Source: Macrostomum hystrix (taxonomy: Eukaryota; Animalia; Platyhelminthes). Taken from it: 64,000 bases of DNA. Positions within the stretch are counted from its first letter, which is position 1. The number at the start of each line of letters is the position of its first letter. Shown piece by piece: positions 1 to 64,000 of the stretch. A model generated the notes under the pieces. The model worked only from the letters and a program-made list of their open reading frames with translations. It had not been told where the DNA came from and searched no databases. The DNA lies in NCBI GenBank assembly GCA_950097015.1, contig CATNEN010000039.1:15128001-15192000 (forward strand), in the 5' to 3' direction. Both the position numbers and the translations under genes were made by a program.

Positions 1-270
1 GTCTAGAAAAATCCCCTAATGAATGTTGGGACAATCTGTCTAGAAAAATCCTCTAATGAATGTTGGGACAATATGTCTAGAAAAATCCTCTAATGAATGT
101 TGGGACAATCTGTCTAGAAAAATCCTCTAATGAATGTTGGGACAATATGTCTAGAAAAATCCTCTAATGAATGTTGGGATAATATGTCTAGAAAAATCCC
201 CTAATGAATGTTGGGATAATCTGTCTAGAAAAATCCTCTAATGAATGTTGGGATAATCTGTCTAGAAAAT
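1..270. repeat. 37-bp tandem repeat (~7 copies, runs off the window start)
   Basis: Unit gtctagaaaaatcc(c/t)ctaatgaatgttggga(c/t)aat(c/a)t is repeated directly. Confidence 0.95.
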
Positions 271-709
271 TCCCAGTAGTTATACAACAAGGTACAGTTA
301 CCTCTTACCTTCTTGTAGCTGTCTTTAACTAAAGTATCCTAATAGAATATCGCCAATAGTTATTTATAGTCCATGTGTTCTGGCCTTCTCGCTTTTGCTT
401 TACAAAATTTTATTTTTAAGTCGGGTTCCGGTTATGTCTTCACTAATCCCTTGTTTGCTTACGTATTTATTAATGGATTGAGATCAGTTTCGTTGTCTCG
501 ATCAGCAATGTTCAGTTTCTATCTGATAATAATTCTTAAATCGTTCATTGATAAACATGCTGATTGATTTGCTAGTAGCTTTGCCGAGAAATTTAGTATC
601 AATATGGTAAAATAATATAAAATTTTCTGCCTGCTGTTTTACTAATTGTTTCGGCTCTGAGCAAACTTACTTGATCCGCGTTTTATGACTACGTTTAATT
701 GGTCCGTTC

Positions 710-1370
710 TACGAGGGGTGTTTTAAAAGTAGCGAGAATTTAGTCATAACTTTTTAATGGATAAACTTTTAAATTTGAAATTTTTACCCTGCAATTTTGC
801 ATATATGGACAGCACACAGCTTCAGTTGCAACCCTGTCGGTCTAGATGCACCAGTGAAATCTCACATTGGAGTCCAGACCTCGAGATTAAAAATTACGAT
901 TTTTGTCTGTGGAAAAGAGTGAACAGGTAAACGTGTTTGTTGTGTCAAAATCAGCGCCTTCGTCCATTTCTTCAGCGATTTCAGCACGTTCCACAAAGCT
1001 GCCATTGAGCTGGATACACTTCTCATAGCGATGCAGCAGTTTGTCGATTCCCTCCCCCCAAAAACTCGCAGGCAGCGCATGGAGAGATTCGTTGGCCGCC
1101 GCAATGACTTCCTGTCGACTGGTGAAGACGCGACCTCGCATGGGCTTCTTCATTACTCCAAACAAGTGAAAGTCAGCAATGGCGAGGTCTGGTGAATAGG
1201 GTGGAGGATCAAGCAGCCGAAAGCCGAGCTCTTCCACTTTCCTTGTGGTGGCCGCGGCGACGTGAGGGCGAGCATTGTCCCACAATATGAAGGGCCTGGC
1301 ACGCATGATGCGGCGCTTCTGGAGGATGACTTCACGCAGACAAGCAAAGCACTTTTCAGTCAAGAATTTG
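710..1370 (-). mobile_element. Truncated Tc1/mariner (mariner-type) transposon: C-terminal transposase fragment plus 3' TIR
   Basis: ORF 887-1363 has the mariner motifs LWDNARPH and LDPPPYSPDLAIADFHLF (YSPDL). A mariner-like terminus TA-cgaggggtgttttaaaagt sits at 710-730. The 5' part is missing, replaced by the 26-bp array. Confidence 0.85.
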
Positions 1371-1422
1371 CAATTTTGGGTTTTTGCTATTATTTTCTAA
1401 ACTCGTATTTCTCTATTCCCAC

Positions 1423-2089
1423 AGATTATATTTCTCAATTCTCATCTCAGATTCTATTTCTCGATCCTCATCTCAGATTCTATTTCTCAATCCTCATCTC
1501 AGATTCTATTTCTCAATCCTCATCTCAGATTATATTTCTCGATCCTCATCTCAGATTCTATTTCTCAATCCTCATCTCAGATTCTATTTCTCAATCCTCA
1601 TCTCAGATTCTATTTCTCAATCCTCATCTCAGATTCTATTTCTCAATCCTCATCTCAGATTCTATTTCTCAATCCTCATCTCAGATTCTATTTCTCAATC
1701 CTCATCTCAGATTCTATTTCTCAATCCTCATCTCAGATTATATTTCTCAATCCTAATCTCAGATTCTATTTCTCAATCCTCATCTCAGATTCTATTTCTC
1801 AATCCTCATCTCAGAATTTATTTCTCGATCCTCATCTCAGATTCTATTTCTCAATCCTCATCTCAGATTCTATTTCTCAATCCTCATCTCAGAATTTATT
1901 TCTCGATCCTCATCTCAGATTCTATTTCTCAATCCTCATCTCAGATTATATTTCTCAATCCTAATCTCAGATTCTATTTCTCAATCCTCATCTCAGATTC
2001 TATTTCTCAATCCTCATCTCAGATTCTATTTCTCAATCCTCATCTTAGATTATATTTATCAATCCTCATCTTAGATTATATTTCTCAAT
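1423..2089. repeat. 26-bp minisatellite (~25 copies)
   Basis: Unit ttctatttctcaatcctcatctcaga. It explains the periodic ORFs at 1262 and 1384. Confidence 0.95.
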
Positions 2090-2512
2090 TAATTAGCAAG
2101 GCGAAAGTTCATTTTGTGTTTAAGAAAGCAAAATAATATTCTGCTACCCGTTCTTACAACCTAGCCTGTTTATTTTTAAAGTAGATTCCAATTGAGAACA
2201 TTATGTAGCCACTCTTAGAATCTGAAAAAAGGTATTCTATTGTTAACTTATATATTGGAAAACGGAAATTTTGTGTTCCTGGAAAACACTCTGTTGGACT
2301 TGACTTTGCCCTGTTTTGTAAGTCTGAACTCTTATGATCTGCTCAACTCTTAATTGAGTAGGCGAACAACTTAACTTCTGGGAAAATGAAGGAAAATTAT
2401 GAAACACAACAAGCAGTACTAGCTAGCTACTAGTGAAAACCTATGCTTACAAGTGCTGCATACAAGTAAAGCAGAAATACTGTTTTGTAAACTGTTGCCC
2501 ACGAGGCCGTTG

Positions 2513-5500
2513 CTAACGGTTGTTGCCTAGCAACGATCGCCGGGCAGCTGTCGACGACGCGGCTGTGACTGAAGCGCCAGACGCAGCTGCGCCGACCCCG
2601 GCGGGCCCGGCCGCAACCAAAGGCGCCGTTGTTTCCATCGGTCGTCTGGCCGTTGTCAAGGCGTTACTAATATCGTAGCGTCTATTGCCTAGCGCCGTTG
2701 CAGTCTGCTGACTGCCACCGGAGCCACTGTTTGTGGCCTGAGTTAGCTGCAGACGGGTCTGAAGCAGCTGGTCCAATGCTTTGTCCACATACTCCGGCCT
2801 CACCGTAGCATTGTCATCCACAATGCACCCTTCGTCCGAATCTACTTTCAGAGCCAAGTCGTCTTTACTTTGCATCGCCGGCGGGTTGTCAAACAGCTGC
2901 CTACTGCGACTTTCCATTGTATCGACGGTCACCGACAGTCGACGGCGCTGTCGCGGCACCGGCGGCGTCGCCGATTTCGAGGCGGCCGACATCGGCTGCA
3001 GACTTCGGCGCTGCCGCGGAGTGGGCGTCGGCGGTGCAACTGCGGGAGGCAGCTGCGACTGCTCAGACGGCCTCTGCTGAGACGTCGGCGGTAAAACTCG
3101 TTGCGTTGTAGCTGTTGATACGCGCAGACGATTCTGCACCGACTGACCAGCTGTTGAAAGGGAATTTTATTTGCGGCAGCATTATTAACAAAAGCGTACT
3201 GTTAATTGGCATTTCTTGGTTAGCTTTAAGTGGTTTTCTACTTAGTTTTCAGTCCATGGGCACCTTAGGGTGTCGGTGGCAGAGCGGTTAACGCGTTTGC
3301 CTCTCGCACAACGGTCCCTAAGTTCGATTCCATGGCGAGGCCACATTTATTTGGGGCGCAGCCGCGGAGAGAAGGCTTGGGGGCTTGTCATGCAATTTAC
3401 GCCCTTGAGGGCCAACCTCTAAGGCACAGCGAGAGTGTACACTGCCTGACAATGAGAAAGTCAGGCCAGATGTACACACCTGCGCCTGCGTAGTGTATCT
3501 GTGTGAGTGTGTGCTCAGGAGTCAGCGAAATGGGCAGAATTGCCTCCTCGCTGGCTGCGTGTCAAGTGTCACCAAATGATGTGCCATTGCCCACAGACCT
3601 GGAATAATTTTTTATAATTATTATGGACAACTAAACGAATTCCTCATGCTGTTACGCAATTTTCAAACAGAATAAACTGCCCTACTCATGGACTCAAAGT
3701 TAAAATTCAATGCAAAAACCTCTGAATACAAAAGTAAACGTAGAGAGCCTCCACGAATATTAAAAGCCTTCCAATGTCCATTGCTAAGCACTGACCAGGT
3801 GAATTTTCATAGTTGCACGCGGCCGGTTGAAGTTGCTGACTATTTAACGACAACGACGCACGTTCCGACCGCAGCTTCGGCACTGGCGGCTTGGCTGTGA
3901 GGTAGGCGGTTTGGGCAGCGTCGGCTTCAGCGTCCAGCATGTCCTCCTCGGAGAAGTCTGTCAGCAGCAGGCGGTCCCGCAGTGCGTTCGCACCGACTGC
4001 CGGGTCGCAGCCGTCCTGCTCCGAAGATGCGGCAGTTGAATAGTATCCGCGGCCGGAGGATTCAGCAGAGAAGTTCAACGACTTGCTGGCATTGCTGGCG
4101 CATGTACCGTAGCTCCAAGCCTGCAGCAAGTCTTCGGCAAGCCCATGCGTAGATCTGACAGCGGGCCTCCCCAATCCCAGGCTTCGCTGTCGCTGCTGCT
4201 GCTGCTGCCGCTGCTGCTGCTGCTGTTGCTGCTGCTGAGACTGTTGATGGATGCCACCGAGATGACGATCCGCCAGGAATGAGGCGGAATTCTCGTTCAA
4301 CTGGCCGGCTTGTCGGCAGTGCAGTTGAATGGCTTGAGCCAGCAGCTTCTCAATCTCTTCGCTAGTGCCGTAGAATCCGTTGTTGGCAAAGATTGACATG
4401 TCCAACTTCTCTGGCTGCTGCTGCTTGTGCAGATGCTGCTGCTGGAGAACTGAGGATGCGCTGATTTCCTGTATGGTGGCGCTGCCGCTATGGGCTGAAG
4501 ATGCGGAAATCGACGCAAAAAATGCGCCATTGCGTGACTGCTGCTGCTGCTGCTGCTGATGCTGCTGCTGCTGCGGCTGCTGATGCTGCTGCTGCTGCTG
4601 CTGTTGCTGATTTTGTTGCTGCTGCTGTGGCTGCTGCTGCGGCTGCTGATGCTGCTGCTGCTGCTGCTGCTGCTGTTGCTGATTTTGTTGCTGCTGCTGT
4701 GGCTGCTGCTGCTGCTGCTGTTGCTGATGTTGTTGCTGCTGCTGTTGCTGCTGCTGCTGCTCCTGCTGCTCCTGCTGCTCATCAGTGCAAAAGTCGTCGT
4801 ACAGCTCAGGCTGAAAATCAAACTCGGGATCTTCAGCGTCCAACAGGCAGGAGTCAAGACTGGCAATGTCCATCAAAGTGGCATGCTGCTGCTGCTGCTG
4901 CTGTTCTCCGAATCCAGATCCAATAAATAGGCCAGCCGGCACCTTAGCACCTGCTGTACTACTGTTAGTAGTTCGTCGCCGCAGCTGCGCAGAGCCTCGG
5001 TGCCTGCCGCCGCTGCCGGCGCCGCGTTTTAGTGACGGCGCCAGTCGTAGCAATGTCTTGGTCTTGCTGGATTTTCCGACTGAGCAGCTCTCTGCATTGT
5101 CGGCCATTGATTTTTATTACTGGGTGATTGCAGTCCAGCCGCGTATTCTCATGCGCTTGTTTTTTTATAAAAATTTCCATTGAACACAGTCATTGAATTT
5201 ATTCTGTGTGAAATTCTTTTGCAACTAGCGAGAGAAATCTATGGGCAGAGAAGGGCCATAGACATTGATAATTTCTTCGTTTCCGTTGATGCATCTAGCC
5301 GGGATTTGTTATACAAATTTACGCATTTACGCATATTTACCCAATAGCACTTTAGTGAAGCCCTATAGCATATTATGGTGCACAGAAAGTGGGATTCTCC
5401 ACTATTCTAATAGCGAACGCGCTGTAACAAGACTTAACTCTATTTAACCTATTTTTGTCAGATGGTATTTAAGGCCTCGAAATTGCTCGCATTCGTGGTC

Positions 5501-6808
5501 TGAACTACTACTAGTTTTGTGAGTAAACAACAATAAGGCGACTCAAGTGTTCTCAAATTCTAGCTTTGATAATGTCGAGCTGTCAAAAGAAGGATGCCAT
5601 TTTTGCCATAGACTATATCCATATTAACCGAATGATCTTACTATGCCTTTGTTGTTCAGATTTACTCGTATTTTTAGAAAAAGTCTTTACTTGCATCAGT
5701 GGGGTGAGTGGAAGAGGGGTTAACGCGCTTGCCTCTCGCACCAAGGTCTCTGAGCTCGATTCCATGGCGAGGCCACATTCATTTTGGGCGCAGCTGCCAT
5801 GCAATTTACGCCCTTGAGGGCTAACATGGCACAGTGAGAATGTGCGCTGCATGACGCTGAGAAATTCAGATCAGATGTACACACCTGTGTGAGCGTGTGC
5901 CTGCGCGCTTGTGTGCTCAGGAGTCAGAGAAATGGGCAGAATTGCCTCTTTGCTGGTCTGGTGTCACCAAATGATGATTTTATAAATTTGATCTTGCAGA
6001 TGCATAAAACGCGCAAAACCATTTCTCAGAAATGGATGATTGGCTGTCCTAAAAAAATGCGAATTAAATTTGTCGGAATTCACGTAAGAAATACGCAGAA
6101 AATTAATTGTGTCTTTATTCTGACGTTCGGCAATTTAAAGAAAAGAAAATCTGCATTGAAAGATTTAGCTGATGCAAATAGGAAACTTCATATCTTAAAA
6201 ACATAGATATTCACAATCAGAAGCAGTGAAAGTTTCTACTCGCGCAAGAGTAACATGAAATTTTACCAGAGCATGAAATTTGCTGGCACAGTATAGTTTC
6301 ATCTGATAGTAGCTCGTAAAATATTAGCTTTAACAACAGATAACAGATTTTTTGGCTAAGGATTGACCAATTGAGTTGAAATCAGACATGGAGAAAATAA
6401 TTTAGTCACAATATTTTCATATTAAAGAGCATGAAGTACATTTAGTACTTGGCCTGTGAGACCAAAAATGACTAAAATTAGTTTTCCTATTTAAAAAGCT
6501 CCTGCAGTTTCACAGCTGTCAACGCAGTAAAATCAAGGGACTCTCGCCGGCAACTTGGCGAGCAGCACCGCTTCGACCACCTGGCGGTGTTGTCCCAGTG
6601 CCAGCCGACTGCTGCTTTTGCAGCCTCTTACCGACGCGACCTAGTTCGGCTGTGTCAGCCGCCGCGGCTGCAAGGTGCAACAGTCGATGACGCTGCTGCT
6701 GCTGCTGCTGCTGCTGCTGAATATCCTCCACGGGACGTCCCGCCATAGGAGCTGACATCACCGACAGACTACCTGCTGAGAGGCCGCTGCCGCCACTGCC
6801 AAGAATGA

Positions 6809-6841
<33 letters not shown>

Positions 6842-9800
6842 TGACACCATATTGGCCGAGTTTTGCGGGGCCTGATATGTTTAAGATTTTGAGACATAAT
6901 GCTTCTTCCGATCGGCGCTGATATTACGCAAAATTCAGGTGTCACGTGCTTGATGACGTAAGCTATCCGTGACGCAAAGAAAGTTCTAAAAATAGCAACA
7001 AAAATCTAACTCTCGTCGGCCTATTATTTGACAGCGCTATAAGTATCTAAGCTCTGCCAATGGTTGTCGTTAAAACCCATGGTATAAGGCCAGTGGATAT
7101 TAGAGCTTCAGACTTCTGACTGAGAGGTCGGGAGTTCGAGTCTTAAAAAGCGGGAAACGTTTCTTGAGTAGAGCACTTAATTTGCAATAAAAGTACGTCG
7201 CACTGCTCAGTCTCACCAAAGCTTCTGGCCTTCCCAGCTGATCCCAAATAGCCAAAGTCGCCGACTCGTTGGCCAAACGATAATCGTTGCTGCTGCTGCT
7301 GCTGATGCTGGCGACTTCCTGGTCGCATCCACTGCCTGCCTTGTGGTAACCCGCCGCGCTGCTGTTGTTGCTGCTGTTGTTGTAGAAGCATGGCTCCTGA
7401 AGGGGCAACGGCAGCCGCAGCTGCAGCAGCAGCAGCCGCCGCCGCCGCGTAGCTGCCAGTCAGCATGGCGACACCCAGACGATTTGACAGCTCGTCCAAG
7501 TAGCGACTGTTCGCAGCCAGCAAAGTCGTATGCGGCTGCTGCTGCTGCTGCTGCGGATCTGAGGGCATCGAGGCTACGGTGCCTGGCGTGCAATGCAGCA
7601 GGCGGTAGACCTGCTCCACAATGCCCAGGCCTCGCACTAGGCTGTCGCGTTGCATCAGGCCAGACAGGCGGTCGATCTCTTCCTCGTCGATGATTGGCTG
7701 CGGAGTCAGCGTGTCCACTTGCGGCGCCTGCGCGTGTTTTTAGTTTGGCATGTCATATTTGCACTGTTCTACTATAAGTAGCTATTGACAAAAATCCAAT
7801 CGAGAAAATAAGCAAGTAAGCATACAGAGTATTAAATGCTGCAGCGGCAGCAACAGCAGCAGCGGCGGTGGCATAGGCAGCAGCGGCGGCTGCAACGGCA
7901 ACATTCTTTAACATGCTTATCTGTCGTAAACTATTTCTTACTTTATCTAGTCTGCTAAATGGTTTAGCGTTTTCAAAAATGCTATTCTAAACTAGCGGTA
8001 CAATCATCTTTAGCCTCGTGTGTATCTCTAAGCACTTTAAACTATGCGCAATGTTAAATTTTATTCTTAAAATAAATTTACTCTTATGCCGCCATTAGAA
8101 GACAGTTTAAGTTAGTAGGGCCACAGTTATAAGCGTTAAAAACCTCTAGCGCTTAACTCTTAGTTATTTGCACAACGAGCTCAAATTCAAACAATGAGTT
8201 TTTCATAGATGGTTGGTGTAAGTATAAATAATTGTGATGGTTTCAGCTGGTTTAGAAGGCCAACAATAAGACTGCCTATTCGTTTTTACTCGTCCTCATG
8301 GCTAATTATTACCTATTCGGTTCTGACTAGCCAAACTGAAAAGATCGTGAGAGAAGGACTTGCTGCGCCAGAAAGACCGAAGCTCACGAAATTATGGCTG
8401 TGTGTTAGTCTCAGTTTGTTTAAATAAACTGAATTTATAGTCCAGAGACAAATTGCTCTTAAGGTGACGTCAATAGAGGAAATAAATTTCTTAAAAACGG
8501 TTACTGAGGCAATCGCTGATCCGTCAGAAATCATGCAAGTAACTTGAATGCAAGTAACTTGAAGTAGTTTAAATAGTTATTGAGGCAATCGCTGATCACT
8601 GATTGGTTAGTTATCAAAGCTATTACGTAATTAAAATCTAGACTGGCTGAGACACCAAAATCTGTCAGCCACCTGGTCACCGCCGTCCGCCAGTTGCCAT
8701 GCAGTGCCATTGCCGCCGCCGCCGCCGCCAGTTCGAGGTCTGCCGGCCACGGCGCTGGTCAGGCGGCCAGCGGCACGCGGCCGGTCGCTCTGCGCCGATG
8801 AAAGCCCGGCACGAGACTCTTCACTAACCTCCCGGTGCTGCTGCTGCTGCTGCTGATGTCGAGGAACTCGCGACTTGACCTGCTGAGGCCGGCGCAGCGG
8901 TGGCCGGTCGGGACTCTCCGATCTGGCAACGCCGCCGCCGCCACCGACGCCGCGTCGTTGCCGACCCGGCGGTCCGGCGGCGGCCTTCCGGCTGAGCTCC
9001 TCGCGCTGCTGTCTGGCGCAGTCGGCCCGAGCTTTGGTGGCAGCCGTCTCCTGGTAGAGGAAGCCGCCCTGGGCGAGGAAGCGGGCGTAGCGCGAGGTCG
9101 CCGACAGCGGATCGGCGGTGCCGTTGACCGCCGGCGGCTCCGGGTAGATTCGACGATAATTACCAATGTGCTCCGCCTCGTAGGCCTCTTGAATTTCAGC
9201 GAATTTCGCGGCTTCTTTTTCCAGATCCTCTCTGGGATTTGAGCGGAGTTGGGCAGTGAAACTTGGCTGTGTTTATCAGCGCAATGCTTTAGTTACACTC
9301 TACGAAGTTATTTGAGCTTCGGACTTATAACTTGAAGGACAGGAGTTCGAATCTCAGCCTTAAAGGAATGCGACTGGTGGCCTTCTCAGCCCACGGATTA
9401 TAACAATTGTGTCTACCATACCTGATCATTCATGTAATTGTCTGTAATAGCTTAGTCATCTAGTTGGTGGTCGGTGAAAGAGCTGATAACGCGTTTGCCT
9501 CTCGATAATGTCCCTAAGTTCGATTCCGCGGCGAAAGCTTGGGACAGGGATCCAAGGCACATTGAGAGTGTACATTGGCTGAGGATGAGATAGTCAGGGC
9601 AGATGTACACACTTGTGTGAGTGTGTGCCAGCGTACGGTATCTGTGTGCGTGTGTGCTCAGGAGTCAGCGAAATGGGCAGAATTGCCTCCTCGCTGGCTG
9701 CGGGTCTAGTGTCACCAAATGATGTGCCACTGCCCGCAACCCTCCTGCAATTATTATTATTATTATTATTATTATTATTTATTATTAGTATACCACTTGA

Positions 9801-12800
9801 TTCACAGCATGAACAGCAGTGTTGAATTTCTAAAATAAACATTCCCATTTCTCAGTACAAATGCTAATTTCACGTTTCTGAGGCAAGGGATGAAAGTTCA
9901 TTCCTTGTTTAATCAATTTCAGACACCATCACCGCAATAGAGCTAACATTTATTATAGTGAATAAGTGATGCATGCATCCTACAAGGTGTGACACAATTT
10001 TTTGCTTAACATAATACATTTAGCGAATTGTTTTCTTTTCGGAAATTATAGAATATGAAATATTTAAGATGATAGATAATTATATACATGAAGGCCATAA
10101 GGTTGCATAGGGAAATATTACGAGCTAAACGACTTTTTATCAATCAGCAAACACAAAAAAGCGAATAATTCACCTTTCTCGTTGATAAGCCTGGCTCCTT
10201 TTTTTAAATGATTTGCGATAAGAAACAATTCATATTTTAGACAAAATTGCTCCAATAAAATAGTTTTTTCTTTCAGGACTGCTTCAATAGGACCTTTCTA
10301 ACCCTTTATTCCTATAAGATGAGGTAGGAGGACCACTGCATGACCCAGAGGACCACTGCATGACCCAAAGGACCACTGTATGACCCAGAGGACCACTGTA
10401 TGACCCAGAGGACCACTGTATGACCCAGAGGACCACTGCATGACCCAGAGGACCGCTGTATGACCCAGAGGACCACTGTATGACCCAGAGGACCGCTGTA
10501 TGACCCAGAGGACCACTGTATGACCCAGAGGACCACTGTATGACCCAGAGGACCGCTGTATGACCCAGAGGACCACTGTATGACCCAGAGGACCGCTGTA
10601 TGACCCAGAGGACCACTGTATGACCCAGAGGACCACTGTATGACCCAGAGGACCGCTGTATGACCCAGAGGACCACTGTATGACCCAGAGGACCACTGTA
10701 TGACCCAGAGGACCACTGTATGACCCAGAGGACCACTGTATGACCCAGAGGACCGCTGTATGACCCAGAGGACTACTGTATGACCCAGACGACCGCTGTA
10801 TGACCCAGAGGACCACTGTATGACCCAGAGGACCACTGCATGACCCAGAGGACCACTGTATGACCCAGAGGACCACTGTATGACCCAGAGGACCACTGTA
10901 TGACCCAGAGGACCGCTGTATGACCCAGAGGACTACTGTATGACCCAGACGACCGCTGTATGACCCAGAGGAACACTGTATGACCCAGAGGACCACTGCA
11001 TTACCCAAAGGACCACTGTATGACCCAGAGGACCACTGCATCACCCAGAGGACCGCTGTATGACCCAGAGGACCGCTGTATGATCCAGAGGACCGCTGTA
11101 TGACCCAGAGGACCACTGTATGACCCAGACGACCACTGTATGACCCAGAGGACCGCTGTATGACCCAGAGGACCACTGTATGACCCAGAGGACCACTGTA
11201 TGACCCAGAGGACCACTGTATGACCCAGAGGACCACTGTATGACCCAGAGGACCACTGTATGACCCAGAGGACCGCTGTATGACCCAGAGGACCACTGTA
11301 TGACCCAGAGGACCGCTGTATGACCCAGAGGACCACTGTATGACCCAGAGGACCACTGCATGACCCAGAGGACCACTGTATGACCCAAAGGACCACTGTA
11401 TGACCCAGAGGACCACTGCATGACCCAGAGGACCGCTGTATGACCCAGAGGACCACTGTATGACCCAGAGGACCGCTGTATGACCCAGAGGACCACTGTA
11501 TGACCCAGAGGACCACTGTATGACCCAGAGGACCACTGTATGACCCAGAGGACCACTGTATGACCCAGAGGACCACTGTATGACCCAGAGGACCACAGTA
11601 AGAATCAAAGGACCACAGCAAGAACAGGAGGACCACAGTAAAAACAAGAGGACCACTGCAGGACCGCTAAACGCCCAGGTGTCTCAGTGCTCTCATGCAT
11701 GCTCATGCATGAGTCTCAGGCCGTCAACACTACGATGCGTAGGCACCACACTGAAGTCACGACTACTCACTTGCTCTCCTTCTTGCTATTCCGCTGAAAC
11801 AGTCGATCTTGAATCTTTCGCCTCTCCTCTTCCATCACCTTCTTGCGGTCGACAGCTCCAACGTTGATGAGGTTCAGCGTGTCCGTGATGAGGGCCTCCT
11901 TAATCTCGCGATCAAGCCTGGAGTCAGTGGTGAATGACGGACTGTGATTAACTTCGAGCACCAGCGGCCGCAGCTTGCGGTCCAAGATGATGTCGAAGCC
12001 TAGGATTTCAAAGCAGGCCGAGCCGCGCACGTGGTTGGGAAAACAGGTACGATAGTTGTGCTTGACAACGTAGTGGGCGGACATGATCGTCTTGATGATG
12101 ATGTCGTCAATGTCCGACCAGAGTTTGGCTACGTCATAGTTGTTGTTCTCGAGCCAGCGGTTGATGGTGGAAATGCGCCTGAAGATGGAAGAAAACACAA
12201 TATAGATAAAGGAAAGGGATTCAGGTGGGAGAATGCAGTTAGGAGAATGCAGGTGGGAGAATGCAGTTAGGAGAATGCAGGTGGGAGAATGCAGGTGGGA
12301 GAATGCAGGTGGGAGAATGCAGTTAGGAGAATGCAGGTGGGAGAATGCAGGTGGGAGAATGCAGATGGGAGAATGCAGGTAGGAGAATGCAGATGGGAGA
12401 ATGCAGGTAGGAGAATGCAGGTGGGAGAATGCAGGGAGGAGAATGCAGGTGGTAGAATTCAGGTGGGAGAATGCAGGTGGGAGAATGCAGGTGGGAGAAT
12501 GCAGGTGGGAGAATGCAGGTAGGAGAATGCAGGTGGGAGAATGCAGGTAGGAGAATGCAGGTGGTAGAATTCAGGTGGGAGAATGCAGGTGGGAGAATGC
12601 AGGTGGGAGAATGCAGGTGGTAGAATGCAGGTGGTAGAATGCAGGTGGGAGAATGCAGGTGGGAGAATGCAGGTGGTAGAATGCAGGTGGGAGAATGCAG
12701 GTGGGAGAATGCAGGTGGGAGAATGCAGGTGGGAGAATGCAGGTGGTAGAATGCAGGTGGGAGAATGCAGGTGGGAGAATGCAGGTGGGAGAATTCAGGT

Positions 12801-15800
12801 GGGAGAATGCAGGTGGGAGAATGCAGGTGGGAGAATGCAGGTGGTAGAATGCAGGTGGGAGAATGCAGGTGGGAGAATGCAGGTGGGAGAATTCAGGTGG
12901 GAAAACGCAGGTGATAGGACTGATATCAGATGAACCATTCGCGCCTTTTTGTGCCACCCTCTTCGTCGTTGCGAATGAAATCTTTCCTGCCTTTCTGCAC
13001 AGCGTAGTTGGTCAGGTGCATGTACACATTTTCCTGGAATCGGAAATTTACAATGCAAAACTTGATTGGCTAGCAAACCAGATTAGAGATTAAGCTAAGC
13101 TAATGAATCCTCAACTAGCTCACCAGATTCCCATTGGTGGGATCTTTGTACTTCACAGTTGTAAATCTAGCCAGGCCCTCCTTGAAGACAAAAATTCTGA
13201 GTGGATCGCAGCTGGTGACAAGGACGTAGACTCGCAAATCGAATTTGTAACCGTCGATTAAAAATGGCTGCAAATATTGGGGATGGAGCTGGGGTAGAAA
13301 TTAGTCCAGTCCATGGACTGGGCAGTTGTGATTTAACATACGAAGAGTTGTAAATTATCAATTATAAATTTAAACAATTGAAAGACTTTTAATGTTAATA
13401 TAACTATTGACGGCTGCCCCAGATGAGCAGCCGTCAGGACAGCCGCAGCTATTGCGCGGCGCATTTGAAGGCTGAGTACGGCTGTTCAGTCCATGGACTG
13501 GGGAGACGTCACACCCAACCTCAATTACCCCAGCTGCTGCTGGTACCCATTTAACAGCTGGGTGAACTGAAGCAATGCAGAGTTAATTGTCTTGCTAATG
13601 GACACAAATAGTCTGTGGTGTTGAGAATCGAACCCCCGACGTTCAAGTCGAGAGTCTAACGCACTAACCACCAATCCAGGCGATTGTCCTTGGCGGCAAT
13701 TTACAAAGGCTCACGCCTGCTCTCATTTAGCCCCAATTTCTCACCTTGGTCAGGTAGAGCTGGCAAATTTGATGCTCTCCTGGTTTGATGTCTTTGGGAT
13801 TTTTCGTGCACCAGATTCCCTTGCCCTGGCAACTGGCCTCCGGCTTCAGGATATAGGTCTTGTGCTTCTTGCTTCGAGCAAAGGTCTGCAGGTCGCCCCA
13901 GCTGCAAAGAAAAGGATGGATTGAAATATCAAATCAAATCCCGAATAATGATTCCGCTATCCCGAAAATTTATCAAATAATCCCGAATGTAATGAAAGAA
14001 TCCCGTTTTCTAAGAATTAATGACGAATTATGTCAACGAATATAAGTAAGAATCGTGAATTCTAAGAAATAATCCAAAATTCTAAGAAAACATCCTGGTT
14101 TCTAAGAAAGCACCCCGAGCTATAAGAAACTCTTGCGAATTCTTAGAAATCATCAAGAATTATACGAAAGCGCCCAGAGTTTGTAAGAAAGCAACAATTT
14201 TAATTGCTAGCAATTCAAAAAAATCGAATTCTCAGTTCTAAGAAACAATCCAGAATACTTTAAATTTGTGACGAATTCTATGTCATTTTTTCAATTCTAA
14301 GAAAGCACCCTGAGTTCTAAGAAACTCTCGATTTCTAAGAAAGTAATACGAACTCTAACAAAAAGCAACCCGAATTCTAAGAAAGTGTCCTAAATTTTTA
14401 GAATCGAAGAATTTTCCACTAGAGAATCCTGAATTTTTACTGAGAAATCCCGACTTATAACTTAATGTTTTGTTCTAAATGCAAAATTTACGTCAATAGT
14501 TTCTGCCCTATATTTTATAGTACTTTATAAAATGCCATTAAAATAAAATATCTATGACTTAGTATTTCCTTTCCTCAGGGTTACCAAAAGTTTTCATTTA
14601 AACGACCAATTTGCACTTTACTGTACATCTTGAGCGCTTTAGAACTGCCTAACTCAACTCATTAATAATTAATTACCTGCCAGTCACCCGAACAAGCTTT
14701 CTTAGAAAACGAGAATTAATGTATTACTTTGCTATTGAAGCCAGCCGATACGGTTAAAAGTACTTTGACTATGCCAAGTATCTTATTATAAGTATTGTAA
14801 AATCTGGTGGTTTTCGCAATTATGGAAGCTTAAAACTAGATGCTAACTGACAAGTCAGGCTAATTAGATGACGGGGCATGCATATATTCAAACAAATGCT
14901 TAGTTGCTCTCGCCGTTTACCTAAGTAATGTCGGTTAATATAACATTTTCAGTGCAACAAAGACTCACTCAGCTGGTAGAATCCAAGTTTTCGGCGCGAT
15001 GTTGGCGAACTCCTTGGGGAAAAGTTTCTGCATGCGAGCCAGATTTCGTCCCAGATTGTCTTTGCGACAGATTTCGCTCATTCCAGGGAAGTGGTTGATT
15101 TTCTGTGGGTGTTATGTCGAGATTAGGATGCCATAGAACTGGAGTTCTTAGAACTTACTCATGTCCTTGAATTTCATGTGTAATGGTATTGCATTATGAT
15201 TATTATTATAGTTGTCTATTGATAGTTAAATTTAACACACCTGATATTTCTTCATGGCGCAGACTTTGTCAATAGTTACGTAAGTGTCAGTCCAGTAAAC
15301 ATTCCAGTCTTCGTCTTCTTCCACCTCGCGAAAGCCAACTTTGCGAGCTGATCGACGAACTTAAAAAAATAGATATTTTGTTTTACTGCAGTCAAGTCCA
15401 AAACAAAAATTAGGATATTTTAGCACAATAAAATAAATTAAGATCTTACCAACGTCGTATTTGCAGCTAGTCAAACAGATCGTGTGAACTCTGAAACGTT
15501 TGTAAATAAAAAAAGTTTTACAGAAGTTTTACAGAAAAACAGTTTTTTTCTTAACTGATCTCGGTAGAAGCAGAGTTAGAAGAGCACTTGCTTTTCCAGG
15601 AAAATTCGATTGTAAAAAATTGTTTAAAAAACGATTTCTTGGAAAAGTAATTCAATAGCTAGTTTACATACAGAGGACGGGAATTAAGTTTCTTTGTTTC
15701 TATGAACGCTTAAAAAACATGGGTTTAAATCATAATTTAAGAGTAGAAAAACCACATGGGCTATTTCAAATACCCACTGCATACTACACGATGGCTCCCA

Positions 15801-16420
15801 AACCGAATGACTCATTTTACTGACTAAGTCCACCAACTGGTTCAAAATTTTCCGACCTTTAAGATGAAATAACTTTAAAAGCCGTCCGATATTCTAGCTC
15901 GTTTTCATGGCGATTTGGTTGAGCATTCTGGAAAATTGCCAGGCACCTACTTCTTTTTCCGCTTTCTTTTGGCGCTGCCGATCGTCAAATTTGGCGTTTC
16001 CGCCGCACTGAGCTCCGACGCTGTCCTGACGATCGGTTTCACCGTCTGGGTTGGCTGAACAGACGGCTGCGGCTGAGCTGCTTTCGGTAGAACCGGCAAC
16101 GGCGGAGGTGTCAGTTTGACTGTCGTCAACGGCTTGCCGACAACCGGCTCTGGGGTTGCGGCACGAGCGTCGTCTTCCTCCTCTTCCGCCTCTCCGTCTT
16201 CGCCTTCTTCTTCGCCCTCCTCATCTTCGATGATGCCGGCGTCGACTAGGACGCTCGCCGTTAGATCATCCTCTAGTGTGAGATCTCCGACTTCAGCATC
16301 CGCATCATCATCATCATCTTCTTCTTCTTCGTCTTCTTCTTCATCACCATCATCGTCTTCTTCTTCCTCTTCCTCGTTAGCAAATTCAGCCTCCTCTTGT
16401 TTGGTGAGCTTTGAAGTCAT
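2513..16420 (-). CDS. TTLL6: Tubulin polyglutamylase TTLL6/TTLL13-like, multi-exon
   Basis: Exons read by eye: 16420-15951 (acidic N-terminus), 15490-15450 ([10 protein letters not shown]), 15359-15241 (EDWNVYWTD), ~15102-14969 ([17 protein letters not shown]), ~13902-13745 ([14 protein letters not shown]), ~13267-13124 ([26 protein letters not shown]), 13033-12945 (MHLTNYAV), 12178-11771 ([20 protein letters not shown]), 9231-~8673 ([19 protein letters not shown]), ~7728-7216 ([19 protein letters not shown]). Probable further low-complexity exons lie at ~6870-6540 and ~3150-2513. The core TTL domain is secure; the 3' exons are less certain. Confidence 0.85.
3267..3625 (+). mobile_element. 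tRNA-derived SINE, family A copy 1
   Basis: A-box gtggcagagcggttaa and B-box agttcgattcc. The body (ggagtcagcgaaatgggcagaattgcctcctcgctggc) is shared with three other copies in the window. AT-rich tail. Confidence 0.8.
3707..5107 (-). CDS. Poly-Q-rich 466-aa ORF: large or alternative exon of the TTLL gene, or a separate nested gene
   Basis: Long ATG-initiated ORF with CAG-encoded poly-Q tracts and no recognisable domain. It lies on the same strand as, and between, putative 3' TTLL exons. Confidence 0.5.
   Translation of the reverse strand: MADNAESCSVGKSSKTKTLLRLAPSLKRGAGSGGRHRGSAQLRRRTTNSSTAGAKVPAGLFIGSGFGEQQQQQQHATLMDIASLDSCLLDAEDPEFDFQPELYDDFCTDEQQEQQEQQQQQQQQQQHQQQQQQQQPQQQQQNQQQQQQQQQQHQQPQQQPQQQQQNQQQQQQQQHQQPQQQQHQQQQQQQSRNGAFFASISASSAHSGSATIQEISASSVLQQQHLHKQQQPEKLDMSIFANNGFYGTSEEIEKLLAQAIQLHCRQAGQLNENSASFLADRHLGGIHQQSQQQQQQQQQRQQQQQRQRSLGLGRPAVRSTHGLAEDLLQAWSYGTCASNASKSLNFSAESSGRGYYSTAASSEQDGCDPAVGANALRDRLLLTDFSEEDMLDAEADAAQTAYLTAKPPVPKLRSERASLSLNSQQLQPAACNYENSPGQCLAMDIGRLLIFVEALYVYFCIQRFLH
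5700..5975 (+). mobile_element. tRNA-derived SINE, family A copy 2
   Basis: Homologous to 3267-3625 (ttaacgcg..gcctctcgcac..tcgattccatggcgaggccacat..gtgtcaccaaatgat). Confidence 0.8.
9466..9790 (+). mobile_element. tRNA-derived SINE, family A copy 3 with (TTA)n tail
   Basis: Same head and body, ending in an attattatt microsatellite tail. Confidence 0.8.
10328..11665. repeat. 20-bp minisatellite (~65 copies) in a TTLL intron
   Basis: Unit gacc(a/g)ctg(t/c)atgacccagag. Confidence 0.97.
12221..12912. repeat. 14-bp minisatellite (~49 copies) in a TTLL intron
   Basis: Unit gcaggtgggagaat. Confidence 0.97.
13400..13685 (-). mobile_element. tRNA-derived SINE with CORE-like domain (family B)
   Basis: The minus strand has a tRNA-like head (ggtggttagtgcgttagactc..ggggttcgattctc). 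The + strand gggtgaactgaagcaatgcagagttaattgtcttgctaatggacac resembles the MIR/CORE motif. A second copy lies at ~53630-53750. Confidence 0.65.
14040..14460. repeat. Degenerate ~21-bp tandem repeat
   Basis: Recurring core (a/g)ttctaagaaa. Confidence 0.6.
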
Positions 16421-17263
16421 TTTTTATGTGATAGATTTTTATACTCTGCAAGTTCGAAGGAGTGAAAGTTAAGTCGAAATAAAAAAATAGGTAATCCTTT
16501 ATTTTCGAAGCCGAAAACGGATACGATGTTCAACTCCTTTATTACAAATACATAATATAGACATTACGGCATCATGAAGTTACAAATAAATTTTTTACAT
16601 ATATTCTTAGCTATTCACAAAATATTTAAAATGTAATTAGTTTCTTAATTTCTTAGATTATTTTTTAGCTTTAATTGGATAATACGTATTTGTAAGGTTT
16701 GTCAACATATTTTATTTAAATGAGTGGTCTATGAGATTGGGCCTAATAATATCGTACTCTTGCAATTCAAATTGACGCGAAAATTAGCAAATAATGAAAT
16801 TCTTGTTTTATTACAAAAGTCGTACGAACATCCCCGATCTAAAACTATATATACATGCACAATTTCTATTAAACTTCCAACTTTCGATTCGCTCCAGTTT
16901 TTTTTATACGAATCGGTGATCGGAAGCGAGTCAAACTTACCGTTTTGGGAGTAATAAACTGGAAACTAACATTTCTCAAAGTAAAGTGTTGAGTCAAAAC
17001 ATCTCTATGTTTTACTTATTACTGTTTTACTTACTAATTATATATATATCTCGTTATGAGTATTGAATAAGACATTTCTGAGAGGAACCAATAAAGAGGT
17101 AGTTTTTTTCACATAAAAAGCGGTGATTGACTGGGCAACTCTAGTCCATTGGTATCCCAAGTACGACTGGAATCCCCAAAACCAGTGCAAAATAAATAAA
17201 GTTGTCTTACCACTCGGACACAATATCGCTACCTCATGAAGAACAAAGTTTTTTTTACTAATA

Positions 17264-17919
17264 TGTAAGAGGCTATATTTTGTATTTTTACCGTAGCTTC
17301 GCTTAATTCTAGGAAATTGTAGAAATTCACCGTTGTTTAACTACACTTTAATTTTTGTTTAAATATGCACACTCACCCCCAATTTCTTGCTATAAATATA
17401 CACGCGCTGTAAGGAGAAAAACTAACTTTCGGGAGCTTAACCCAAGTTCAAGAATAATAATTGCTGAATGCATGTGTTCTTTAAATAAATTTGCTATAAA
17501 GAGGAAATAACATTGGGAACATATAAAACGTATTGGAGTTTATTATCGAGACGATAGCAAAAAGGCCAGTTTTGGATAGAAATAAATACGTTGTGTGTGT
17601 CTGGTACCCTCCAATCCATTGGAGCCTTTAAAGACTGGGTGTGATCAATAAGTATTAAAAAGAGTAATTCTATACAGTTAAAAGTAAGAGTGTCTTACCG
17701 CTCGGGCACTTATGATTCGCTACCGCAGTAATTGAATATATATTAAAGTGTTATACTTCCCTATAAATTGGGAGAATTTTTAAACAGAACGAAAGTTGAC
17801 ATTTAATAAGCATTTTTGCAGTTGATAAATATAAGTAATTTATAAAGAATAAGAATAAAGAGAAGGGCTTTACGACAATTAGTGACGGCTGTGAGATTTT
17901 AGTAAAGAGCCCTACAACA
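17264..17919 (+). repeat. 5' LTR (656 bp)
   Basis: tgtaagaggc...ccctacaaca; direct repeat of 25127-25799. Confidence 0.95.
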
Positions 17920-17921
17920 AT

Positions 17922-17936
17922 TGGTGACAGCGGTGA
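17922..17936 (+). promoter_or_regulatory. Primer binding site, probably tRNA-Leu
   Basis: tggtgacagcggtg lies 2 nt after the 5' LTR and resembles the complement of the tRNA-Leu(AAG/UAG) 3' end (TGGTGGCAGCGGTG). Confidence 0.7.
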
Positions 17937-17977
17937 AGGATTGGAAATCCAGTCAGGCACAACTAAAATAAACCGTT

Positions 17978-18880
17978 ATGGCAGGAATCAATGATGCCAT
18001 TGGGCTACTAGCAGAAGAGTTGAGGAATCGTTTGGAATTAGGCCCGATGAGGCATGTGAAAATTCAAAAATATACACCGAGTCAGGACATTCGGATTTGG
18101 CTGACTGCCTTCGATCAAAGGTGTGACACCGAAGGGATCGAACAAGAGGAACACAGAAAGAGTGAATTATTGGCTAATCTGGACTTGGCTACTGCGTTTG
18201 CAGCAGTCCAACGATTGAACTTACCTGAAGAATTGACCTATGATGAGTTCAAGGAAAGATTTGGCCGATTGGGCAGTTCATCGGAATTCAGAGAAGAATT
18301 TCGTGGACGATTACAAGGACGAAATGAAGCGACTGACTCATTCGCGGATGCACTTATTGAACTAGCATCCCGCGCCTTCCCTAACATGAATGCTGAACAG
18401 CGTGAGGAGGAAGTCGTGGAACAGTTTATCAAAGGCGCCAGAGTCCCTGCAGACACCCGAGAGAAACTGATTTTCGCACAACCCGCCAGTTTGCAAGAAG
18501 CCAGACGTATGCTGAGGAGGATAGAAGCCGCCTGGCACATGTCTCATAAGAACGGCTTGAGAGTGATGAAGGGTGAACTAGGCGATGAACAGCAGACAAA
18601 TCTCGAAGATCTAATCGAAAAGCAGAAGATGGAAATTAATAAACAGAGGAAGATGATTGAGACTCTCATCCAGGAGAAGAGTAAGGCAGAAAGCCAGAAC
18701 AGACAACCCCAGCCGCTCATGAAGCAGCAGGTGAGGTTCCAGCAGCCATATCAGCAGTCAAGGCCTCCGCCGACTTGCTATAATTGCCGAAAAATAGGCC
18801 ATATCGCGAAGAACTGTCAAAACTCAAGGCAGTATCCGCAGAAGCAGTTTGCACCTCAGAATTCCTATCAGGGAAACTGA
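17978..18880 (+). CDS. gag: Gypsy Gag (capsid + CCHC zinc knuckle)
   Basis: MHR-like LQGRNEATDSFADAL and EQFIKG; CYNCRKIGHIAKNC zinc knuckle. Confidence 0.95.
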   Translation: MAGINDAIGLLAEELRNRLELGPMRHVKIQKYTPSQDIRIWLTAFDQRCDTEGIEQEEHRKSELLANLDLATAFAAVQRLNLPEELTYDEFKERFGRLGSSSEFREEFRGRLQGRNEATDSFADALIELASRAFPNMNAEQREEEVVEQFIKGARVPADTREKLIFAQPASLQEARRMLRRIEAAWHMSHKNGLRVMKGELGDEQQTNLEDLIEKQKMEINKQRKMIETLIQEKSKAESQNRQPQPLMKQQVRFQQPYQQSRPPPTCYNCRKIGHIAKNCQNSRQYPQKQFAPQNSYQGN

Positions 18881-21800
18881 AGGCCGAGGGACGACAGTCG
18901 AGGCCACGCCCCTCTTGTGAAACCCAGTTCGAAACCCAGGCCTCCCAGAAATCTCGATATCCCGTGAAGTCCCAGTGTTTTTACCAAAGAGGAAGGCGTT
19001 ATGCACATATTGCGTCAGCACCAGCACCTAATGCGTCAGCACCTCGACTGTCAGCACCCAATGCGTCAGCACCTCGACTATCAGCACCCAATGCGTCAGC
19101 ACCTCGAGTATCAGCACCCAATGCGTCAACACCCCGAGTATCAGCACCTATTGCGTCATCACTCAGCATGCCAGCACCCAGGTCATCAGCAGTCTCAGTG
19201 TCCGAAGAGTCAGCAATCGACGAAGCAACCGAAGAAGATTCAGCAGAGGAACTAGAGCCGAAGACTCTTGTCGGAAGGCCTGCGAAGAAAAATCAAAGGA
19301 CACGTGAGAACATTTTTAAAACTTGCTCTAATGTTAAACTAGAATTAGTGCAACCCGAAGGTTACGAAGCAGTAGTAGTAGGAAGCATCAAAAAGACCGA
19401 TGTGAATTTTATCCTTGACACGGGAGCAAGAAACAGCTTCCTGAGTAAGTCCGTGTGGACAAAGCTGATTAAGTCTGACCAGATCAAAAGCACTAATAAA
19501 AGAGTCTCCACCTTTGATGGCACACGAGTACAACTAGAAGGAGAATGCTGCATTTTTGTGAAATTTGGCGAAATCCAGGTAGAAATCGATTTCTTGTTAT
19601 GTAGTCACGAATGTGACAATATACTTGGAATGGAGTTTTTCCTTGGATACTGTGAGAGCATTAACATTGCCAACGGCATGTTAGTACTCCATGAAGGATC
19701 GTGTATCCCAATGCAGTTTACGCATCTCCCAGTGAAAGTTTGCCGTGTGTACGCTCAGGAGAGAACTGTTATTCCAGCTAACAGTGCATTAAGAATTCCT
19801 GTGCGGCTAGCCAAAGGCTCAGAATGTAATTATGGTACACCGATGACTATCGAAGTAGTTGGAGAAGGCGTAAGAGCCAAAGAGTGGACTTTAGAAATGG
19901 TCCCCACTCTTGTTACTATGCGTGAAGGCTCTGCCGTTGTCGAAATCGTGAATCGGCATCCATTTGATGTGAAATTGGCAAAATCCGCCTTAATTGGTGT
20001 AGCCAAGCCTATGAAAGCCAGGGAGTTGGACTACTTCAAAAGTTCTAAGCAGGATGAATCCGAGCCCACAGTGAAAGTGAATCAGACTCAGACTGTTACA
20101 GATGCTTGGATAGAGGAGGTCAGTCTTGGACCGAATCTGTCTGAAGAGCAGAAGAAATCAGTAATTGATCTAATGAAAGAGCACAGAGAGGCATTTTCTC
20201 AGCATGAGCTTGACATGGGATTGACTCATCTGGTCACCCACGAAATATCCCTGAAGGATGAGACTCCAGTGAGAATTCCCACGAGAAGAATTCCACCACA
20301 CCTTCAAAAGCAAGTGGATGCACAGCTTGACGATATGCTAGCCAAAAATTTAATTCGCCCGTGCTATTCTACCTATTCAACACCTTTAGTAATAGTACCT
20401 AAGAAAGATGGAACAATTAGAATAGTCAGCGACTTTAGAGTGCTAAATTCACGTGTAAATTATGTGCCATATCCGTTGCCTAATATTCATCAGACTTTTT
20501 CTTATTTATCAGGTAGTCAATATTTTAGCAGCCTAGATTTAAATTCCGGATATTGGCAAGTGCCTATAAAAGAAGAGCACAAATTTATGACCGCATTTTC
20601 TACCTTAACTAGGGGCCAATTCGAGTATGAAGTTATGGCCCAAGGTCTTTCTAATGCTCCGGGCACTTTTCAGCGATTAATGAATTTAGTATTGCTGGGC
20701 ATACAGCATAAATTTGCGATGTCCTATATTGACGATATTGTCACTTACTCGAAAACTTTTGCCGAACATCTGGCACATTTAAAGGAAGTTTTCCAGCGGT
20801 TGATTACAGCAGGACTTAAGCTGAGACCGAAAAAGTGCAATCTATTTCACCAAGAACTAAAATATCTAGGTCATGTGATTAGCACTGGAGGAATTCGTAC
20901 TGACGAGTCTAAGATTGAGGCAATCAAGACTTGGCCGAAGCCGAAAGACGTAAAGGAACTAAGAAGTTTCCTAGGTCTGTGCAACTACTATAGCCGATTT
21001 GTGAAAAATTATGCCGAAGTCGCCCACCCATTGTTTCAACTTACACGGAAGAATATCCAAAACTTCCAAGAAAAATGGAGTGCAGTGCACGACGAAGCAT
21101 TTGAGTCATTAAAAACTCGGATGATGTCTACCGAAGTATTAGCTTATCCAGAATTCGTTGACGATGAGAATGTGCGAATGGTCCTCGACACCGATGCCAG
21201 TGATGGTAGAATTGGCGCCTGCTTGGGCCAAATCCAATCTGATGGCGTGGAGAGGCCAATAGCATATTTTAGTCGGGCAATGAAAGAATCTGAGAAAAGA
21301 TACCCAATCACTAGGAAAGAATTACTAGCTTTAGTCGACTCTATGAAGCACTTTAGATTTTATTTATTAGGGAAGCGATTTCTAGCTAGGACAGATCATA
21401 AAGCAATTATTTGGCTATTAAGACAGACAGAAGCGCAAGGCATTCTAGGTAGATGGATTGAAAGATTGAATGAATTTCAATTCGACATTGAGCACCGGAA
21501 AGGTACTTCCCACCAGAATGCTGACAGTTTGTCAAGGAGACCCGCTGAAATGGCAGAAGAGAAGAAGAGAGAAGAAGAGAGTGCAGAAGAGGCAGAGAGC
21601 CGCGTTTGTGCAGAGAGTGGACAAGAGGCAATGACCCAGGACAGTGCTATATGCCTGACCCAGTCGCCAACTGATCCTTGTGAGGGAGAGATCCCGACAA
21701 TAGATCCCATTTGCAGGATCGAGTCACTGATCTCAGGAGGAGAGAAGGAAGTAATCCAAGGCGATCTCGCCATTGACTCTAGCATTATGCAATTGAGTCC

Positions 21801-23688
21801 CGACGCCGAGGAGTTCTTTCCTAAGTCGCAGATTGAAACGCAAGAATTAGGAGAGCATAAATGTGACAAGCTTTTGACAGATTATCTGCCTTCCCCTCTG
21901 AAGCGCGAACAGATTTTAGAAGCCCAGCGTGCAGACCCAGCGATTCGCACCTTAATCGAATGGAAGCACAAAGGCTTAGACAAAACCCCATTGTCGAATG
22001 ACATGAGCTCTGAGCTGAGGCAAATGAGCAAAGCATTTGAGGCAATGTTTATTGAAAGAGGATTATTAATGATTAAAGAAGAAGGAGAATTGAAGGTTGT
22101 TTTGCCCCGGTCCGTGGACATGCTAGTCTTTAGCGATCTGCATGAGAGCCCACTAGCAGGACACTTGGGACGGGACAAAACACTTCAGCGAGTAAAGAAG
22201 CGATTTTGGAGACCTGGATTGGTCACAGCTATTGAAGGAATGATCGCTAAGTGCATTCCGTGTCTAGAAAGTAAAAAGGGCAATTATATCCAAGCCCCGG
22301 TGCAATCTTTTCCCATTTGTGAGCCATTCCATCGCTTACACATCGATTTAATCGGCCCTGTATCGAAGGAGAGCAGGAGAGGGCACAAATATGTGCTAAC
22401 TGTGGTTGACAGCACCACTAAATATCCATTTGCATTTCCTGTTCGGAATCAAAAATCAGATACAGTAATTAAACTGCTACAGGAGAGGGTATTCTCAGAG
22501 TATGGCCAATGCCATTGGATCCATACTGACAATGGCAAAACCTTCACTAGTAGGCAATTCAAGGCTTTTTGCGACCTTTATAATGTCAAACACACGTGTA
22601 CTACTCCTTACCATGCTCAAAGCAACGGGCTGGTAGAGCGCTTCAATAAGCAGGTGAAGTCCATCATTACCTGTCTTATTGAAAAGGATCATAATGATTG
22701 GGACCTAATGATCCCAGCAGCTCTAGTTGCGGTACGCACGAGTGTGAATAAAACGACAGGTTATAGTCCACACTATCTACTGTTCGGAAGAGAGGCTGTA
22801 TTGCCGATCGACAGTCAGATACAGAATCCAAAATCTTATGCCAATTATCCATCATATGTGGCCGATCATGCTGAAAGACTGAAAATAGCCGCCGAAATAG
22901 TTAAGAAGAAATTAGAAAAGGTAGTCGATCAGAGAGAAGAGATTGCTAAGACAACTAAATTACCTAAAGAAGTGCCGATTGGCAGTTTAGTTTTAATGAA
23001 TAACCCACAACTTGATAGCGAGGAGTCGCACAAGTTCCATCGGAAAAAGCGGTCTGCATTCAGAGTACTTGAACAGATCTCTGATGTAGTTTTCAAAGTT
23101 CAAAAGGAAGAAGAAGGCGAGCTAGTAGGAAACATCATGATAGCGCATAGAGATAATTTAACTACAGTGCCCAACTCGATCAAGGAGGCAATCGTTAAGG
23201 GAAGCCACCCCAGCGCCGTGATCGAGAAGGAAAAGATAACAAATAAGAAAACTCAGCCTAGAAAGACAGAATCAAGCATTAAGGGAAGCCACCCGAGGAA
23301 TCGGAATAAACAATCTGAGGAAAAGCAAACAAACCCATCAGATTCCGAGTCTGAAGACGAAGAAAGACTGATGTGGTATTGCGACAATAGAAATGAAGAC
23401 AATGAATTGAGAGGAAGCTTATTGGACATTGGAGCTGAAGTCGAAATAGACGATATAAACAATCAGTCTGACAATGAAAACACCGAAGAAGGGAGTGAAA
23501 GCGAGAGCGAGAATGAAAGCGAGGATATTAACACCTCAGAGGAAGAACAAAGCCAGAATGGCGAAGGTGATGAATTTGCTTCGCGCCCATATAACACAAG
23601 GAGAAGTGTTAATCCTCCAGCCAGATTTAGGGATTACTTGAAGCGTCTGTCCACAGCGATTGCGTGGCTTAGTAATATTCAATATTAA
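18871..23688 (+). CDS. pol: Gypsy Pol (protease, RT, RNase H, integrase), reached by -1 frameshift
   Basis: Protease LDTGA; RT LDLNSGYWQ and YIDD; RNase H TDASD; integrase H-x6-H..CxxC, DLIG, HTDNG and NGLVER. The frame is uninterrupted. Confidence 0.97.
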   Translation, partial: GKLKAEGRQSRPRPSCETQFETQASQKSRYPVKSQCFYQRGRRYAHIASAPAPNASAPRLSAPNASAPRLSAPNASAPRVSAPNASTPRVSAPIASSLSMPAPRSSAVSVSEESAIDEATEEDSAEELEPKTLVGRPAKKNQRTRENIFKTCSNVKLELVQPEGYEAVVVGSIKKTDVNFILDTGARNSFLSKSVWTKLIKSDQIKSTNKRVSTFDGTRVQLEGECCIFVKFGEIQVEIDFLLCSHECDNILGMEFFLGYCESINIANGMLVLHEGSCIPMQFTHLPVKVCRVYAQERTVIPANSALRIPVRLAKGSECNYGTPMTIEVVGEGVRAKEWTLEMVPTLVTMREGSAVVEIVNRHPFDVKLAKSALIGVAKPMKARELDYFKSSKQDESEPTVKVNQTQTVTDAWIEEVSLGPNLSEEQKKSVIDLMKEHREAFSQHELDMGLTHLVTHEISLKDETPVRIPTRRIPPHLQKQVDAQLDDMLAKNLIRPCYSTYSTPLVIVPKKDGTIRIVSDFRVLNSRVNYVPYPLPNIHQTFSYLSGSQYFSSLDLNSGYWQVPIKEEHKFMTAFSTLTRGQFEYEVMAQGLSNAPGTFQRLMNLVLLGIQHKFAMSYIDDIVTYSKTFAEHLAHLKEVFQRLITAGLKLRPKKCNLFHQELKYLGHVISTGGIRTDESKIEAIKTWPKPKDVKELRSFLGLCNYYSRFVKNYAEVAHPLFQLTRKNIQNFQEKWSAVHDEAFESLKTRMMSTEVLAYPEFVDDENVRMVLDTDASDGRIGACLGQIQSDGVERPIAYFSRAMKESEKRYPITRKELLALVDSMKHFRFYLLGKRFLARTDHKAIIWLLRQTEAQGILGRWIERLNEFQFDIEHRKGTSHQNADSLSRRPAEMAEEKKREEESAEEAESRVCAESGQEAMTQDSAICLTQSPTDPCEGEIPTIDPICRIESLISGGEKEVIQGDLAIDSSIMQLSPDAEEFFPKSQIETQELGEHKCDKLLTDYLPSPLKREQILEAQRADPAIRTLIEWKHKGLDKTPLSNDMSSELRQMSKAFEAMFIERGLLMIKEEGELKVVLPRSVDMLVFSDLHESPLAGHLGRDKTLQRVKKRFWRPGLVTAIEGMIAKCIPCLESKKGNYIQAPVQSFPICEPFHRLHIDLIGPVSKESRRGHKYVLTVVDSTTKYPFAFPVRNQKSDTVIKLLQERVFSEYGQCHWIHTDNGKTFTSRQFKAFCDLYNVKHTCTTPYHAQSNGLVERFNKQVKSIITCLIEKDHNDWDLMIPAALVAVRTSVNKTTGYSPHYLLFGREAVLPIDSQIQNPKSYANYPSYVADHAERLKIAAEIVKKKLEKVVDQREEIAKTTKLPKEVPIGSLVLMNNPQLDSEESHKFHRKKRSAFRVLEQISDVVFKVQKEEEGELVGNIMIAHRDNLTTVPNSIKEAIVKGSHPSAVIEKEKITNKKTQPRKTESSIKGSHPRNRNKQSEEKQTNPSDSESEDEERLMWYCDNRNEDNELRGSLLDIGAEVEIDDINNQSDNENTEEGSESESENESEDINTSEEEQSQNGEGDEFASRPYNTRRSVNPPARFRDYLKRLSTAIAWLSNIQY

Positions 23689-23944
23689 ACACCAAGTCAA
23701 AAGGTGCGAAGAATCGAACAATGGGTAGGGAACAAAACAAGGGAAATCTCGGCTAGCCAATAGGAATTGTTTTAGTAGGGGTTCGGGAGCCGAGAAGTCA
23801 TTGGACAGCGCGGTAAAATCAGGGCAGCCAATAAGGGGAGGTTTACCCCATTTTTCGCGCCTATATAAGGGAGACCTCCTAGGCGGAGAAAGAAGCATAT
23901 ATCACCTCGTTCTGAGCCAAAAATATCACTCGTATTGAACAGTA

Positions 23945-25045
23945 ATGGAGGACGTTTTGGATGCTGACGAGTTTGACAGAATGTTAGAGGCGATCACTGT
24001 CGACCTGACACCTGAGGGTTCTGCGAGCCGCAGCTCTGTTGAAGTGGAAACCATGGAAGCCGAAGTGCCGAATGAGCAAGAGCTATGCGAAATACCGGTA
24101 CGGCAACCAACAGCGCCGCAGATGGCGAGGACGATAAGCAAGCGACCCGGCGCACCTCAAACCGGCTGTTCCAAGCAAGCGAAACCACCAGGCATCCAAG
24201 ATACCGGTTCCGGTGGAAAGAGAGGCGTTAGTGCGAACATTGGCAAGTGCAGAAGTGCCTGTCTTGGAGGAGATCGCCATCCGCCTGGAGCTCGGTCAGC
24301 AATTGTCTTACCGGTAGCTGAGTCGCAGCCTGGTCGCAGGCGGAAGATGGCCTATCGTGCAATCGCACCGAAACCGCCACTGCAGGAGATACAACCGCAA
24401 CAACAACAGCCGGCTGTACAGGCCAAAATTCCCAGGACTCGGCAGCAGCCTCCCAAGCTGAAATCGGTGGTTCAACAGCCGCTGCCGCAGCCGCAGCAGA
24501 TGATTCATCCGAAGCCACAGGAGCAGCAGCCGCACCAACAGGGTTGGCAGTCGCAGCAGCAGTCGCAACAACAGCCGCAGCAGCAGCCACAACAACAGAA
24601 TCAGCAGCTGCAGCAACCGCCGCAGCCGCAGTCACCACATCAGCCGCAGCAGGAGCAGGGAGGCGACGACGACCAGCCTCCTGGTGATGGTCCCGGAGGC
24701 AACTTCCCGGCTATCATGGCTCAAATGCCGGAGGCGCAGCAAGTGGTCCTCAAACGGCAAATTCAGATCATCAAAAAGCATTTTCTTCATGTTGCATATG
24801 CTCGGTTGGACCGCCTAACACCGCAGCGAGAACACGTCCGGCCGGCTTTTTGAACTCTGCAGGCCCGCTTCAGCCAAGAGACAGTCGTCGCGGCCTGGCG
24901 ACGTGCGTCGAGCTACGCCAAACACGTGATTATGCGAAATCCTTATGACTATAACAAGATACTCTTGAACATTGAATCGAGATGGGCCGGCAATCTAGTA
25001 GGTTGGCCGCGTCATTTATCGTTCCCAGATGAATGTCAGTTCTAG
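23945..25045 (+). CDS. Gypsy accessory ORF3 (Q/P-rich, not env-like), with an in-frame TGA at 24851-24853
   Basis: 302 codons to the TGA, after which the same frame stays open for 63 more codons to TAG at 25045. Preceded by CCAAT and TATA motifs. Confidence 0.7.
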
Positions 25046-25126
25046 TTTTGTCATTTTCCTTCTGTCATTTGTCATTTTGTCATTTTTATCACTTATTATT
25101 CAAAAAATGCCTTTAGGGAAGCCAAT

Positions 25127-25799
25127 TGTAAGAGGCTATATTTTGTATTTTTACCGTAGCTTGTATTTTACCGTAGCTTCGCTTAATTCTAGGAAATTGT
25201 AGAAATTCACCGTTGTTTAACTACACTTTAATTTTTGTTTAAATATGCACACTCACCCCCAATTTCTTGCTATAAATATACACGCGCTGTAAGGAGAAAA
25301 ACTAACTTTCGGGAGCTTAACCCAAGTTCAAGAATAATAATTGCTGAATGCATGTGTTCTTTAAATAAATTTGCTATAAAGAGGAAATAACATTGGGAAC
25401 ATATAAAACGTATTGGAGTTTATTATCGAGACGATAGCAAAAAGGCCAGTTTTGGATAGAAATAAATACGTTGTGTGTGTCTGGTACCCTCCAATCCATT
25501 GGAGCCTTTAAAGACTGGGTGTGATCAATAAGTATTAAAAAGAGTAACTCTATACAGTTAAAAGTAAGAGTGTCTTACCGCTCGGGCACTTATGATTCGC
25601 TACCGCAGTAATTGAATATATATTAAAGTGTTATACTTCCCTATAAATTGGGAGAATTTTTAAACAGAACGAAAGTTGACATTTAATAAGCATTTTTGCA
25701 GTTGATAAATATAAGTAATTTATAAAGAATAAGAATAAAGAGAAGGGCTTTACGACAATTAGTGACGGCTGTGAGATTTTAGTAAAGAGCCCTACAACA
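25127..25799 (+). repeat. 3' LTR (673 bp)
   Basis: Copy of the 5' LTR with a 17-bp local duplication near its start and at least one substitution (gtaattc vs gtaactc). Confidence 0.95.
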
Positions 25800-27383
25800 A
25801 ATATTTAATTGGAGAATTATTCCGTTTGAAGTATTGTGAGTAAAGTTCTAGTTAGAGTGAATTAATAAATTGACTTATATAAAGCAAAGGGTTATCTTAT
25901 GAAATAGTAGAAATGTCCTGTAGATAAGAGTTGCAATATAAGCACAAATGAATTTATTCACCACCGGGCCTGTAACATATGTAACGAACAAAGTTTCTTG
26001 CTTTTCCTGTTTCATTGCGTTTTTTGTAATGCTTCAGTGTAGCCGATAATTTTTAACACTTTAACAATTTTTATCACTGTTCATTCATATTGTTTCCTTC
26101 TTGTCTGAGGTCTTTAAGCAGACATTCAACAAAAGAAAAAAATAATTTATGCCCATTGCTTAGCAGTAGTAAAAGAACATACAATATTACAAATACTATG
26201 TATAATTTAAATTTAATAAGTAATAGCTAAAAACTGAAAATTAATAGTTAAACTTTATTCCAAGTAATAAATTTATGTTAAGTACAATATAGACCTACAA
26301 AAGAATTGAAGAAATGGGCCAACTAAAATTCTTATTCGCCTAAAAGATCAGACGAAAAAGACAAACAAGACGTTGTACCAATCAAAATCATAAGCACTAT
26401 ACACTTCAGCAGTATATATTAAGGAAAAATAAATTCAAGCATAAAAACTATCAGCTGTCTTTTTATCGATGTAAATGATAAAATATTCGCGACGAGAACA
26501 GAAACCAAAGTTATTGTCTTTGGAAGCAAAAAGAATACAAAAATATTTATCAAATTAGATAAATAAAATAAATTGTGTTTTTTACACAAACGTGCGTTTA
26601 TATCTGCAGCGTCACTTATTAATGTAATGCTACTATGCAAAGAAAATGTTTTATTGATTTTTAACACCGGAAATTGATCACATTAAGTTCGCGTTAATCA
26701 TTCTATTGTGCTTAACGTGTGATATGTGTGATAATCATTGTTTTCTGAGATAAATTCCTATATTCGGTGCTTTGTCATGAATTTATGGTATATTTGGGCA
26801 CTTTCCATTTAGACGGATTCTATAAGAATGAATTTTTGAAAATATTCTATACTATGTATTTAATCAGATTTTAGCTAATTATTAATCTGCGCTTACATGT
26901 GTATACATGCCATACTGTGTTGGATATATTATAATTGTACATCCATGACAATAATTTTATATAAGATGGGCATCCTAGTTTCTTCCTAGTGAGTTCTTCC
27001 TACATAATGTACATGCATGTATGCATTATGGCAAAGCACTTACTGAGTCAAAAGTTTTAACTTTTAATTTTTGCGTCTTCCGAACTTGTATTGCAATACA
27101 TATAAAGCTGCACCAATGCACCATTGATTAACGATGCACCAGTAAGGCATTGTACGAGCCTAATTTCTTGCTGAAGTCTGCAATAACTGCTTAATTAAGT
27201 TGGATATGTCAATCTACTACAACAACGAAAACGATTAATTATCCGAAAACGAAATAGCTCACATAAACGTGTATGTAATGTGAGATTATTGGACAAAAAA
27301 CGATAATTAAATTTAAGTCAGGAGGAACATTTCTACTAAACCAGATTCCGTCACCATAATAAATACGTGTCTATAAAAATGTT

Positions 27384-29995
27384 CTATAAAAAAATTGAAG
27401 CCCATTTGATGCCGTCACCGAAGCTGTCCATGTGTGGCTCATACTCACTTCCTAAACCATGGTTGCCCAGCTGCAACGCCTCTGCAGTGCTCATCTCCAA
27501 AGCTGACATTGCGCCTAGCCGACGATTGAGGCGTCCAATCAGCAAGTCTTGCCTGTCGCCCATGAAGGTTGCCATGGCGATTCGAGTATTCGAATAAATT
27601 GCCGCATTCCCGTGCACAATCCTGCTCTTCTGCAGCTTCGGACTTGAAATCTTTATCATCCTGTCGCTCTCCTTGTCCGTAAGAACGTCGCGAAAGAGCG
27701 ACACCATCGGAGCGTCGTTCAGCAGCTCGGAAAGACGGCACACAATGTTGGATGAAGGGAAATTGCGCCTGGGATCGCTGCCGTCTTTGCCGAGCCTTTT
27801 GTAATTCTCTTTGTCCACGGACAACTTATCAAAGCAATCAAAATCAGTCAGACAGATGATTATCTACGAAGTGAGTTTTATTCACATCTGACCGTCGCCA
27901 GAGCGTCTCCATAGTTCTTCTAAAGCCGGAGTGAGACTGCTAGGAATTGTGTAGTTTTTTTAGGGAGAAGTACTAGCGTACATTGGGATCATTGTTTATT
28001 TGGATAAGAATGCACAACTTCAGTTACAAGCTTCATTACCGTAGTCATGTACTTCTGTAAAATTTCCAGCACGGCGGTTAGTCGCTTCGACATTTTTTCA
28101 GGGGCGAATTAGCATCCACTGCATGCCCAGCAGTTCCAGGCTCTGGTTGAAAGCCCGGCTCACCAGCTGCAGACTGTCGTCGACTACAATTTTCGTTCTG
28201 TTCACAAAGAAAAGTAAGAAAACTGTGAAACCTCAGGGCGCAAAGGCAAGGATGCAGGGTGCACAGGGGCGTAGGATGCAGGGTGCACAGGGGCGTAGGA
28301 TGCGGGGCGCACAGGGGCGAAGGATGCGGGGCGCACAGGGGCGTAGGATGCGGGGCGCACAGGGGCGTAGGATGCGGGGCGCACAGGGGCGTAGGATGCA
28401 GGGTGCACAGGGGCGTAGGATGCGGGGCGCACAGGGGCGTAGAATGCAGGGCGCACAGGGGCGAAGGATGCAGGGTGCACAGGGGCGTAGGATGCAGGGT
28501 GCACAGGGGCGTAGGATGCAGGGTGCACAGGGGCGTAGGATGCAGGGCGCACAGGGGCGTAGGATGCAGGGCGCACAGGGGCGTAGGATGCAGGGCGCAC
28601 AGGGGCGTAGGATGCAGGGTGCACAGGGGCGTAGGATGCAGGGTGCATGCAGGGTGCACAGGGGCGTAGGATGCAGGGCGCACAGGGGCGTAGGATGCAG
28701 GGCGCACAGGGGCGTAGGATGCAGGGTGCACAGGGGCGTAGGATGCAGGGCGCACAGGGGCGAAGGATGCAGGGCGCACAGGGGCGAAGGATGCAGGGCG
28801 CACAGGGGCGTAGGATGCAGGGTGCATGCAGGGCGCACAGGGGCGTAGGATGCAGGGTGCATGCAGGGCGCACAGGGGCGTAGGATGCAGGGTGCATGCA
28901 GGGCGCACAGGGGCGTAGGATGCAGGGTGCATACAGGGCGCACAGGGGCGAAGGATGCAGGGCGCACAGGGGCGAAGGATGCAGGGCGCACAGGGGCGTA
29001 GGATGCAGGGCGCACAGGGGCGTAGGATGCAGGGCGCACAGGGGCGTAGGATGCAGGGTGCACAGGGGCGTAGGATGCAGGGTGCATGCAGGGCGCACAG
29101 GGGCGTAGGATGCAGGGTGCACAGGGGCGTAGGATGCAGGGTGCACAGGGGCGTAGGATGCAGGGCGCACAGGGGCGTAGGATGCAGGGCGCACAGGGGC
29201 GTAGGATGCAGGGTGCACAGGGGCGTAGGATGCAGGGTGCATGCAGGGCGCACAGGGGCGTAGGATGCAGGGTGCACAGGGGCGAAGGATGCAGGGTGCA
29301 CAGGGGCGAAGGATGCGGGGCGCACAGGGGCGTAGGATGCGGGGCGCACAGGGGCGTAGGATGCGGGGCGCACAGGGGCGTAGGATGCAGGGTGCACAGG
29401 GGCGTAGGATGCGGGGCGCACAGGGGCGTAGAATGCAGGGCGCACAGCGGCGAAGGATGCAGGGTGCACAGGGGCGTAGGATGCAGGGTGCACAGGGGCG
29501 TAGGATGCAGGGCGCACAGGGGCGTAGGATGCAGGGCGCACAGGGGCGTAGGATGCAGGGCGCACATTGGCGTAGGATGCAGGGTGCACAGGGGCGTAGG
29601 ATGCAGGGCGCACAGGGGCGTATGATGCAGGGCGCACAGGGGCGTAGGATGCAGGGTGCACAGGGGCGTAGGATGCAGGATGCAGGGTGCAGGGTGCAGG
29701 GTGCACAGGATGCGGCAGGGCGCATCGCACAGATTGCAGGGTGCTGACGCAGACAACCAAGCAGAAAGCGTACGCGAGAGTTGCGTCAAAGGACTTCTCT
29801 TCCGTCAGGAGCGATCCAACATCCAGGTGACCTCTGGCGATGGAGCCAGCTGAGATGTATTGCACATATTGTAGACGCAGGAGGGCGTTCGCAGCTCCGT
29901 CATAGTCGTCAGATGTCGGCAGTTTGGCTTTCCACGGATTTCAGCATGACATCGGCGGTCTCGACGCACTGTCCAACAAACAAGGCACCGCCACT
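27384..29995 (-). pseudogene. P4HA: Prolyl 4-hydroxylase alpha subunit-like gene, 3' part (disrupted)
   Basis: LPTSDDYDGAANALLRLQ at ~29850-29920 matches the P4HA N-domain motif GAAxALxRLQ. The catalytic domain at 27384-27750 reads PMVSLFRDVL..RLNRRL..STAEALQLGNHGLGSEYEPHMD (HxD iron ligands). Frameshifted, and interrupted by the Polinton. Confidence 0.8.
28250..29720. repeat. 24-bp GC-rich minisatellite (~60 copies)
   Basis: Unit gcacaggggcgtaggatgcaggg(t/c), with occasional 11-bp inserts. It explains the stack of periodic ORFs here. Confidence 0.97.
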
Positions 29996-30416
29996 AGTAG
30001 TATGGGTTAACAGAACTCTGCCGCAAGGAATTCCGCGGAAATTCCGTGGGGCCCTAGTTTGCGAACATAGCGCCTATGTTTCACATAGCAGAACTCTGCC
30101 GCAAGGAAATCCGCGGAAATTCCATGGGACCCAGTGCATGTACATAGGTCCATGTTTTACATAGCAAAACTCTGCCGCAAGGAAGTCCTCGGAAATTCCG
30201 TGGGGTCCTAGTGTGTGAACAAACGCCATGTGTTTGCATAGTGGACTCTGTCGCAGGTAAATCTGTCTGAGAGGGAGAGAGGCAGTCAGTGCAGTCTGAT
30301 AAACCGATTGTTTATTCAGTTCCACTCCTCCAATGGGAATTTCACTTTTGCTCTGGTCTGTGTTATTTTTTCATATGAAGACAACAACAAAACAACTGTT
30401 GGTCTGGGGAAAACAG
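29996..30416 (+). repeat. Polinton left terminal inverted repeat
   Basis: Reverse complement of 44889-45309; I noticed only two substitutions. Confidence 0.95.
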
Positions 30417-30586
30417 TGAAACCACCGTCTGTTTGCAGTGGGTATGGCCAACACTGTAGAAATAGGACAGTGGATGCGTAGCATGGATACATAAACTCTG
30501 CCTAATGTTATTATATGTTTTCTTAGTATTATATATGCGCCCACAGTCTCACCCACCCCATTACATTAACCCACCCCACTCCGCTG

Positions 30587-30597
30587 GTATATAAGGG
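30587..30597 (+). promoter_or_regulatory. Putative TATA box for the rightward Polinton genes
   Basis: gtatataaggg lies ~85 bp upstream of the PC4-like ATG. Confidence 0.45.
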
Positions 30598-30674
30598 TGG
30601 GGATTTTTTTATTGTTAAGAGAGGATTTCTTTAAAACTAATAGCCATTTCGTCACGTAAGTTTGACCTGCTACC

Positions 30675-31436
30675 ATGGATCTTAGCGACGGCTTCAAAGT
30701 TCAAGTGCAGGAGTATGAAGGCAATAGATTCATCGCTATCCGACGCTTCTACTCTTCTGACGGGGAGCTGAAGCCTGGAATCCCTGGATTCAACTTGAAC
30801 GTACACCAATGGGAGAAGCTGAAGCAGCTAAGGCGCCAACTCGTGCAGGCTGCAGTCAACCGACGAAACGTCACTGCCAAGCTGGGCTCCGACAAGCTCG
30901 TAGAAGTCAAGCGAGGAGTCATCTGGCTCAAGCGACTGCCGGAGGACTGCACGGAGGATTTCCTGAGACGGAATTCGATCGAGATGACTCCCCGTCTGTG
31001 GCGAGCGCTGTGGTGCCATGTCGACCGGATCAGTAGTGAGCTGAGAGGAAAGTCACCGGAGTGCGAGTACGAGCTGGACCCTCAGGACATCAAGACCGAG
31101 CCGGACATCGAGAATCGGGCGGGCCAACACTCTAGTGAGGATGCGGACGACGAGAAGACGCTGCTGCTGATTTCCGAGTCAGACAACGCAACCTCCGAAC
31201 CGCTTCCAGCTGCAGCCCAAATTTCGACGCCCAAAGCATTCGGCTGCATCCCACAGCAGGACAGCGACCTGTCTCAGGATCCTTACTGGTACCAGGCCCG
31301 AGCGGCTGCGGGTCTCAGTGTCAACTGCTTGATCGGAAGCCGCAAGCGCAAGCAGCCATGGCCTCTGCGTAGGAGCGATGCGATCAAGTTTCCGAAGCTG
31401 ACGGATGACTCAGATGAAAACAAGGACAACGAGTGA
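30675..31436 (+). CDS. PC4/Sub1 (transcriptional coactivator p15)-like ssDNA-binding protein
   Basis: KVQVQEYEGNRFIAIRRFYSSDGELKPGIPGFNLNVHQWEKLKQ aligns by eye to the PC4 core [40 protein letters not shown]. There may be a second degenerate repeat (IEMTPRLWRAL), then an acidic tail. Confidence 0.85.
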   Translation: MDLSDGFKVQVQEYEGNRFIAIRRFYSSDGELKPGIPGFNLNVHQWEKLKQLRRQLVQAAVNRRNVTAKLGSDKLVEVKRGVIWLKRLPEDCTEDFLRRNSIEMTPRLWRALWCHVDRISSELRGKSPECEYELDPQDIKTEPDIENRAGQHSSEDADDEKTLLLISESDNATSEPLPAAAQISTPKAFGCIPQQDSDLSQDPYWYQARAAAGLSVNCLIGSRKRKQPWPLRRSDAIKFPKLTDDSDENKDNE

Positions 31437-31717
31437 ATTTCCAAGTGACAGTACATGCGTCAAATAATTTCTAACTTCTTTCATTTGGTCAAATGCGCGC
31501 TAAGCTTATTATCTATCCAGCCATATTTCAGCAATATAGGCTACAGTGTAATTTTGCTCTGTGCTTCTCGCAATAGCTAATTTAACTGTCTTTTTTGGCT
31601 TTATTTCTCGGTATATGTATCAAGACATTTTATAAACTACATTGTGGCAATGCAACTTAAGAAAGTTGCTAAAGACAATAAATAATATTGATTCTGACAT
31701 CCTCTTCATGTTGGAAA

Positions 31718-32785
31718 ATGGAAAAGCTTTACTACAATCCCGCTCAGCCGGCCAGTTTCTCAGGTGCATCAAAGTTGCAGCAGCAACTAGGGAAAAATAA
31801 TGAGGGGAAATCTAGAAAATACATTGAGCTGTGGTTAACTGAACAGCCCGTGCACACACTGCACAGGTCGGCTAGAAGGCGCTATCCCAGAGCACCAATC
31901 ATAGTGAGAGCGATAGATGACCAGTGGGAACTTGACCTGGTCGAGATGATCCCATTCGCCAAGTACAACAAAGGCTACAAGTACATCCTCACTTGCATTG
32001 ACGTGTTGTCTAAATCAGCATGGGCCAAGCCGTTTAAGAACAAATCAGCTGCAGAAGTAAAGTCCGCATTCGAGAGCATTTTGAGATGCTCAATGCGCCA
32101 GCCTCGCACAGTCCGCACAGATCAGGGAAAAGAATTCATAAACACTAATTTTAGGCAGTTCTGCATACAGCGGGGAATCCTGGCCTTCAAAACTAACAGT
32201 GAGCAGAAAGCTGCAGTAATTGAGCGATGGAACCGAACTTTGAAGAGTAAGATGTGGAAATATTTCACTCACAAGAGCACACTGCTCTGGATTGATGTGC
32301 TGCCTAAGCTGGTGAAATCATACAACAATACTTACCACAGAAGTATCAAAATGGCACCGACAAGTGTCTGCAAAGAGAATGAGTCTGAGGTGTGGATGAA
32401 TCTGTACGACGGAAAGGCAATTGAGACTGTACAGCGACCCAAGAAGCCAAAGTTCTGTGAGAAACAGTCTGTGAGAATTTCAAATGCACCCAGGCTGTTC
32501 CGAAAGGGATACAAGGCCAACTGGAGCGAGGAGGTATACACTGTAGTGTGCAGGGCACCAAAGCACTACCCGTACATGTACAAGATCCGAGACATGAAGG
32601 GTGAGGAGATTCGCGGGCTCTTTCACGAGTATGAGCTGCAGGCTGTTCCGGAATCACAGCGGCTGTATGTCATTGAGAAGGTTTTGAAGTCAGAAAAGCG
32701 CAATGGGAAAATCCGCTATCTTGTCAAGTGGGCTGGCTACAACTCCACAGGCTGGGTGGATGAAAAGGACTTAAGAAAAGTGTAG
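31718..32785 (+). CDS. Polinton retroviral-like (RVE/DDE) integrase with C-terminal chromodomain
   Basis: Starts MEKLYYNP. DDE triad WELDLVEM / TDQGKEF / IERWNRTLK. Chromodomain YVIEKVL..YLVKWAGY..WV. Confidence 0.95.
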   Translation: MEKLYYNPAQPASFSGASKLQQQLGKNNEGKSRKYIELWLTEQPVHTLHRSARRRYPRAPIIVRAIDDQWELDLVEMIPFAKYNKGYKYILTCIDVLSKSAWAKPFKNKSAAEVKSAFESILRCSMRQPRTVRTDQGKEFINTNFRQFCIQRGILAFKTNSEQKAAVIERWNRTLKSKMWKYFTHKSTLLWIDVLPKLVKSYNNTYHRSIKMAPTSVCKENESEVWMNLYDGKAIETVQRPKKPKFCEKQSVRISNAPRLFRKGYKANWSEEVYTVVCRAPKHYPYMYKIRDMKGEEIRGLFHEYELQAVPESQRLYVIEKVLKSEKRNGKIRYLVKWAGYNSTGWVDEKDLRKV

Positions 32786-32818
32786 ATAAGCTGCAGATAA
32801 AAAAAATAATCAGATATA

Positions 32819-33631
32819 ATGAGAAACATTGTCATCAACAGCAACCATGGTGAAGGTATTTCTAGTGATTTTTATTTTTACCTTGCTTCACCTCTTTACC
32901 TGGATCGAAATGTGGACTATGAGGCAGCTCTTGTGGAAATCCATCTACCTGCTGCATGGTTCAATCTTGACGAACCTTACTGCATCTCTGTCTCAGATGG
33001 AAGAGAGCATGAGACCCTGGTTCTTCAACCTGGATGCTTTGGCAGAGTGGAGGAGCTGGTGGAGTCTTTGAATGAGCTGCTAGCCAACTCACGGCTGCAG
33101 TTCTTTGATGCTAGAAGTGATGGAGATGCTGCAATGGAGGCTGATCAGTCAGGTCTGATGGGACATTCTGCACCTGCTGCGGACAATGGAATAAGGTGTA
33201 CAATTGATGGCTCAAGGACAGTGGTGCAGAATAACACAGCTCAGGTGGAGCTGTATCTCCCGCCTCACCGGATTCTGCAGTGGCTTTGATTCGGAAGCCA
33301 AGGATTAAAAGTCCCACCTGGGCGTCTTGTATCTGAGCAGTTCATCGGCTGCCCGCGCACCAACCTAATCAATGTGCACTGCAGCATCATTGAGTCGAAT
33401 AACTGCAACCACAGCTCCCTGCTGAGAACTGTTAGAATGAGAGATGACATTCAATGGGGTGGCTATGTGAGCAAAGTGTTTAAGAAAACGATATTCTTCA
33501 CCATTCCTAGAGTCATCTATCTACATGGTATTCGAGTGCAGTTGCGAGATATTTTTGGAAGCCTACTGATCGCGCAGTCCAGCAGTCCAGTTTTGCTAAC
33601 AATTCAGATCCGTGAAAAAAGAATTTTATGA
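32819..33631 (+). pseudogene. Polinton minor capsid (penton-like) protein with an in-frame TGA at 33287-33289
   Basis: The N-terminus (VINSN..SSDF..L..PL.L...YEAALVEI) and C-terminus (NVHCSII..LLRTV..IRVQLRDIFG..LTIQIR) look typical of Polinton mCP. Both halves are in one frame, and WL*F probably derives from WLGF. Confidence 0.75.
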
Positions 33632-33996
33632 ATTACCAGCAGCTGATTCGGCATTACTCGGGAGTTCAAACCCTTGGGGAGAAACCGGTACTCTATGGCT
33701 GCGGCAGCGCTCCAGGGCTCATGACGTACCAACCTCCACCGGTTGCTACAACTGCAGGTGCAGCGCGGCTAATAGACAAAAGGGAAAGTAAAAAGCCATC
33801 TGTGCGATCGAAAAGAAAACGAAAACATTCTGCTAAGGGTGACACAGGAAAGAAGAGTTCAAGAAAAAATCAGACGAGGGCCGGAAACAAAAAGCTTAAG
33901 AAGAAGAGAAAAACTAGGAAACAGAAAAAGGTAGGACAAGGAAAGCAAAAAATCTACAGAAAAACTGTGAAACGCGTACTGGATTCTCTGTCCTAA
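33628..33996 (+). CDS. Small Lys/Arg-rich putative core (DNA-condensing) protein
   Basis: Very basic C-terminal half; lies between the mCP and MCP genes; LYGC/G fits the adenain cleavage consensus. Confidence 0.6.
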   Translation: MNYQQLIRHYSGVQTLGEKPVLYGCGSAPGLMTYQPPPVATTAGAARLIDKRESKKPSVRSKRKRKHSAKGDTGKKSSRKNQTRAGNKKLKKKRKTRKQKKVGQGKQKIYRKTVKRVLDSLS

Positions 33997-34000
33997 CAAT

Positions 34001-35281
34001 ATGGCTTACGGGTTCAACCCTAGACTCGATCTGTTCAAGGCGCCTGTGCTTCAGACCTGTATTGAGAAATCTGCTTATGTTGACATTCATCCTGTAAACT
34101 CTATTGTTGCAAACTCACCAATTGAATTTGACTGCCATCAATCAGCTGATGAGTACACTGACCTGCTGAATTCCTTTCTCTATATTCGTTGTCGCGTTGT
34201 GAGATTGGGTGGTGCCCTGATCAGGGAGGATATTGTGACTGATGGTGCTGTTACCGAGCGCAGAGACAGCCAAGTGCACCCGGAGAATTTTGTTCTAGCT
34301 ACGGCCTTCTCGGATGTAATTGTCAGCATCAACCAGCGCATTGTCTCTGGAGGAGACCAGCTGTATCCCTACCATGCCTACTTCAAAGCTCTCATGAGCT
34401 CCTCCGATGCCCAGCAGCTTAAGTTTTACCCTGCTGGATTCCTGGAACCCGACTCTGCCGATGAGAGCCACACCGAGAGGCATATGATCTCCAACTGGGT
34501 GGAATATGCGGGACCCCTCCTCAGCGACATCTTCCAGTGCCCCGTGTTCCTGCTCAACAACTTGCACCTGCACATCAAACTAGTGCCCAGCGATGGAGCC
34601 TTTGCCATTAGAGCTCCTGCCCTCAACACCACAGCTTACCGAATGGAAATTTCCCACTGCATCCTGTACCTTCGCCGTGTCAAGGTGGTGCCCCACATCA
34701 GCCTGGCTCACGAGCAGGGACTAACGAATCAAAATGCTCTCTACCCGATCGAGCGAACTGAAATGCAGAACTTTATCCTGCCCCATGGAATTCAGTCAAA
34801 GAACATCGAGGGATTCACGCACGGAAAGCTCCCGAAGTTCATCATGCTGGCATTTGTGAGCCACCGAGCCTTCAACGGTCATCACCACTCCAGCCCGTTC
34901 CAGTTCCAAAGCTTCGAGCTGAGCCAGCTAGCTCTAAAGAAAGGGGGTGAATCAATGTGCCATGGGGCATTCACACCCGAGAACAATTCGTTTGTGAGGG
35001 AGTACCTGCACTATTTGAAAAGCTGCCAATCTGCAAGCTCCAGTGGTTCAGTTCCGTGGATTCCCTACCAACTGTTCTCGAACGAGAACACAGTGTTCGC
35101 ATTTGATCTCACACCTGAGGGAGCAGCTCTGTGGTACGGCCAGAAGGAGGGAAACCTGCGGCTGGAGATTCGCTTTCGACGGGCACTGGATGAAGCCGTG
35201 TCGCTGATTGTCATGTGCGTCTATGACTCACTGATTGAAGTAACCAAGCACAGGGAGCTCTTGCTGGACTATTCATCTTGA
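34001..35281 (+). CDS. Polinton major capsid protein (double jelly-roll, PY/hexon-like)
   Basis: 426 aa with LDLF..P..QT.IE...YVDIHP, PIEF, YTDL.NSFLY, YPYHAY, GKLPKFI, AFNG..SPFQF, VFAFDLTP and GNLRLEIRF; position within the morphogenesis module fits. Confidence 0.9.
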   Translation: MAYGFNPRLDLFKAPVLQTCIEKSAYVDIHPVNSIVANSPIEFDCHQSADEYTDLLNSFLYIRCRVVRLGGALIREDIVTDGAVTERRDSQVHPENFVLATAFSDVIVSINQRIVSGGDQLYPYHAYFKALMSSSDAQQLKFYPAGFLEPDSADESHTERHMISNWVEYAGPLLSDIFQCPVFLLNNLHLHIKLVPSDGAFAIRAPALNTTAYRMEISHCILYLRRVKVVPHISLAHEQGLTNQNALYPIERTEMQNFILPHGIQSKNIEGFTHGKLPKFIMLAFVSHRAFNGHHHSSPFQFQSFELSQLALKKGGESMCHGAFTPENNSFVREYLHYLKSCQSASSSGSVPWIPYQLFSNENTVFAFDLTPEGAALWYGQKEGNLRLEIRFRRALDEAVSLIVMCVYDSLIEVTKHRELLLDYSS

Positions 35282-35293
35282 GAGTACTGAAAG

Positions 35294-35809
35294 ATGGACT
35301 CAACTCAACTGTACTCTCTAACAAGGAGCTTTTTACCCAGCTCCAAAATCGTTATACTCACTCTCTGCTTAAAGCAGAGAGCTGTCACTGTAAATGCGGG
35401 CCAGAATTTGATGAAAAAATGCTTCAACCGAAATAAAATAATTTTCATTCTGCTAAAACACAGCGTCAGTTTTGGACACTGGGTTGTATGCCACTTTGCT
35501 GATGGAAATACAGTGGAGTTATTCAATTCTCTTGGTTGGGATGAAGAAGCTTTAGCTGTAATTCATGAATACTTGAAGGATATAGGTGGGATGGTTCAAT
35601 TTCAACTGGTTTGCAACGTCAATAAAATCCAAAGCGCTCAGTCGGACAAGTGCGGCCTGTTTTGTGTCTACTTTGCCCACCAGAGGCTAGCTTTGAAGCG
35701 GTCCTTCCTGGGTATTCTCACGAGTCTGCATGCAAAGAAGAAATGTCACCTGAATGATAAAGTACTCAGGCAATTTGAAGTTTGCTTAAGAAAAACCCAG
35801 AAACCTTGA
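35294..35809 (+). CDS. Adenain-like cysteine maturation protease
   Basis: GHWV (His), ELFNSLG, IQSAQSDKCGLFCVYF (Gln and catalytic Cys). Confidence 0.88.
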   Translation: MDSTQLYSLTRSFLPSSKIVILTLCLKQRAVTVNAGQNLMKKCFNRNKIIFILLKHSVSFGHWVVCHFADGNTVELFNSLGWDEEALAVIHEYLKDIGGMVQFQLVCNVNKIQSAQSDKCGLFCVYFAHQRLALKRSFLGILTSLHAKKKCHLNDKVLRQFEVCLRKTQKP

Positions 35810-35835
35810 GTATATTCTGAAAGTCTATTGAAGAG

Positions 35836-36483
35836 ATGGAATCTCAGAAAGCATGCTACGATGTTCGCCTGCGTCAGGGCAGCTGCATGATTGTCAGCGG
35901 TCCCACAAATGCGGGAAAGACAACCTTTGTGAAGCATCTAATTCAGTATAGGGAAGTCCTATTCGACATTCAACCTGGCAGAGTGCTCTGGTACTATGGG
36001 ATTCCACAGCCGGCGCATGCTGAGCTAAGCCGCCTGGGGGTCCACTTGCAGCAGGGATTCCCCTCCAACTTTGAGACAGCACTCAGATCCAATGACCTGG
36101 TTGTGTTTGACGACTTGATTGACGAAAGCTCAAGTTCTGCTTCAATGCGAAATATCTTTACTGGAATAGCCCATCATCTGCCCTGCTTTCTGGTGATGCT
36201 GACACAGAACATGTTTTTCAAGGGAAAGGAGTTGCGGACGATGAGTTTGAATGCCATGTACTTCGTAATCATGAAGAACCCCAGAGATCAGCTGCAGATT
36301 TCCGCATTGGGCAGGCAGTGCTTTCCCGAGAAGCCGAGTTTTCTGCTTGCGGTGTTCAAGCATGTCACATCGCAGGGTAGGGGGGCATATCTGTTTCTGG
36401 ATTTCCACCCGTCCACCCCCGATGAGCGGCGAGTCCGAGCGCGAGTTCTGCCCAATCAGCGCCCCCATCTGGTCTATGCTTAA
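35836..36483 (+). CDS. A32/FtsK-like genome-packaging ATPase
   Basis: Walker A SGPTNAGKT, Walker B LVVFDDL, then LTQN, RTMSLNA and KNPRD. Confidence 0.93.
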   Translation: MESQKACYDVRLRQGSCMIVSGPTNAGKTTFVKHLIQYREVLFDIQPGRVLWYYGIPQPAHAELSRLGVHLQQGFPSNFETALRSNDLVVFDDLIDESSSSASMRNIFTGIAHHLPCFLVMLTQNMFFKGKELRTMSLNAMYFVIMKNPRDQLQISALGRQCFPEKPSFLLAVFKHVTSQGRGAYLFLDFHPSTPDERRVRARVLPNQRPHLVYA

Positions 36484-36532
36484 GAATGGATCACTTGTGA
36501 TCATCCTGGTCATTCAAACAAAGAAAATTAAT

Positions 36533-36849
36533 ATGGAAGTGTTTGATTGCCATCAAAGTTTGTTTGAAGTTCTAGCCTCATATGCTAAATACACTATTCG
36601 CCTCAAGCGCATGTTAATAAAAGAAAGCCCAAAAGAAGTTGGAATTTTCCTTGCTGAAGCCTGCCACAACCTGCTACAAGACAATTTACCCTTCTCACCT
36701 CAACTGTACTTAAAAAATCAAAGGAAATTATCCGCAGAATCCCTGCAAAGAAAAGAAAAGCTGATTTGCTGACTGCTGCTTTCATCAAGATTCTTCCAGT
36801 TCTGCTGAAACTTGTGAAGAAGAGGAGGGCAAATGCACAAATTCAATGA
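36533..36849 (+). pseudogene. Small Polinton morphogenesis-module protein, apparently frameshifted near 36770
   Basis: LAEACHNLLQDNLP..SLQRKEKL, with an amphipathic tail (AAFIKILPVLLKLV) in another frame. Resembles the small ORF that typically follows the Polinton ATPase. Confidence 0.45.
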
Positions 36850-37614
36850 AATGGTTTTAATTGCGAAATCAGAGTATGAAATGCTGACACAGAGTGCAAA
36901 GCCCACTGAGTCTGTAACTGATGCGACCATGAAACAGGCGCAGATGAAGTGTGATGAAATTCTGTTCGCTGAAGATTGTCCTGACGATGTGAAGACTGCC
37001 ATGTACCAGAGTGCAATGAAAAGCCTGCTGGTCAAACGCAAGCAGCTAGGAAACGAAGTGAGAGGTAGTGAGGCAAAAGTTTTGAAAGTGGAGATGACAG
37101 GTAGAAACTTGGATGAAAAGATCTATCAGTCAGTGCCACAGAAGTTCAAGGCAAGAGCTCGCAGTCTATGGGCCATCCTGTCCGGTAATGAGTCTTCAAT
37201 CCGAGTTTATGACAATGGGGAGGTCGAGATTTCAGGCCGCTTGATCCCCGCCTCAAACATTGTGGATTTAATTCAGCACACTGTAAGAGACTCACAGAGT
37301 GCCAGTGAACCAACTGGCTGGAAAGAATTCATTGATTTACTAAGACAAAAGGACCTAAATGTCCCTTTGACTGCAGTTGGAAAGTTTGCTCGCAAGCAAA
37401 TTCTGCAGCACACTGCTGATGGCGCTGATAGAGTTCGCAATGAACAATCTCCAATCAAGGGATTAGGCAGTGAGTGTGCGTGGCTAAGGCTTAACAAAGG
37501 CAGAAGAAACGCTATAATAACTCGAATGAAAAATAGAAAAATATTTTCAAAAGTTTCAAGCGGTGTCCATACCAAAAGAGCTCGAAGTATGGCATCACCG
37601 GTACCACCACCACC

Positions 37615-37655
<41 letters not shown>

Positions 37656-38251
37656 TCGAATTGAATACAGCAGCTTCAACCCTGAGGGTCACCAATCTGG
37701 TTGGCGGAGTGGATCTAAGACTGACTGGAGGCAGGGGCGCCCAGCTTCCTTTAAGGGAGCTGGCTCTCAGCATGGCTAATGTGATCTACCGGCCCGTTTG
37801 GCCCCGAGTGCTCATCAAGCAGATGCGTCAACCCAGAGTCACCCTGCTGCTCTACCCAACTGGTCAACTGAGCATCTGCGGCGCAAAGTGCTACTCCGAC
37901 TCAGTCAGAGCTGCCCATCGCTTCGTGGCTATGCTACATCGCCGAGTGCCGGCTCAACTGCTGCCTCGTCAAGCTGTCTGCTTGAGAATCAAGACTATCA
38001 CTGCGCATGGCAAACTTAATTTTAGCAATGCACTTCCCTTGGCGAATCTTGTTGATGCATTGCCGAACGCTGAATATGAACCCGAAACTTTTACTGCTTT
38101 AATATGTAAACTCCGTAATTGTAAATGTTTGCTATTTCACAATGGCTCATTTGTACTCAGTGGTGCAAAGTCAATAAATGTGCTGGAGGAGGACTTATCT
38201 CATTTGCTCAACCTTCTCTCTGCGAATTCGTTGTTTTTTCAAAATAAATAA
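36833..38251 (+). CDS. Conserved Polinton protein (PZ-like; IPASNIVDLI..PTGWKEF..NVP) in frame with a C-terminal TATA-binding-protein-like domain
   Basis: Single 472-codon frame. The first ~220 aa carry Polinton-type motifs and the last ~190 aa are a two-repeat TBP core. Confidence 0.85.
37589..38251 (+). CDS. TBP: Divergent TATA-box-binding protein (TBP/TRF-like), possibly translated from its own ATG at 37589
   Basis: Repeat 1: VTNLVGGVDL..LPLRELALSMANVIYRP..MRQPRVTLLLYPTGQLSICGAK..SVRAAHRF. Repeat 2: LPLANL..AEYEPETFTALICKL..CLLFHNGSFVLSGAK. These are colinear with canonical [31 protein letters not shown] and YEPELFPGLIYR..LLIFVSGKVVLTGAK. Confidence 0.88.
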
Positions 38252-38474
38252 ATCGAAAGCGTGTTCCAAGAATCTAGCAAATTTTCATGCCGATTGAAAT
38301 GTTGTTGAACAAAATCAGTGCGTCAGATATATTTTCTTTCATCGTTGAATTTTATTTTGTAAAAAGTATTTCGATTCTTTAAATTTAATCGCAGACGTGT
38401 TGCGATCGTTTTTTAACATGCAGAATTAGCAGAAATTAAAATTACTGGATTTCTGTCAAATAATCAACGCGTGA

Positions 38475-41400
38475 TTAATCCTCATCATGATGGCGTGAAC
38501 TGGCTAGGCGCCGCTTGCGTTTGGTGATACCATTTTGATGCTGCTGCTGCTGTAGAAGTCGGAAGTGTCCGAACGGGAGACTACAGTTCGGTCCTAGCCA
38601 GGCACGCTTGTCCTCCCAAATGCTAAGCGCACACTTCCTTTGTTGCAGAGTGAAGAGTCTGTGTCGTATGCTGGCAATACGCTGAACAACGACAGAGAGG
38701 CTGCAGAGCTCTTTGAAGACCTTCAAGTAGTCGCTATGAGCAATCTCCCTCTTGACAACACATCCCTGAATACCTTTAGCTCTTTTCTTCTCGGCTGATT
38801 CATCGCTTGCCCTAAACGAGTAAAGCTTCGGTCTTAGGAGCAGCCACTCCAGATAGTAAGCTCCTGCTGCTTCATCCTTGATGCAACCCAGACGAGCCTT
38901 TAATTCGTTCGAGAACAGTGCATGCTGGGGTGGATAGTTTGAGGTATCTAATAACCGCTTCGACTTGAGCAGAGGCAGAACTCCAGACTGAACGCTCATG
39001 TTGCTGATTGAAAGAAAGAAAGAGTCGGTATCTCCACCACAGAGTCTCACACTAGCTCCTTCCTGCTCAATCCATGGCTTGAGCTTGTCGTAGAAAAGTT
39101 CATACATGATCATCTTCGAATAGTCCAGAACGCACTGTCCAATGAAGATTGGTCGGTCAAGTTTAATCTTGGTCTTCTGCAACTCCATAATGCTAAGCGA
39201 GCCGGTAATAATGTTGAAACTTGTCACTGACGGCTTCGAGGCGAGCACCTTCGCCTTTGCAACATCGGTGCAAATTCTAATGTCGCGTCTCTTACGCACA
39301 TTTTCCATTGTCTTGCCAAACAATGCGTTGTTTTTCAGCTTGTAAAAATATTTTTCAAAGCTGTTTGATGCAGCAGCTCGCTTTGCACTATTTTTCTCGA
39401 CATACGAAGCAAAGACGGGCTCTTGTCGGAACTCAATCATGCGATTGATACACTTTATTCGCATTCCATGTCGTAAGTAAAATGCCAGTATGGAAGAATG
39501 AAGTATATAGGACTTCTTGTCATGGCAGGTGAGCATTAGCTTCTCTGTTGGATGGTAGGCAGAGTCCTCTTTACCAAATTGCTTCCACAGCTGCTTCATG
39601 TATTCAGGAAACTCGCTGAAACTCGGCGCCATCTTTTCTGGCGCAAATGGTAAATCTTCTGTGCTGGTATGAATCTCTATCGAGTACAGAAGGTCAGCAT
39701 CGATAAGGTAGGCAACAGAATCTGTCGTTTGCAGTCCTTGAATACGATCATCTGTCCATAGGAGCAACTCTTCTTCGTCTAGCCAGCGGAAGTCTCCAAC
39801 TGGCAAATGCATCGTGAGAGCTTGTCCATAGAGGTTGTTGGCGTCTACTGCGAGGAGCTCAGTGCGATCAGCTGGTGGAGTTGTCAGGTCTGTCTCACTC
39901 TCATCATCATCGCACTGAGAGCTTACATTACGTGGGCTTGCCAACACTCGGTGAACGTTCACAAAAGTTATGCCTCCTCGAATTCCACACTCAAACATTG
40001 AATACATTTGCGGATCTGTTAAAAGTTCGATTGGAGACCTGATGGACTTTAGCGCAGAAGCAAAAGATAGTCCTGGAGTTGTAATGAAATGAACAGGATC
40101 AAGACCATCCTCTCGAAGACTGAGCTTCCGAAAATTTTCAAACACATCTGCAAGCTGTCTAATGTCCAACTCAAGGTAGCGCAGCATGTAGTCCTTCAAA
40201 TTGGTCACCTGAAATTCATGCCAGGCTCGCTGTGCATGCTCATAATCCGAGTCGCTGCAGTGACTCTTCGTAAGAAGATTATAAAAGTTTTCTTTGCTGG
40301 GAAGTACCATGTCATTGAGCACATCGATCTTCGTCAGATAATCATACGGAAAGATGCCTTTGTTGAACAACACTTCCGATGACAGACTCGGATACGAGTT
40401 TTTAAGCCGAGCCGTGATTGGGCATTCTTCTTCTGGCAAATTCTTGATCAGCTGTGCCAGGCTGGCATTCAGGAACTGATTGGAATCGATGAATTGAATA
40501 GTGAAATAGAGCGGCTTGATCTTGCCCTCACTCTCATATTCATCGATTTTGAATTCAATCTTCATAGCGAGAAACTGCTCAGGATTCTGCGGTATGACTG
40601 AAATTCTCCATCCTTCCATGAGACCCAACGCTGTTGACAACATCAGATGAATGTCATACCCTTTTAAGTTGTGCATGATGATGGGTAGAAAGCGTCTCTT
40701 TAGTCTCGCTTGCATGTTGCAGGGTGGGCAAGCGGCTCCTCGGAATATACCACTCAGGTGATCATGATCCCAGTGTTTCTGGGACTCGTTCTGAAACTGG
40801 CTTCCACAGTAGCAGCAGGCTACGGCTTCTCGAAACAGCTTTTTAGCTGCATCAGTCTTTATGGCTGCCTGCCTACTGAACTCCGTGTTCCAGCCGTATA
40901 CTTCTCGAGCGAGCTGCTCCAGTGACTGCAGGAACTCGGCAATGCACTTGTTGGGATCATCGCTAACAAAAGTGCTCACTTTGTCATCAGCTCCCCGAGG
41001 TGCTAATCCTGTCATGCCTTCTCTGTGCACCACAATGTAGCCCGCGGCAACGGCAACATGCTCAGTGACCTTCTTCGTAGATGAACCTGCTGGTAGATCG
41101 TCTTGACATGGTACATTCAGTGCTTCAAAGTCGGCATAAACAACGAATGGTGGACTGATTGTTTTTTCCCATGACGAAAATTGCAAAAAATTGTGATTTA
41201 CATCTGGCAACTCTTCCTTTACGTTGATCACTCCAGGTTGACAAGGAGCTCGACAGTGCTCTTCAAAGGCTGAGTCACTGTGAAAGGGCATCAAGCAGCG
41301 CTCACACCACTTTCGCTGATGCAGGGACACTTTGCTATTGAGAAGCCGGTTGATGCTTGAGACAGCGCACCAATGACCTGAGACCTCATCTTCCGATGGC

Positions 41401-42590
41401 GGAACGAACAAGAGCAGAACAACTCTTCGATCTTTCATTGTGGCTGCAGTAGGCACGCGGAGGACTTGAGCAGCATCATTCTCCCAGATGAAAACTGTGA
41501 AGCATAGTCCTGTGTTTTGTCTCTCAACAGCAGCAAGGTCGTTCACGTTGACTGGCAAGTTCAAACCACTCATGTCGAGTTCATCCAGCCAGTCGGTGTA
41601 CGAGGATTCGCGTTGCGCTGATTTTCTTATTTTGCTGTTTTCCTTGTGTAGGAAAGCAAGGCATGCATAACGGAAACAATTTTCACCATTGCTTGGAGGA
41701 CAAATAACAGCCTTCTTCCGTAGAAGCAGAGTCGGCAGTACAAATTCTGCAGCACGCCCTGTATAGTAGGGAACTCGATCGACGAGAGCAGAGTAAAGTT
41801 CAAAAAAATTGACCTTGTCAATCATCCAACCGCTACCGTTGGCGTTGTACACATCGACTTTGCGCTCCAGCTCCGTAAACTGCTGCCTCCACCAATCATC
41901 GAACTCCTCCACATCTACCAGCAATCCGAGTTGTGTGCTCATCCATTTATCCTCCGCATTTACAACTTCTAACGCCTGCACCCTGATCATGTGCAAATTC
42001 AACTTAATCTGAGCTCTCACGAAGCAATTTTCAGAGGAGTCGAGGCGAACTTCAAGACACTGCAGGACAGCGTTTTTGCTTAAATCAAGAAACTCGAAAG
42101 GCTCAGTGATAGATTTCGGAGTAAATCGATGAACTTGAAGAACATCATCGTGAGCGCTATTTTCCAACGTCAGGAAGAAAGATGGTCCTACAATTAAAGA
42201 GGAAGAGGAAGACAACAGTAATAATATTGGTTTCATTTATTTATTGCTTTAACATTCAGGCTCAAATACTTCTCTGTTTCACCTCATCCAATTTTAAGCC
42301 CAACGATTAATTTCACTCCATATCCTGTTCATATGCCCCCATTTTAACTTATTTCCCGAGAAATAATCCTAAATTTAAAACGATACCGTAGCAGAGGCAT
42401 GTCTACAACGAGCTAGCAAGCAAAAACTAACATAATAAGCACATCATCCACAAGCACGTGTGCCCTTGTCAAGTAGTTCAAACAAATAAGTCAGGCATAA
42501 AATGTTTCACTTACTGCTTGACCCGAACTCGCGACTGACAGCTGGGTCCAGCAGCGCTTCCTTGAGACTCGATGAGGCCCCAGAAGACAT
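38475..42590 (-). CDS. polB: Protein-primed family B DNA polymerase (pPolB); probable first exon 42590-42515 and main exon 42187-38475
   Basis: Exonuclease motifs VYADFE, MHNLKGYD, FIDS, KGIFPY and YLELD. Polymerase motifs DANNLYG, KLKNNALFGK, GDTDS, RPKLY and RAKG. EndoVII-like insert CCYC..DHDH.SG.FRGAAC..CN. The frame is uninterrupted for 1253 codons. Confidence 0.96.
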
Positions 42591-43112
42591 CACAGAGAAT
42601 TATGGTGAAGCTATGCGGCACCACTCAGAAAGCAAGTCAATGCTGCTGAAATTCAGTTTCAATTTCATTTTGCATGCAAATTATACATCGATATCGATAG
42701 ATCAAATTCTAGTCTGGTCCACATAGAGTCAAGAGTTGAAACCAATCCTAAAAGCAAAGAGTTTGAGTGAGTGATTGAATCCTAGCTGCTATAGAACCTG
42801 ATTTAAAGAAAAAATACGTAAAACCGTGAATTCATAAAAATTAATGATAACAAATGCGTCCGGAGCATCATTTCAATCCATTTTATTTCTTCCAAAAACA
42901 CATGACCACAGAAAATCATGCTCTAAAAATCACTTCTCGCTCCTTATCATCATCATAATAAAAGTTACAATGTGAACTGTCTCAAGGCAAATAATATTAT
43001 CATTTACTTATATATAACAGCAAAAATAGAACACGGATGCCGACTTTAAATGCTGTCACTCGAGACACAACGCTTATGGGAAATTGGAATTAACAGTAAT
43101 CTATTGTTCGAT

Positions 43113-44429
43113 CTACTGCTGAACACTACTCAATTTAATGCACACACCACCCCCAAAGTCAATGGTGTACTCGCCGACAACGCTGCTGGGAAGCACGAGC
43201 TGCATGAAGACTGGGACTGGTGCGGCTTCTACAACTTTGACTGCCTCTTGCATAACAGTAGGCTGAGCAGCTGGCTCATCCTGCTCTAGTTCATGCAGAA
43301 TGTCCGTCAAGCTGATGTCCATGTTCACAATTGCTCTGGCCTGCTCCAGATTTTTTGCGGCAATTGGAGGGGGTCGTTGCTGCTGCTGCTGCTGCTGCTG
43401 CCGCTGTCCTTCTGTATTCCCGGCATCTTCCAAGTCAAACTCGAGGTCTTCGAAGAATGCTGTGTTCAGCTCCTCAGCGGGTGAATCAAGCTGAATAATT
43501 GGAATGCCATCTTCATCATCATCATTCTCATGATAGTTAATAACCTGATCAGGCCTGAATTCAGCTGCGACCAGCTCAACTACATTAGCGGAGGCAGCAG
43601 TGGCGGCTGCGGCATCGAGGACATCAGGTGCGACGGTGGCGTGGACATCAGGTGCGGCGGTGGTGTGGACATCAGGTGCGATGGTGGCGTGGACATCAGG
43701 TGCGGCGGTGGCGTGGACATCAGGTGCGGCGGTGGCGTGGACACCAGGTGCGATGGTGTGGACATCAGGTGCGGCGGTGGCGTGAACATCAGGTGCAACG
43801 GTGGCGTGGACATCAGGTGCGGTGGTGGAGTGGACATCAGGTGCGGCGGTGGCGTGGACATCAGGTGCGATGGTGGAGTGGACATCAGGTGCGGCGGTGG
43901 CGTGGACATCAGGTGCGGCGGTGGCGTGGACACCAGGTGCGATGGTGTGGACATCAGGTGCGGCGGTGGCGTGAACATCAGGTGCAACGGTGGTGGAGGG
44001 TTGAACATCGGCTGCAGCGGCGGAGGCTGCAACAACGACAAGGGCGACTCGGGTGGCAGCAGAGGAGGTATCAGACATTTCAGTGCAGATCCCTCGAATA
44101 GTCTGGCTGAGCGTGCTCACCGGCTGGCGCATTCGCTCAGACTCTTTGCGAGCTTCGTCGTGCTGAGCAGCTTCGAGGGCAGCAGATCGGGACGCATCCA
44201 TGTCGCTTGGAGCACCCCAATTGATCACTAAATGGTTTCTGTGATTTTTTATTTGTGCTCGAGCGTTGAAAACTTCGACTGATTGGCACTGCATGCAAGC
44301 AAGCCAGCGACTAACTCGGCATGAGTCTTTTGACTTGTGCCATTTTAGTCCGCCCAGCTCGCACAGGCCGCAGTCGATGCACACCTCGAACACGTAGGAT
44401 GGGCAGCGCGATTTGTTTTTTGCAGTCAT
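43113..44429 (-). CDS. Polinton accessory protein: Cys-rich N-terminus, APDVHATA repeats, acidic/Gln-rich C-terminus
   Basis: Long ORF inside the TIRs with CxxC pairs (CIDC, CMQC) and an in-frame 21/24-bp repeat array. No family recognised. Confidence 0.65.
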   Translation of the reverse strand: MTAKNKSRCPSYVFEVCIDCGLCELGGLKWHKSKDSCRVSRWLACMQCQSVEVFNARAQIKNHRNHLVINWGAPSDMDASRSAALEAAQHDEARKESERMRQPVSTLSQTIRGICTEMSDTSSAATRVALVVVAASAAAADVQPSTTVAPDVHATAAPDVHTIAPGVHATAAPDVHATAAPDVHSTIAPDVHATAAPDVHSTTAPDVHATVAPDVHATAAPDVHTIAPGVHATAAPDVHATAAPDVHATIAPDVHTTAAPDVHATVAPDVLDAAAATAASANVVELVAAEFRPDQVINYHENDDDEDGIPIIQLDSPAEELNTAFFEDLEFDLEDAGNTEGQRQQQQQQQQRPPPIAAKNLEQARAIVNMDISLTDILHELEQDEPAAQPTVMQEAVKVVEAAPVPVFMQLVLPSSVVGEYTIDFGGGVCIKLSSVQQ

Positions 44430-44653
44430 GGCGGCTCCAGTAGGATAGTTTTTTAATCTCTGGCGACGCCACTGATTAATTCCAGGTGTAATATATAAAT
44501 ATCCAGGTAGCTGTTCTTCAGAAGAACATAGCACCAGTGTTTACTGTTTGGCTATGTTTGTGCAGATCGATTTTTTACTACGAAAATAGAAAATTTTTCT
44601 ATTATAAGTTTATGGCTTGCTTACAAGCCATTCCACTTCACATGCATGCCGCC

Positions 44654-44654
<1 letters not shown>

Positions 44655-44697
<43 letters not shown>
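44655..44697. repeat. (TG)n microsatellite
   Basis: About 21 TG units. Confidence 0.95.
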
Positions 44698-44698
<1 letters not shown>

Positions 44699-44888
44699 GG
44701 CCAATTACAGCAGGTGAGAATAAAGTCATCCCCTGCCCACCAACCCCCAAAAAAGCACTGTACAAACCCCATTCCAGTGCGCCTGCACTCACATTTTCCC
44801 CGGCCGGCCTCTCCTCCTATCTCTGCAGAGTCAACAACCCCAATGCAAAGAGATAGACCGGCCTCTCCTCCTATCACTGCAGTGTTCC

Positions 44889-45309
44889 CTGTTTTCCCCA
44901 GACCAACAGTTGTTTTGTTGTTGTCTTCATATGAAAAAATAACACAGACCAGAGCAAAAGTGAAATTCCCATTGGAGGAGTGGAACTGAATAAACAATCG
45001 GTTTATCAGACTGCACTGACTGCCTCTCTCCCTCTCAGACAGATTTACCTGCGACAGAGTCCACTATGCAAACACATGGCGTTTGTTCACACACTAGGAC
45101 CCCACGGAATTTCCGAGGACTTCCTTGCGGCAGAGTTTTGCTATGTAAAACATGGGCCTATGTACATGCACTGGGTCCCATGGAATTTCCGCGGATTTCC
45201 TTGCGGCAGAGTTCTGCTATGTGAAACATAGGCGCTATGTTCGCAAACTAGGGCCCCACGGAATTTCCGCGGATTTCCTTGCGGCAGAGTTCTGTTAACC
45301 CATACTACT
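44889..45309 (-). repeat. Polinton right terminal inverted repeat
   Basis: Reverse complement of 29996-30416. Confidence 0.95.
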
Positions 45310-45560
45310 GCCACTCCGTGCCCATCTTCCGGATTGTCAGGAATGCCTCGACCGGGTCATCTCCCTCTCCTTGGATACCGCGCTAAGCGCTTCCTTGTTC
45401 ATCAAGGTCGAGTTTCGAAGGTCGTCAACAAACTGGCTGATTCGGTGCAGCTTGAGTGTCTCGCTGTCGAGGAAGGCATTCAGCGCCTCGGCCAGCTGCT
45501 GCTTCGCCGAAGACAGCTTTGCAATATTCGAGGTCGAAGTAAACACATGACTCTGCCGAT
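45310..45560 (-). pseudogene. P4HA: Prolyl 4-hydroxylase alpha subunit-like gene, 5' part of the interrupted exon
   Basis: FTSTSNIAKL..LAEALNAFLDSETLKL, then after a frameshift DPVEAFLTIRKMGTEW, matching P4HA HPVNAFKLMKRLNTEW. The codons for EW overlap the Polinton TSD. Confidence 0.75.
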
Positions 45561-46063
45561 GAGAATGAGAGAAAAATTGTCAGACCTAATAGAGCGATAA
45601 AATAATTTTCCATTTCAACGTATTGGAAAACACAATCCGTGAGATTTACAAGCAGCTCTTGGATATCGGGGTAGCATTAAATCTTGCTTAGCTCTGGCTT
45701 CCTGTGTCTAGCGATATTAAACAATTTAAATGTATGTTTTCTTTCTTTGTTTATTTACTGGAATATATCAGTGGTTAGCTAAAGCCTTTGACTTCAACTC
45801 ACTCCAGAATTTGCAGACACGAAGGTCTTTTATTTATGAGCATTCATGGCTTAAAAAAGTAACCAATTTTTCTCACAACATTTAGCTGTATAATTTATAA
45901 CAGCATTAGTTGGCGGCAACATTTTCCATGCGTTTGCATAGCGGCCAAGCAGTCAATGGACTGAGGAGCTGTATACAGCCATTGGGTGCTACGAAAGGCC
46001 GAACCAGGCCAAGCCGTTGCCCCATTCAACACCTATAAAATCCTGTATCATCTGTCCCCTAGC

Positions 46064-47160
46064 CGTCTCATCTCTCCCGTGTCTCATCTCTCCCGTGTAT
46101 CATTTTTCCCCTGTCTCATCTCTCCCCTGTCTTATCTCTCCCGTGTCTCATCTCCCCCTAGCTGTCTCATCTCTCCCGTGTCTCATCTCCCCCTGTCTCA
46201 TCTCTCCCCTGTCTCATCTCTCCCGTGTCTCATCTCCCCCTGTCTCATCTCCCCCTGTCTCATCTCTCCCGTGTCTCATCTCTCCCGTTTCTCATCTCTC
46301 CCGTGTCTCATCTCCCCCTGTCTCATCTCTCCCCTGTCTCATCTCTCCCGTGTATCATCTCTCCCGTGTATCATCTCTCCCGTGTCTCATCTCCCCCTGT
46401 CTCATCTCTCCCCTGTCTCATCTCTCCCGTGTATCATCTCCCCCTGTCTCATCTCTCCTGTGTCTCATCTCTCCCGTGTCTCATCTCCCCCTGTCTCATC
46501 TCTCCCCTATCTCATCTCTCCCGTGTATCATCTCTCCCGTGTATCATCTCTCCCGTGTCTCATCTCCCCCTGTCTCATCTCTCCCCTGTCTCATCTCTCC
46601 CGCGTCTCATCTCCCCCTGTCTCATCTCTCCCCTGTCTCATCTCTCCCGTGTATCATCTCCCCCTGTCTCATCTCTCCCGTGTCTCATCTCCCCCTGTCT
46701 CATCTCCCCCTGTCTCATCTCTCCCGTGTCTCATCTCTCCCGTTTCTCATCTCTCCCGTGTCTCATCTCCCCCTGTCTCATCTCTCCCCTGTCTCATCTC
46801 TCCCGTGTATCATCTCTCCCGTGTATCATCTCTCCCGTGTCTCATCTCCCCCTGTCTCATCTCTCCCCTGTCTCATCTCTCCCGTGTATCATCTCCCCCT
46901 GTCTCATCTCTCCTGTGTCTCATCTCTCCCGTGTCTCATCTCCCCCTGTCTCATCTCTCCCCTATCTCATCTCTCCCGTGTATCATCTCTCCCGTGTATC
47001 ATCTCTCCCGTGTCTCATCTCCCCCTGTCTCATCTCTCCCCTGTCTCATCTCTCCCGCGTCTCATCTCCCCCTGTCTCATCTCTCCCCTGTCTCATCTCT
47101 CCCGTGTATCATCTCCCCCTGTCTCATCTCTCCTGTGTCTCATATGTCCTGTGTCTCATA
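46064..47160. repeat. 14/16-bp pyrimidine-rich minisatellite with higher-order periodicity
   Basis: Units tgtctcatctctccc(c/g) and tgtctcatctcccc. The same family occurs inverted at 54368-54690. Confidence 0.95.
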
Positions 47161-47835
47161 CACTATATATCATAATCGAGTGTACTAAAGTGTATCGAGT
47201 GTCATTCTATTTAAAACAGGAGTGCAAAACTATCAGTAACTTGTGCAACAGCTTTGCCACAGATTTTCAAACTAGGGGCATTTCTGATTTGACTAGCTTG
47301 TACCCTAGTATAGGTTGTGCGACGGACTCACGACTTGATGGTCTGACAGTCAATCCAACAACTTGTACTGTAATTGTCTCTAGTTCTTCTTTGCTAAATA
47401 TTCCGATTCTATTCCTAAATGTCAGATATAAACGATTCTATGAATGGGATTCAGAAGATTCGCTTTATTAGCTACTGAAAGAGTGGCACAATTGTTAGGC
47501 TAATGTACGAGCATCAAGTTTTTCTTTGCATTGCTAATCTGTCTTTTTGAATATTAGAAACTATATTGCAACCTACCTGCAATTGAGTGTCAGTGTGTTT
47601 TGCAGAACAAAATATCTTGGATTCCATTGACTATCATAAACAAGAAAATACAATTTTCTACAATAGAAGGAATGCAAAGTTAGCAGAGCCTTTTATCCGC
47701 AATATCAAAGGATCAGCATGCCTATTTTGCACAAAGACTTTAATCTTCTATATATACATTGTTGAGACGAGTGAATTTCTATTAATTTGTGAGTGAAGTG
47801 CCTGCAATTGAGCAGTGGTACAAAGTTCTGGAGCA

Positions 47836-49392
47836 ATGTTTTACATGACAATCTGCGTTCTGGTGGCCGTTGCCACTGCTAGCACAGGTGGAGCAGCTCG
47901 CATATTTTTTTGTAAAGCAAATTTACAAGAATATATGAAACTTATCACCTGCACGCATCTACTAATAACTTCAGAATTTTCTAGCGACCCGGTCGACGCG
48001 ACAGTTGCGGCAGCCGACATCAGCTCGGACACTGGCCGCAGCGACATTGAGTGCGCAATGAAATGCGCGAACTCCGCGAGCGACTGCGCAGCCACCGCCA
48101 AACTGCGCGACGCCAACGTCTGCCTATTCTCAGCGCTTCGGAACGCCAATCTGAGTAGAACTCCGGTCACAACTTATCGAAAGCGCTTGAGCCTGCCAAC
48201 CGCTTTGTTTTGTATGAATTTAAAATGTCTCGACACTACAAATTAGCAGTTTTTACACTAGTTACATGACATTGATGCTGAGGGTGTGAGTCGGTCAGCC
48301 GCTAATGTCGCTGCCTCACTTTCCAATGGTCGCTGGTTCGTTCCTCCCTCCAAGTCACGATTATTTCGGGGCTTAGTTGGAGGTTTGCGAAGAAGCGACT
48401 TGCGGAGATGCGCCTTATTCTGCAACCAAAGCTAATTTAAAACAGCTTAACCCCTGCCTCCTGCATGCCTGCTTGTTTGTGTTTGTGTTTGTGCGTTGGG
48501 CCGGGTGTGAGGCGGGGGTGGGGCGGGTGTGCACCAATGTGTACTCTCGTCCCTACCCTTCAGGCATGTAAGTCCTCCCCTGATTTGATCAGCTCTGTGC
48601 GTGTGCCGGCCTGGGGTGAGAGGCACTCCGGCTGCCGCCCCCTTCCCCGCTTGGCTTGCTGCTGTGTGTGAGGTGCCTGTGTCCAGGGGTCCAGATGGCG
48701 CGATGGGCGACTCCCGCCTAGTTCGCCGGCCTGGGGGCATGCCGTTCCTGCGCTTGTGCGTCAAGTGCGGCCCCCCCCCTGCAAAAAAAGGAAAAAAGGC
48801 ATTGATGCTGGAAATTCTATCAAACTTTCTCACAGCTTCCGAACTGTACGTGACTATCTTCAGCAGAACATTCCGGATTATTCAACAACGATTCAGGGGC
48901 AACGTGAGTTTTGCCCGCAGCTGGGCTGATTACGAAGCTGGATTCGGTGACAGCACCGACTTCTGGCTCGGTCTGCGCTCGATTCACGAGCTCACTGCCG
49001 GCTCGCCCAAGCTGCTGAGGATCGAGGCGAGCGCCCAGTCCACAGCTCTGTTTGTGGCCGAATATTCCGGCTTCTCTGTTGGCGGTCCCGCCACCTCTTA
49101 CACAATGACGTACGACTCGTATCTGTCTAGCAACGGAAACATGAGTGGCGACTCGCTCGACTATCACAAGGGCATGAAATTCTCCACGATGGATGTGGAC
49201 AATGATGTTTCCTCAACCAGTTCGTGCTCTGTAGCCAGCGGCAATGGTGGCTGGTGGTATAGCCAGTGCTTCAGCGCCAATCCGAATGGAATTTACAATC
49301 CGTCCAGCGTTCCGGGCAGCAACTACATGTCTTGGACGGGTGCGGACGGCATGAACGGCTTGACCGGCATTCGACTAATGCTCCTGGTTTGA
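47836..49392 (+). CDS. Secreted PAN/apple + fibrinogen-related domain (FReD) protein, copy A
   Basis: Signal-peptide exon MFYMTICVLVAVATAST; PAN-like exon (SDIECAMKCANSASDC..CLFS). FBG exon ~48837-49392 has IIQQRF.G..SF.RSW.DY..GFG...DFWLGL, KFST.D.DND and GGWWY..C...NPNG. Confidence 0.85.
48280..48600 (+). mobile_element. Degenerate tRNA-derived SINE-like insertion in the FReD A intron
   Basis: tRNA-like head (gtgagtcggtcagccgctaat..ggttcgttcct) followed by a GT-rich body. Confidence 0.35.
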
Positions 49393-50659
49393 ACAGAGAA
49401 ACGTCTCTTTTTGTCTCCTTATAATTTTAAGAATTTTCCTTTAAGTAAACAATTGTTGTAGGGCTAAATTAAACAATACAGGCTTTATGAGAAAATCTCA
49501 CTGCTGACACCAAAAGTTAAACCAGGGCTATTTTACGGGCTCGTATAATATTTAATATCTCACTGGATGCCACCAAAGTTGCTGTAGGTGTAATTAAATA
49601 CTAATTTAGCTTTCATCTTATCGCTGACACCAAATTTGTTATAGGCCTTTATTTAATAACTGATCTCACTGCTGTTGTCTCAATTTAATAGATGTTTACA
49701 CTGGCGGTCCTTAAATGGGCCGTTTAGCTCTTCAATCTGGTAGCGTATGTATTGCACGAGCGGTAAATTAGGCAACCGTATGTGTTTCCAGTCAACTAGG
49801 CGTCCCCGAGATTAGAGTTTAGCGGTTCCCTTTTAGGAATATTCTTGGTATAAATCTGAGTATAATTCTTAGTACTTCTAAAATAAAAAAAATGTTTTTT
49901 TTTCACCTAAAATTAATCTTATGCATGCTACTGTTTTCCTATCGCCTTCTTTTTTTAAATTCAAATTGTTCAGCCTCAAACATCAAATAAACACAAAAAT
50001 CAGCACCCGATCGCCGTGCGCACCTCAATCTATATATATAAAAGTGAAAACTCTGTCTGTGTGTGTGTGTGTCTGTCTGTGTGTGTGCAACCTTTTGTCT
50101 TTATAGACGCCGAAACCGCTCAACCAAATTGCACCAAACTTTGCACATACCTAAAACCACCTACGCTGAGTGCAATAGGCTACTCAAATTCCCGAAAAAT
50201 CATTTCCTTCCTGCTCAAAAGTGCAAAAAACTGCTCAAAAATCGTCAAAAAATCACTCAATTCGACATATCGTCGCCCCACTTTGTCAGATTTTCTCCAA
50301 ATTTGATCCACTTACACTTTACATGTTTTCCAACAATGCTGTCAATTTTGAACATCTCTACTCAATCCAGAGCAAAGCTGCATCATCTCAAAGTGAGTCA
50401 CTTTTTGTTTTCCGAGGACAGCCACCCCAACTCCCCTCCGCCACTCTGCGGGCCAAATTTTATTACAGCCACCCCCTCCCTTCCCCGGGCGCCGAAGCCC
50501 CAGACTGTACATTGTATTTTAAGACGTGAATGTACACAGCCCAAACCCCTAGACTGTCTACTGGCCCCCAAGCAGCACTGAGACTGAGTGCGGTGAGTGC
50601 GGTGGCGTCCCAGTGCGCAGGGCTCTCCAGCCAGCCTGGGATAGAAGAAAGAGAGAGGC

Positions 50660-51629
50660 TGGCGATCAACTGATGGGTGGTGTCACTCTGCTGCTGTCTG
50701 GAGACTTTAGACAGACGCTGCCTGTGATTCCGCGTGGCACTCCTGCTGATGAGATTAATGCTTGCCTAAAATCATCTCACCTGTGGCCATCGGTTGTGAA
50801 GTTGCACCTACGAACAAACATGAGAGCTACAATTCAAGGAGACGAAACAGCTCATGAGTTCTCTGCCAATCTATTGCGAATCGGCAATGGTCTGCTGGAG
50901 ATTAGCACCGAGGATGGGCAGTCATCGATCGCTACAATCGGAACCATTGTGCAGTCAGTGCAGGAGCTCAAGGCAAAAGTTTACCCGAACCTGATGGTTC
51001 GATATGCTGACGTTGACTGGCTGTCAGAGAGGGCAATTCTGTGTCCTAGAAATGATGCCGCCAACGAAATTAACTACCAACTGCTTCAGGAGTTGCCAGG
51101 TGCAGTTTTCACCTACAAGTCAATTGATACAACGTTGACTGATGACACCGCTGTGGAGTATCCTGTTGAGTTTCTGAACTCTCTAGATCCTCCTGCAACT
51201 CCATCGCACAACTTGCAGCTGAAAGTTGGGGCACCAATTATGCTCCTCCGCAACCTGAATGCGCCAAGGCTGTGTAACGGCACCCGACTGATAGTCAGGC
51301 GGCTCTTCCCACACGTGATTGAGGCCACGATAATGACTGGATCTGGCAGAGGAGAGTCTGTGTTCATTCCCCGGATTCCAATTATCCCCACGGACCTGCC
51401 ATTTCAGTTCAAGCGACTGCAGTTCCCTGTGAGAGTGTGCTTTGCGATGACTATTAACAAGGCTCAGGGACAGTCGCTGAAGGTGGCTGGCATCAACCTG
51501 GAGACTCCTTGCTTCTCGCATGGGCAGCTTTATGTCGCCTGCTCCCGTGTTGGAACTCCAGCTGGCCTATTCATTTTCGCACCAAGGGGAAGAACGAAGA
51601 ATGTGGTATATCCCCAGGCCTTGAGGTGA
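50660..51629 (+). pseudogene. Helitron RepHel C-terminal PIF1-family helicase fragment
   Basis: GDFRQTLPV, LRTNMR, ERAILCPRN, LKVGAPIMLLRNL, LCNGTRL, QFPVRVCFAMTINKAQGQSL, HGQLYVACSRV and TKNVVY. Walker A and B are missing. Confidence 0.9.
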
Positions 51630-51783
51630 CTCGCAAGCAATTAATAGAAAAGTAGTCACGAATTGACCTTGACCTGTCTAACTCTGAACTCTGAAACAGT
51701 TTAATTTTGTTTCTTTGACATTGTTATTGTTATGCCACGTGGCTATTTTCCTTATGTATACGCGTGTACATGCATACTGTATA

Positions 51784-52026
51784 CAGAGGCAGATTTAGGG
51801 GGGAGGGGCGGGGGGGCAGTCGCCCCCCTCAATTTTAATCATGGAAATAAGATGCCCCTTTTCGGCCGCTGGCGCCCCTTTTTCAGCCGCTGGCTCCCGT
51901 TTTTCAGCCGCTGGCGCCCTTTCTTGGCTCCTGGCGCCCTTTTTCGGCCGCTGGCACCCCCTCTGTGATTCTCATGGCGCTCCCCTGACAGACCGCCCCA
52001 AAACAAAATTCCTGGATCTGCCATTG
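51784..52026. mobile_element. hAT-type MITE nested in the Helitron
   Basis: Imperfect TIRs cagaggcagatttagg / cctggatctgccattg. Exact 8-bp TSD actgtata at 51776-51783 and 52027-52034. Internal ~21-bp GC repeats. Confidence 0.85.
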
Positions 52027-52832
52027 ACTGTATAGAGGCTAAGAGACATGTTTCTAAAGAAGTAATCAAGAGGGGGCTGTTTGGACAAACTTTTCACTTA
52101 TTTTTTACTTAAAACGCCCTTAAACAAACTCTTCACTTTTCATTAATGCAGTAAATAAATAAATGGTGACCTTCACTATAAAGTTAATACAGAGACGTGA
52201 ATTGCTTACTGCTTTGCTTTAAATTTCTGCCCCAAAAACAACGGGCAAAAAAAGCTAGTAATAATAATAATAGTACAATTCTTAGTATAGTTCTTAGTAT
52301 AGTTCTTAGAACAGTTCTTAGTAAGGTTCTTTGTATGATTCTGAGTATATTTCTCAATATTCTCCTCTCTTAAAATTAAAACTGACACAAAAACGTATCT
52401 ACACTGTCACACAATAAAGATGATTTAGTGTGTGAAGAATGATTACAATTGAGGCTATCAACTTCGGTTGAAATGCATATTAGATTGTGCAGCTACATTT
52501 AAAGCATGCCCAATTAGTTCCATTGAATGTGTACACATTTACCTTACAAGCCACGTAATTTAGTGGATTTTCTATTTTTTAACCATTATCGATAGAGGTT
52601 TATCGATGCTGACGTCAGATAATTTAGATTCATATGCCGGACGTTCGCTTCACGAAAAGCGGTCATTCGGTTTTGAAATCTTGCAGTGCGTATTTGAAAT
52701 TCCCCCTGCAATCTTCCCAAACAGTCTTTCGACTGCTAAGGCTGATTTTTGTACGCCTTGAATGTCTATGGCCACGACTTGCTTAATCTGTCTTGCTAAA
52801 CTACCTACTAGTATAACTTTAAACCATAGACA

Positions 52833-53226
52833 TTAGTAGCGTGTATGGCAACACACACGCACTCGCGTCGGAGAATAGCGGGTCGATCGTCCATGTACGC
52901 GTCTGCGCGGTCCCTGCGGAGTACACAGAAGCACGTCCAGCAGCGGCTGAGGGCAGTAGGCTTCAGCCATGATCACGTGCCCAGCAAGCCGCAGGCGCTG
53001 CTGTCTCAGCAGGTCGGAAGGCCGAGTCGGTCGTCTCGCTTCCTTGTCCGTGGCGGACGCCAAACGCAGCGCAAAGTAGGGCCGCAGGCGCCGCGATGAG
53101 CTGCCCCTCGAGTGCCTCCGTCAGAGTCCAGGTCTCTGCATCGTAGAGCAGCATTGTCTCAACGACCGCCTGAAATAGCTTTCTAGAGAGTTTTGGAGAC
53201 CTGAGCAGCCTTTCGGTGAGGTGCAT
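52833..53226 (-). mobile_element. Degenerate 3' fragment of a non-LTR retrotransposon (RTE-like ORF2 C-terminus)
   Basis: LFQAVVETMLLYDAETWTLT and LRQQRLRLAGHV..G.RR.G motifs, in shifted frames. Confidence 0.75.
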
Positions 53227-53627
53227 TCATTGCCCGCTGACTCGACAGAGGCAAAATTCTTAATTCTTGATTCAGTTTTGGCCCTGGATTGAAAGAGTAT
53301 TCATTTATTGGAAACAAAAGAAGTTTAGTATTTTAAAGCACTAAAATAAATAAATAAATAACTTTACCATTAAAAACTAAAATCCTTTGAATTTGGATAA
53401 AGAGACAGACTAGCAGTGAAAACAAGAGCTTAGATTTTTAGGACACAAAAGATAACTATGACAAAAAGTTCTCTGATTGAGTTGCAGCAAGGAAAAGTAC
53501 CAGCTTTGGTGTGGAGGCTTGTTGTGAAATTTACCAATGTCTACTAAAAGCAGAAGAACAAAGTATCATTGGATCGTGGAAAAAGAACTACCGAAGGCCG
53601 ATTTCAAACAACAAAAATAATTCATTG

Positions 53628-53752
53628 CACCTGGGTGAACTGAAGCAACGTAGAGTTAAGTGTCTTGCTAAAAGATGCCAATTGTTCCGGTGCAGTTGGG
53701 AATCGAACCCCCGACCTTAAAGTCGTGAGTCAGACGCTTAAACAACTAGGCT
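53628..53752 (-). mobile_element. tRNA/CORE-like SINE, family B copy 2
   Basis: ctgggtgaactgaagcaacg..gttaagtgtcttgcta..gaatcgaacccccgac, homologous to 13558-13680. Confidence 0.7.
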
Positions 53753-53811
53753 GCAAACGAAATGTTGAGGCTAAGTTTTTTCCTGACTTTGTCGACAATG
53801 GTCAAGAAAGT

Positions 53812-55185
53812 CTAAACCAGAAGCAGGAGCCGAACGCTTTTCAGGGCGACGTGTGTATTCAGCACGCCGTACCAGTTCATGGAGCTAGTGTCGCTCACAC
53901 CGGAGAGTCGATAGAGCCCGTTCGGATTCGAACTGTAACAGCTGAAGAACCACCAGCCGCCGTTGCCGAATGTGGTGGAACACGAGCGAAAAGCATCGGC
54001 GTCATTGTCCCTGTCCATTGTGGAGAATTTCATGCCTTTGTGCGAGGACAGAGAGTCGCTAGTTGTGTTAGAACTACCAGTCAGGTAAGAATTGAAAGTC
54101 ATTGTATAGTTCGTGCTGGCGTTGTTGACAACGAAGCCGGAGTATTCGCTAACGTACAGAACGTTTGACCACGTGACAAGTTCGACTCGCAATAGTTTCG
54201 GCGAGTCGACAGTCAGCTCGTTCATTGTGTGCAGGCCTGTTGTCATTAGGGTGATTTAATTTAATTATTCATTTTTCATTTAGGTTAATTTAACGAAAGG
54301 TGGGCAAAATGTGCAATCTATCTTGCGTGCCAAGGGGGAGACATACAAAAGTCGACAGCGAACAGATATGAGACAGGGGAGATTTGAGACAGGGACAGGG
54401 GAGAGATGAGACTCGGGAGATTTGAGACAGGTAGCGATGAGACAGGGAGAGATGAGACAGGAGAGAGATGAGACAGGAGAGAGATGAGATAGGGGAGAGA
54501 TGAGACAGGAGAGAGATGAGACAGGAGAGAGATGAGACAGGAGAGAGATGAGACAGGGGAGAGATGAGACAGGGTAGATTTGAGACAGGAGAGAGATGAG
54601 ACAGGGGAGAAATGAGACAGGTAGAGATGAGACAGGTAGAGATGAGACAGGGGAGATGAGACAGGGAGAGATGAGACAGGGTAGAGATATAAAAGGTGAG
54701 AGATGTTCCCAACGATCGTGACTCACCGATCCAGAAGTCGTCTTCATCACCGAATCCGAGCTCGTATTCCTCCCAGGTGCGTGCAAAACTCTGCGAGCCT
54801 TTCACGCGCTGTTCAATGACTCGATACTTGGAACTGCCAATGTAGCTGTAGAACTCTGAAACTTGTTTCAATAATTTACGTATATTATTGAGTGACGGCA
54901 ATGTATCAACTCTGCTTGAGCACGGCCTACAGTGTCATAAGTGTCGACTCACCGAAGACTCCTGGCTTCAATCTGTAGACTGTGCTGCCCGGAGCAGCTG
55001 CTGAAAAGTCGGCGCGCCAGAGCCCGGCGTGCAGACAGAGCCGCTTCTCTGGCACAAAGGCGACCGCTGAGCAGCTAGTTCTACCCAGCGAATCGCATTT
55101 TAGGGCGCAGTCGGTGTCACTGCGGCCCGCAGTCGATGCCAGAGCGGCTGCTCCCGACGTAATTGTCGGAGCACTGGAGAACTCT
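53812..55185 (-). CDS. PAN/apple + FReD protein, copy B (signal exon not located)
   Basis: Exons ~55185-54952 (SDTDCALKCDSLGRTSC), ~54855-54728 (VIEQRVKG.QSF.RTWEEY..GFG...DFWIG) and ~54237-53812 (KFSTMDRDND, GGWWF.SC..SNPNG). Confidence 0.85.
54368..54690. repeat. 16-bp purine-rich minisatellite in the FReD B intron
   Basis: Units gagacaggagagagat; reverse complement of the 46-47 kb array. Confidence 0.9.
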
Positions 55186-55194
55186 GGTAAAGTT

Positions 55195-55565
55195 AGTAAT
55201 AGTAATTGCAAGAGAACTGCGGGCAATGGCACATCATTTGGTGACACTAGACCCGCAGCCAGCGAGGAGGCAATTCTGCCCATTTCGCTGACTCCTCAGC
55301 ACACACGCACAGATACTGTACGCAGGCACAGGCTCACACAGGTGTGTACATCTGCCCTGACTTTCTCATCGTCAGGCAGTGTACACTCTCACTGTGCCTT
55401 GGAGGTTGGCCCTCAAGGGCCTAAATTGCACGACAAGCCCCCCAAGCCTTCTCTCAGCTGCACCCCAAATAAATTTGGCCTCTCCGTTAGACCGCTCTGC
55501 CGCACACTCTCTCTTGACAAGTTAACACCGAGGTCCCTGAGTTCGATTCCCAGCTGGCCAACCCG
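55195..55565 (-). mobile_element. tRNA-derived SINE, family A copy 4
   Basis: Reverse complement of the family A body. Its tail abuts the FReD B splice acceptor. Confidence 0.8.
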
Positions 55566-56912
55566 CTTCCCCAAAATGGCACAATGCCTAAATGAATAAC
55601 TCTGGACAGATGTTTACACTCCTGTGTGCGTGTGTGCTCGGGAGTCACTCTACTGCGACCAACTGATGCAGCAGTACCCAGCTGCCCTTCCGAAAAAGTT
55701 GTATTATCTTATGAGTGCACGCACCTGTATTACCGAGTGTCTTAGACACTAAAATGCCCATAACGAGCAGCACAGTTCTAGTCGGAGTCATCCGCGACAT
55801 CCGGAGTAATCTGATAAACAGAAAAGGCTCAAGTTTACGCTATTTCCATGCCACCTGCAGAGCAGAAAAACAATTGCTTTTAAACAAAGAATCCGCCAAT
55901 TTGTTTGCTTGAAAATTGTCATGTCAACCATGAAGGCTTTTCATCCTGTGGCCAGTCTTGAGTAAGGAGCTGGCTTTAACTCACTCTTTTCTGATTGACG
56001 CTTCAGTTTGGGGCTCTAGAGCTGTGGGTCGGTGGATGAGCTGAGCTTAAAATCGATTTTCTGAAAGCCACGTTGAGTCGCTTAAGCATGTTTACTCGTA
56101 GTTGCTCATAAAGGCTCAGGATCGTAAATACTTTACTGCCATTGATTTAGACACAAAAATTTGTCTTCTGGCTCTGCGGGCTTAAATAAAAGAATTAGCA
56201 AGTGCATTTGTCTGTCATAGCGAACTGTAATTGTCATAAGGAACTGTTATACACTGTCGTAACGTACTGGTAATAACGCTTCAGTAATAAATAATGTGTC
56301 ATCTGCGATTTTTAAAGATTGTGTCATTTAAGTTAAAACTTTTTAGCTGAACTTCATCTTTTAAATCATATTTTAAACAACACGCAGACACACAGACTTT
56401 AGCTAAAACATCGAGAATTTATTTTACTTTCATGTAAAATAAAAAACTATTTGTAAGAATGAGGCGATAGTAATTTTCTGTTGTATCACAAGGCTTATCA
56501 GAGTTCCCTTTCCGATCTGATTTCATAAGTTCTGTGACATTGTCGTTACGTTCACTTGCTTTATTTGAGTTTATTTCATAGTTTTAATGAAATCAAGCCT
56601 GTTAAAGTTAACAAGATGGGGCAGGGTGAACTGCGCGCATTCAACCAATCAGAACGCGCTATTGGGGTAGAAATTCCTTGGTGAGGGTTGAGAAATACGC
56701 CGAGGTTGCGGTTTAGCCAATCAGAAACAAGAGTTAAAAATAGAAATCTCTGTAAGGCTAAGCAGTAGGGTGGAGTCACAGGCGAGAAAAAAATAATGGT
56801 GTTAGTCTGGTGGTTAAGCGAGGTTAGTTTAACGCAAATAATTCCATTAACGGATCCAATTAAATCGAATTTTCAGGACTCGAATTCTCGCGAAAAAGTT
56901 TAGCTGCGCCGT

Positions 56913-57956
56913 CTAGATCAGCAGCATAAGTCGAATGCTTTTCAGAGCCATCACGCCATTCCCAGCTCCGTACCAAACCATCGCCGTGACATCTGACGCA
57001 GCTGACAGCTTGTAGACTCCATTAGGATTCGACCAGTAACAGTTAAAGAACCACCAGCCGCCGTTGCCGTTATTGCGAGAACACGATCCGCTAGTGACGT
57101 CATTGTCCCGGTCCAAGGTAGAGAACTTCATTCCATTGTGGCTAGCCAGGGAGTCGCTAGTCGTGTTGGAGCTGTTGCTCAGGTACAGGTCGTACTTCAT
57201 GATGTAATTCGTGCTGGCGTTGGCCACAGAGAAGCCCGCGTATTCGCTGACATAAAAGAGACCCGACCACGTGCCTGCTTCGACTCTCAGCTTTCTGGGC
57301 GAGCTGCCCGTCAGCTCGTTGATTGCTTTTAGACCTGAAATTCAATCTCTCATCTCTTATCAATCGACGAAATCTATTTTTTGCAAAAAAATGAAAAAAA
57401 ACTGGACCTATTCAAAGGTGAACTGGACCTATTCAAAGACAATTTGAAACTATTGAAAGCCTTATCTAATCAGAGGAAACATTCAACCTACCTAGCCAAA
57501 AGTCGTAATCATCTCCGAATCCAGACTCATACTCAGGCCAGCTGCGAGCGAAGCTCTGAGTACCCAGCAGTCGCTGCTGAATTATGCGGTAAGTTTCGTT
57601 GCCAACGTTCCTAAATGACTCTGAAACTGTCAGTTGGTAGCTGTGAGTTGTCGGCAATGCTCAAGCAAAAGAATCAAGTCTAGCTCCTAAGACGTGTATA
57701 AAATTGGCCTCACAAAATGGCAAAATCTTCTTCCGATAGACAGGACTACCAGGCGGTACAAAACTAGCGAAGCTCGCAGTCAAAGCGGCCGAGAACAGGC
57801 AGATATTCTTTTGTACGTTGAAGACGGTCGCTGAGCAGCCGGCAGGGTGCAGCTGCAGCTGCTCGCACTTCAGAGCACAGTCCGACTCGCTTCGACCAGA
57901 TGACCAGGTCGGAGCAGGCGCCACGACTGTTGAAGCCATCGGCTCGCTGGAGAATT
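56913..57956 (-). CDS. PAN/apple + FReD protein, copy C (signal exon not located)
   Basis: Exons ~57956-57708 (SESDCALKCEQ..C..CLFS), ~57620-57493 (IIQQRLLG.QSFARSWPEYESGFGDDYDFWLG) and ~57334-56913 (KFSTLDRDND, GGWWFFNC..SNPNG). Confidence 0.85.
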
Positions 57957-58510
57957 CTGCGGCGCGGTTGATTTTAGATTATGGTCAAATGATGTTAACA
58001 TGTGTATGTGCAATAATGTATTCTCCACTTTATACCTGCATCCGCATGCACCATTGTCCATATATTAAACACAATGAATACTACAAGGCACCAATGAGAC
58101 ATTTGTCAGTGTTCAGACAGACAGGGACTCGTGTGACTTCTCAGTTATAGTTTAGCTCTTGTTATATTAGGCTTTACAACTGCTGTATTTATCTGCAGAT
58201 GGTTTAAGCACAAGTGAAGAGACTCATAAGTGAAGTTCAAGACAGGTTTTGTCAAGAGCGCGTCACAATTCTTTGTCAGGAAGCTGAAGAGCATTCGAAG
58301 GGGAGCTTCAATGATCTATTGTGCTTCAAGAAAGTCAAATAAGCCTGTAGAAGAAGTGTCTATAGCCTCCTGGAAGAATTGGAAGCTCCCAATGAGAGAG
58401 AGGCTTTGACTTAGCTGAGTAAGATTTGCATAGCTGCATTCTCCAACATGTCAGTCTTAACAGACTGGAAACTAGAGATTTCCCTAACTTGTGTCACACT
58501 AATTCCCAAA

Positions 58511-59286
58511 GGACCACTAGGAGAAGAAGGACGGGAAACTGCATTTCTTAGAAAAAAATTCTAAGAAACTGCAGTTTTCTAGAAAAATACACTACAACAG
58601 AGATAGGAATCTTTTTTCATAAATTTGAATGCTGACAGCTTTTGATTGGCAGCAGATAAAAAGCTGTTCTTTAGACATAACTCGCCTAACATGTTGATTG
58701 CTCTACCCAATTTTATAAGGTTTTAAACATGAAAATTTGATCCTCATACGTTTTTTTACGAAATACGAGCCTAACCTACAAAAGTCAGAAATTTAATACG
58801 CTACATACTAGTAGAACTATTATTGTGTTCCTCTTTCATATTTTTTAATGAATATAATAGTTTTTTGTATTAGTTATTTTTTTCTTGGCTTTAAAAGGAA
58901 GCAATACCTTTTTATTAAATTAAGTTAATTAGTTTTCTTATACAAAATTAAATACTTCACAAAAGCTTCACTTAGCTAAATGATGAAAATTAATTATGCT
59001 AGTAAAAAACTGCAAGACCATTTTCAGTTATTTGCATCTTTATAAGTAAGGAAAATCGTATGAAGATCTAATTGTAATGTACACAACTTTATAACATTCG
59101 GTGAAGCAACAGGTTAGTAAAGTTACATCAAACGAACAGCTTTGTATCTGCTTCCAGTCAAAAGCTGTCACGAATAAAATCTGAAAATGTGAAAATTTCC
59201 TATCTCAGTAGTGTATTTTCCGCGAAAACCAGCCTTCAATTTTTGTTTATAAGAAATGCAGTTTCCCGTCCTCCTCCTAGTGGTCC
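58511..59286. mobile_element. Non-autonomous DNA transposon (MITE-like) with ~38-bp TIRs
   Basis: ggaccactaggagaagaaggacgggaaactgcatttctta at the left is the inverted copy of taagaaatgcagtttcccgtcctcctcctagtggtcc at the right. The interior is AT-rich and non-coding. The TSD is not clear. Confidence 0.7.
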
Positions 59287-62144
59287 GTGTTAATACCGCC
59301 ATTTACACGTGCCGCATCTTCCGAGAGTAGCGACCGCCGACCGCTCACGGTGTCAATCAAGGGCTTACTTTTGTTCTGATGCGTGACAGGGTCGATATAA
59401 ATAAGAAGTTGTCTTATAATCCTTCCCAGTACATTATCCCGGTTGATAGACACGACTGCACAGCATTAGAGCCTCTGTCCGAATGTTTGAATAGCATGTC
59501 GACATTCTCGTGTTCATCAGAAACTTTTGGTCTTCGCTTGTCTCTCTCTCCTCTCGCCGCCTTGTGATTGGTTCGTCACCGTATTCTCGTAAGCCTATCC
59601 CAACCCGACAATCTTACCGCCAACAGCCACCTAAGATGGAACTCGTATTAGTATCAGGTAATAACAGTAAAACTAACAGTAGAACAATTATTTACTGCAC
59701 CCGAACGGAGCAACGCAAGCACACAAAACTCTAGAACACTGGCCAATTTTTTGTTGCGCATCTTCTGAAGCAAGAATCAAGTCGCCAGCTCTTCAGACCG
59801 TCGAGACATTCAATGTTTCTGGCCGAAAGTGTATTTCATATACCCCTATACACGAATTAGCACTGCGCCTCTGTGCGGCCTTGCCAGGCCTCGAAAACTT
59901 ATCAGCATGTCACACCGGTAAGGCCTGCATCATTTCCGTCTTTGGTGGTCACCAACCTTTTGTAGAGAGTAGTAAAATATGCCATTTGCTTAAAGCGCTA
60001 CTTAAAGTAATATCAAAAGGAAACCCAAGCTATAACTTTTAATCTATTTAAAAAAATGAGTCATGATGACTCATATGCAAACAAAGTCATGTGACTTGAA
60101 GCCGGAAAACTGGTTCTCGACAGCTGTATTGCTCATAATCCTGTGTATAGTAATGCTCACCTTAAAAAACCCAAAAACGCAGCTGAACAAACAAGTTTGA
60201 CCTAGCTGTGCAAACATGTATGCCCTTTGCAAACACCCGGTCCTAATCCGGTTCTCCCCAAAATTTTACTATAAATAAAAAGCAAAAATCCGAGCTGAAA
60301 ATTCAGACTCGGAGCGATCCACCGGACTTCAAAACAGCTTTATGAAGAAGAGGACTCATCTCTGAGGGAAGACAAGTGGTAAGCGCTTTACTAGACAGAG
60401 TTATTCATTGCTAGCAATAGTTGTTGTCTTGTTGAATTGAACTGAGTTTACGAGAGCCACATATCGTCGATACATTTGAGAAAGGCCTCCTTGTTTCCTA
60501 GAATACATTCCTAGAGGAGTATTGATTGATTGATTTGAGTTATCCGTTATCTGTCGGAGGTAACGAAGAAGACGCCCTTCAGGAGGACCTATTAAAGAAG
60601 ACACAAGAGAGATTTCAATTGTTCACCAGGGCGCACGTTTCTATTGTGAATTCCGAGCTCGATGAAACCGACAAGTAATCTGATTCGCTCTCGTCCGTTA
60701 TTGGCCAACAGACAGGATCGACTAGCAGCTGCCAGGAAGACAAGAAGACTACAAAGACTCAAGAAGCAACAGACCCGAAACTTCACGATCCATGCAGAAG
60801 ACTACGAACTACTCACTACCAAGGAAGAAGCAACTGCCGTAAGTGTCACGTGACTGTTATAAACTCCTAGGCAATTGTTCCCCATTGTCTAGAAGTGGTA
60901 GTTTTTGTGTGCCTGATCAACACACAATTCTTCACTTTATCTAAAAATTAGGCGCAGCTCAACCACCGGACACCCTCGCCTAGTCTGTCAACCAATCAGT
61001 CACCAACCAACGCTGTTAGAATTCTGGCACTGCCAAAAAATGTCAGGCGGGAATTCCCCTTTGGAAATGGCCTGGAAGTCCTACTGTTAATGGTATTAAT
61101 GTTCGGGAGTATGTGCCTAAAAGACAGTAGCTTTAGACGTTTACCCAAGATCGGTATCTGTCTGTAGCCAATTTTTCCTATTAGTCCACGGACTGAATTC
61201 TGTGCTAAACACAACTGATTTTAATGTCGGCATTTTTATCAGGAACAATTGCAGTAGGTAGGCAGACGGGCGAGACTGATTGGATCAGATAACTCGCAAG
61301 TTCATTTAGAATTTATTTATTCATAATTAAAAATCAACATAAAGTTGACACAAAATGATTTAAGGATTTAGATTTCAAATTATAGCCAGTATATAGCATG
61401 CAACAGGCATTATTCGGATAAGACAAGCACATTACAAATCCACATTCCTAGATGGTTGAAAAGCAAAATAATCTGGAGGGTCTTAAATTTGAAGCCAAAG
61501 AAAGCAAGCTATTGGGTCTCGGTGGATCATTGACAATGTTTCTAAAATAAATTATGAAAGGGAAAACTGTTTGTTCTACATTATAAATATTAAAATATTA
61601 AAATATTACTAAAATATTATTTACTAAAATAAAAGATCTGAGAAGAGACAAAATTTAACAAAAACATTTTTTCCATAAACAGATATCTCATGCGATTAAC
61701 TCAATTCAGTATAACAAACGATTAAAAACGCTTTTAGGCGCGAATTCAAATTTGGAAATATGTAAGTTTTAACGAAACGTAACAAACAGATTAGCAAGAG
61801 ACTTGCGGCTTCTGGATAGAAATATACTCAACAACACAATGTGGCGAACTCAAGTTTAACCGGTATTGTGTAGCTTCATGCAATCGCAGGTATATCAAAA
61901 TTAAAAAAAGACAACAGTTAAAAAATTGCTATTTTATTTGTTATATTATCTAATTATCTAAAACATACGATGCTAATTGTTCAAAACTGATAATAAGATG
62001 ACGAGGCACTAGACTACAGTAAGCGTGAGCATAGTTACTCACGCTTTCTACCAACTAGAAGCACCAAAACCCACTAATTAGATGACGAGTCAATAACTGC
62101 TAATAACTTAAACATACGAGGTAGTTACGCCCGCCCATTTTCTA

Positions 62145-64000
62145 TTAACGACTCCGCTTTCGATCCTTCGTAGAATTCAGCGCCTCAATAAACTGGTCCA
62201 GCTTCTCTTCGACTAGGCGCATCCGTTGAATGTCCTCGGCTAGTTGAACACTGCGACCGCGTAGAGTCTCGCGCAGCTTAGCAGAATCGTCTGCCCAGGC
62301 GTCTAGGACAGACTTCACAGCCTTCTCCAGTCTGTGAGCCTCGTTGTTGACAATTTGCTGCCTGAGTGCCGAGCTGGTGGCATCCAGCATGCGGCCCACG
62401 CGGTAGAAGAATGGCACGGCTACGCAATCGGCAACTGCGCTGCCCATCCGTTGCTGATAGTGATAATAGAGCTTGGCACACTGGGTGCAAGTGTCTAGAC
62501 CGGAGCGAAGGGCGAACTGTCGGTATACTAGAGGCCAGGCTGACCGAAGCTCTTCGTCTGTGACGCCTTCGACTCCCTGAAAGGGTTTTTTGAGGCTCGA
62601 ATCTACAGCTGCGATCTACCCGCCAACCTACTTTCTCTCTACTATCCAGCCTACTTACAATCTACCCTCCAAGCTACTTCGCTCGATTCATACCGAAAGT
62701 TTTGCTCTACCCCACTTTACGTCTCGCTCTACCCCACGGTAATTTTCGCTCTACACATCTACACCCACCGTAGGTGTCTCTACCCTATCTGAACAAGTTC
62801 CATTAGTAAACAATCAGCCACGCCAGCAAGCCCACCTGAGCCATCAGGTTTCGCCTGACAGCGATGGCGTCCTCGTCCGTCAGCTCCGAGGTGGTTCGTC
62901 GGCCGCCGGCAGCGGAGTAGGCCAGCAAGCAGTTGCGCAGCTCCCCAGAAACCTTCACCAGCCGCTGCTGAGCCTCAGTCCGGCCGCGCCATCGCGTCCA
63001 TCGCTCCCAGGCTCCCGGACCGCAGGCCTTGGCCAGTTCGGTTTCAACTTCGCCTAGGCGACGCTGTAGAACTCGGCGAAGCAAAGCGACTGCGGCGTCC
63101 CAGTCGGTCCGCGTTGGCACGGCGCGTTCGTCAAGGGCCGCAGTCTGCAGCACCCTGAGTGCGCCTTCAGCTTTGGGATCCCAGCGATGGCCTTTGCGAG
63201 CTTCGGCGCGCACCGCAGCCTGCAGCGGCTCCAGCACGGGGTCGTGATCCGGCTGCTGGGGCAGGCCGTCTAGCTGCGAGTACAGCTCCTCCCAGGCGGT
63301 CTGGACGCACTGGCTGGGCAGCTCGCTGTCCGCCCATTTGCGCAACCAAATGTCCAGCCGGGACTGCAGCTCGGCTGCCGAGTTCAAACTGTTGGAATAG
63401 TCGGCAGCGCTGCCTCCGCCGCTGACTGCTGCGATGTCTAGGAGGGCGTCCAGCGCCCGCGGCGTCAGACTGGCCTCTAGACGGGACTGGAGGGAATCCT
63501 CCCAGTGCTGCGAGGAGAGGTGTTTGAAACGCGTTCGGCCCCACTAGTCAGGCAGTGATGCGACTCTCTAATTGGTGAGCAAAAAACTGAGCCCTCTCTA
63601 AAACTATCGTCTGATTGGCTAAAAAGTTTGCAGCTCTCTAATTGGTCAGTCAAAAATCAAGCCATCTGATTGGCTAGCAATGATTCGGCTCTCTAATTGG
63701 TCAGTCAAAAATCAAGCCATCTAATTGGCTAGCAATGATTCGGCTCTCTAATTGGTCAGTCGAAAATCAAGCGATCTGATTGGCTAGCAATGATTCGGCT
63801 CTCTAATTGGTCAGAGTTAAAAAAACCAAGCCCTCTGAGTAAATTGCTAAAAGTCTGTCCTCTACGCTCCATTAACCCTGTAAGAGCCGTCTCACCTTTG
63901 ACGGCAGGGCGCTAAGCGCGATAACCTCATCCAGCAGGTCTGACCGGGCCCGCTCGAATAGCTCGGCGCGCGAGTACTGCCGCCTGCCGGGAAACAGATG
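62145..64000 (-). CDS. OPA1: Dynamin-like mitochondrial GTPase OPA1, last three exons (5' part outside the window)
   Basis: Exons >64000-63896 (LLDEVIAL), 63507-62836 (HWEDSL..DIWLRKWAD..AWEEL..H.WD.KA...LRVLQ..W..W..RT) and 62576-62145 (LRQQI.N.E..RLEK.VK.VL..VQLAED..EKLD.FIEAL). GT-AG junctions, in phase. Confidence 0.93.
63565..63825. repeat. ~55-bp tandem repeat (3-4 copies) in an OPA1 intron
   Basis: Unit ctctctaattggtcagtcaaaaatcaagccatctgattggctagcaatgattcgg. Confidence 0.85.

Follow-up and report, generated by a model that had tools for sequence, protein, structure and literature searches.

It has long been asked whether animal Polintons (Mavericks) are true viruses, and the timing of their genes has received little attention. 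The locus analyzed here, a 64,000-nt stretch of a contig of the flatworm Macrostomum hystrix (the window), raises the question of whether such an element may carry its own switch for turning on its genes late. The window contains a whole Polinton/Maverick with defined ends, which by itself is ordinary and unsurprising because 134 intact Mavericks are already known from vertebrates (PMC8097293). The greater interest lies in a gene for a TATA-binding-protein (TBP)-like protein and in a box shared upstream of several genes. The ends of the element are as follows.

29990..29995, left target-site duplication (TSD), GCCACT, 6 bp
29996..30416, + strand, left terminal inverted repeat (TIR), 421 bp, AGTAGT end
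44889..45309, − strand, right TIR, 421 bp
45310..45315, right TSD, GCCACT

The element thus spans 29996-45309 (15,314 bp), and its first letters on both strands are AGTAGTATGG. The TIRs pair over 421 bp with two mismatches (TIR positions 36 and 154), pairing is lost from position 422, and they form the longest inverted repeat of the window (425 nt at 99%); the left TIR also contains a 76-bp unit repeated 3.3 times (30011-30263). Both the long TIRs, for which (AG)3 or (AGT)2 ends are characteristic (PMC8097293), and the 6-bp TSD, which is present in a single copy at an empty site in run X4, are of the Polinton/Maverick type. A sequence-only reading of this DNA had proposed a whole element with defined ends, an exact TSD, AGTAGT termini and 421-bp TIRs with about two mismatches, and all of this was recovered, along with the gene set. 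That reading missed the target, which from its domain matches is an already decayed copy of a prolyl-4-hydroxylase-alpha (P4HA-like) gene, interrupted by the element and carrying about four frameshifts in about 400 bp.

45343..45579, − strand, host P4HA-like gene, 5' part of P4Ha_N (profile positions 1-45; Pfam E 0.008)
29701..29940, − strand, host P4HA-like gene, 3' part of P4Ha_N (profile positions 98-134; Pfam E 1.7e-6)
27387-27821, − strand, host P4HA-like gene, catalytic part (PDB 7zsc, E 1.2e-14)

The genes of the element, in order, are the following.

30675..31436, + strand, PC4-like protein, 253 aa (PF02229, E 4.5e-11)
31718..32785, + strand, integrase of the rve type, 355 aa, ending in a chromodomain (Pfam: rve E 1.7e-12; Chromo below cut-off at E 1.1e-4)
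32819..33631, + strand, minor capsid (penton-slot) gene, interrupted in this copy by an in-frame stop (33287-33289)
33628..33996, + strand, PW-slot ORF, 122 aa, basic (so named from its place and basic tail alone; TTAAGAA at -148)
34001..35281, + strand, double-jelly-roll major capsid protein (MCP), 426 aa (AF2 model, pLDDT 71.8)
35294..35809, + strand, cysteine protease of the adenain type, 171 aa (Pfam Peptidase_C5, below cut-off at E 0.0085)
35836..36483, + strand, packaging-type ATPase, 215 aa (Walker A GPTNAGKT, Walker B VVFDD)
36533..36849, + strand, PM-slot ORF between ATPase and PZ, which in this copy is frameshifted near 36.7 kb
36833..37588, + strand, PZ-like protein (PZ-slot profile, E 3.9e-17)
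37589..38251, + strand, TBP-like protein, 220 aa (Pfam TBP E 2.5e-24, two stretches)
38475..42236, − strand, protein-primed DNA polymerase B (pPolB), 1253 aa (Pfam DNA_pol_B_2 E 7.8e-17; Endonuclease_7 E 1.2e-7)
43113..44429, − strand, accessory ORF438, 438 aa (TATATAT at -68)

This gene content places the element among Polintons. The rve integrase is recognized by profile and by its D-D-E motifs, and the MCP by its structure model, for which the fold matches include PBCV-1 (Foldseek E 1.5e-14), Sputnik and mavirus, with VIA giving Z 24.5 and rmsd 4.8 over 364 residues; its identity to the metagenomic Polinton MCPs found is only 22-33%, over full length. The minor capsid, broken in this copy, was assigned by a profile of same-slot ORFs rather than by fold: both halves match the profile of seven metagenome minor-capsid-slot ORFs (E 6.6e-11 and 3.4e-5), and with the stop read as X the match reaches E 9.9e-14. 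The protease has His62 and Cys120, with Asn78 in place of the Asp of the loci L005 and L008, and of 27 loci that bear an MCP, 8 have an ATPase that is 30-39% identical to the one here. The N-terminal part of the PM-slot ORF matches a four-sequence PM-slot profile (E 6.1e-6), and the PW-slot profile gave no match to the 122-aa ORF. In pPolB, the predicted TP-vOTU-EXO-PALM layout is indicated by PF03175, by intact exonuclease and palm motifs and by an N-terminal Cys187/His288 pair in the vOTU-type region, and there is an endonuclease-VII-like Zn insertion at residues 462-509; the PF03175 match is weak and partial (61.7 bits, profile positions 11-220 of 468), which fits, but does not prove, membership in the divergent Beta adintoviruses (Polinton group 1) described in PMC8502044 (section 3.1). 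ORF438 combines a Cys-rich N-terminus, 24-bp tandem repeats (43619-43993) and an acidic/Gln-rich tail, and has no Pfam or NCBIfam match. The integrase, MCP, protease, ATPase and pPolB frames are open, as had been claimed, at the lengths listed. Two genes had been overlooked, the TBP-like and the PC4-like one, the latter with its PC4 domain at residues 3-51 followed by an acidic low-complexity tail; a template-switch-like loose end was seen at 30623, upstream of it, in X2.

Three lesions were found in this copy. The minor-capsid stop is missing from the sibling contigs listed at that position in X1-X4; at the PM-slot frameshift, differences were seen in sibling contigs of X2 and X3 and in part of the X1 depth; and the PZ frame continues into TBP as one 472-aa ORF (36833-38251), while sibling contigs in X1 and X2 close the PZ frame before the TBP start. 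The earlier description of few lesions had the first two, both of which are real, and lacked the read-through; its full virion-morphogenesis module stands as to gene content but not as to coding state, the minor capsid being truncated and the PM slot frameshifted. An "intact" Maverick, in the sense of eight conserved uninterrupted ORFs, is not what these three lesions leave, and because of them this copy is probably not self-sufficient. It is quite improbable that the lesions are assembly errors and the copy is in fact intact. None of them was seen in the listed form among sibling contigs, and the density of frameshifts in the adjacent host gene could also be error, but two of the lesions are substitutions and belong to a set of at least 28 positions at which the whole X1 depth disagrees with this copy, a level that matches the 2/421 divergence of the TIRs, and a 1634-aa retrotransposon frame and the pPolB frame run unbroken in the window, which indicates that indel error is low.

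The sibling contigs are short and none covers the whole element. One in X2 differs at 14 positions, with 7 gap letters besides, over about 4.8 kb, three pPolB contigs in X1 show 5 differences over 4,055 nt, one contig in X4 has the empty site, and another contig joins the element to a different flank. Together with the near-identical TIRs, these observations support the recent integration proposed earlier, and the family is apparently young and insertion-polymorphic; that is, the other copies are neither all highly degraded nor without polymorphism. On an axis separate from the promoter question, the family might be a purely intracellular, self-synthesizing transposon whose capsid genes are relics or are used within the cell, with no particles leaving it. 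We consider this somewhat unlikely. The minor capsid is broken here, Maverick particles have never been observed (PMC8097293), and scans of a viral contig collection turned up no close relative; however, the MCP relatives at 79, 79, 58 and 38% identity are all full length and the stop in the minor capsid is not shared by the sibling contigs, a pattern compatible with selection still acting on morphogenesis.

The TBP-like protein consists of a Pro/poly-Ala leader followed by two TBP repeats (a saddle of ~190 aa), and AATAAA occurs at 38243 and 38247 at the end of its gene. Its AF2 model (pLDDT 95.6) is predicted to adopt the two-repeat saddle fold of the TBP family (PF00352), with human TBP as a Foldseek match (1cdw, E 1.9e-14, TM 0.81) and TM values of ~0.8 to human, yeast and archaeal TBP and 0.66-0.76 to viral TBPs. 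Canonical eukaryotic TBP has four kinking Phe and both Asn on its DNA-binding face. Among the residues that we take to be their counterparts, the first Phe is replaced, the second is Tyr, the third and fourth are kept and the repeat-2 Asn is Thr, so that the protein is not a canonical TBP; both Glu of the presumed stirrup are kept. The gene is kept in related families (52-86% identity in the best 5 of 1071 matches, the next best being at most 36%), where it stands behind other upstream sequence, with loose ends at 37673-37677 in X1, X3 and X4. In a tree (LG+G4), the protein falls into one cluster with 24 further divergent TBPs of short length, separate from those of eukaryotes and archaea (support 99/96), and it does not nest with the TBPs of Fasciola or rotifers. 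Branches are long, the model has no mixture and a quick mixture-model tree gives only SH-aLRT 93, so that the divergent TBPs may have one origin or several. A His after the fourth Phe is found in 18 of 26 TBPs of the divergent group vs. 7 of 123 others. One member sits in the distant metagenomic Polinton L005, a Polinton context being known for only 1 of the 24 others.

The shared box and the TATA box upstream of PC4 are located as follows.

30588..30594, + strand, canonical-type TATA, TATATAA, 87 nt upstream of the PC4 ATG
31656..31663, + strand, CTTAAGAA box, -62 from the integrase ATG
32770..32777, + strand, CTTAAGAA box, -49 from the minor-capsid ATG
33895..33902, + strand, CTTAAGAA box, -106 from the MCP ATG
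35785..35792, + strand, CTTAAGAA box, -51 from the ATPase ATG
36479..36486, + strand, CTTAAGAA box, -54 from the PM-slot ATG

All five sites in the element are thus on the + strand, 49-106 nt upstream of a gene, and the word occurs 0 times in 48,686 bp of host flank. Protease and PZ are box-free within 200 nt upstream, and PC4 and ORF438 have TATA-type hexamers upstream and no CTTAAGAA box. We lean toward the hypothesis, from these positions, the modeled fold and the herpesvirus analogy below, that the element's own TBP binds the box and would turn the five genes on late via host RNA polymerase II. It is improbable, in our view, that the common word is instead a by-product of coding sequence or A-rich gene ends and the TBP a captured passenger that plays no part in any promoter code. 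Four of the boxes share letters with codons or a stop codon, the MCP box being the weakest since it lies within a Lys-rich coding stretch, and TTAAGAA is not enriched across the window (17 observed vs. 12.2 expected; 11/100 shuffles). On the other hand, an unbiased k-mer test yields the same word (with 12 random windows, the best 8-mer reached five in 3/2000 trials; 4/2000 for 7-mers), the sites are in differing reading frames with one intergenic, and the TBP is kept across families. The lone stray TTAAGAA within the integrase is changed in X1 and X4 contigs; TAAGAAG is also found upstream of MCP in L010 and L011, where it may derive from Lys codons.

Alternatively, the box might be a genuine promoter element that host TBP/TRF or some other factor of the host recognizes, with the viral TBP acting otherwise (e.g., competing with host TBP to damp host transcription, regulating its own early promoters or binding the ends). 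CTTAAGAA is near to a TATA box, and the strongly changed first half of the saddle could mean lost, not shifted, DNA binding. Further, locus L008, whose available 8.8 kb contains no TBP, has canonical ATATAAAG upstream of 7 of 12 ORFs (null 0/500), which indicates that Polintons can employ per-gene boxes without a visible TBP of their own. However, the box here is non-canonical and limited to integration and morphogenesis genes, PC4 and ORF438 retaining TATA-type hexamers, and the TBP keeps aromatics at three of the four kinking positions and both stirrup glutamates; we therefore hold this explanation to be unlikely. L005, the only other TBP-bearing Polinton found, showed no significant common upstream word (null 215/500 for 7-mers, 481/500 for 8-mers).

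Integration by the rve integrase, protein-primed replication starting at the TIR ends and a capsid built from MCP, minor capsid, protease and ATPase would follow known Polinton biology. Under the hypothesis of a TBP-driven late switch, early genes (PC4-like, ORF438 and perhaps pPolB) would use ordinary TATA boxes read by host TFIID; the viral TBP would then read the C-TTAAGAA variant via its changed saddle residues and recruit host TFIIB via the retained acidic stirrup. Late transcripts may be nested, with a common end at the AATAAA behind TBP, and the minor capsid for this copy would probably be supplied in trans by siblings. More tentatively, there may be a widespread, hitherto undescribed group of animal Polintons in which a single 190-residue protein redirects host RNA polymerase II to a private late-promoter box. 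If true, no smaller viral switch for late transcription would be known, and it would have arisen independently of herpesviruses; a regulated early/late program would imply that elements never yet seen as particles pass through a true viral cycle. The pairing of TBP and box can be tested directly using short oligos and a single small protein, and the element offers a natural TBP of likely shifted specificity. This flatworm genus, in which culture and transgenesis are available and the family is young and apparently polymorphic, is well suited to a search for free genomes and particles in natural animals.

Compared with animal Polintons/Mavericks (PMC8097293; adintoviruses, PMC8502044), the element shares the 6-bp TSD, the (AGT)2 ends and the set of intronless pPolB, integrase, minor capsid, PW slot, MCP, protease, ATPase, PM slot and PZ, and it resembles vertebrate Mavericks in TIR length (421 vs. 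a mean of 402 bp) and size (15.3 vs. 12.7-24.6 kb; PMC8097293). In contrast, ATPase, PM and PZ here come after the capsid module and on its strand, with pPolB alone on the opposite one, and TBP-like and PC4-like genes are present. "TATA" is absent from the available part of the text of PMC8097293, as are "TATA", "TBP" and "PC4" from PMC11161782 and PMC10748475, and we found no description in the searched literature on animal Polintons of an own TBP plus a matching box. MELD viruses with adintovirus-like PolB also have a TBP-like gene in a mid-size pPolB element, known there only from a label in the Fig. 5 legend (non-animal datasets section), the available text giving no promoter box or mechanism (PMC8502044). 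The cellular TBP family and giant-virus TBPs (PF00352) have the two-repeat saddle that is predicted for the element's protein as well, but the latter differs in its ~25-30% identity, its altered first-repeat DNA contacts and its position outside the canonical eukaryotic and archaeal clades. Giant viruses pair their own TBP with a virus-encoded RNA polymerase, whereas the element has no RNA polymerase gene. A herpesvirus-type late pre-initiation complex does not fit a 220-aa ORF with a Pro/poly-Ala leader: the herpesvirus vTBP has 752 aa with a Pol II-binding N-terminal domain and acts in a six-protein complex (PMC7498053), while the element has a bare ~190-aa saddle with a TFIIB-type acidic stirrup and no recognized homologues of the five other proteins. 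Nevertheless, the vTBPs of beta/gamma-herpesviruses (KSHV ORF24, EBV BcRF1, HCMV UL87), with their TATT late promoters, offer a functional, works-like analogy and that only, in that a virus-encoded TBP fold is combined with a non-canonical TATA variant before structural genes and canonical TATA for early ones (PMC7498053).

The interest of the element at 29996-45309 rests almost entirely on its TBP-like gene and on a TATA-like box found upstream of several of its genes, not on its completeness. The element is 15,314 bp long, with GCCACT on either side and AGTAGT termini, and the sequence-only reading, which had claimed an exact TSD, these termini and 421-bp TIRs with about two mismatches, was correct in this respect: two mismatches were found over the 421 paired bp, which form the longest inverted repeat in the window and each contain 3.3 copies of a 76-bp unit. 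Based on the ORF map and Pfam, the plus strand encodes, in order, a PC4-like protein, an integrase with chromodomain, the minor capsid protein (mCP), a basic ORF in the PW slot (slots are named by Polinton gene order), the major capsid protein (MCP), protease, ATPase, the PM-slot ORF, PZ and the TBP-like protein, and the minus strand encodes pPolB and a 438-aa accessory ORF (ORF438). Catalytic motifs were found in pPolB, integrase, ATPase and protease. The MCP had no sequence match in Pfam, NCBIfam or PDB, and mCP, the PW-slot ORF and ORF438 had none in Pfam or NCBIfam; in a structure search, the predicted MCP model resembles the PBCV-1, Sputnik and mavirus capsids, all of double-jelly-roll type (superposition Z of 24.5, rmsd 4.8 over 364 residues). 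The element is almost certainly a Polinton: it belongs to the Polintons/Mavericks by every defining feature tested, and is not an intact copy. Its TSD, end motif, TIR length and size all agree with the criteria given for vertebrate Mavericks in the available part of PMC8097293. Separately, pPolB residues 462-509 (about 40710-40853, minus strand) form an Endonuclease-VII-like, Zn/HNH-type insertion (Pfam E 1.2e-7); an HNH insertion, which may or may not be the same one, is termed unique to oomycete and nematode pPolB2 in the portion of PMC10748475 available to us.

The element was matched in four of seven listed sequencing runs (X1 to X4), always by contigs and all from one study with two organism labels; there was no RNA run among the listed runs matching the element. 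Three runs of the same species contained almost none of the sequence words searched for. The contigs, whose summed depths do not represent copy numbers, were compared with the window across 29710-43600; pPolB lacks contig cover in X2-X4, to which we gave no evidential weight. The siblings (other copies of the family) are close to the window copy: X2 shows 14 differences and 7 gap letters across ~4.8 kb, and the three X1 contigs covering pPolB show 5 differences across 4,055 nt. Of the 40 variant rows listed (202 further rows lie beyond these), 28 are positions where the whole X1 depth disagrees with the window, and X1 diverges from the window by at least ~0.2%, consistent with the TIR divergence. 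The protease (35294-35809) carries Asn in its F-x-S-x-G motif where two metagenomic Polinton loci, L005 and L008, carry Asp; an X1 contig is identical across this region, and thus the Asn is not private to the window copy.

Three lesions are private to the window copy relative to the sibling contigs: the stop codon within the minor-capsid gene, a frameshifted PM-slot ORF and a PZ-TBP read-through. The stop and the frameshift noted from sequence alone both stand; the count of two does not. A 472-aa PZ-TBP fusion as a family trait was ruled out, as the siblings have two separate frames. It is plausible that a whole intact sibling exists, judging from partial contigs none of which spans the element. 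In one X3 contig, the sequence beyond the element's left end is absent from the window, which marks another insertion.

The empty site is seen in X4, where one contig passes from left to right flank with a single GCCACT between them (30/30 letters match 45316 onward); it may be an allele or a homeologue, the latter option arising because M. lignano is described as a hidden tetraploid in the accessible part of PMC5704211. Macrostomum lignano gene models are also the only named close relatives, which makes a Macrostomum flatworm the likely host. The flanks are the two halves of a P4Ha_N domain on the minus strand (profile positions 1-45 on the right side, 98-134 on the left), and the interrupted prolyl-4-hydroxylase-alpha (P4HA)-like gene spans 27387-45600 (minus strand), with its catalytic part at 27387-27821 and a 1.4-kb minisatellite of 24-bp units at 28249-29679. 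This gene was likely a dead copy before the Polinton arrived, because it has about four frameshifts near the insertion site, within its first 130 codons, while long frames in other parts of the window have stayed open.

Other features of the window include the following:
890-1396, minus strand, DDE transposase fragment
8631-12570, minus strand, tubulin-tyrosine-ligase-like exons
62145-63543, minus strand, OPA1 C-terminal exons

There is also a very young Gypsy-type LTR retrotransposon at about 17281-25800 (plus strand), with LTRs (from 17286 and 25166) differing by one mismatch in 635 nt. Its gag has a zinc knuckle, its pol frame (PR-RT-RH-IN) is open throughout its 1634 aa, and a third ORF, Gln/Pro-rich and 304 aa long (23939-24853), has no Pfam match. 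Three fibrinogen-C-like genes cluster at 48589-57341 (the one scanned gave Pfam E 9.1e-37), and among them lies a PIF1 helicase fragment (50553-51629), presumably Helitron-like.

Pfam recognizes two TBP repeats in the TBP-like protein (E 2.5e-24), whose predicted fold (pLDDT of 95.6) compares with human, yeast, plant and archaeal TBPs at TM ~0.8, viral TBPs being less close. Its 1071 matches in 1.84 billion representatives include five at 52-86% identity (three from M. lignano, one from Logan and one from JGI), the next best falling to ~30%. In an alignment of 149 TBP cores, with DNA-contact roles taken from yeast TBP, the first kinking Phe is replaced relative to canonical TBPs and Tyr stands at the second position, whereas Phe persists at positions three and four; Thr takes the place of the repeat-2 Asn, and neither acidic stirrup residue has been lost. 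In the larger tree, from which six of 155 rows were left out as partial (P0002, P0003, P0013, P0115, P0140 and P0158), the protein falls within a 26-row group of short, fast-evolving TBPs (SH-aLRT 93), and among 51 chosen rows, 25 form a set apart from the TBPs of eukaryotes and archaea (99/96). A His follows the fourth Phe in 18 of the 26 group rows vs. 7 of the 123 others; long-branch attraction may nevertheless be behind the grouping. Recent capture of a host TBP is not supported by the 51-row tree.

Cluster look-ups for ten group members gave one animal source, the mite protein RWS21521.1, the others being short contigs, and a protein search with the group profile returned mostly canonical TBPs and identified no host for the group. 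Scans of viral_contigs with TBP, MCP, P0065 and the MCP alignment, and of metagenomes with the TBP alignment, gave no match. An MCP scan of metagenomes yielded 27 loci, most of them partial, one of which has a TBP: in the distant Polinton L005, whose MCP is 29% identical, a 190-aa TBP that belongs to this group directly follows the protease (8624-9196). We take the L005 ORF at 279-554 to be dUTPase-like.

To look for shared upstream words, none fixed beforehand, we used 140-nt windows upstream of 12 genes. The commonest 8-mer, CTTAAGAA, occurs at five genes (equalled by random windows in 3 of 2000 trials), and the commonest 7-mer, TTAAGAA, at six (4 of 2000). All five CTTAAGAA sites in the element lie 49-106 nt upstream of the integrase, mCP, MCP, ATPase and PM-slot genes, and the word is absent from the element's minus strand and from 48,686 bp of host flank. 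TATA-type hexamers precede PC4 (at -87) and ORF438 (at -68), and protease, PZ, TBP and pPolB have neither box nor hexamer within 200 nt. The controls, the eight longest of the 27 metagenome loci, point both ways: TBP-bearing L005 has no significant shared upstream word, whereas L008, with no TBP in the part covered, has the canonical ATATAAAG upstream of 7 of its 12 ORFs; the six others show neither pattern. In L008, motifs at 7635-8716 presumably mark two ORFs behind the protease, one exonuclease-like and the other PC4-like.

Integration by an rve integrase and protein-primed replication are established Polinton biology, according to the parts of PMC11161782 and PMC8097293 available. For transcription, we propose that early TATA promoters would be read by host TFIID, and that the element TBP would then read the C-TTAAGAA variant upstream of the integration and morphogenesis genes and recruit host TFIIB and Pol II to them, with late transcripts perhaps nested and ending at the AATAAA behind TBP. 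On balance, we lean slightly towards the element TBP being the reader of the box. One 4,843-nt X2 contig begins ~40 nt behind the minor-capsid box, although contigs cannot show RNA starts, and X2 contig sequence spans minor capsid to PZ, which is not proof of a single transcript. At another X2 contig end (30623), 35 nt downstream of TATATAA, there is an adapter of the template-switch type, which hints weakly that X2, listed as 'DNA?', is a cDNA library and, equally weakly, that the PC4 promoter is in use; strand invasion may also lie behind this adapter end.

In the literature, TBP, PC4 or late promoters appear undescribed in animal Polintons, including by term searches of the available text of PMC12220804, PMC10675990, PMC10748475 and 10.64898/2026.10.13.758929, while Repbase, the supplementary maps of PMC8502044 and subscription papers may list TBP in animal elements. 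A TBP label does stand on one group of MELD elements in the Fig. 5 legend of PMC8502044 and in its preprint, as far as their accessible text goes. A parallel in mechanism is the vTBP/TATT system of beta- and gamma-herpesviruses, as described in the available part of PMC7498053: the element is not a member of that system, but would work in a similar way.

Follow-up and report, generated by a model that had tools for sequence, protein, structure and literature searches.

The Polinton described here likely switches on its own late genes, because its TBP is reshaped and the sequence TTAAGAA stands before the majority of the genes for its particle and its integration. In the full reading, to which we give an even chance, the late switch is worked by one protein, an altered TBP that likely reads TTAAGAA, and the PC4-like protein of the same element is likely an early ssDNA-binding helper of replication. 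The element lies in a window of 64,000 nucleotides, the whole stretch of DNA analysed, which comes from an animal genome, likely that of a flatworm.

According to this reading, host TFIID would first transcribe the genes with TATA boxes, namely PC4, probably the polymerase, a 438-aa ORF, and TBP itself. The element TBP would bind TTAAGAA, expected to be a poor site for the TBP of the host; the intact acidic stirrup of the element TBP would dock host TFIIB, Pol II would be recruited, and the boxed genes (integrase, capsid, and packaging) would then be switched on late. During copying by the protein-primed polymerase, PC4 would coat the displaced strand. An early/late switch run by the element had been proposed in the preliminary description; it is supported by the changes on the DNA face of TBP and by TTAAGAA, but none of this support comes from PC4.

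The element and its genes

The Polinton is 15,314 bp long, with TIRs of 425 nt that differ by 3 mismatches and the 6-bp target duplication GCCACT on both flanks. The hallmarks of the class are present: long TIRs with AG...CT ends and the 6-bp duplication, an rve integrase (PF00665, E 1.7e-12), a protein-primed PolB (PF03175, E 7.8e-17), and an A32 ATPase and an adenain protease, both with weak Pfam matches. The features outside the TTAAGAA boxes are as follows.

29996..30420, strand not applicable: left TIR, 425 nt, starting AGTAGT, with the duplication GCCACT just before it
30588..30595, + strand: canonical TATA box TATATAAG of the PC4-like gene, 87 nt before the ATG, with CACCC-rich sequence upstream
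30675..31436, + strand: PC4-like gene, 253 aa, first rightward ORF (Pfam PF02229, E 4.5e-11 at residues 3-51)
31718..32785, + strand: rve integrase with chromodomain, 355 aa (Pfam)
32819..33631, + strand: probable penton (minor capsid) gene, which a single in-frame stop (33287-33289) interrupts in this copy
33628..33996, + strand: Lys/Arg-rich ORF of 122 aa, probably a virion core protein
34001..35281, + strand: ORF of 426 aa, probably the major capsid protein (it weakly matches, at E 0.028, a double-jelly-roll protein of locus L012 recognised by Pfam)
35294..35809, + strand: adenain-type cysteine protease, 171 aa (Pfam Peptidase_C5, E 0.0085, below the cut-off)
35836..36483, + strand: A32-type packaging ATPase, 215 aa (weak Pfam Pox_A32; 31-32% identity to the ATPases of loci L040 and L050)
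36533..36830, + strand: small conserved Polinton gene with an apparent frameshift near the middle in the window copy
36833..37588, + strand: conserved Polinton gene (presumably PW-like) and linker, reading on into TBP in the window copy
37513..37520, + strand: candidate TBP promoter, a TATA-like TATAATAA lying 76 nt ahead of the ATG of TBP
37589..38251, + strand: divergent two-repeat TBP, 220 aa, with a core of ~190 aa behind a poly-Ala leader encoded by a GCA repeat
38475..42236, - strand: DNA polymerase B of the protein-primed type, 1253 aa, carrying an endonuclease VII-like insert (Pfam)
43007..43014, - strand: TATATAAG on the polymerase strand, ~780 nt ahead of the polymerase ATG and putatively linked to that gene
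43113..44429, - strand: 438-aa ORF with a Cys-rich N-terminus, 8-residue repeats, and an acidic C-terminus, candidate activator
44885..45309, strand not applicable: right TIR, followed by GCCACT

Both capsid labels are ones that we take from motifs and position; Pfam returned no match for the penton gene, and neither candidate capsid ORF matched its double or single jelly-roll capsid proteins. The L050 ATPase itself matches Pox_A32 in Pfam. The start of the small conserved gene at 36533 was picked by eye from its L040 and L050 homologues, and it has a C-terminal match in another frame (E 0.009). The 438-aa ORF has a TATA-like AT tract ~70 nt upstream and gave no significant family match. Three AATAAA sequences lie between the polymerase-strand TATATAAG, which is a second copy of the octamer beyond that of PC4, and the polymerase ATG.

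None of the 12 ORFs scanned with Pfam matched an RNA polymerase family, in line with the earlier description of a 15-kb element lacking this enzyme. The nearest named relatives are proteins of Macrostomum lignano, and contigs of sequencing runs X1-X4 contain divergent pieces of both regions. The integrase is mostly without contig cover in X2 and X3, and its cover was not used as evidence. No relatives of the element were found in viral contigs with TBP, capsid, two TBP alignments, ATPase, and integrase as queries, nor in one scan of metagenome contigs.

The TBP and the TTAAGAA box

The last rightward ORF (36833-38251) is open for 472 codons, and TBP forms its last 220 residues, from the ATG at 37589. 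The earlier assignment of this gene as TBP-like therefore stands for the two TBP repeats but not for the whole ORF; the half ahead of TBP corresponds to another gene of Polintons, present as a separate 181-aa gene in L040 (E 5e-8). TBP stands alone in four close relatives (190-202 aa), and a stop codon separates the upstream gene from TBP in both contigs that cover the junction, one each from X1 and X2; the contigs of X3 and X4 do not span it. Since the relatives encode TBP alone and both junction contigs carry a stop, the fusion belongs to the window copy, and with the separate gene in L040 this led us to reject the 472-aa protein as a true family feature. Gene models P0004 and P0005 also fuse the upstream gene to TBP, via a different linker. 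Atlas TBP clusters (0.85) returned for the upstream 225 residues were set aside, as they probably derive from the rest of the protein.

The two repeats were matched by Pfam (PF00352, E 1.3e-23), and all 35 matches at E<=0.001 in a PDB sequence search were TBPs or TBP fusions. The predicted model is a full saddle (Foldseek rmsd ~2 Å and TM ~0.85 to the target), with 22-30% sequence identity to cellular TBPs. In two quick trees, the family formed its own clade on a long branch; an archaeal origin, raised by the top PDB matches, was rejected as the family does not group with the archaeal rows. Divergent TBPs were also found in three unrelated Polinton fragments. Third codon positions held 25 of the 38 differences between TBP copies (p 4e-5, for the best-supported 40 of 143 rows), an excess indicating that TBP is kept under selection.

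Residues were compared in six members of the family, three of the cellular rows being partial; positions and residue roles (TFIIB stirrup, DNA face) follow yeast TBP. E186/E188, F190, F207, and N69 were kept in all six, and the retained acidic C-terminal stirrup (E186, E188) predicts docking of TFIIB. All six also share W-P at 98/99, Y116, S122, C124, and T159, where the canonical residues are R-F, F, V, T, and N, respectively. The element TBP further differs from cellular TBP at Q120, T161, and S215, and the basic K120/K211 are lost in the family. Thus, F190, F207, and N69 are what remains of the canonical TATA-binding set (four intercalating Phe, Asn69/Asn159, and Thr124/Thr215). The five closest members carry a 6-residue insertion after strand 1.

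The word TTAAGAA occurs seven times on the coding strand of 31437-38251 and never on the other strand. A gene start lies within 150 nt of six of the seven boxes, and at 48-61 nt for four of them.

31657..31663, + strand: TTAAGAA, 61 nt before the integrase ATG
32771..32777, + strand: TTAAGAA, 48 nt before the penton ATG, within the last integrase codons
33480..33486, + strand: TTAAGAA, 148 nt before the basic 122-aa ORF
33896..33902, + strand: TTAAGAA, 105 nt before the major capsid ATG
35786..35792, + strand: TTAAGAA, 50 nt before the ATPase ATG, within the last protease codons
36480..36486, + strand: TTAAGAA, 53 nt before ATG 36533 of the small ORF

The box therefore precedes six of nine downstream genes; the protease, the PW-like gene, and TBP have none within 150 nt of their starts. 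The two boxes inside upstream coding sequence read Leu(TTA)-Arg(AGA), and only 2 of 26 Leu-Arg pairs are so coded. For a zone of 40-70 nt, 5 of 400 random ATG sets equalled the observed result, with 1316 frequent 5-7-mers competing; the motif and the distance zones were chosen after the sequence was seen, and the box was tested in one copy. When the first ATG of the small ORF was used in place of 36533, 19 of 400 sets equalled the observed result, and in wider zones plain A-rich words (AGAAAA) outranked TTAAGAA. These two results indicate that coding-strand composition accounts for part of the signal. Four other 5-mers were more strand-biased than TAAGA, and TTAAGAA was not evident in L040, L050, and L012, whose TBPs differ.

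These counts also bear on a different explanation, in which TBP is a decoy or competitor for host TFIIB or other TBP partners, or an ordinary TATA reader, and TTAAGAA reflects A-rich composition or a host-factor site. We regard this as possible, if rather doubtful. A decoy would account for a TFIIB stirrup kept while several DNA contacts changed and the basic K120/K211 were lost, and the dependence of the box statistics on start choice and the competing A-rich words fit an incidental box; moreover, the L012 Polinton TBP is near-canonical at the DNA-contact positions, so altered specificity is not obligatory among Polinton TBPs. However, the DNA-face changes show no drift, being the same throughout the family, and four aromatics remain; four boxes fall within a distance range of 14 nt, two of these inside coding sequence.

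The PC4-like protein and its possible roles

As initially described, the first rightward gene encodes a PC4-fold protein behind a canonical TATA box; the sequence TTAAGAG, too, precedes the ATG of this gene, at 60 nt. The protein matched human PC4 and MoSub1 chains in a PDB search (4usg, E 4.4e-6). It consists of the domain at residues 3-51, a probable degenerate beta-beta-beta-alpha repeat at ~66-125, an acidic stretch at 127-180 (16 D/E vs 3 K/R), and a tail. Like the PC4/Sub1 family (PF02229, including a phage T5 homologue), the domain keeps an arginine and a K-P-G motif, and, as in MoSub1, it has Tyr at the W89 position. It differs from the family in lacking the N-terminal regulatory region, in the probable second repeat on the same chain, and in the added acidic stretch and tail, and several basic residues of the DNA-binding face of human PC4 are replaced.

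The second repeat is judged probable by eye and from a low-confidence single-sequence model (pLDDT 58) with a strands-plus-helix unit. It gave no BLAST self-match, no Pfam match, and no PDB sequence match; a Foldseek search of BFVD with the model yielded nothing at E<=0.001, and in a wide PDB structure search the best Z was 5.0, with no PC4 chain among the matches listed. The nearest Atlas clusters are 120-136-aa PC4 proteins (scores 0.86-0.89), which we take as a lead only. None of 21 candidates passed in a PC4 homologue search, and tblastn against 54 loci, in which the Polinton-like loci are fragments of 1-4 kb, gave no match at E<=0.01. A 133-aa gene just before TBP in L001 and L002 looked PC4-like by eye and was rejected, being unsupported by Pfam, BLAST, hhalign, and PDB profiles. 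The "PC4" of PMC11662393 is a cluster label, not the PC4 protein.

In human PC4, lysine-rich and acidic regions precede the domain (excerpts of PMC9600219). As the fold here begins at residue 3, these lysine-rich and serine/acidic N-terminal regions are absent. Because the box is an ordinary TATATAAG that occurs on the polymerase strand as well, the human N-terminal coactivator region is missing, and an acidic stretch follows the fold, the sequence makes a replication ssDNA-binding protein the likelier candidate role, over that of a partner in the TBP switch. The phage T5 homologue is described as a replication factor (excerpts of PMC7549692).

Alternatively, PC4 and TBP might jointly form a minimal viral pre-initiation complex, in which TBP would pick the promoter and the tandem PC4 would stabilise or melt it, or offer an acidic activation surface. 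We consider this improbable. Both genes are intact within one 15-kb element, divergent pieces of both regions recur in the sequencing-run contigs, and PMC7145618 describes N4-like phages with an ssDNA-binding polymerase cofactor. In yeast Sub1, the PC4 domain likewise lies near the N-terminus before a long tail, and the protein acts in transcription (excerpts of PMC9600219); by this likeness, the architecture is also compatible with a transcription role. Against the joint complex stand the missing lysine-rich region and the host-type TATA box of PC4, though an early box also suits a cofactor made early. Furthermore, the place of TBP varies: it precedes the ATPase in L040 and L050, follows the capsid gene in L012, and lies elsewhere again in the window. 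With three such neighbourhoods, the bracketing of the gene block by PC4 and TBP, noted earlier, carries little weight. A complex prediction of the TBP core with PC4 residues 1-127, folded without alignments, scored 0.00 and counts neither for nor against the joint complex. Hence, of the initiation module suggested previously, the presence of both genes in one element stands, but nothing was found that links PC4 to TBP beyond that.

A TBP fold with a non-transcription job (TIR binding in replication, integration, or packaging), or a 472-aa chimera carrying TBP into the virion, is very unlikely: the frame is open in the window, TBP has a packaging or capsid gene as its neighbour in each of L040, L050, and L012, and a TTAACAGA word lies near the TIR end, but the junction contigs carry stops, close relatives are stand-alone, the window copy has other breaks, and the conserved TFIIB stirrup points to transcription.

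Comparison with known systems

The proposed late switch worked by TBP can be set beside several known systems. With cellular TBP (PF00352) and TRF2/TLF, the element TBP shares the two-repeat saddle, N69, E186/E188, F190, and F207; it departs from cellular TBP at 98/99 (W-P), Y116, Q120, S122, C124, T159, and T161. TRF2 loses most of the intercalating aromatics, whereas the element family keeps four. Viral TBP folds of Nucleocytoviricota match the element TBP in BFVD but are 8-21% identical to it, and Nucleocytoviricota with TBP homologues encode their own RNA polymerase.

With Polintons/Mavericks (adintoviruses), the element shares TIRs, the 6-bp duplication, integrase, protein-primed PolB, ATPase, protease, and probable capsid genes. 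VLTF3 is a transcription factor reported in some polintoviruses (PMC11131425), and in excerpts of PMC8502044 a MELD virus gene is labelled TBP in a figure legend, with no analysis of TBP alongside. The question addressed concerns the timing of gene expression in animal Polintons, and whether a true viral cycle runs without a helper virus. If the late-switch reading is true, a selected TBP and its matching box would give Polintons an early/late programme and provide a natural altered-specificity TBP, so that a single protein of 190 aa and a sequence of 7 bp would suffice to test the question, in a host lineage with a laboratory model. With the PC4-like gene, Polinton replication would gain a candidate for its ssDNA-binding protein. 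A broader proposal, that animal Polintons acquired TBP repeatedly and turned it into a promoter selector like a sigma factor, the flatworm TBP and single-chain tandem PC4 being the smallest known viral pre-initiation complex, which delivers host TFIIB and Pol II to a private TTAAGAA promoter class, seems unlikely to us.

A further parallel is with the TBP mimics of beta/gamma-herpesviruses (EBV BcRF1, KSHV ORF24, and HCMV UL87), where a TBP fold likewise occurs in a virus that encodes no RNA polymerase and structural genes follow a variant of the TATA box (TATT there, the candidate box TTAAGAA here). According to PMC4893493 and PMC7498053, these mimics read TATT at late promoters, share ~10% identity with TBP, depend on five further proteins of the virus, and bind the Pol II CTD via an N-terminal domain. 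In contrast, the element TBP is a bare core of ~190 aa (183-202 aa in relatives) without a Pol II-binding N-terminal domain. The herpesvirus TBP/TATT system is thus an analogy to the element rather than a class to which it belongs, and the late switch, if true, would be a second and far simpler way of achieving what takes herpesviruses six proteins.

The Polinton and its PC4-like gene

The Polinton that houses the PC4-like and TBP genes was complete, with a length of 15,314 bp and a target duplication of GCCACT. The rightward gene order was PC4-like, integrase, probable penton, basic ORF, probable major capsid, protease, ATPase, small ORF, and a 472-codon frame; the leftward genes were a 438-aa ORF and protein-primed PolB. 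We take the penton, capsid, and PW labels from motifs and gene order, and family searches brought no confirmation of these labels.

29996-30420 and 44885-45309: terminal inverted repeats (TIRs), 425 nt with 3 mismatches, ends AGTAGT/ACTACT
43113-44429, minus strand: 438-aa ORF with N-terminal CxxC pairs, 8-residue repeats, and an acidic tail

By analogy, the 438-aa ORF, which is preceded by a TATA-like tract, is a candidate E1A-like activator. The adjoining 880-nt stretch (42236-43113) contained no long ORF and had two back-to-back TATA boxes at 43007-43016; the polymerase gene may have a spliced leader or first exon there. The probable penton gene had a single in-frame stop in the window copy. 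This stop (33287-33289), an apparent frameshift at about 36700, and read-through to TBP before 37589 made three defects, reflecting decay or assembly error, although the TIRs of this copy were nearly identical. A contig of sequencing run X2 was near-identical to the window copy, with 14 letters and 7 gaps different across 4.8 kb. Elsewhere, an intact-looking Gypsy-type pol ORF of 1506 aa (19168-23688, plus strand) showed protease, RT, RNase H, and integrase motifs by eye.

As the preliminary description stated, the first rightward gene encodes a PC4/Sub1 fold (PF02229, residues 3-51, E 4.5e-11) behind a TATA box (TATATAAG at 30588). Its PDB matches included human PC4 and MoSub1. The conserved Arg and K-P-G were retained, the position that we take to be W89 was Tyr, and several basic residues were replaced. 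A low-confidence model showed residues 66-125 as a possible second, degenerate repeat, for which sequence searches gave no confirmation, and residues 127-180 were acidic (16 D/E versus 3 K/R). PMC9600219 describes lysine-rich and serine/acidic N-terminal regions in human PC4; these are absent from the Polinton protein, since its domain starts at residue 3. A phage T5 PC4 homologue is reported as a replication factor in PMC7549692, whereas yeast Sub1, with a layout similar to that of the Polinton protein, has a role in transcription according to PMC9600219, which speaks against a pure SSB reading. Taken alone, the PC4-like gene is somewhat more likely than not to encode a replication helper.

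A contig of run X2 started at 30623, which is 35 nt past the T that opens the PC4 TATA box; 20 unaligned letters at this end match a template-switching cDNA adapter. The same contig stopped at 31696, and an X3 contig at 31694, right after the AATAAA at 31677; the X2 contig end bore a tagmentation adapter. With run X2 labelled just 'DNA?', these contigs hint only weakly at transcription of the PC4-like gene from its TATA box.

The TBP gene and its family

The TBP fold proposed for the end of the rightward block was real. Pfam detected PF00352 in two stretches (E 1.3e-23), and all 35 PDB sequence matches at E<=0.001 contained TBP. The model built from five sequences had pLDDT 79 and pTM 0.66 (the remaining four models, pLDDT 70-49), and with it Foldseek returned 44 matches at E<=0.001; among the matches listed, all were TBP entries, with rmsd of about 2-3 A for plain TBP chains. 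The preliminary description is thus partly confirmed: both the PC4 and TBP genes hold, but TBP is not the plain last gene, being just the final 220 residues of a fused 472-codon frame. The first half of this frame resembles a separate 181-aa gene of L040, a metagenomic Polinton (21% identity, E 5e-8), four close relatives stand alone as proteins of 190-202 aa, and a stop codon interrupts the junction in both sequencing-run contigs that span it. The fusion is therefore peculiar to the window copy and arose by mutation or assembly error. Two gene models (P0004, P0005) join both parts through a different linker and two others (P0006, P0012) join TBP with unrelated sequence, all of which we infer to be gene-prediction joins.

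Among 1.84 billion representatives, a profile search found five at E<=1e-30: three models from M. lignano, a Logan protein, and a 183-aa JGI protein. Ordinary TBPs started only at E 8e-24. All named relatives were Macrostomum lignano proteins, which makes this flatworm or one of its relatives the likely host. In two quick trees, one with 132 rows retained out of 155 and one with 40 chosen rows, the family sat on a long branch as a single clade (SH-aLRT 92), separate from canonical eukaryotic and archaeal rows. Third codon positions held 25 of 38 differences between TBP copies (p 4e-5; best 40 of 143 rows, less one outside the TBP gene and one position listed twice), and the family is under purifying selection. 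Mapped on canonical TBP, with residue numbers (yeast) and roles as we assume them, N69, V71, E186, E188, F190, and F207 were retained in all six family members, W98-P99, Y116, S122, C124, and T159 were common to all six, and K120 and K211 were lost. Hence the family keeps four aromatic residues and the stirrup for TFIIB, and its base-reading centre is altered in a fixed way, a pattern that would suit changed specificity better than decay. In run X1, up to 10-11 contigs per position matched the first repeat of the TBP (whole gene, 37589-38251) at >=80%, and several of these had a start codon of their own shortly ahead of the domain, which suggests that one organism carries several TBP-bearing families.

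The TTAAGAA box and TATA boxes

CTTAAGA was first spotted ahead of several genes by reading upstream sequences. Within 31437-38251, all seven copies of TTAAGAA lay on the coding strand: 61 nt ahead of the integrase start, 48 nt ahead of penton, 50 nt ahead of ATPase, and 53 nt ahead of ATG 36533 (small ORF), farther off for the major capsid (105 nt) and basic ORF (148 nt), and once within integrase. The protease, PW-like gene (36833-37588), and TBP had no such box within 150 nt of their starts. With all 1316 frequent 5-7-mers allowed to compete, 5 of 400 random ATG sets scored as high as the real starts in the 40-70 zone, or 19 of 400 with the first ATG of the small ORF; ATG 36533 was picked after the motif was seen and accords by eye with homologue starts in L040 and L050. 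In wider zones A-rich words were on top (1-3 of 400), and four 5-mers exceeded TAAGA in strand bias, so that composition adds to the signal. Leu-Arg was spelled TTA-AGA in 2 of 26 pairs, both of them boxes within coding sequence. The box evidence, drawn from one copy, is moderate.

The PC4 gene, by contrast, has TATATAAG. The polymerase strand holds this octamer too, at 43014, roughly 780 nt away from the ATG and with a putative link to the polymerase gene. The TBP gene has TATAATAA at 37513.

Other Polintons, proposed mechanism, and known systems

An alignment of other short, divergent TBPs, used as the query of a scan, matched 54 loci (ORFs listed for 14; all 54 screened by tblastn). Three were Polinton fragments; the rest of those examined held cellular TBPs, archaeal or eukaryotic.

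L040, 127-3740: TBP-ATPase-...-PW-like-integrase
L050, 3-1049: TBP (partial)-ATPase
L012, 707-3075: ATPase-capsid-TBP, TATATAAG ahead of a near-canonical TBP

All three TBPs fell outside the window family in the tree; that of L012, which kept nearly all DNA contacts, was placed close to canonical eukaryotic TBPs (support 88). TBPs in three unrelated Polinton fragments indicate that Polinton TBPs are not limited to the window lineage, and from these sequences repeated capture is plausible. At two loci (L001, 138-905; L002, 241-2468), a 133-aa gene behind TATATAAA lay directly ahead of a divergent TBP. A nearby gene resembles by eye the DnaQ-type nuclease that is likewise joined to TBP in P0006; these loci are possibly another mobile element.

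From the observed folds, residues, and boxes, we infer binding, timing, and the PC4 role as follows. The most likely mechanism, at about even chances, is a late switch by the element TBP via TTAAGAA, with PC4 as replication helper. Host TFIID would transcribe the TATA-box genes after activation; the element TBP would next bind TTAAGAA, its stirrup docking host TFIIB, and the integrase, capsid, and packaging genes would be switched on. PC4 would coat displaced single strands in protein-primed replication.

A decoy or canonical TBP, with a box that is due to chance or read by the host, is an unlikely alternative. Still less probable is a joint PC4-TBP complex. The interpretation in the preliminary description is partly supported, its element-run switch by the altered DNA face of the TBP and by the TTAAGAA box. 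The bracketing of the gene block by PC4 and TBP is not conserved, because TBP neighbours differ in each of L040, L050, and L012. A TBP fold with a non-transcription role, or a real fusion, is the least probable reading.

Our literature search on Polintons together with PC4, TATA-binding protein, late promoters, or Macrostomum, in which subscription journals were sparsely covered, listed no study of such a late switch by an element TBP. By term search, the main texts of papers on vertebrate, nematode, and coral Polintons, of a PLV framework, and of a Preplasmiviricota review lacked TBP, TATA, or PC4, which their supplementary gene tables may list. For MELD viruses, a figure legend labels a TBP gene (PMC8502044; preprint 10.1101/697771), and a search of one supplementary file of PMC8502044 gave no hits. 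The late switch would be analogous to that of beta- and gamma-herpesviruses, whose TBP mimic pairs with a TATT box (PMC4893493, PMC7498053). However, the Polinton TBP is not a member of that group, lacks the Pol II-binding N-terminal domain of the mimic, and is far nearer cellular TBP, and its box differs from TATT.
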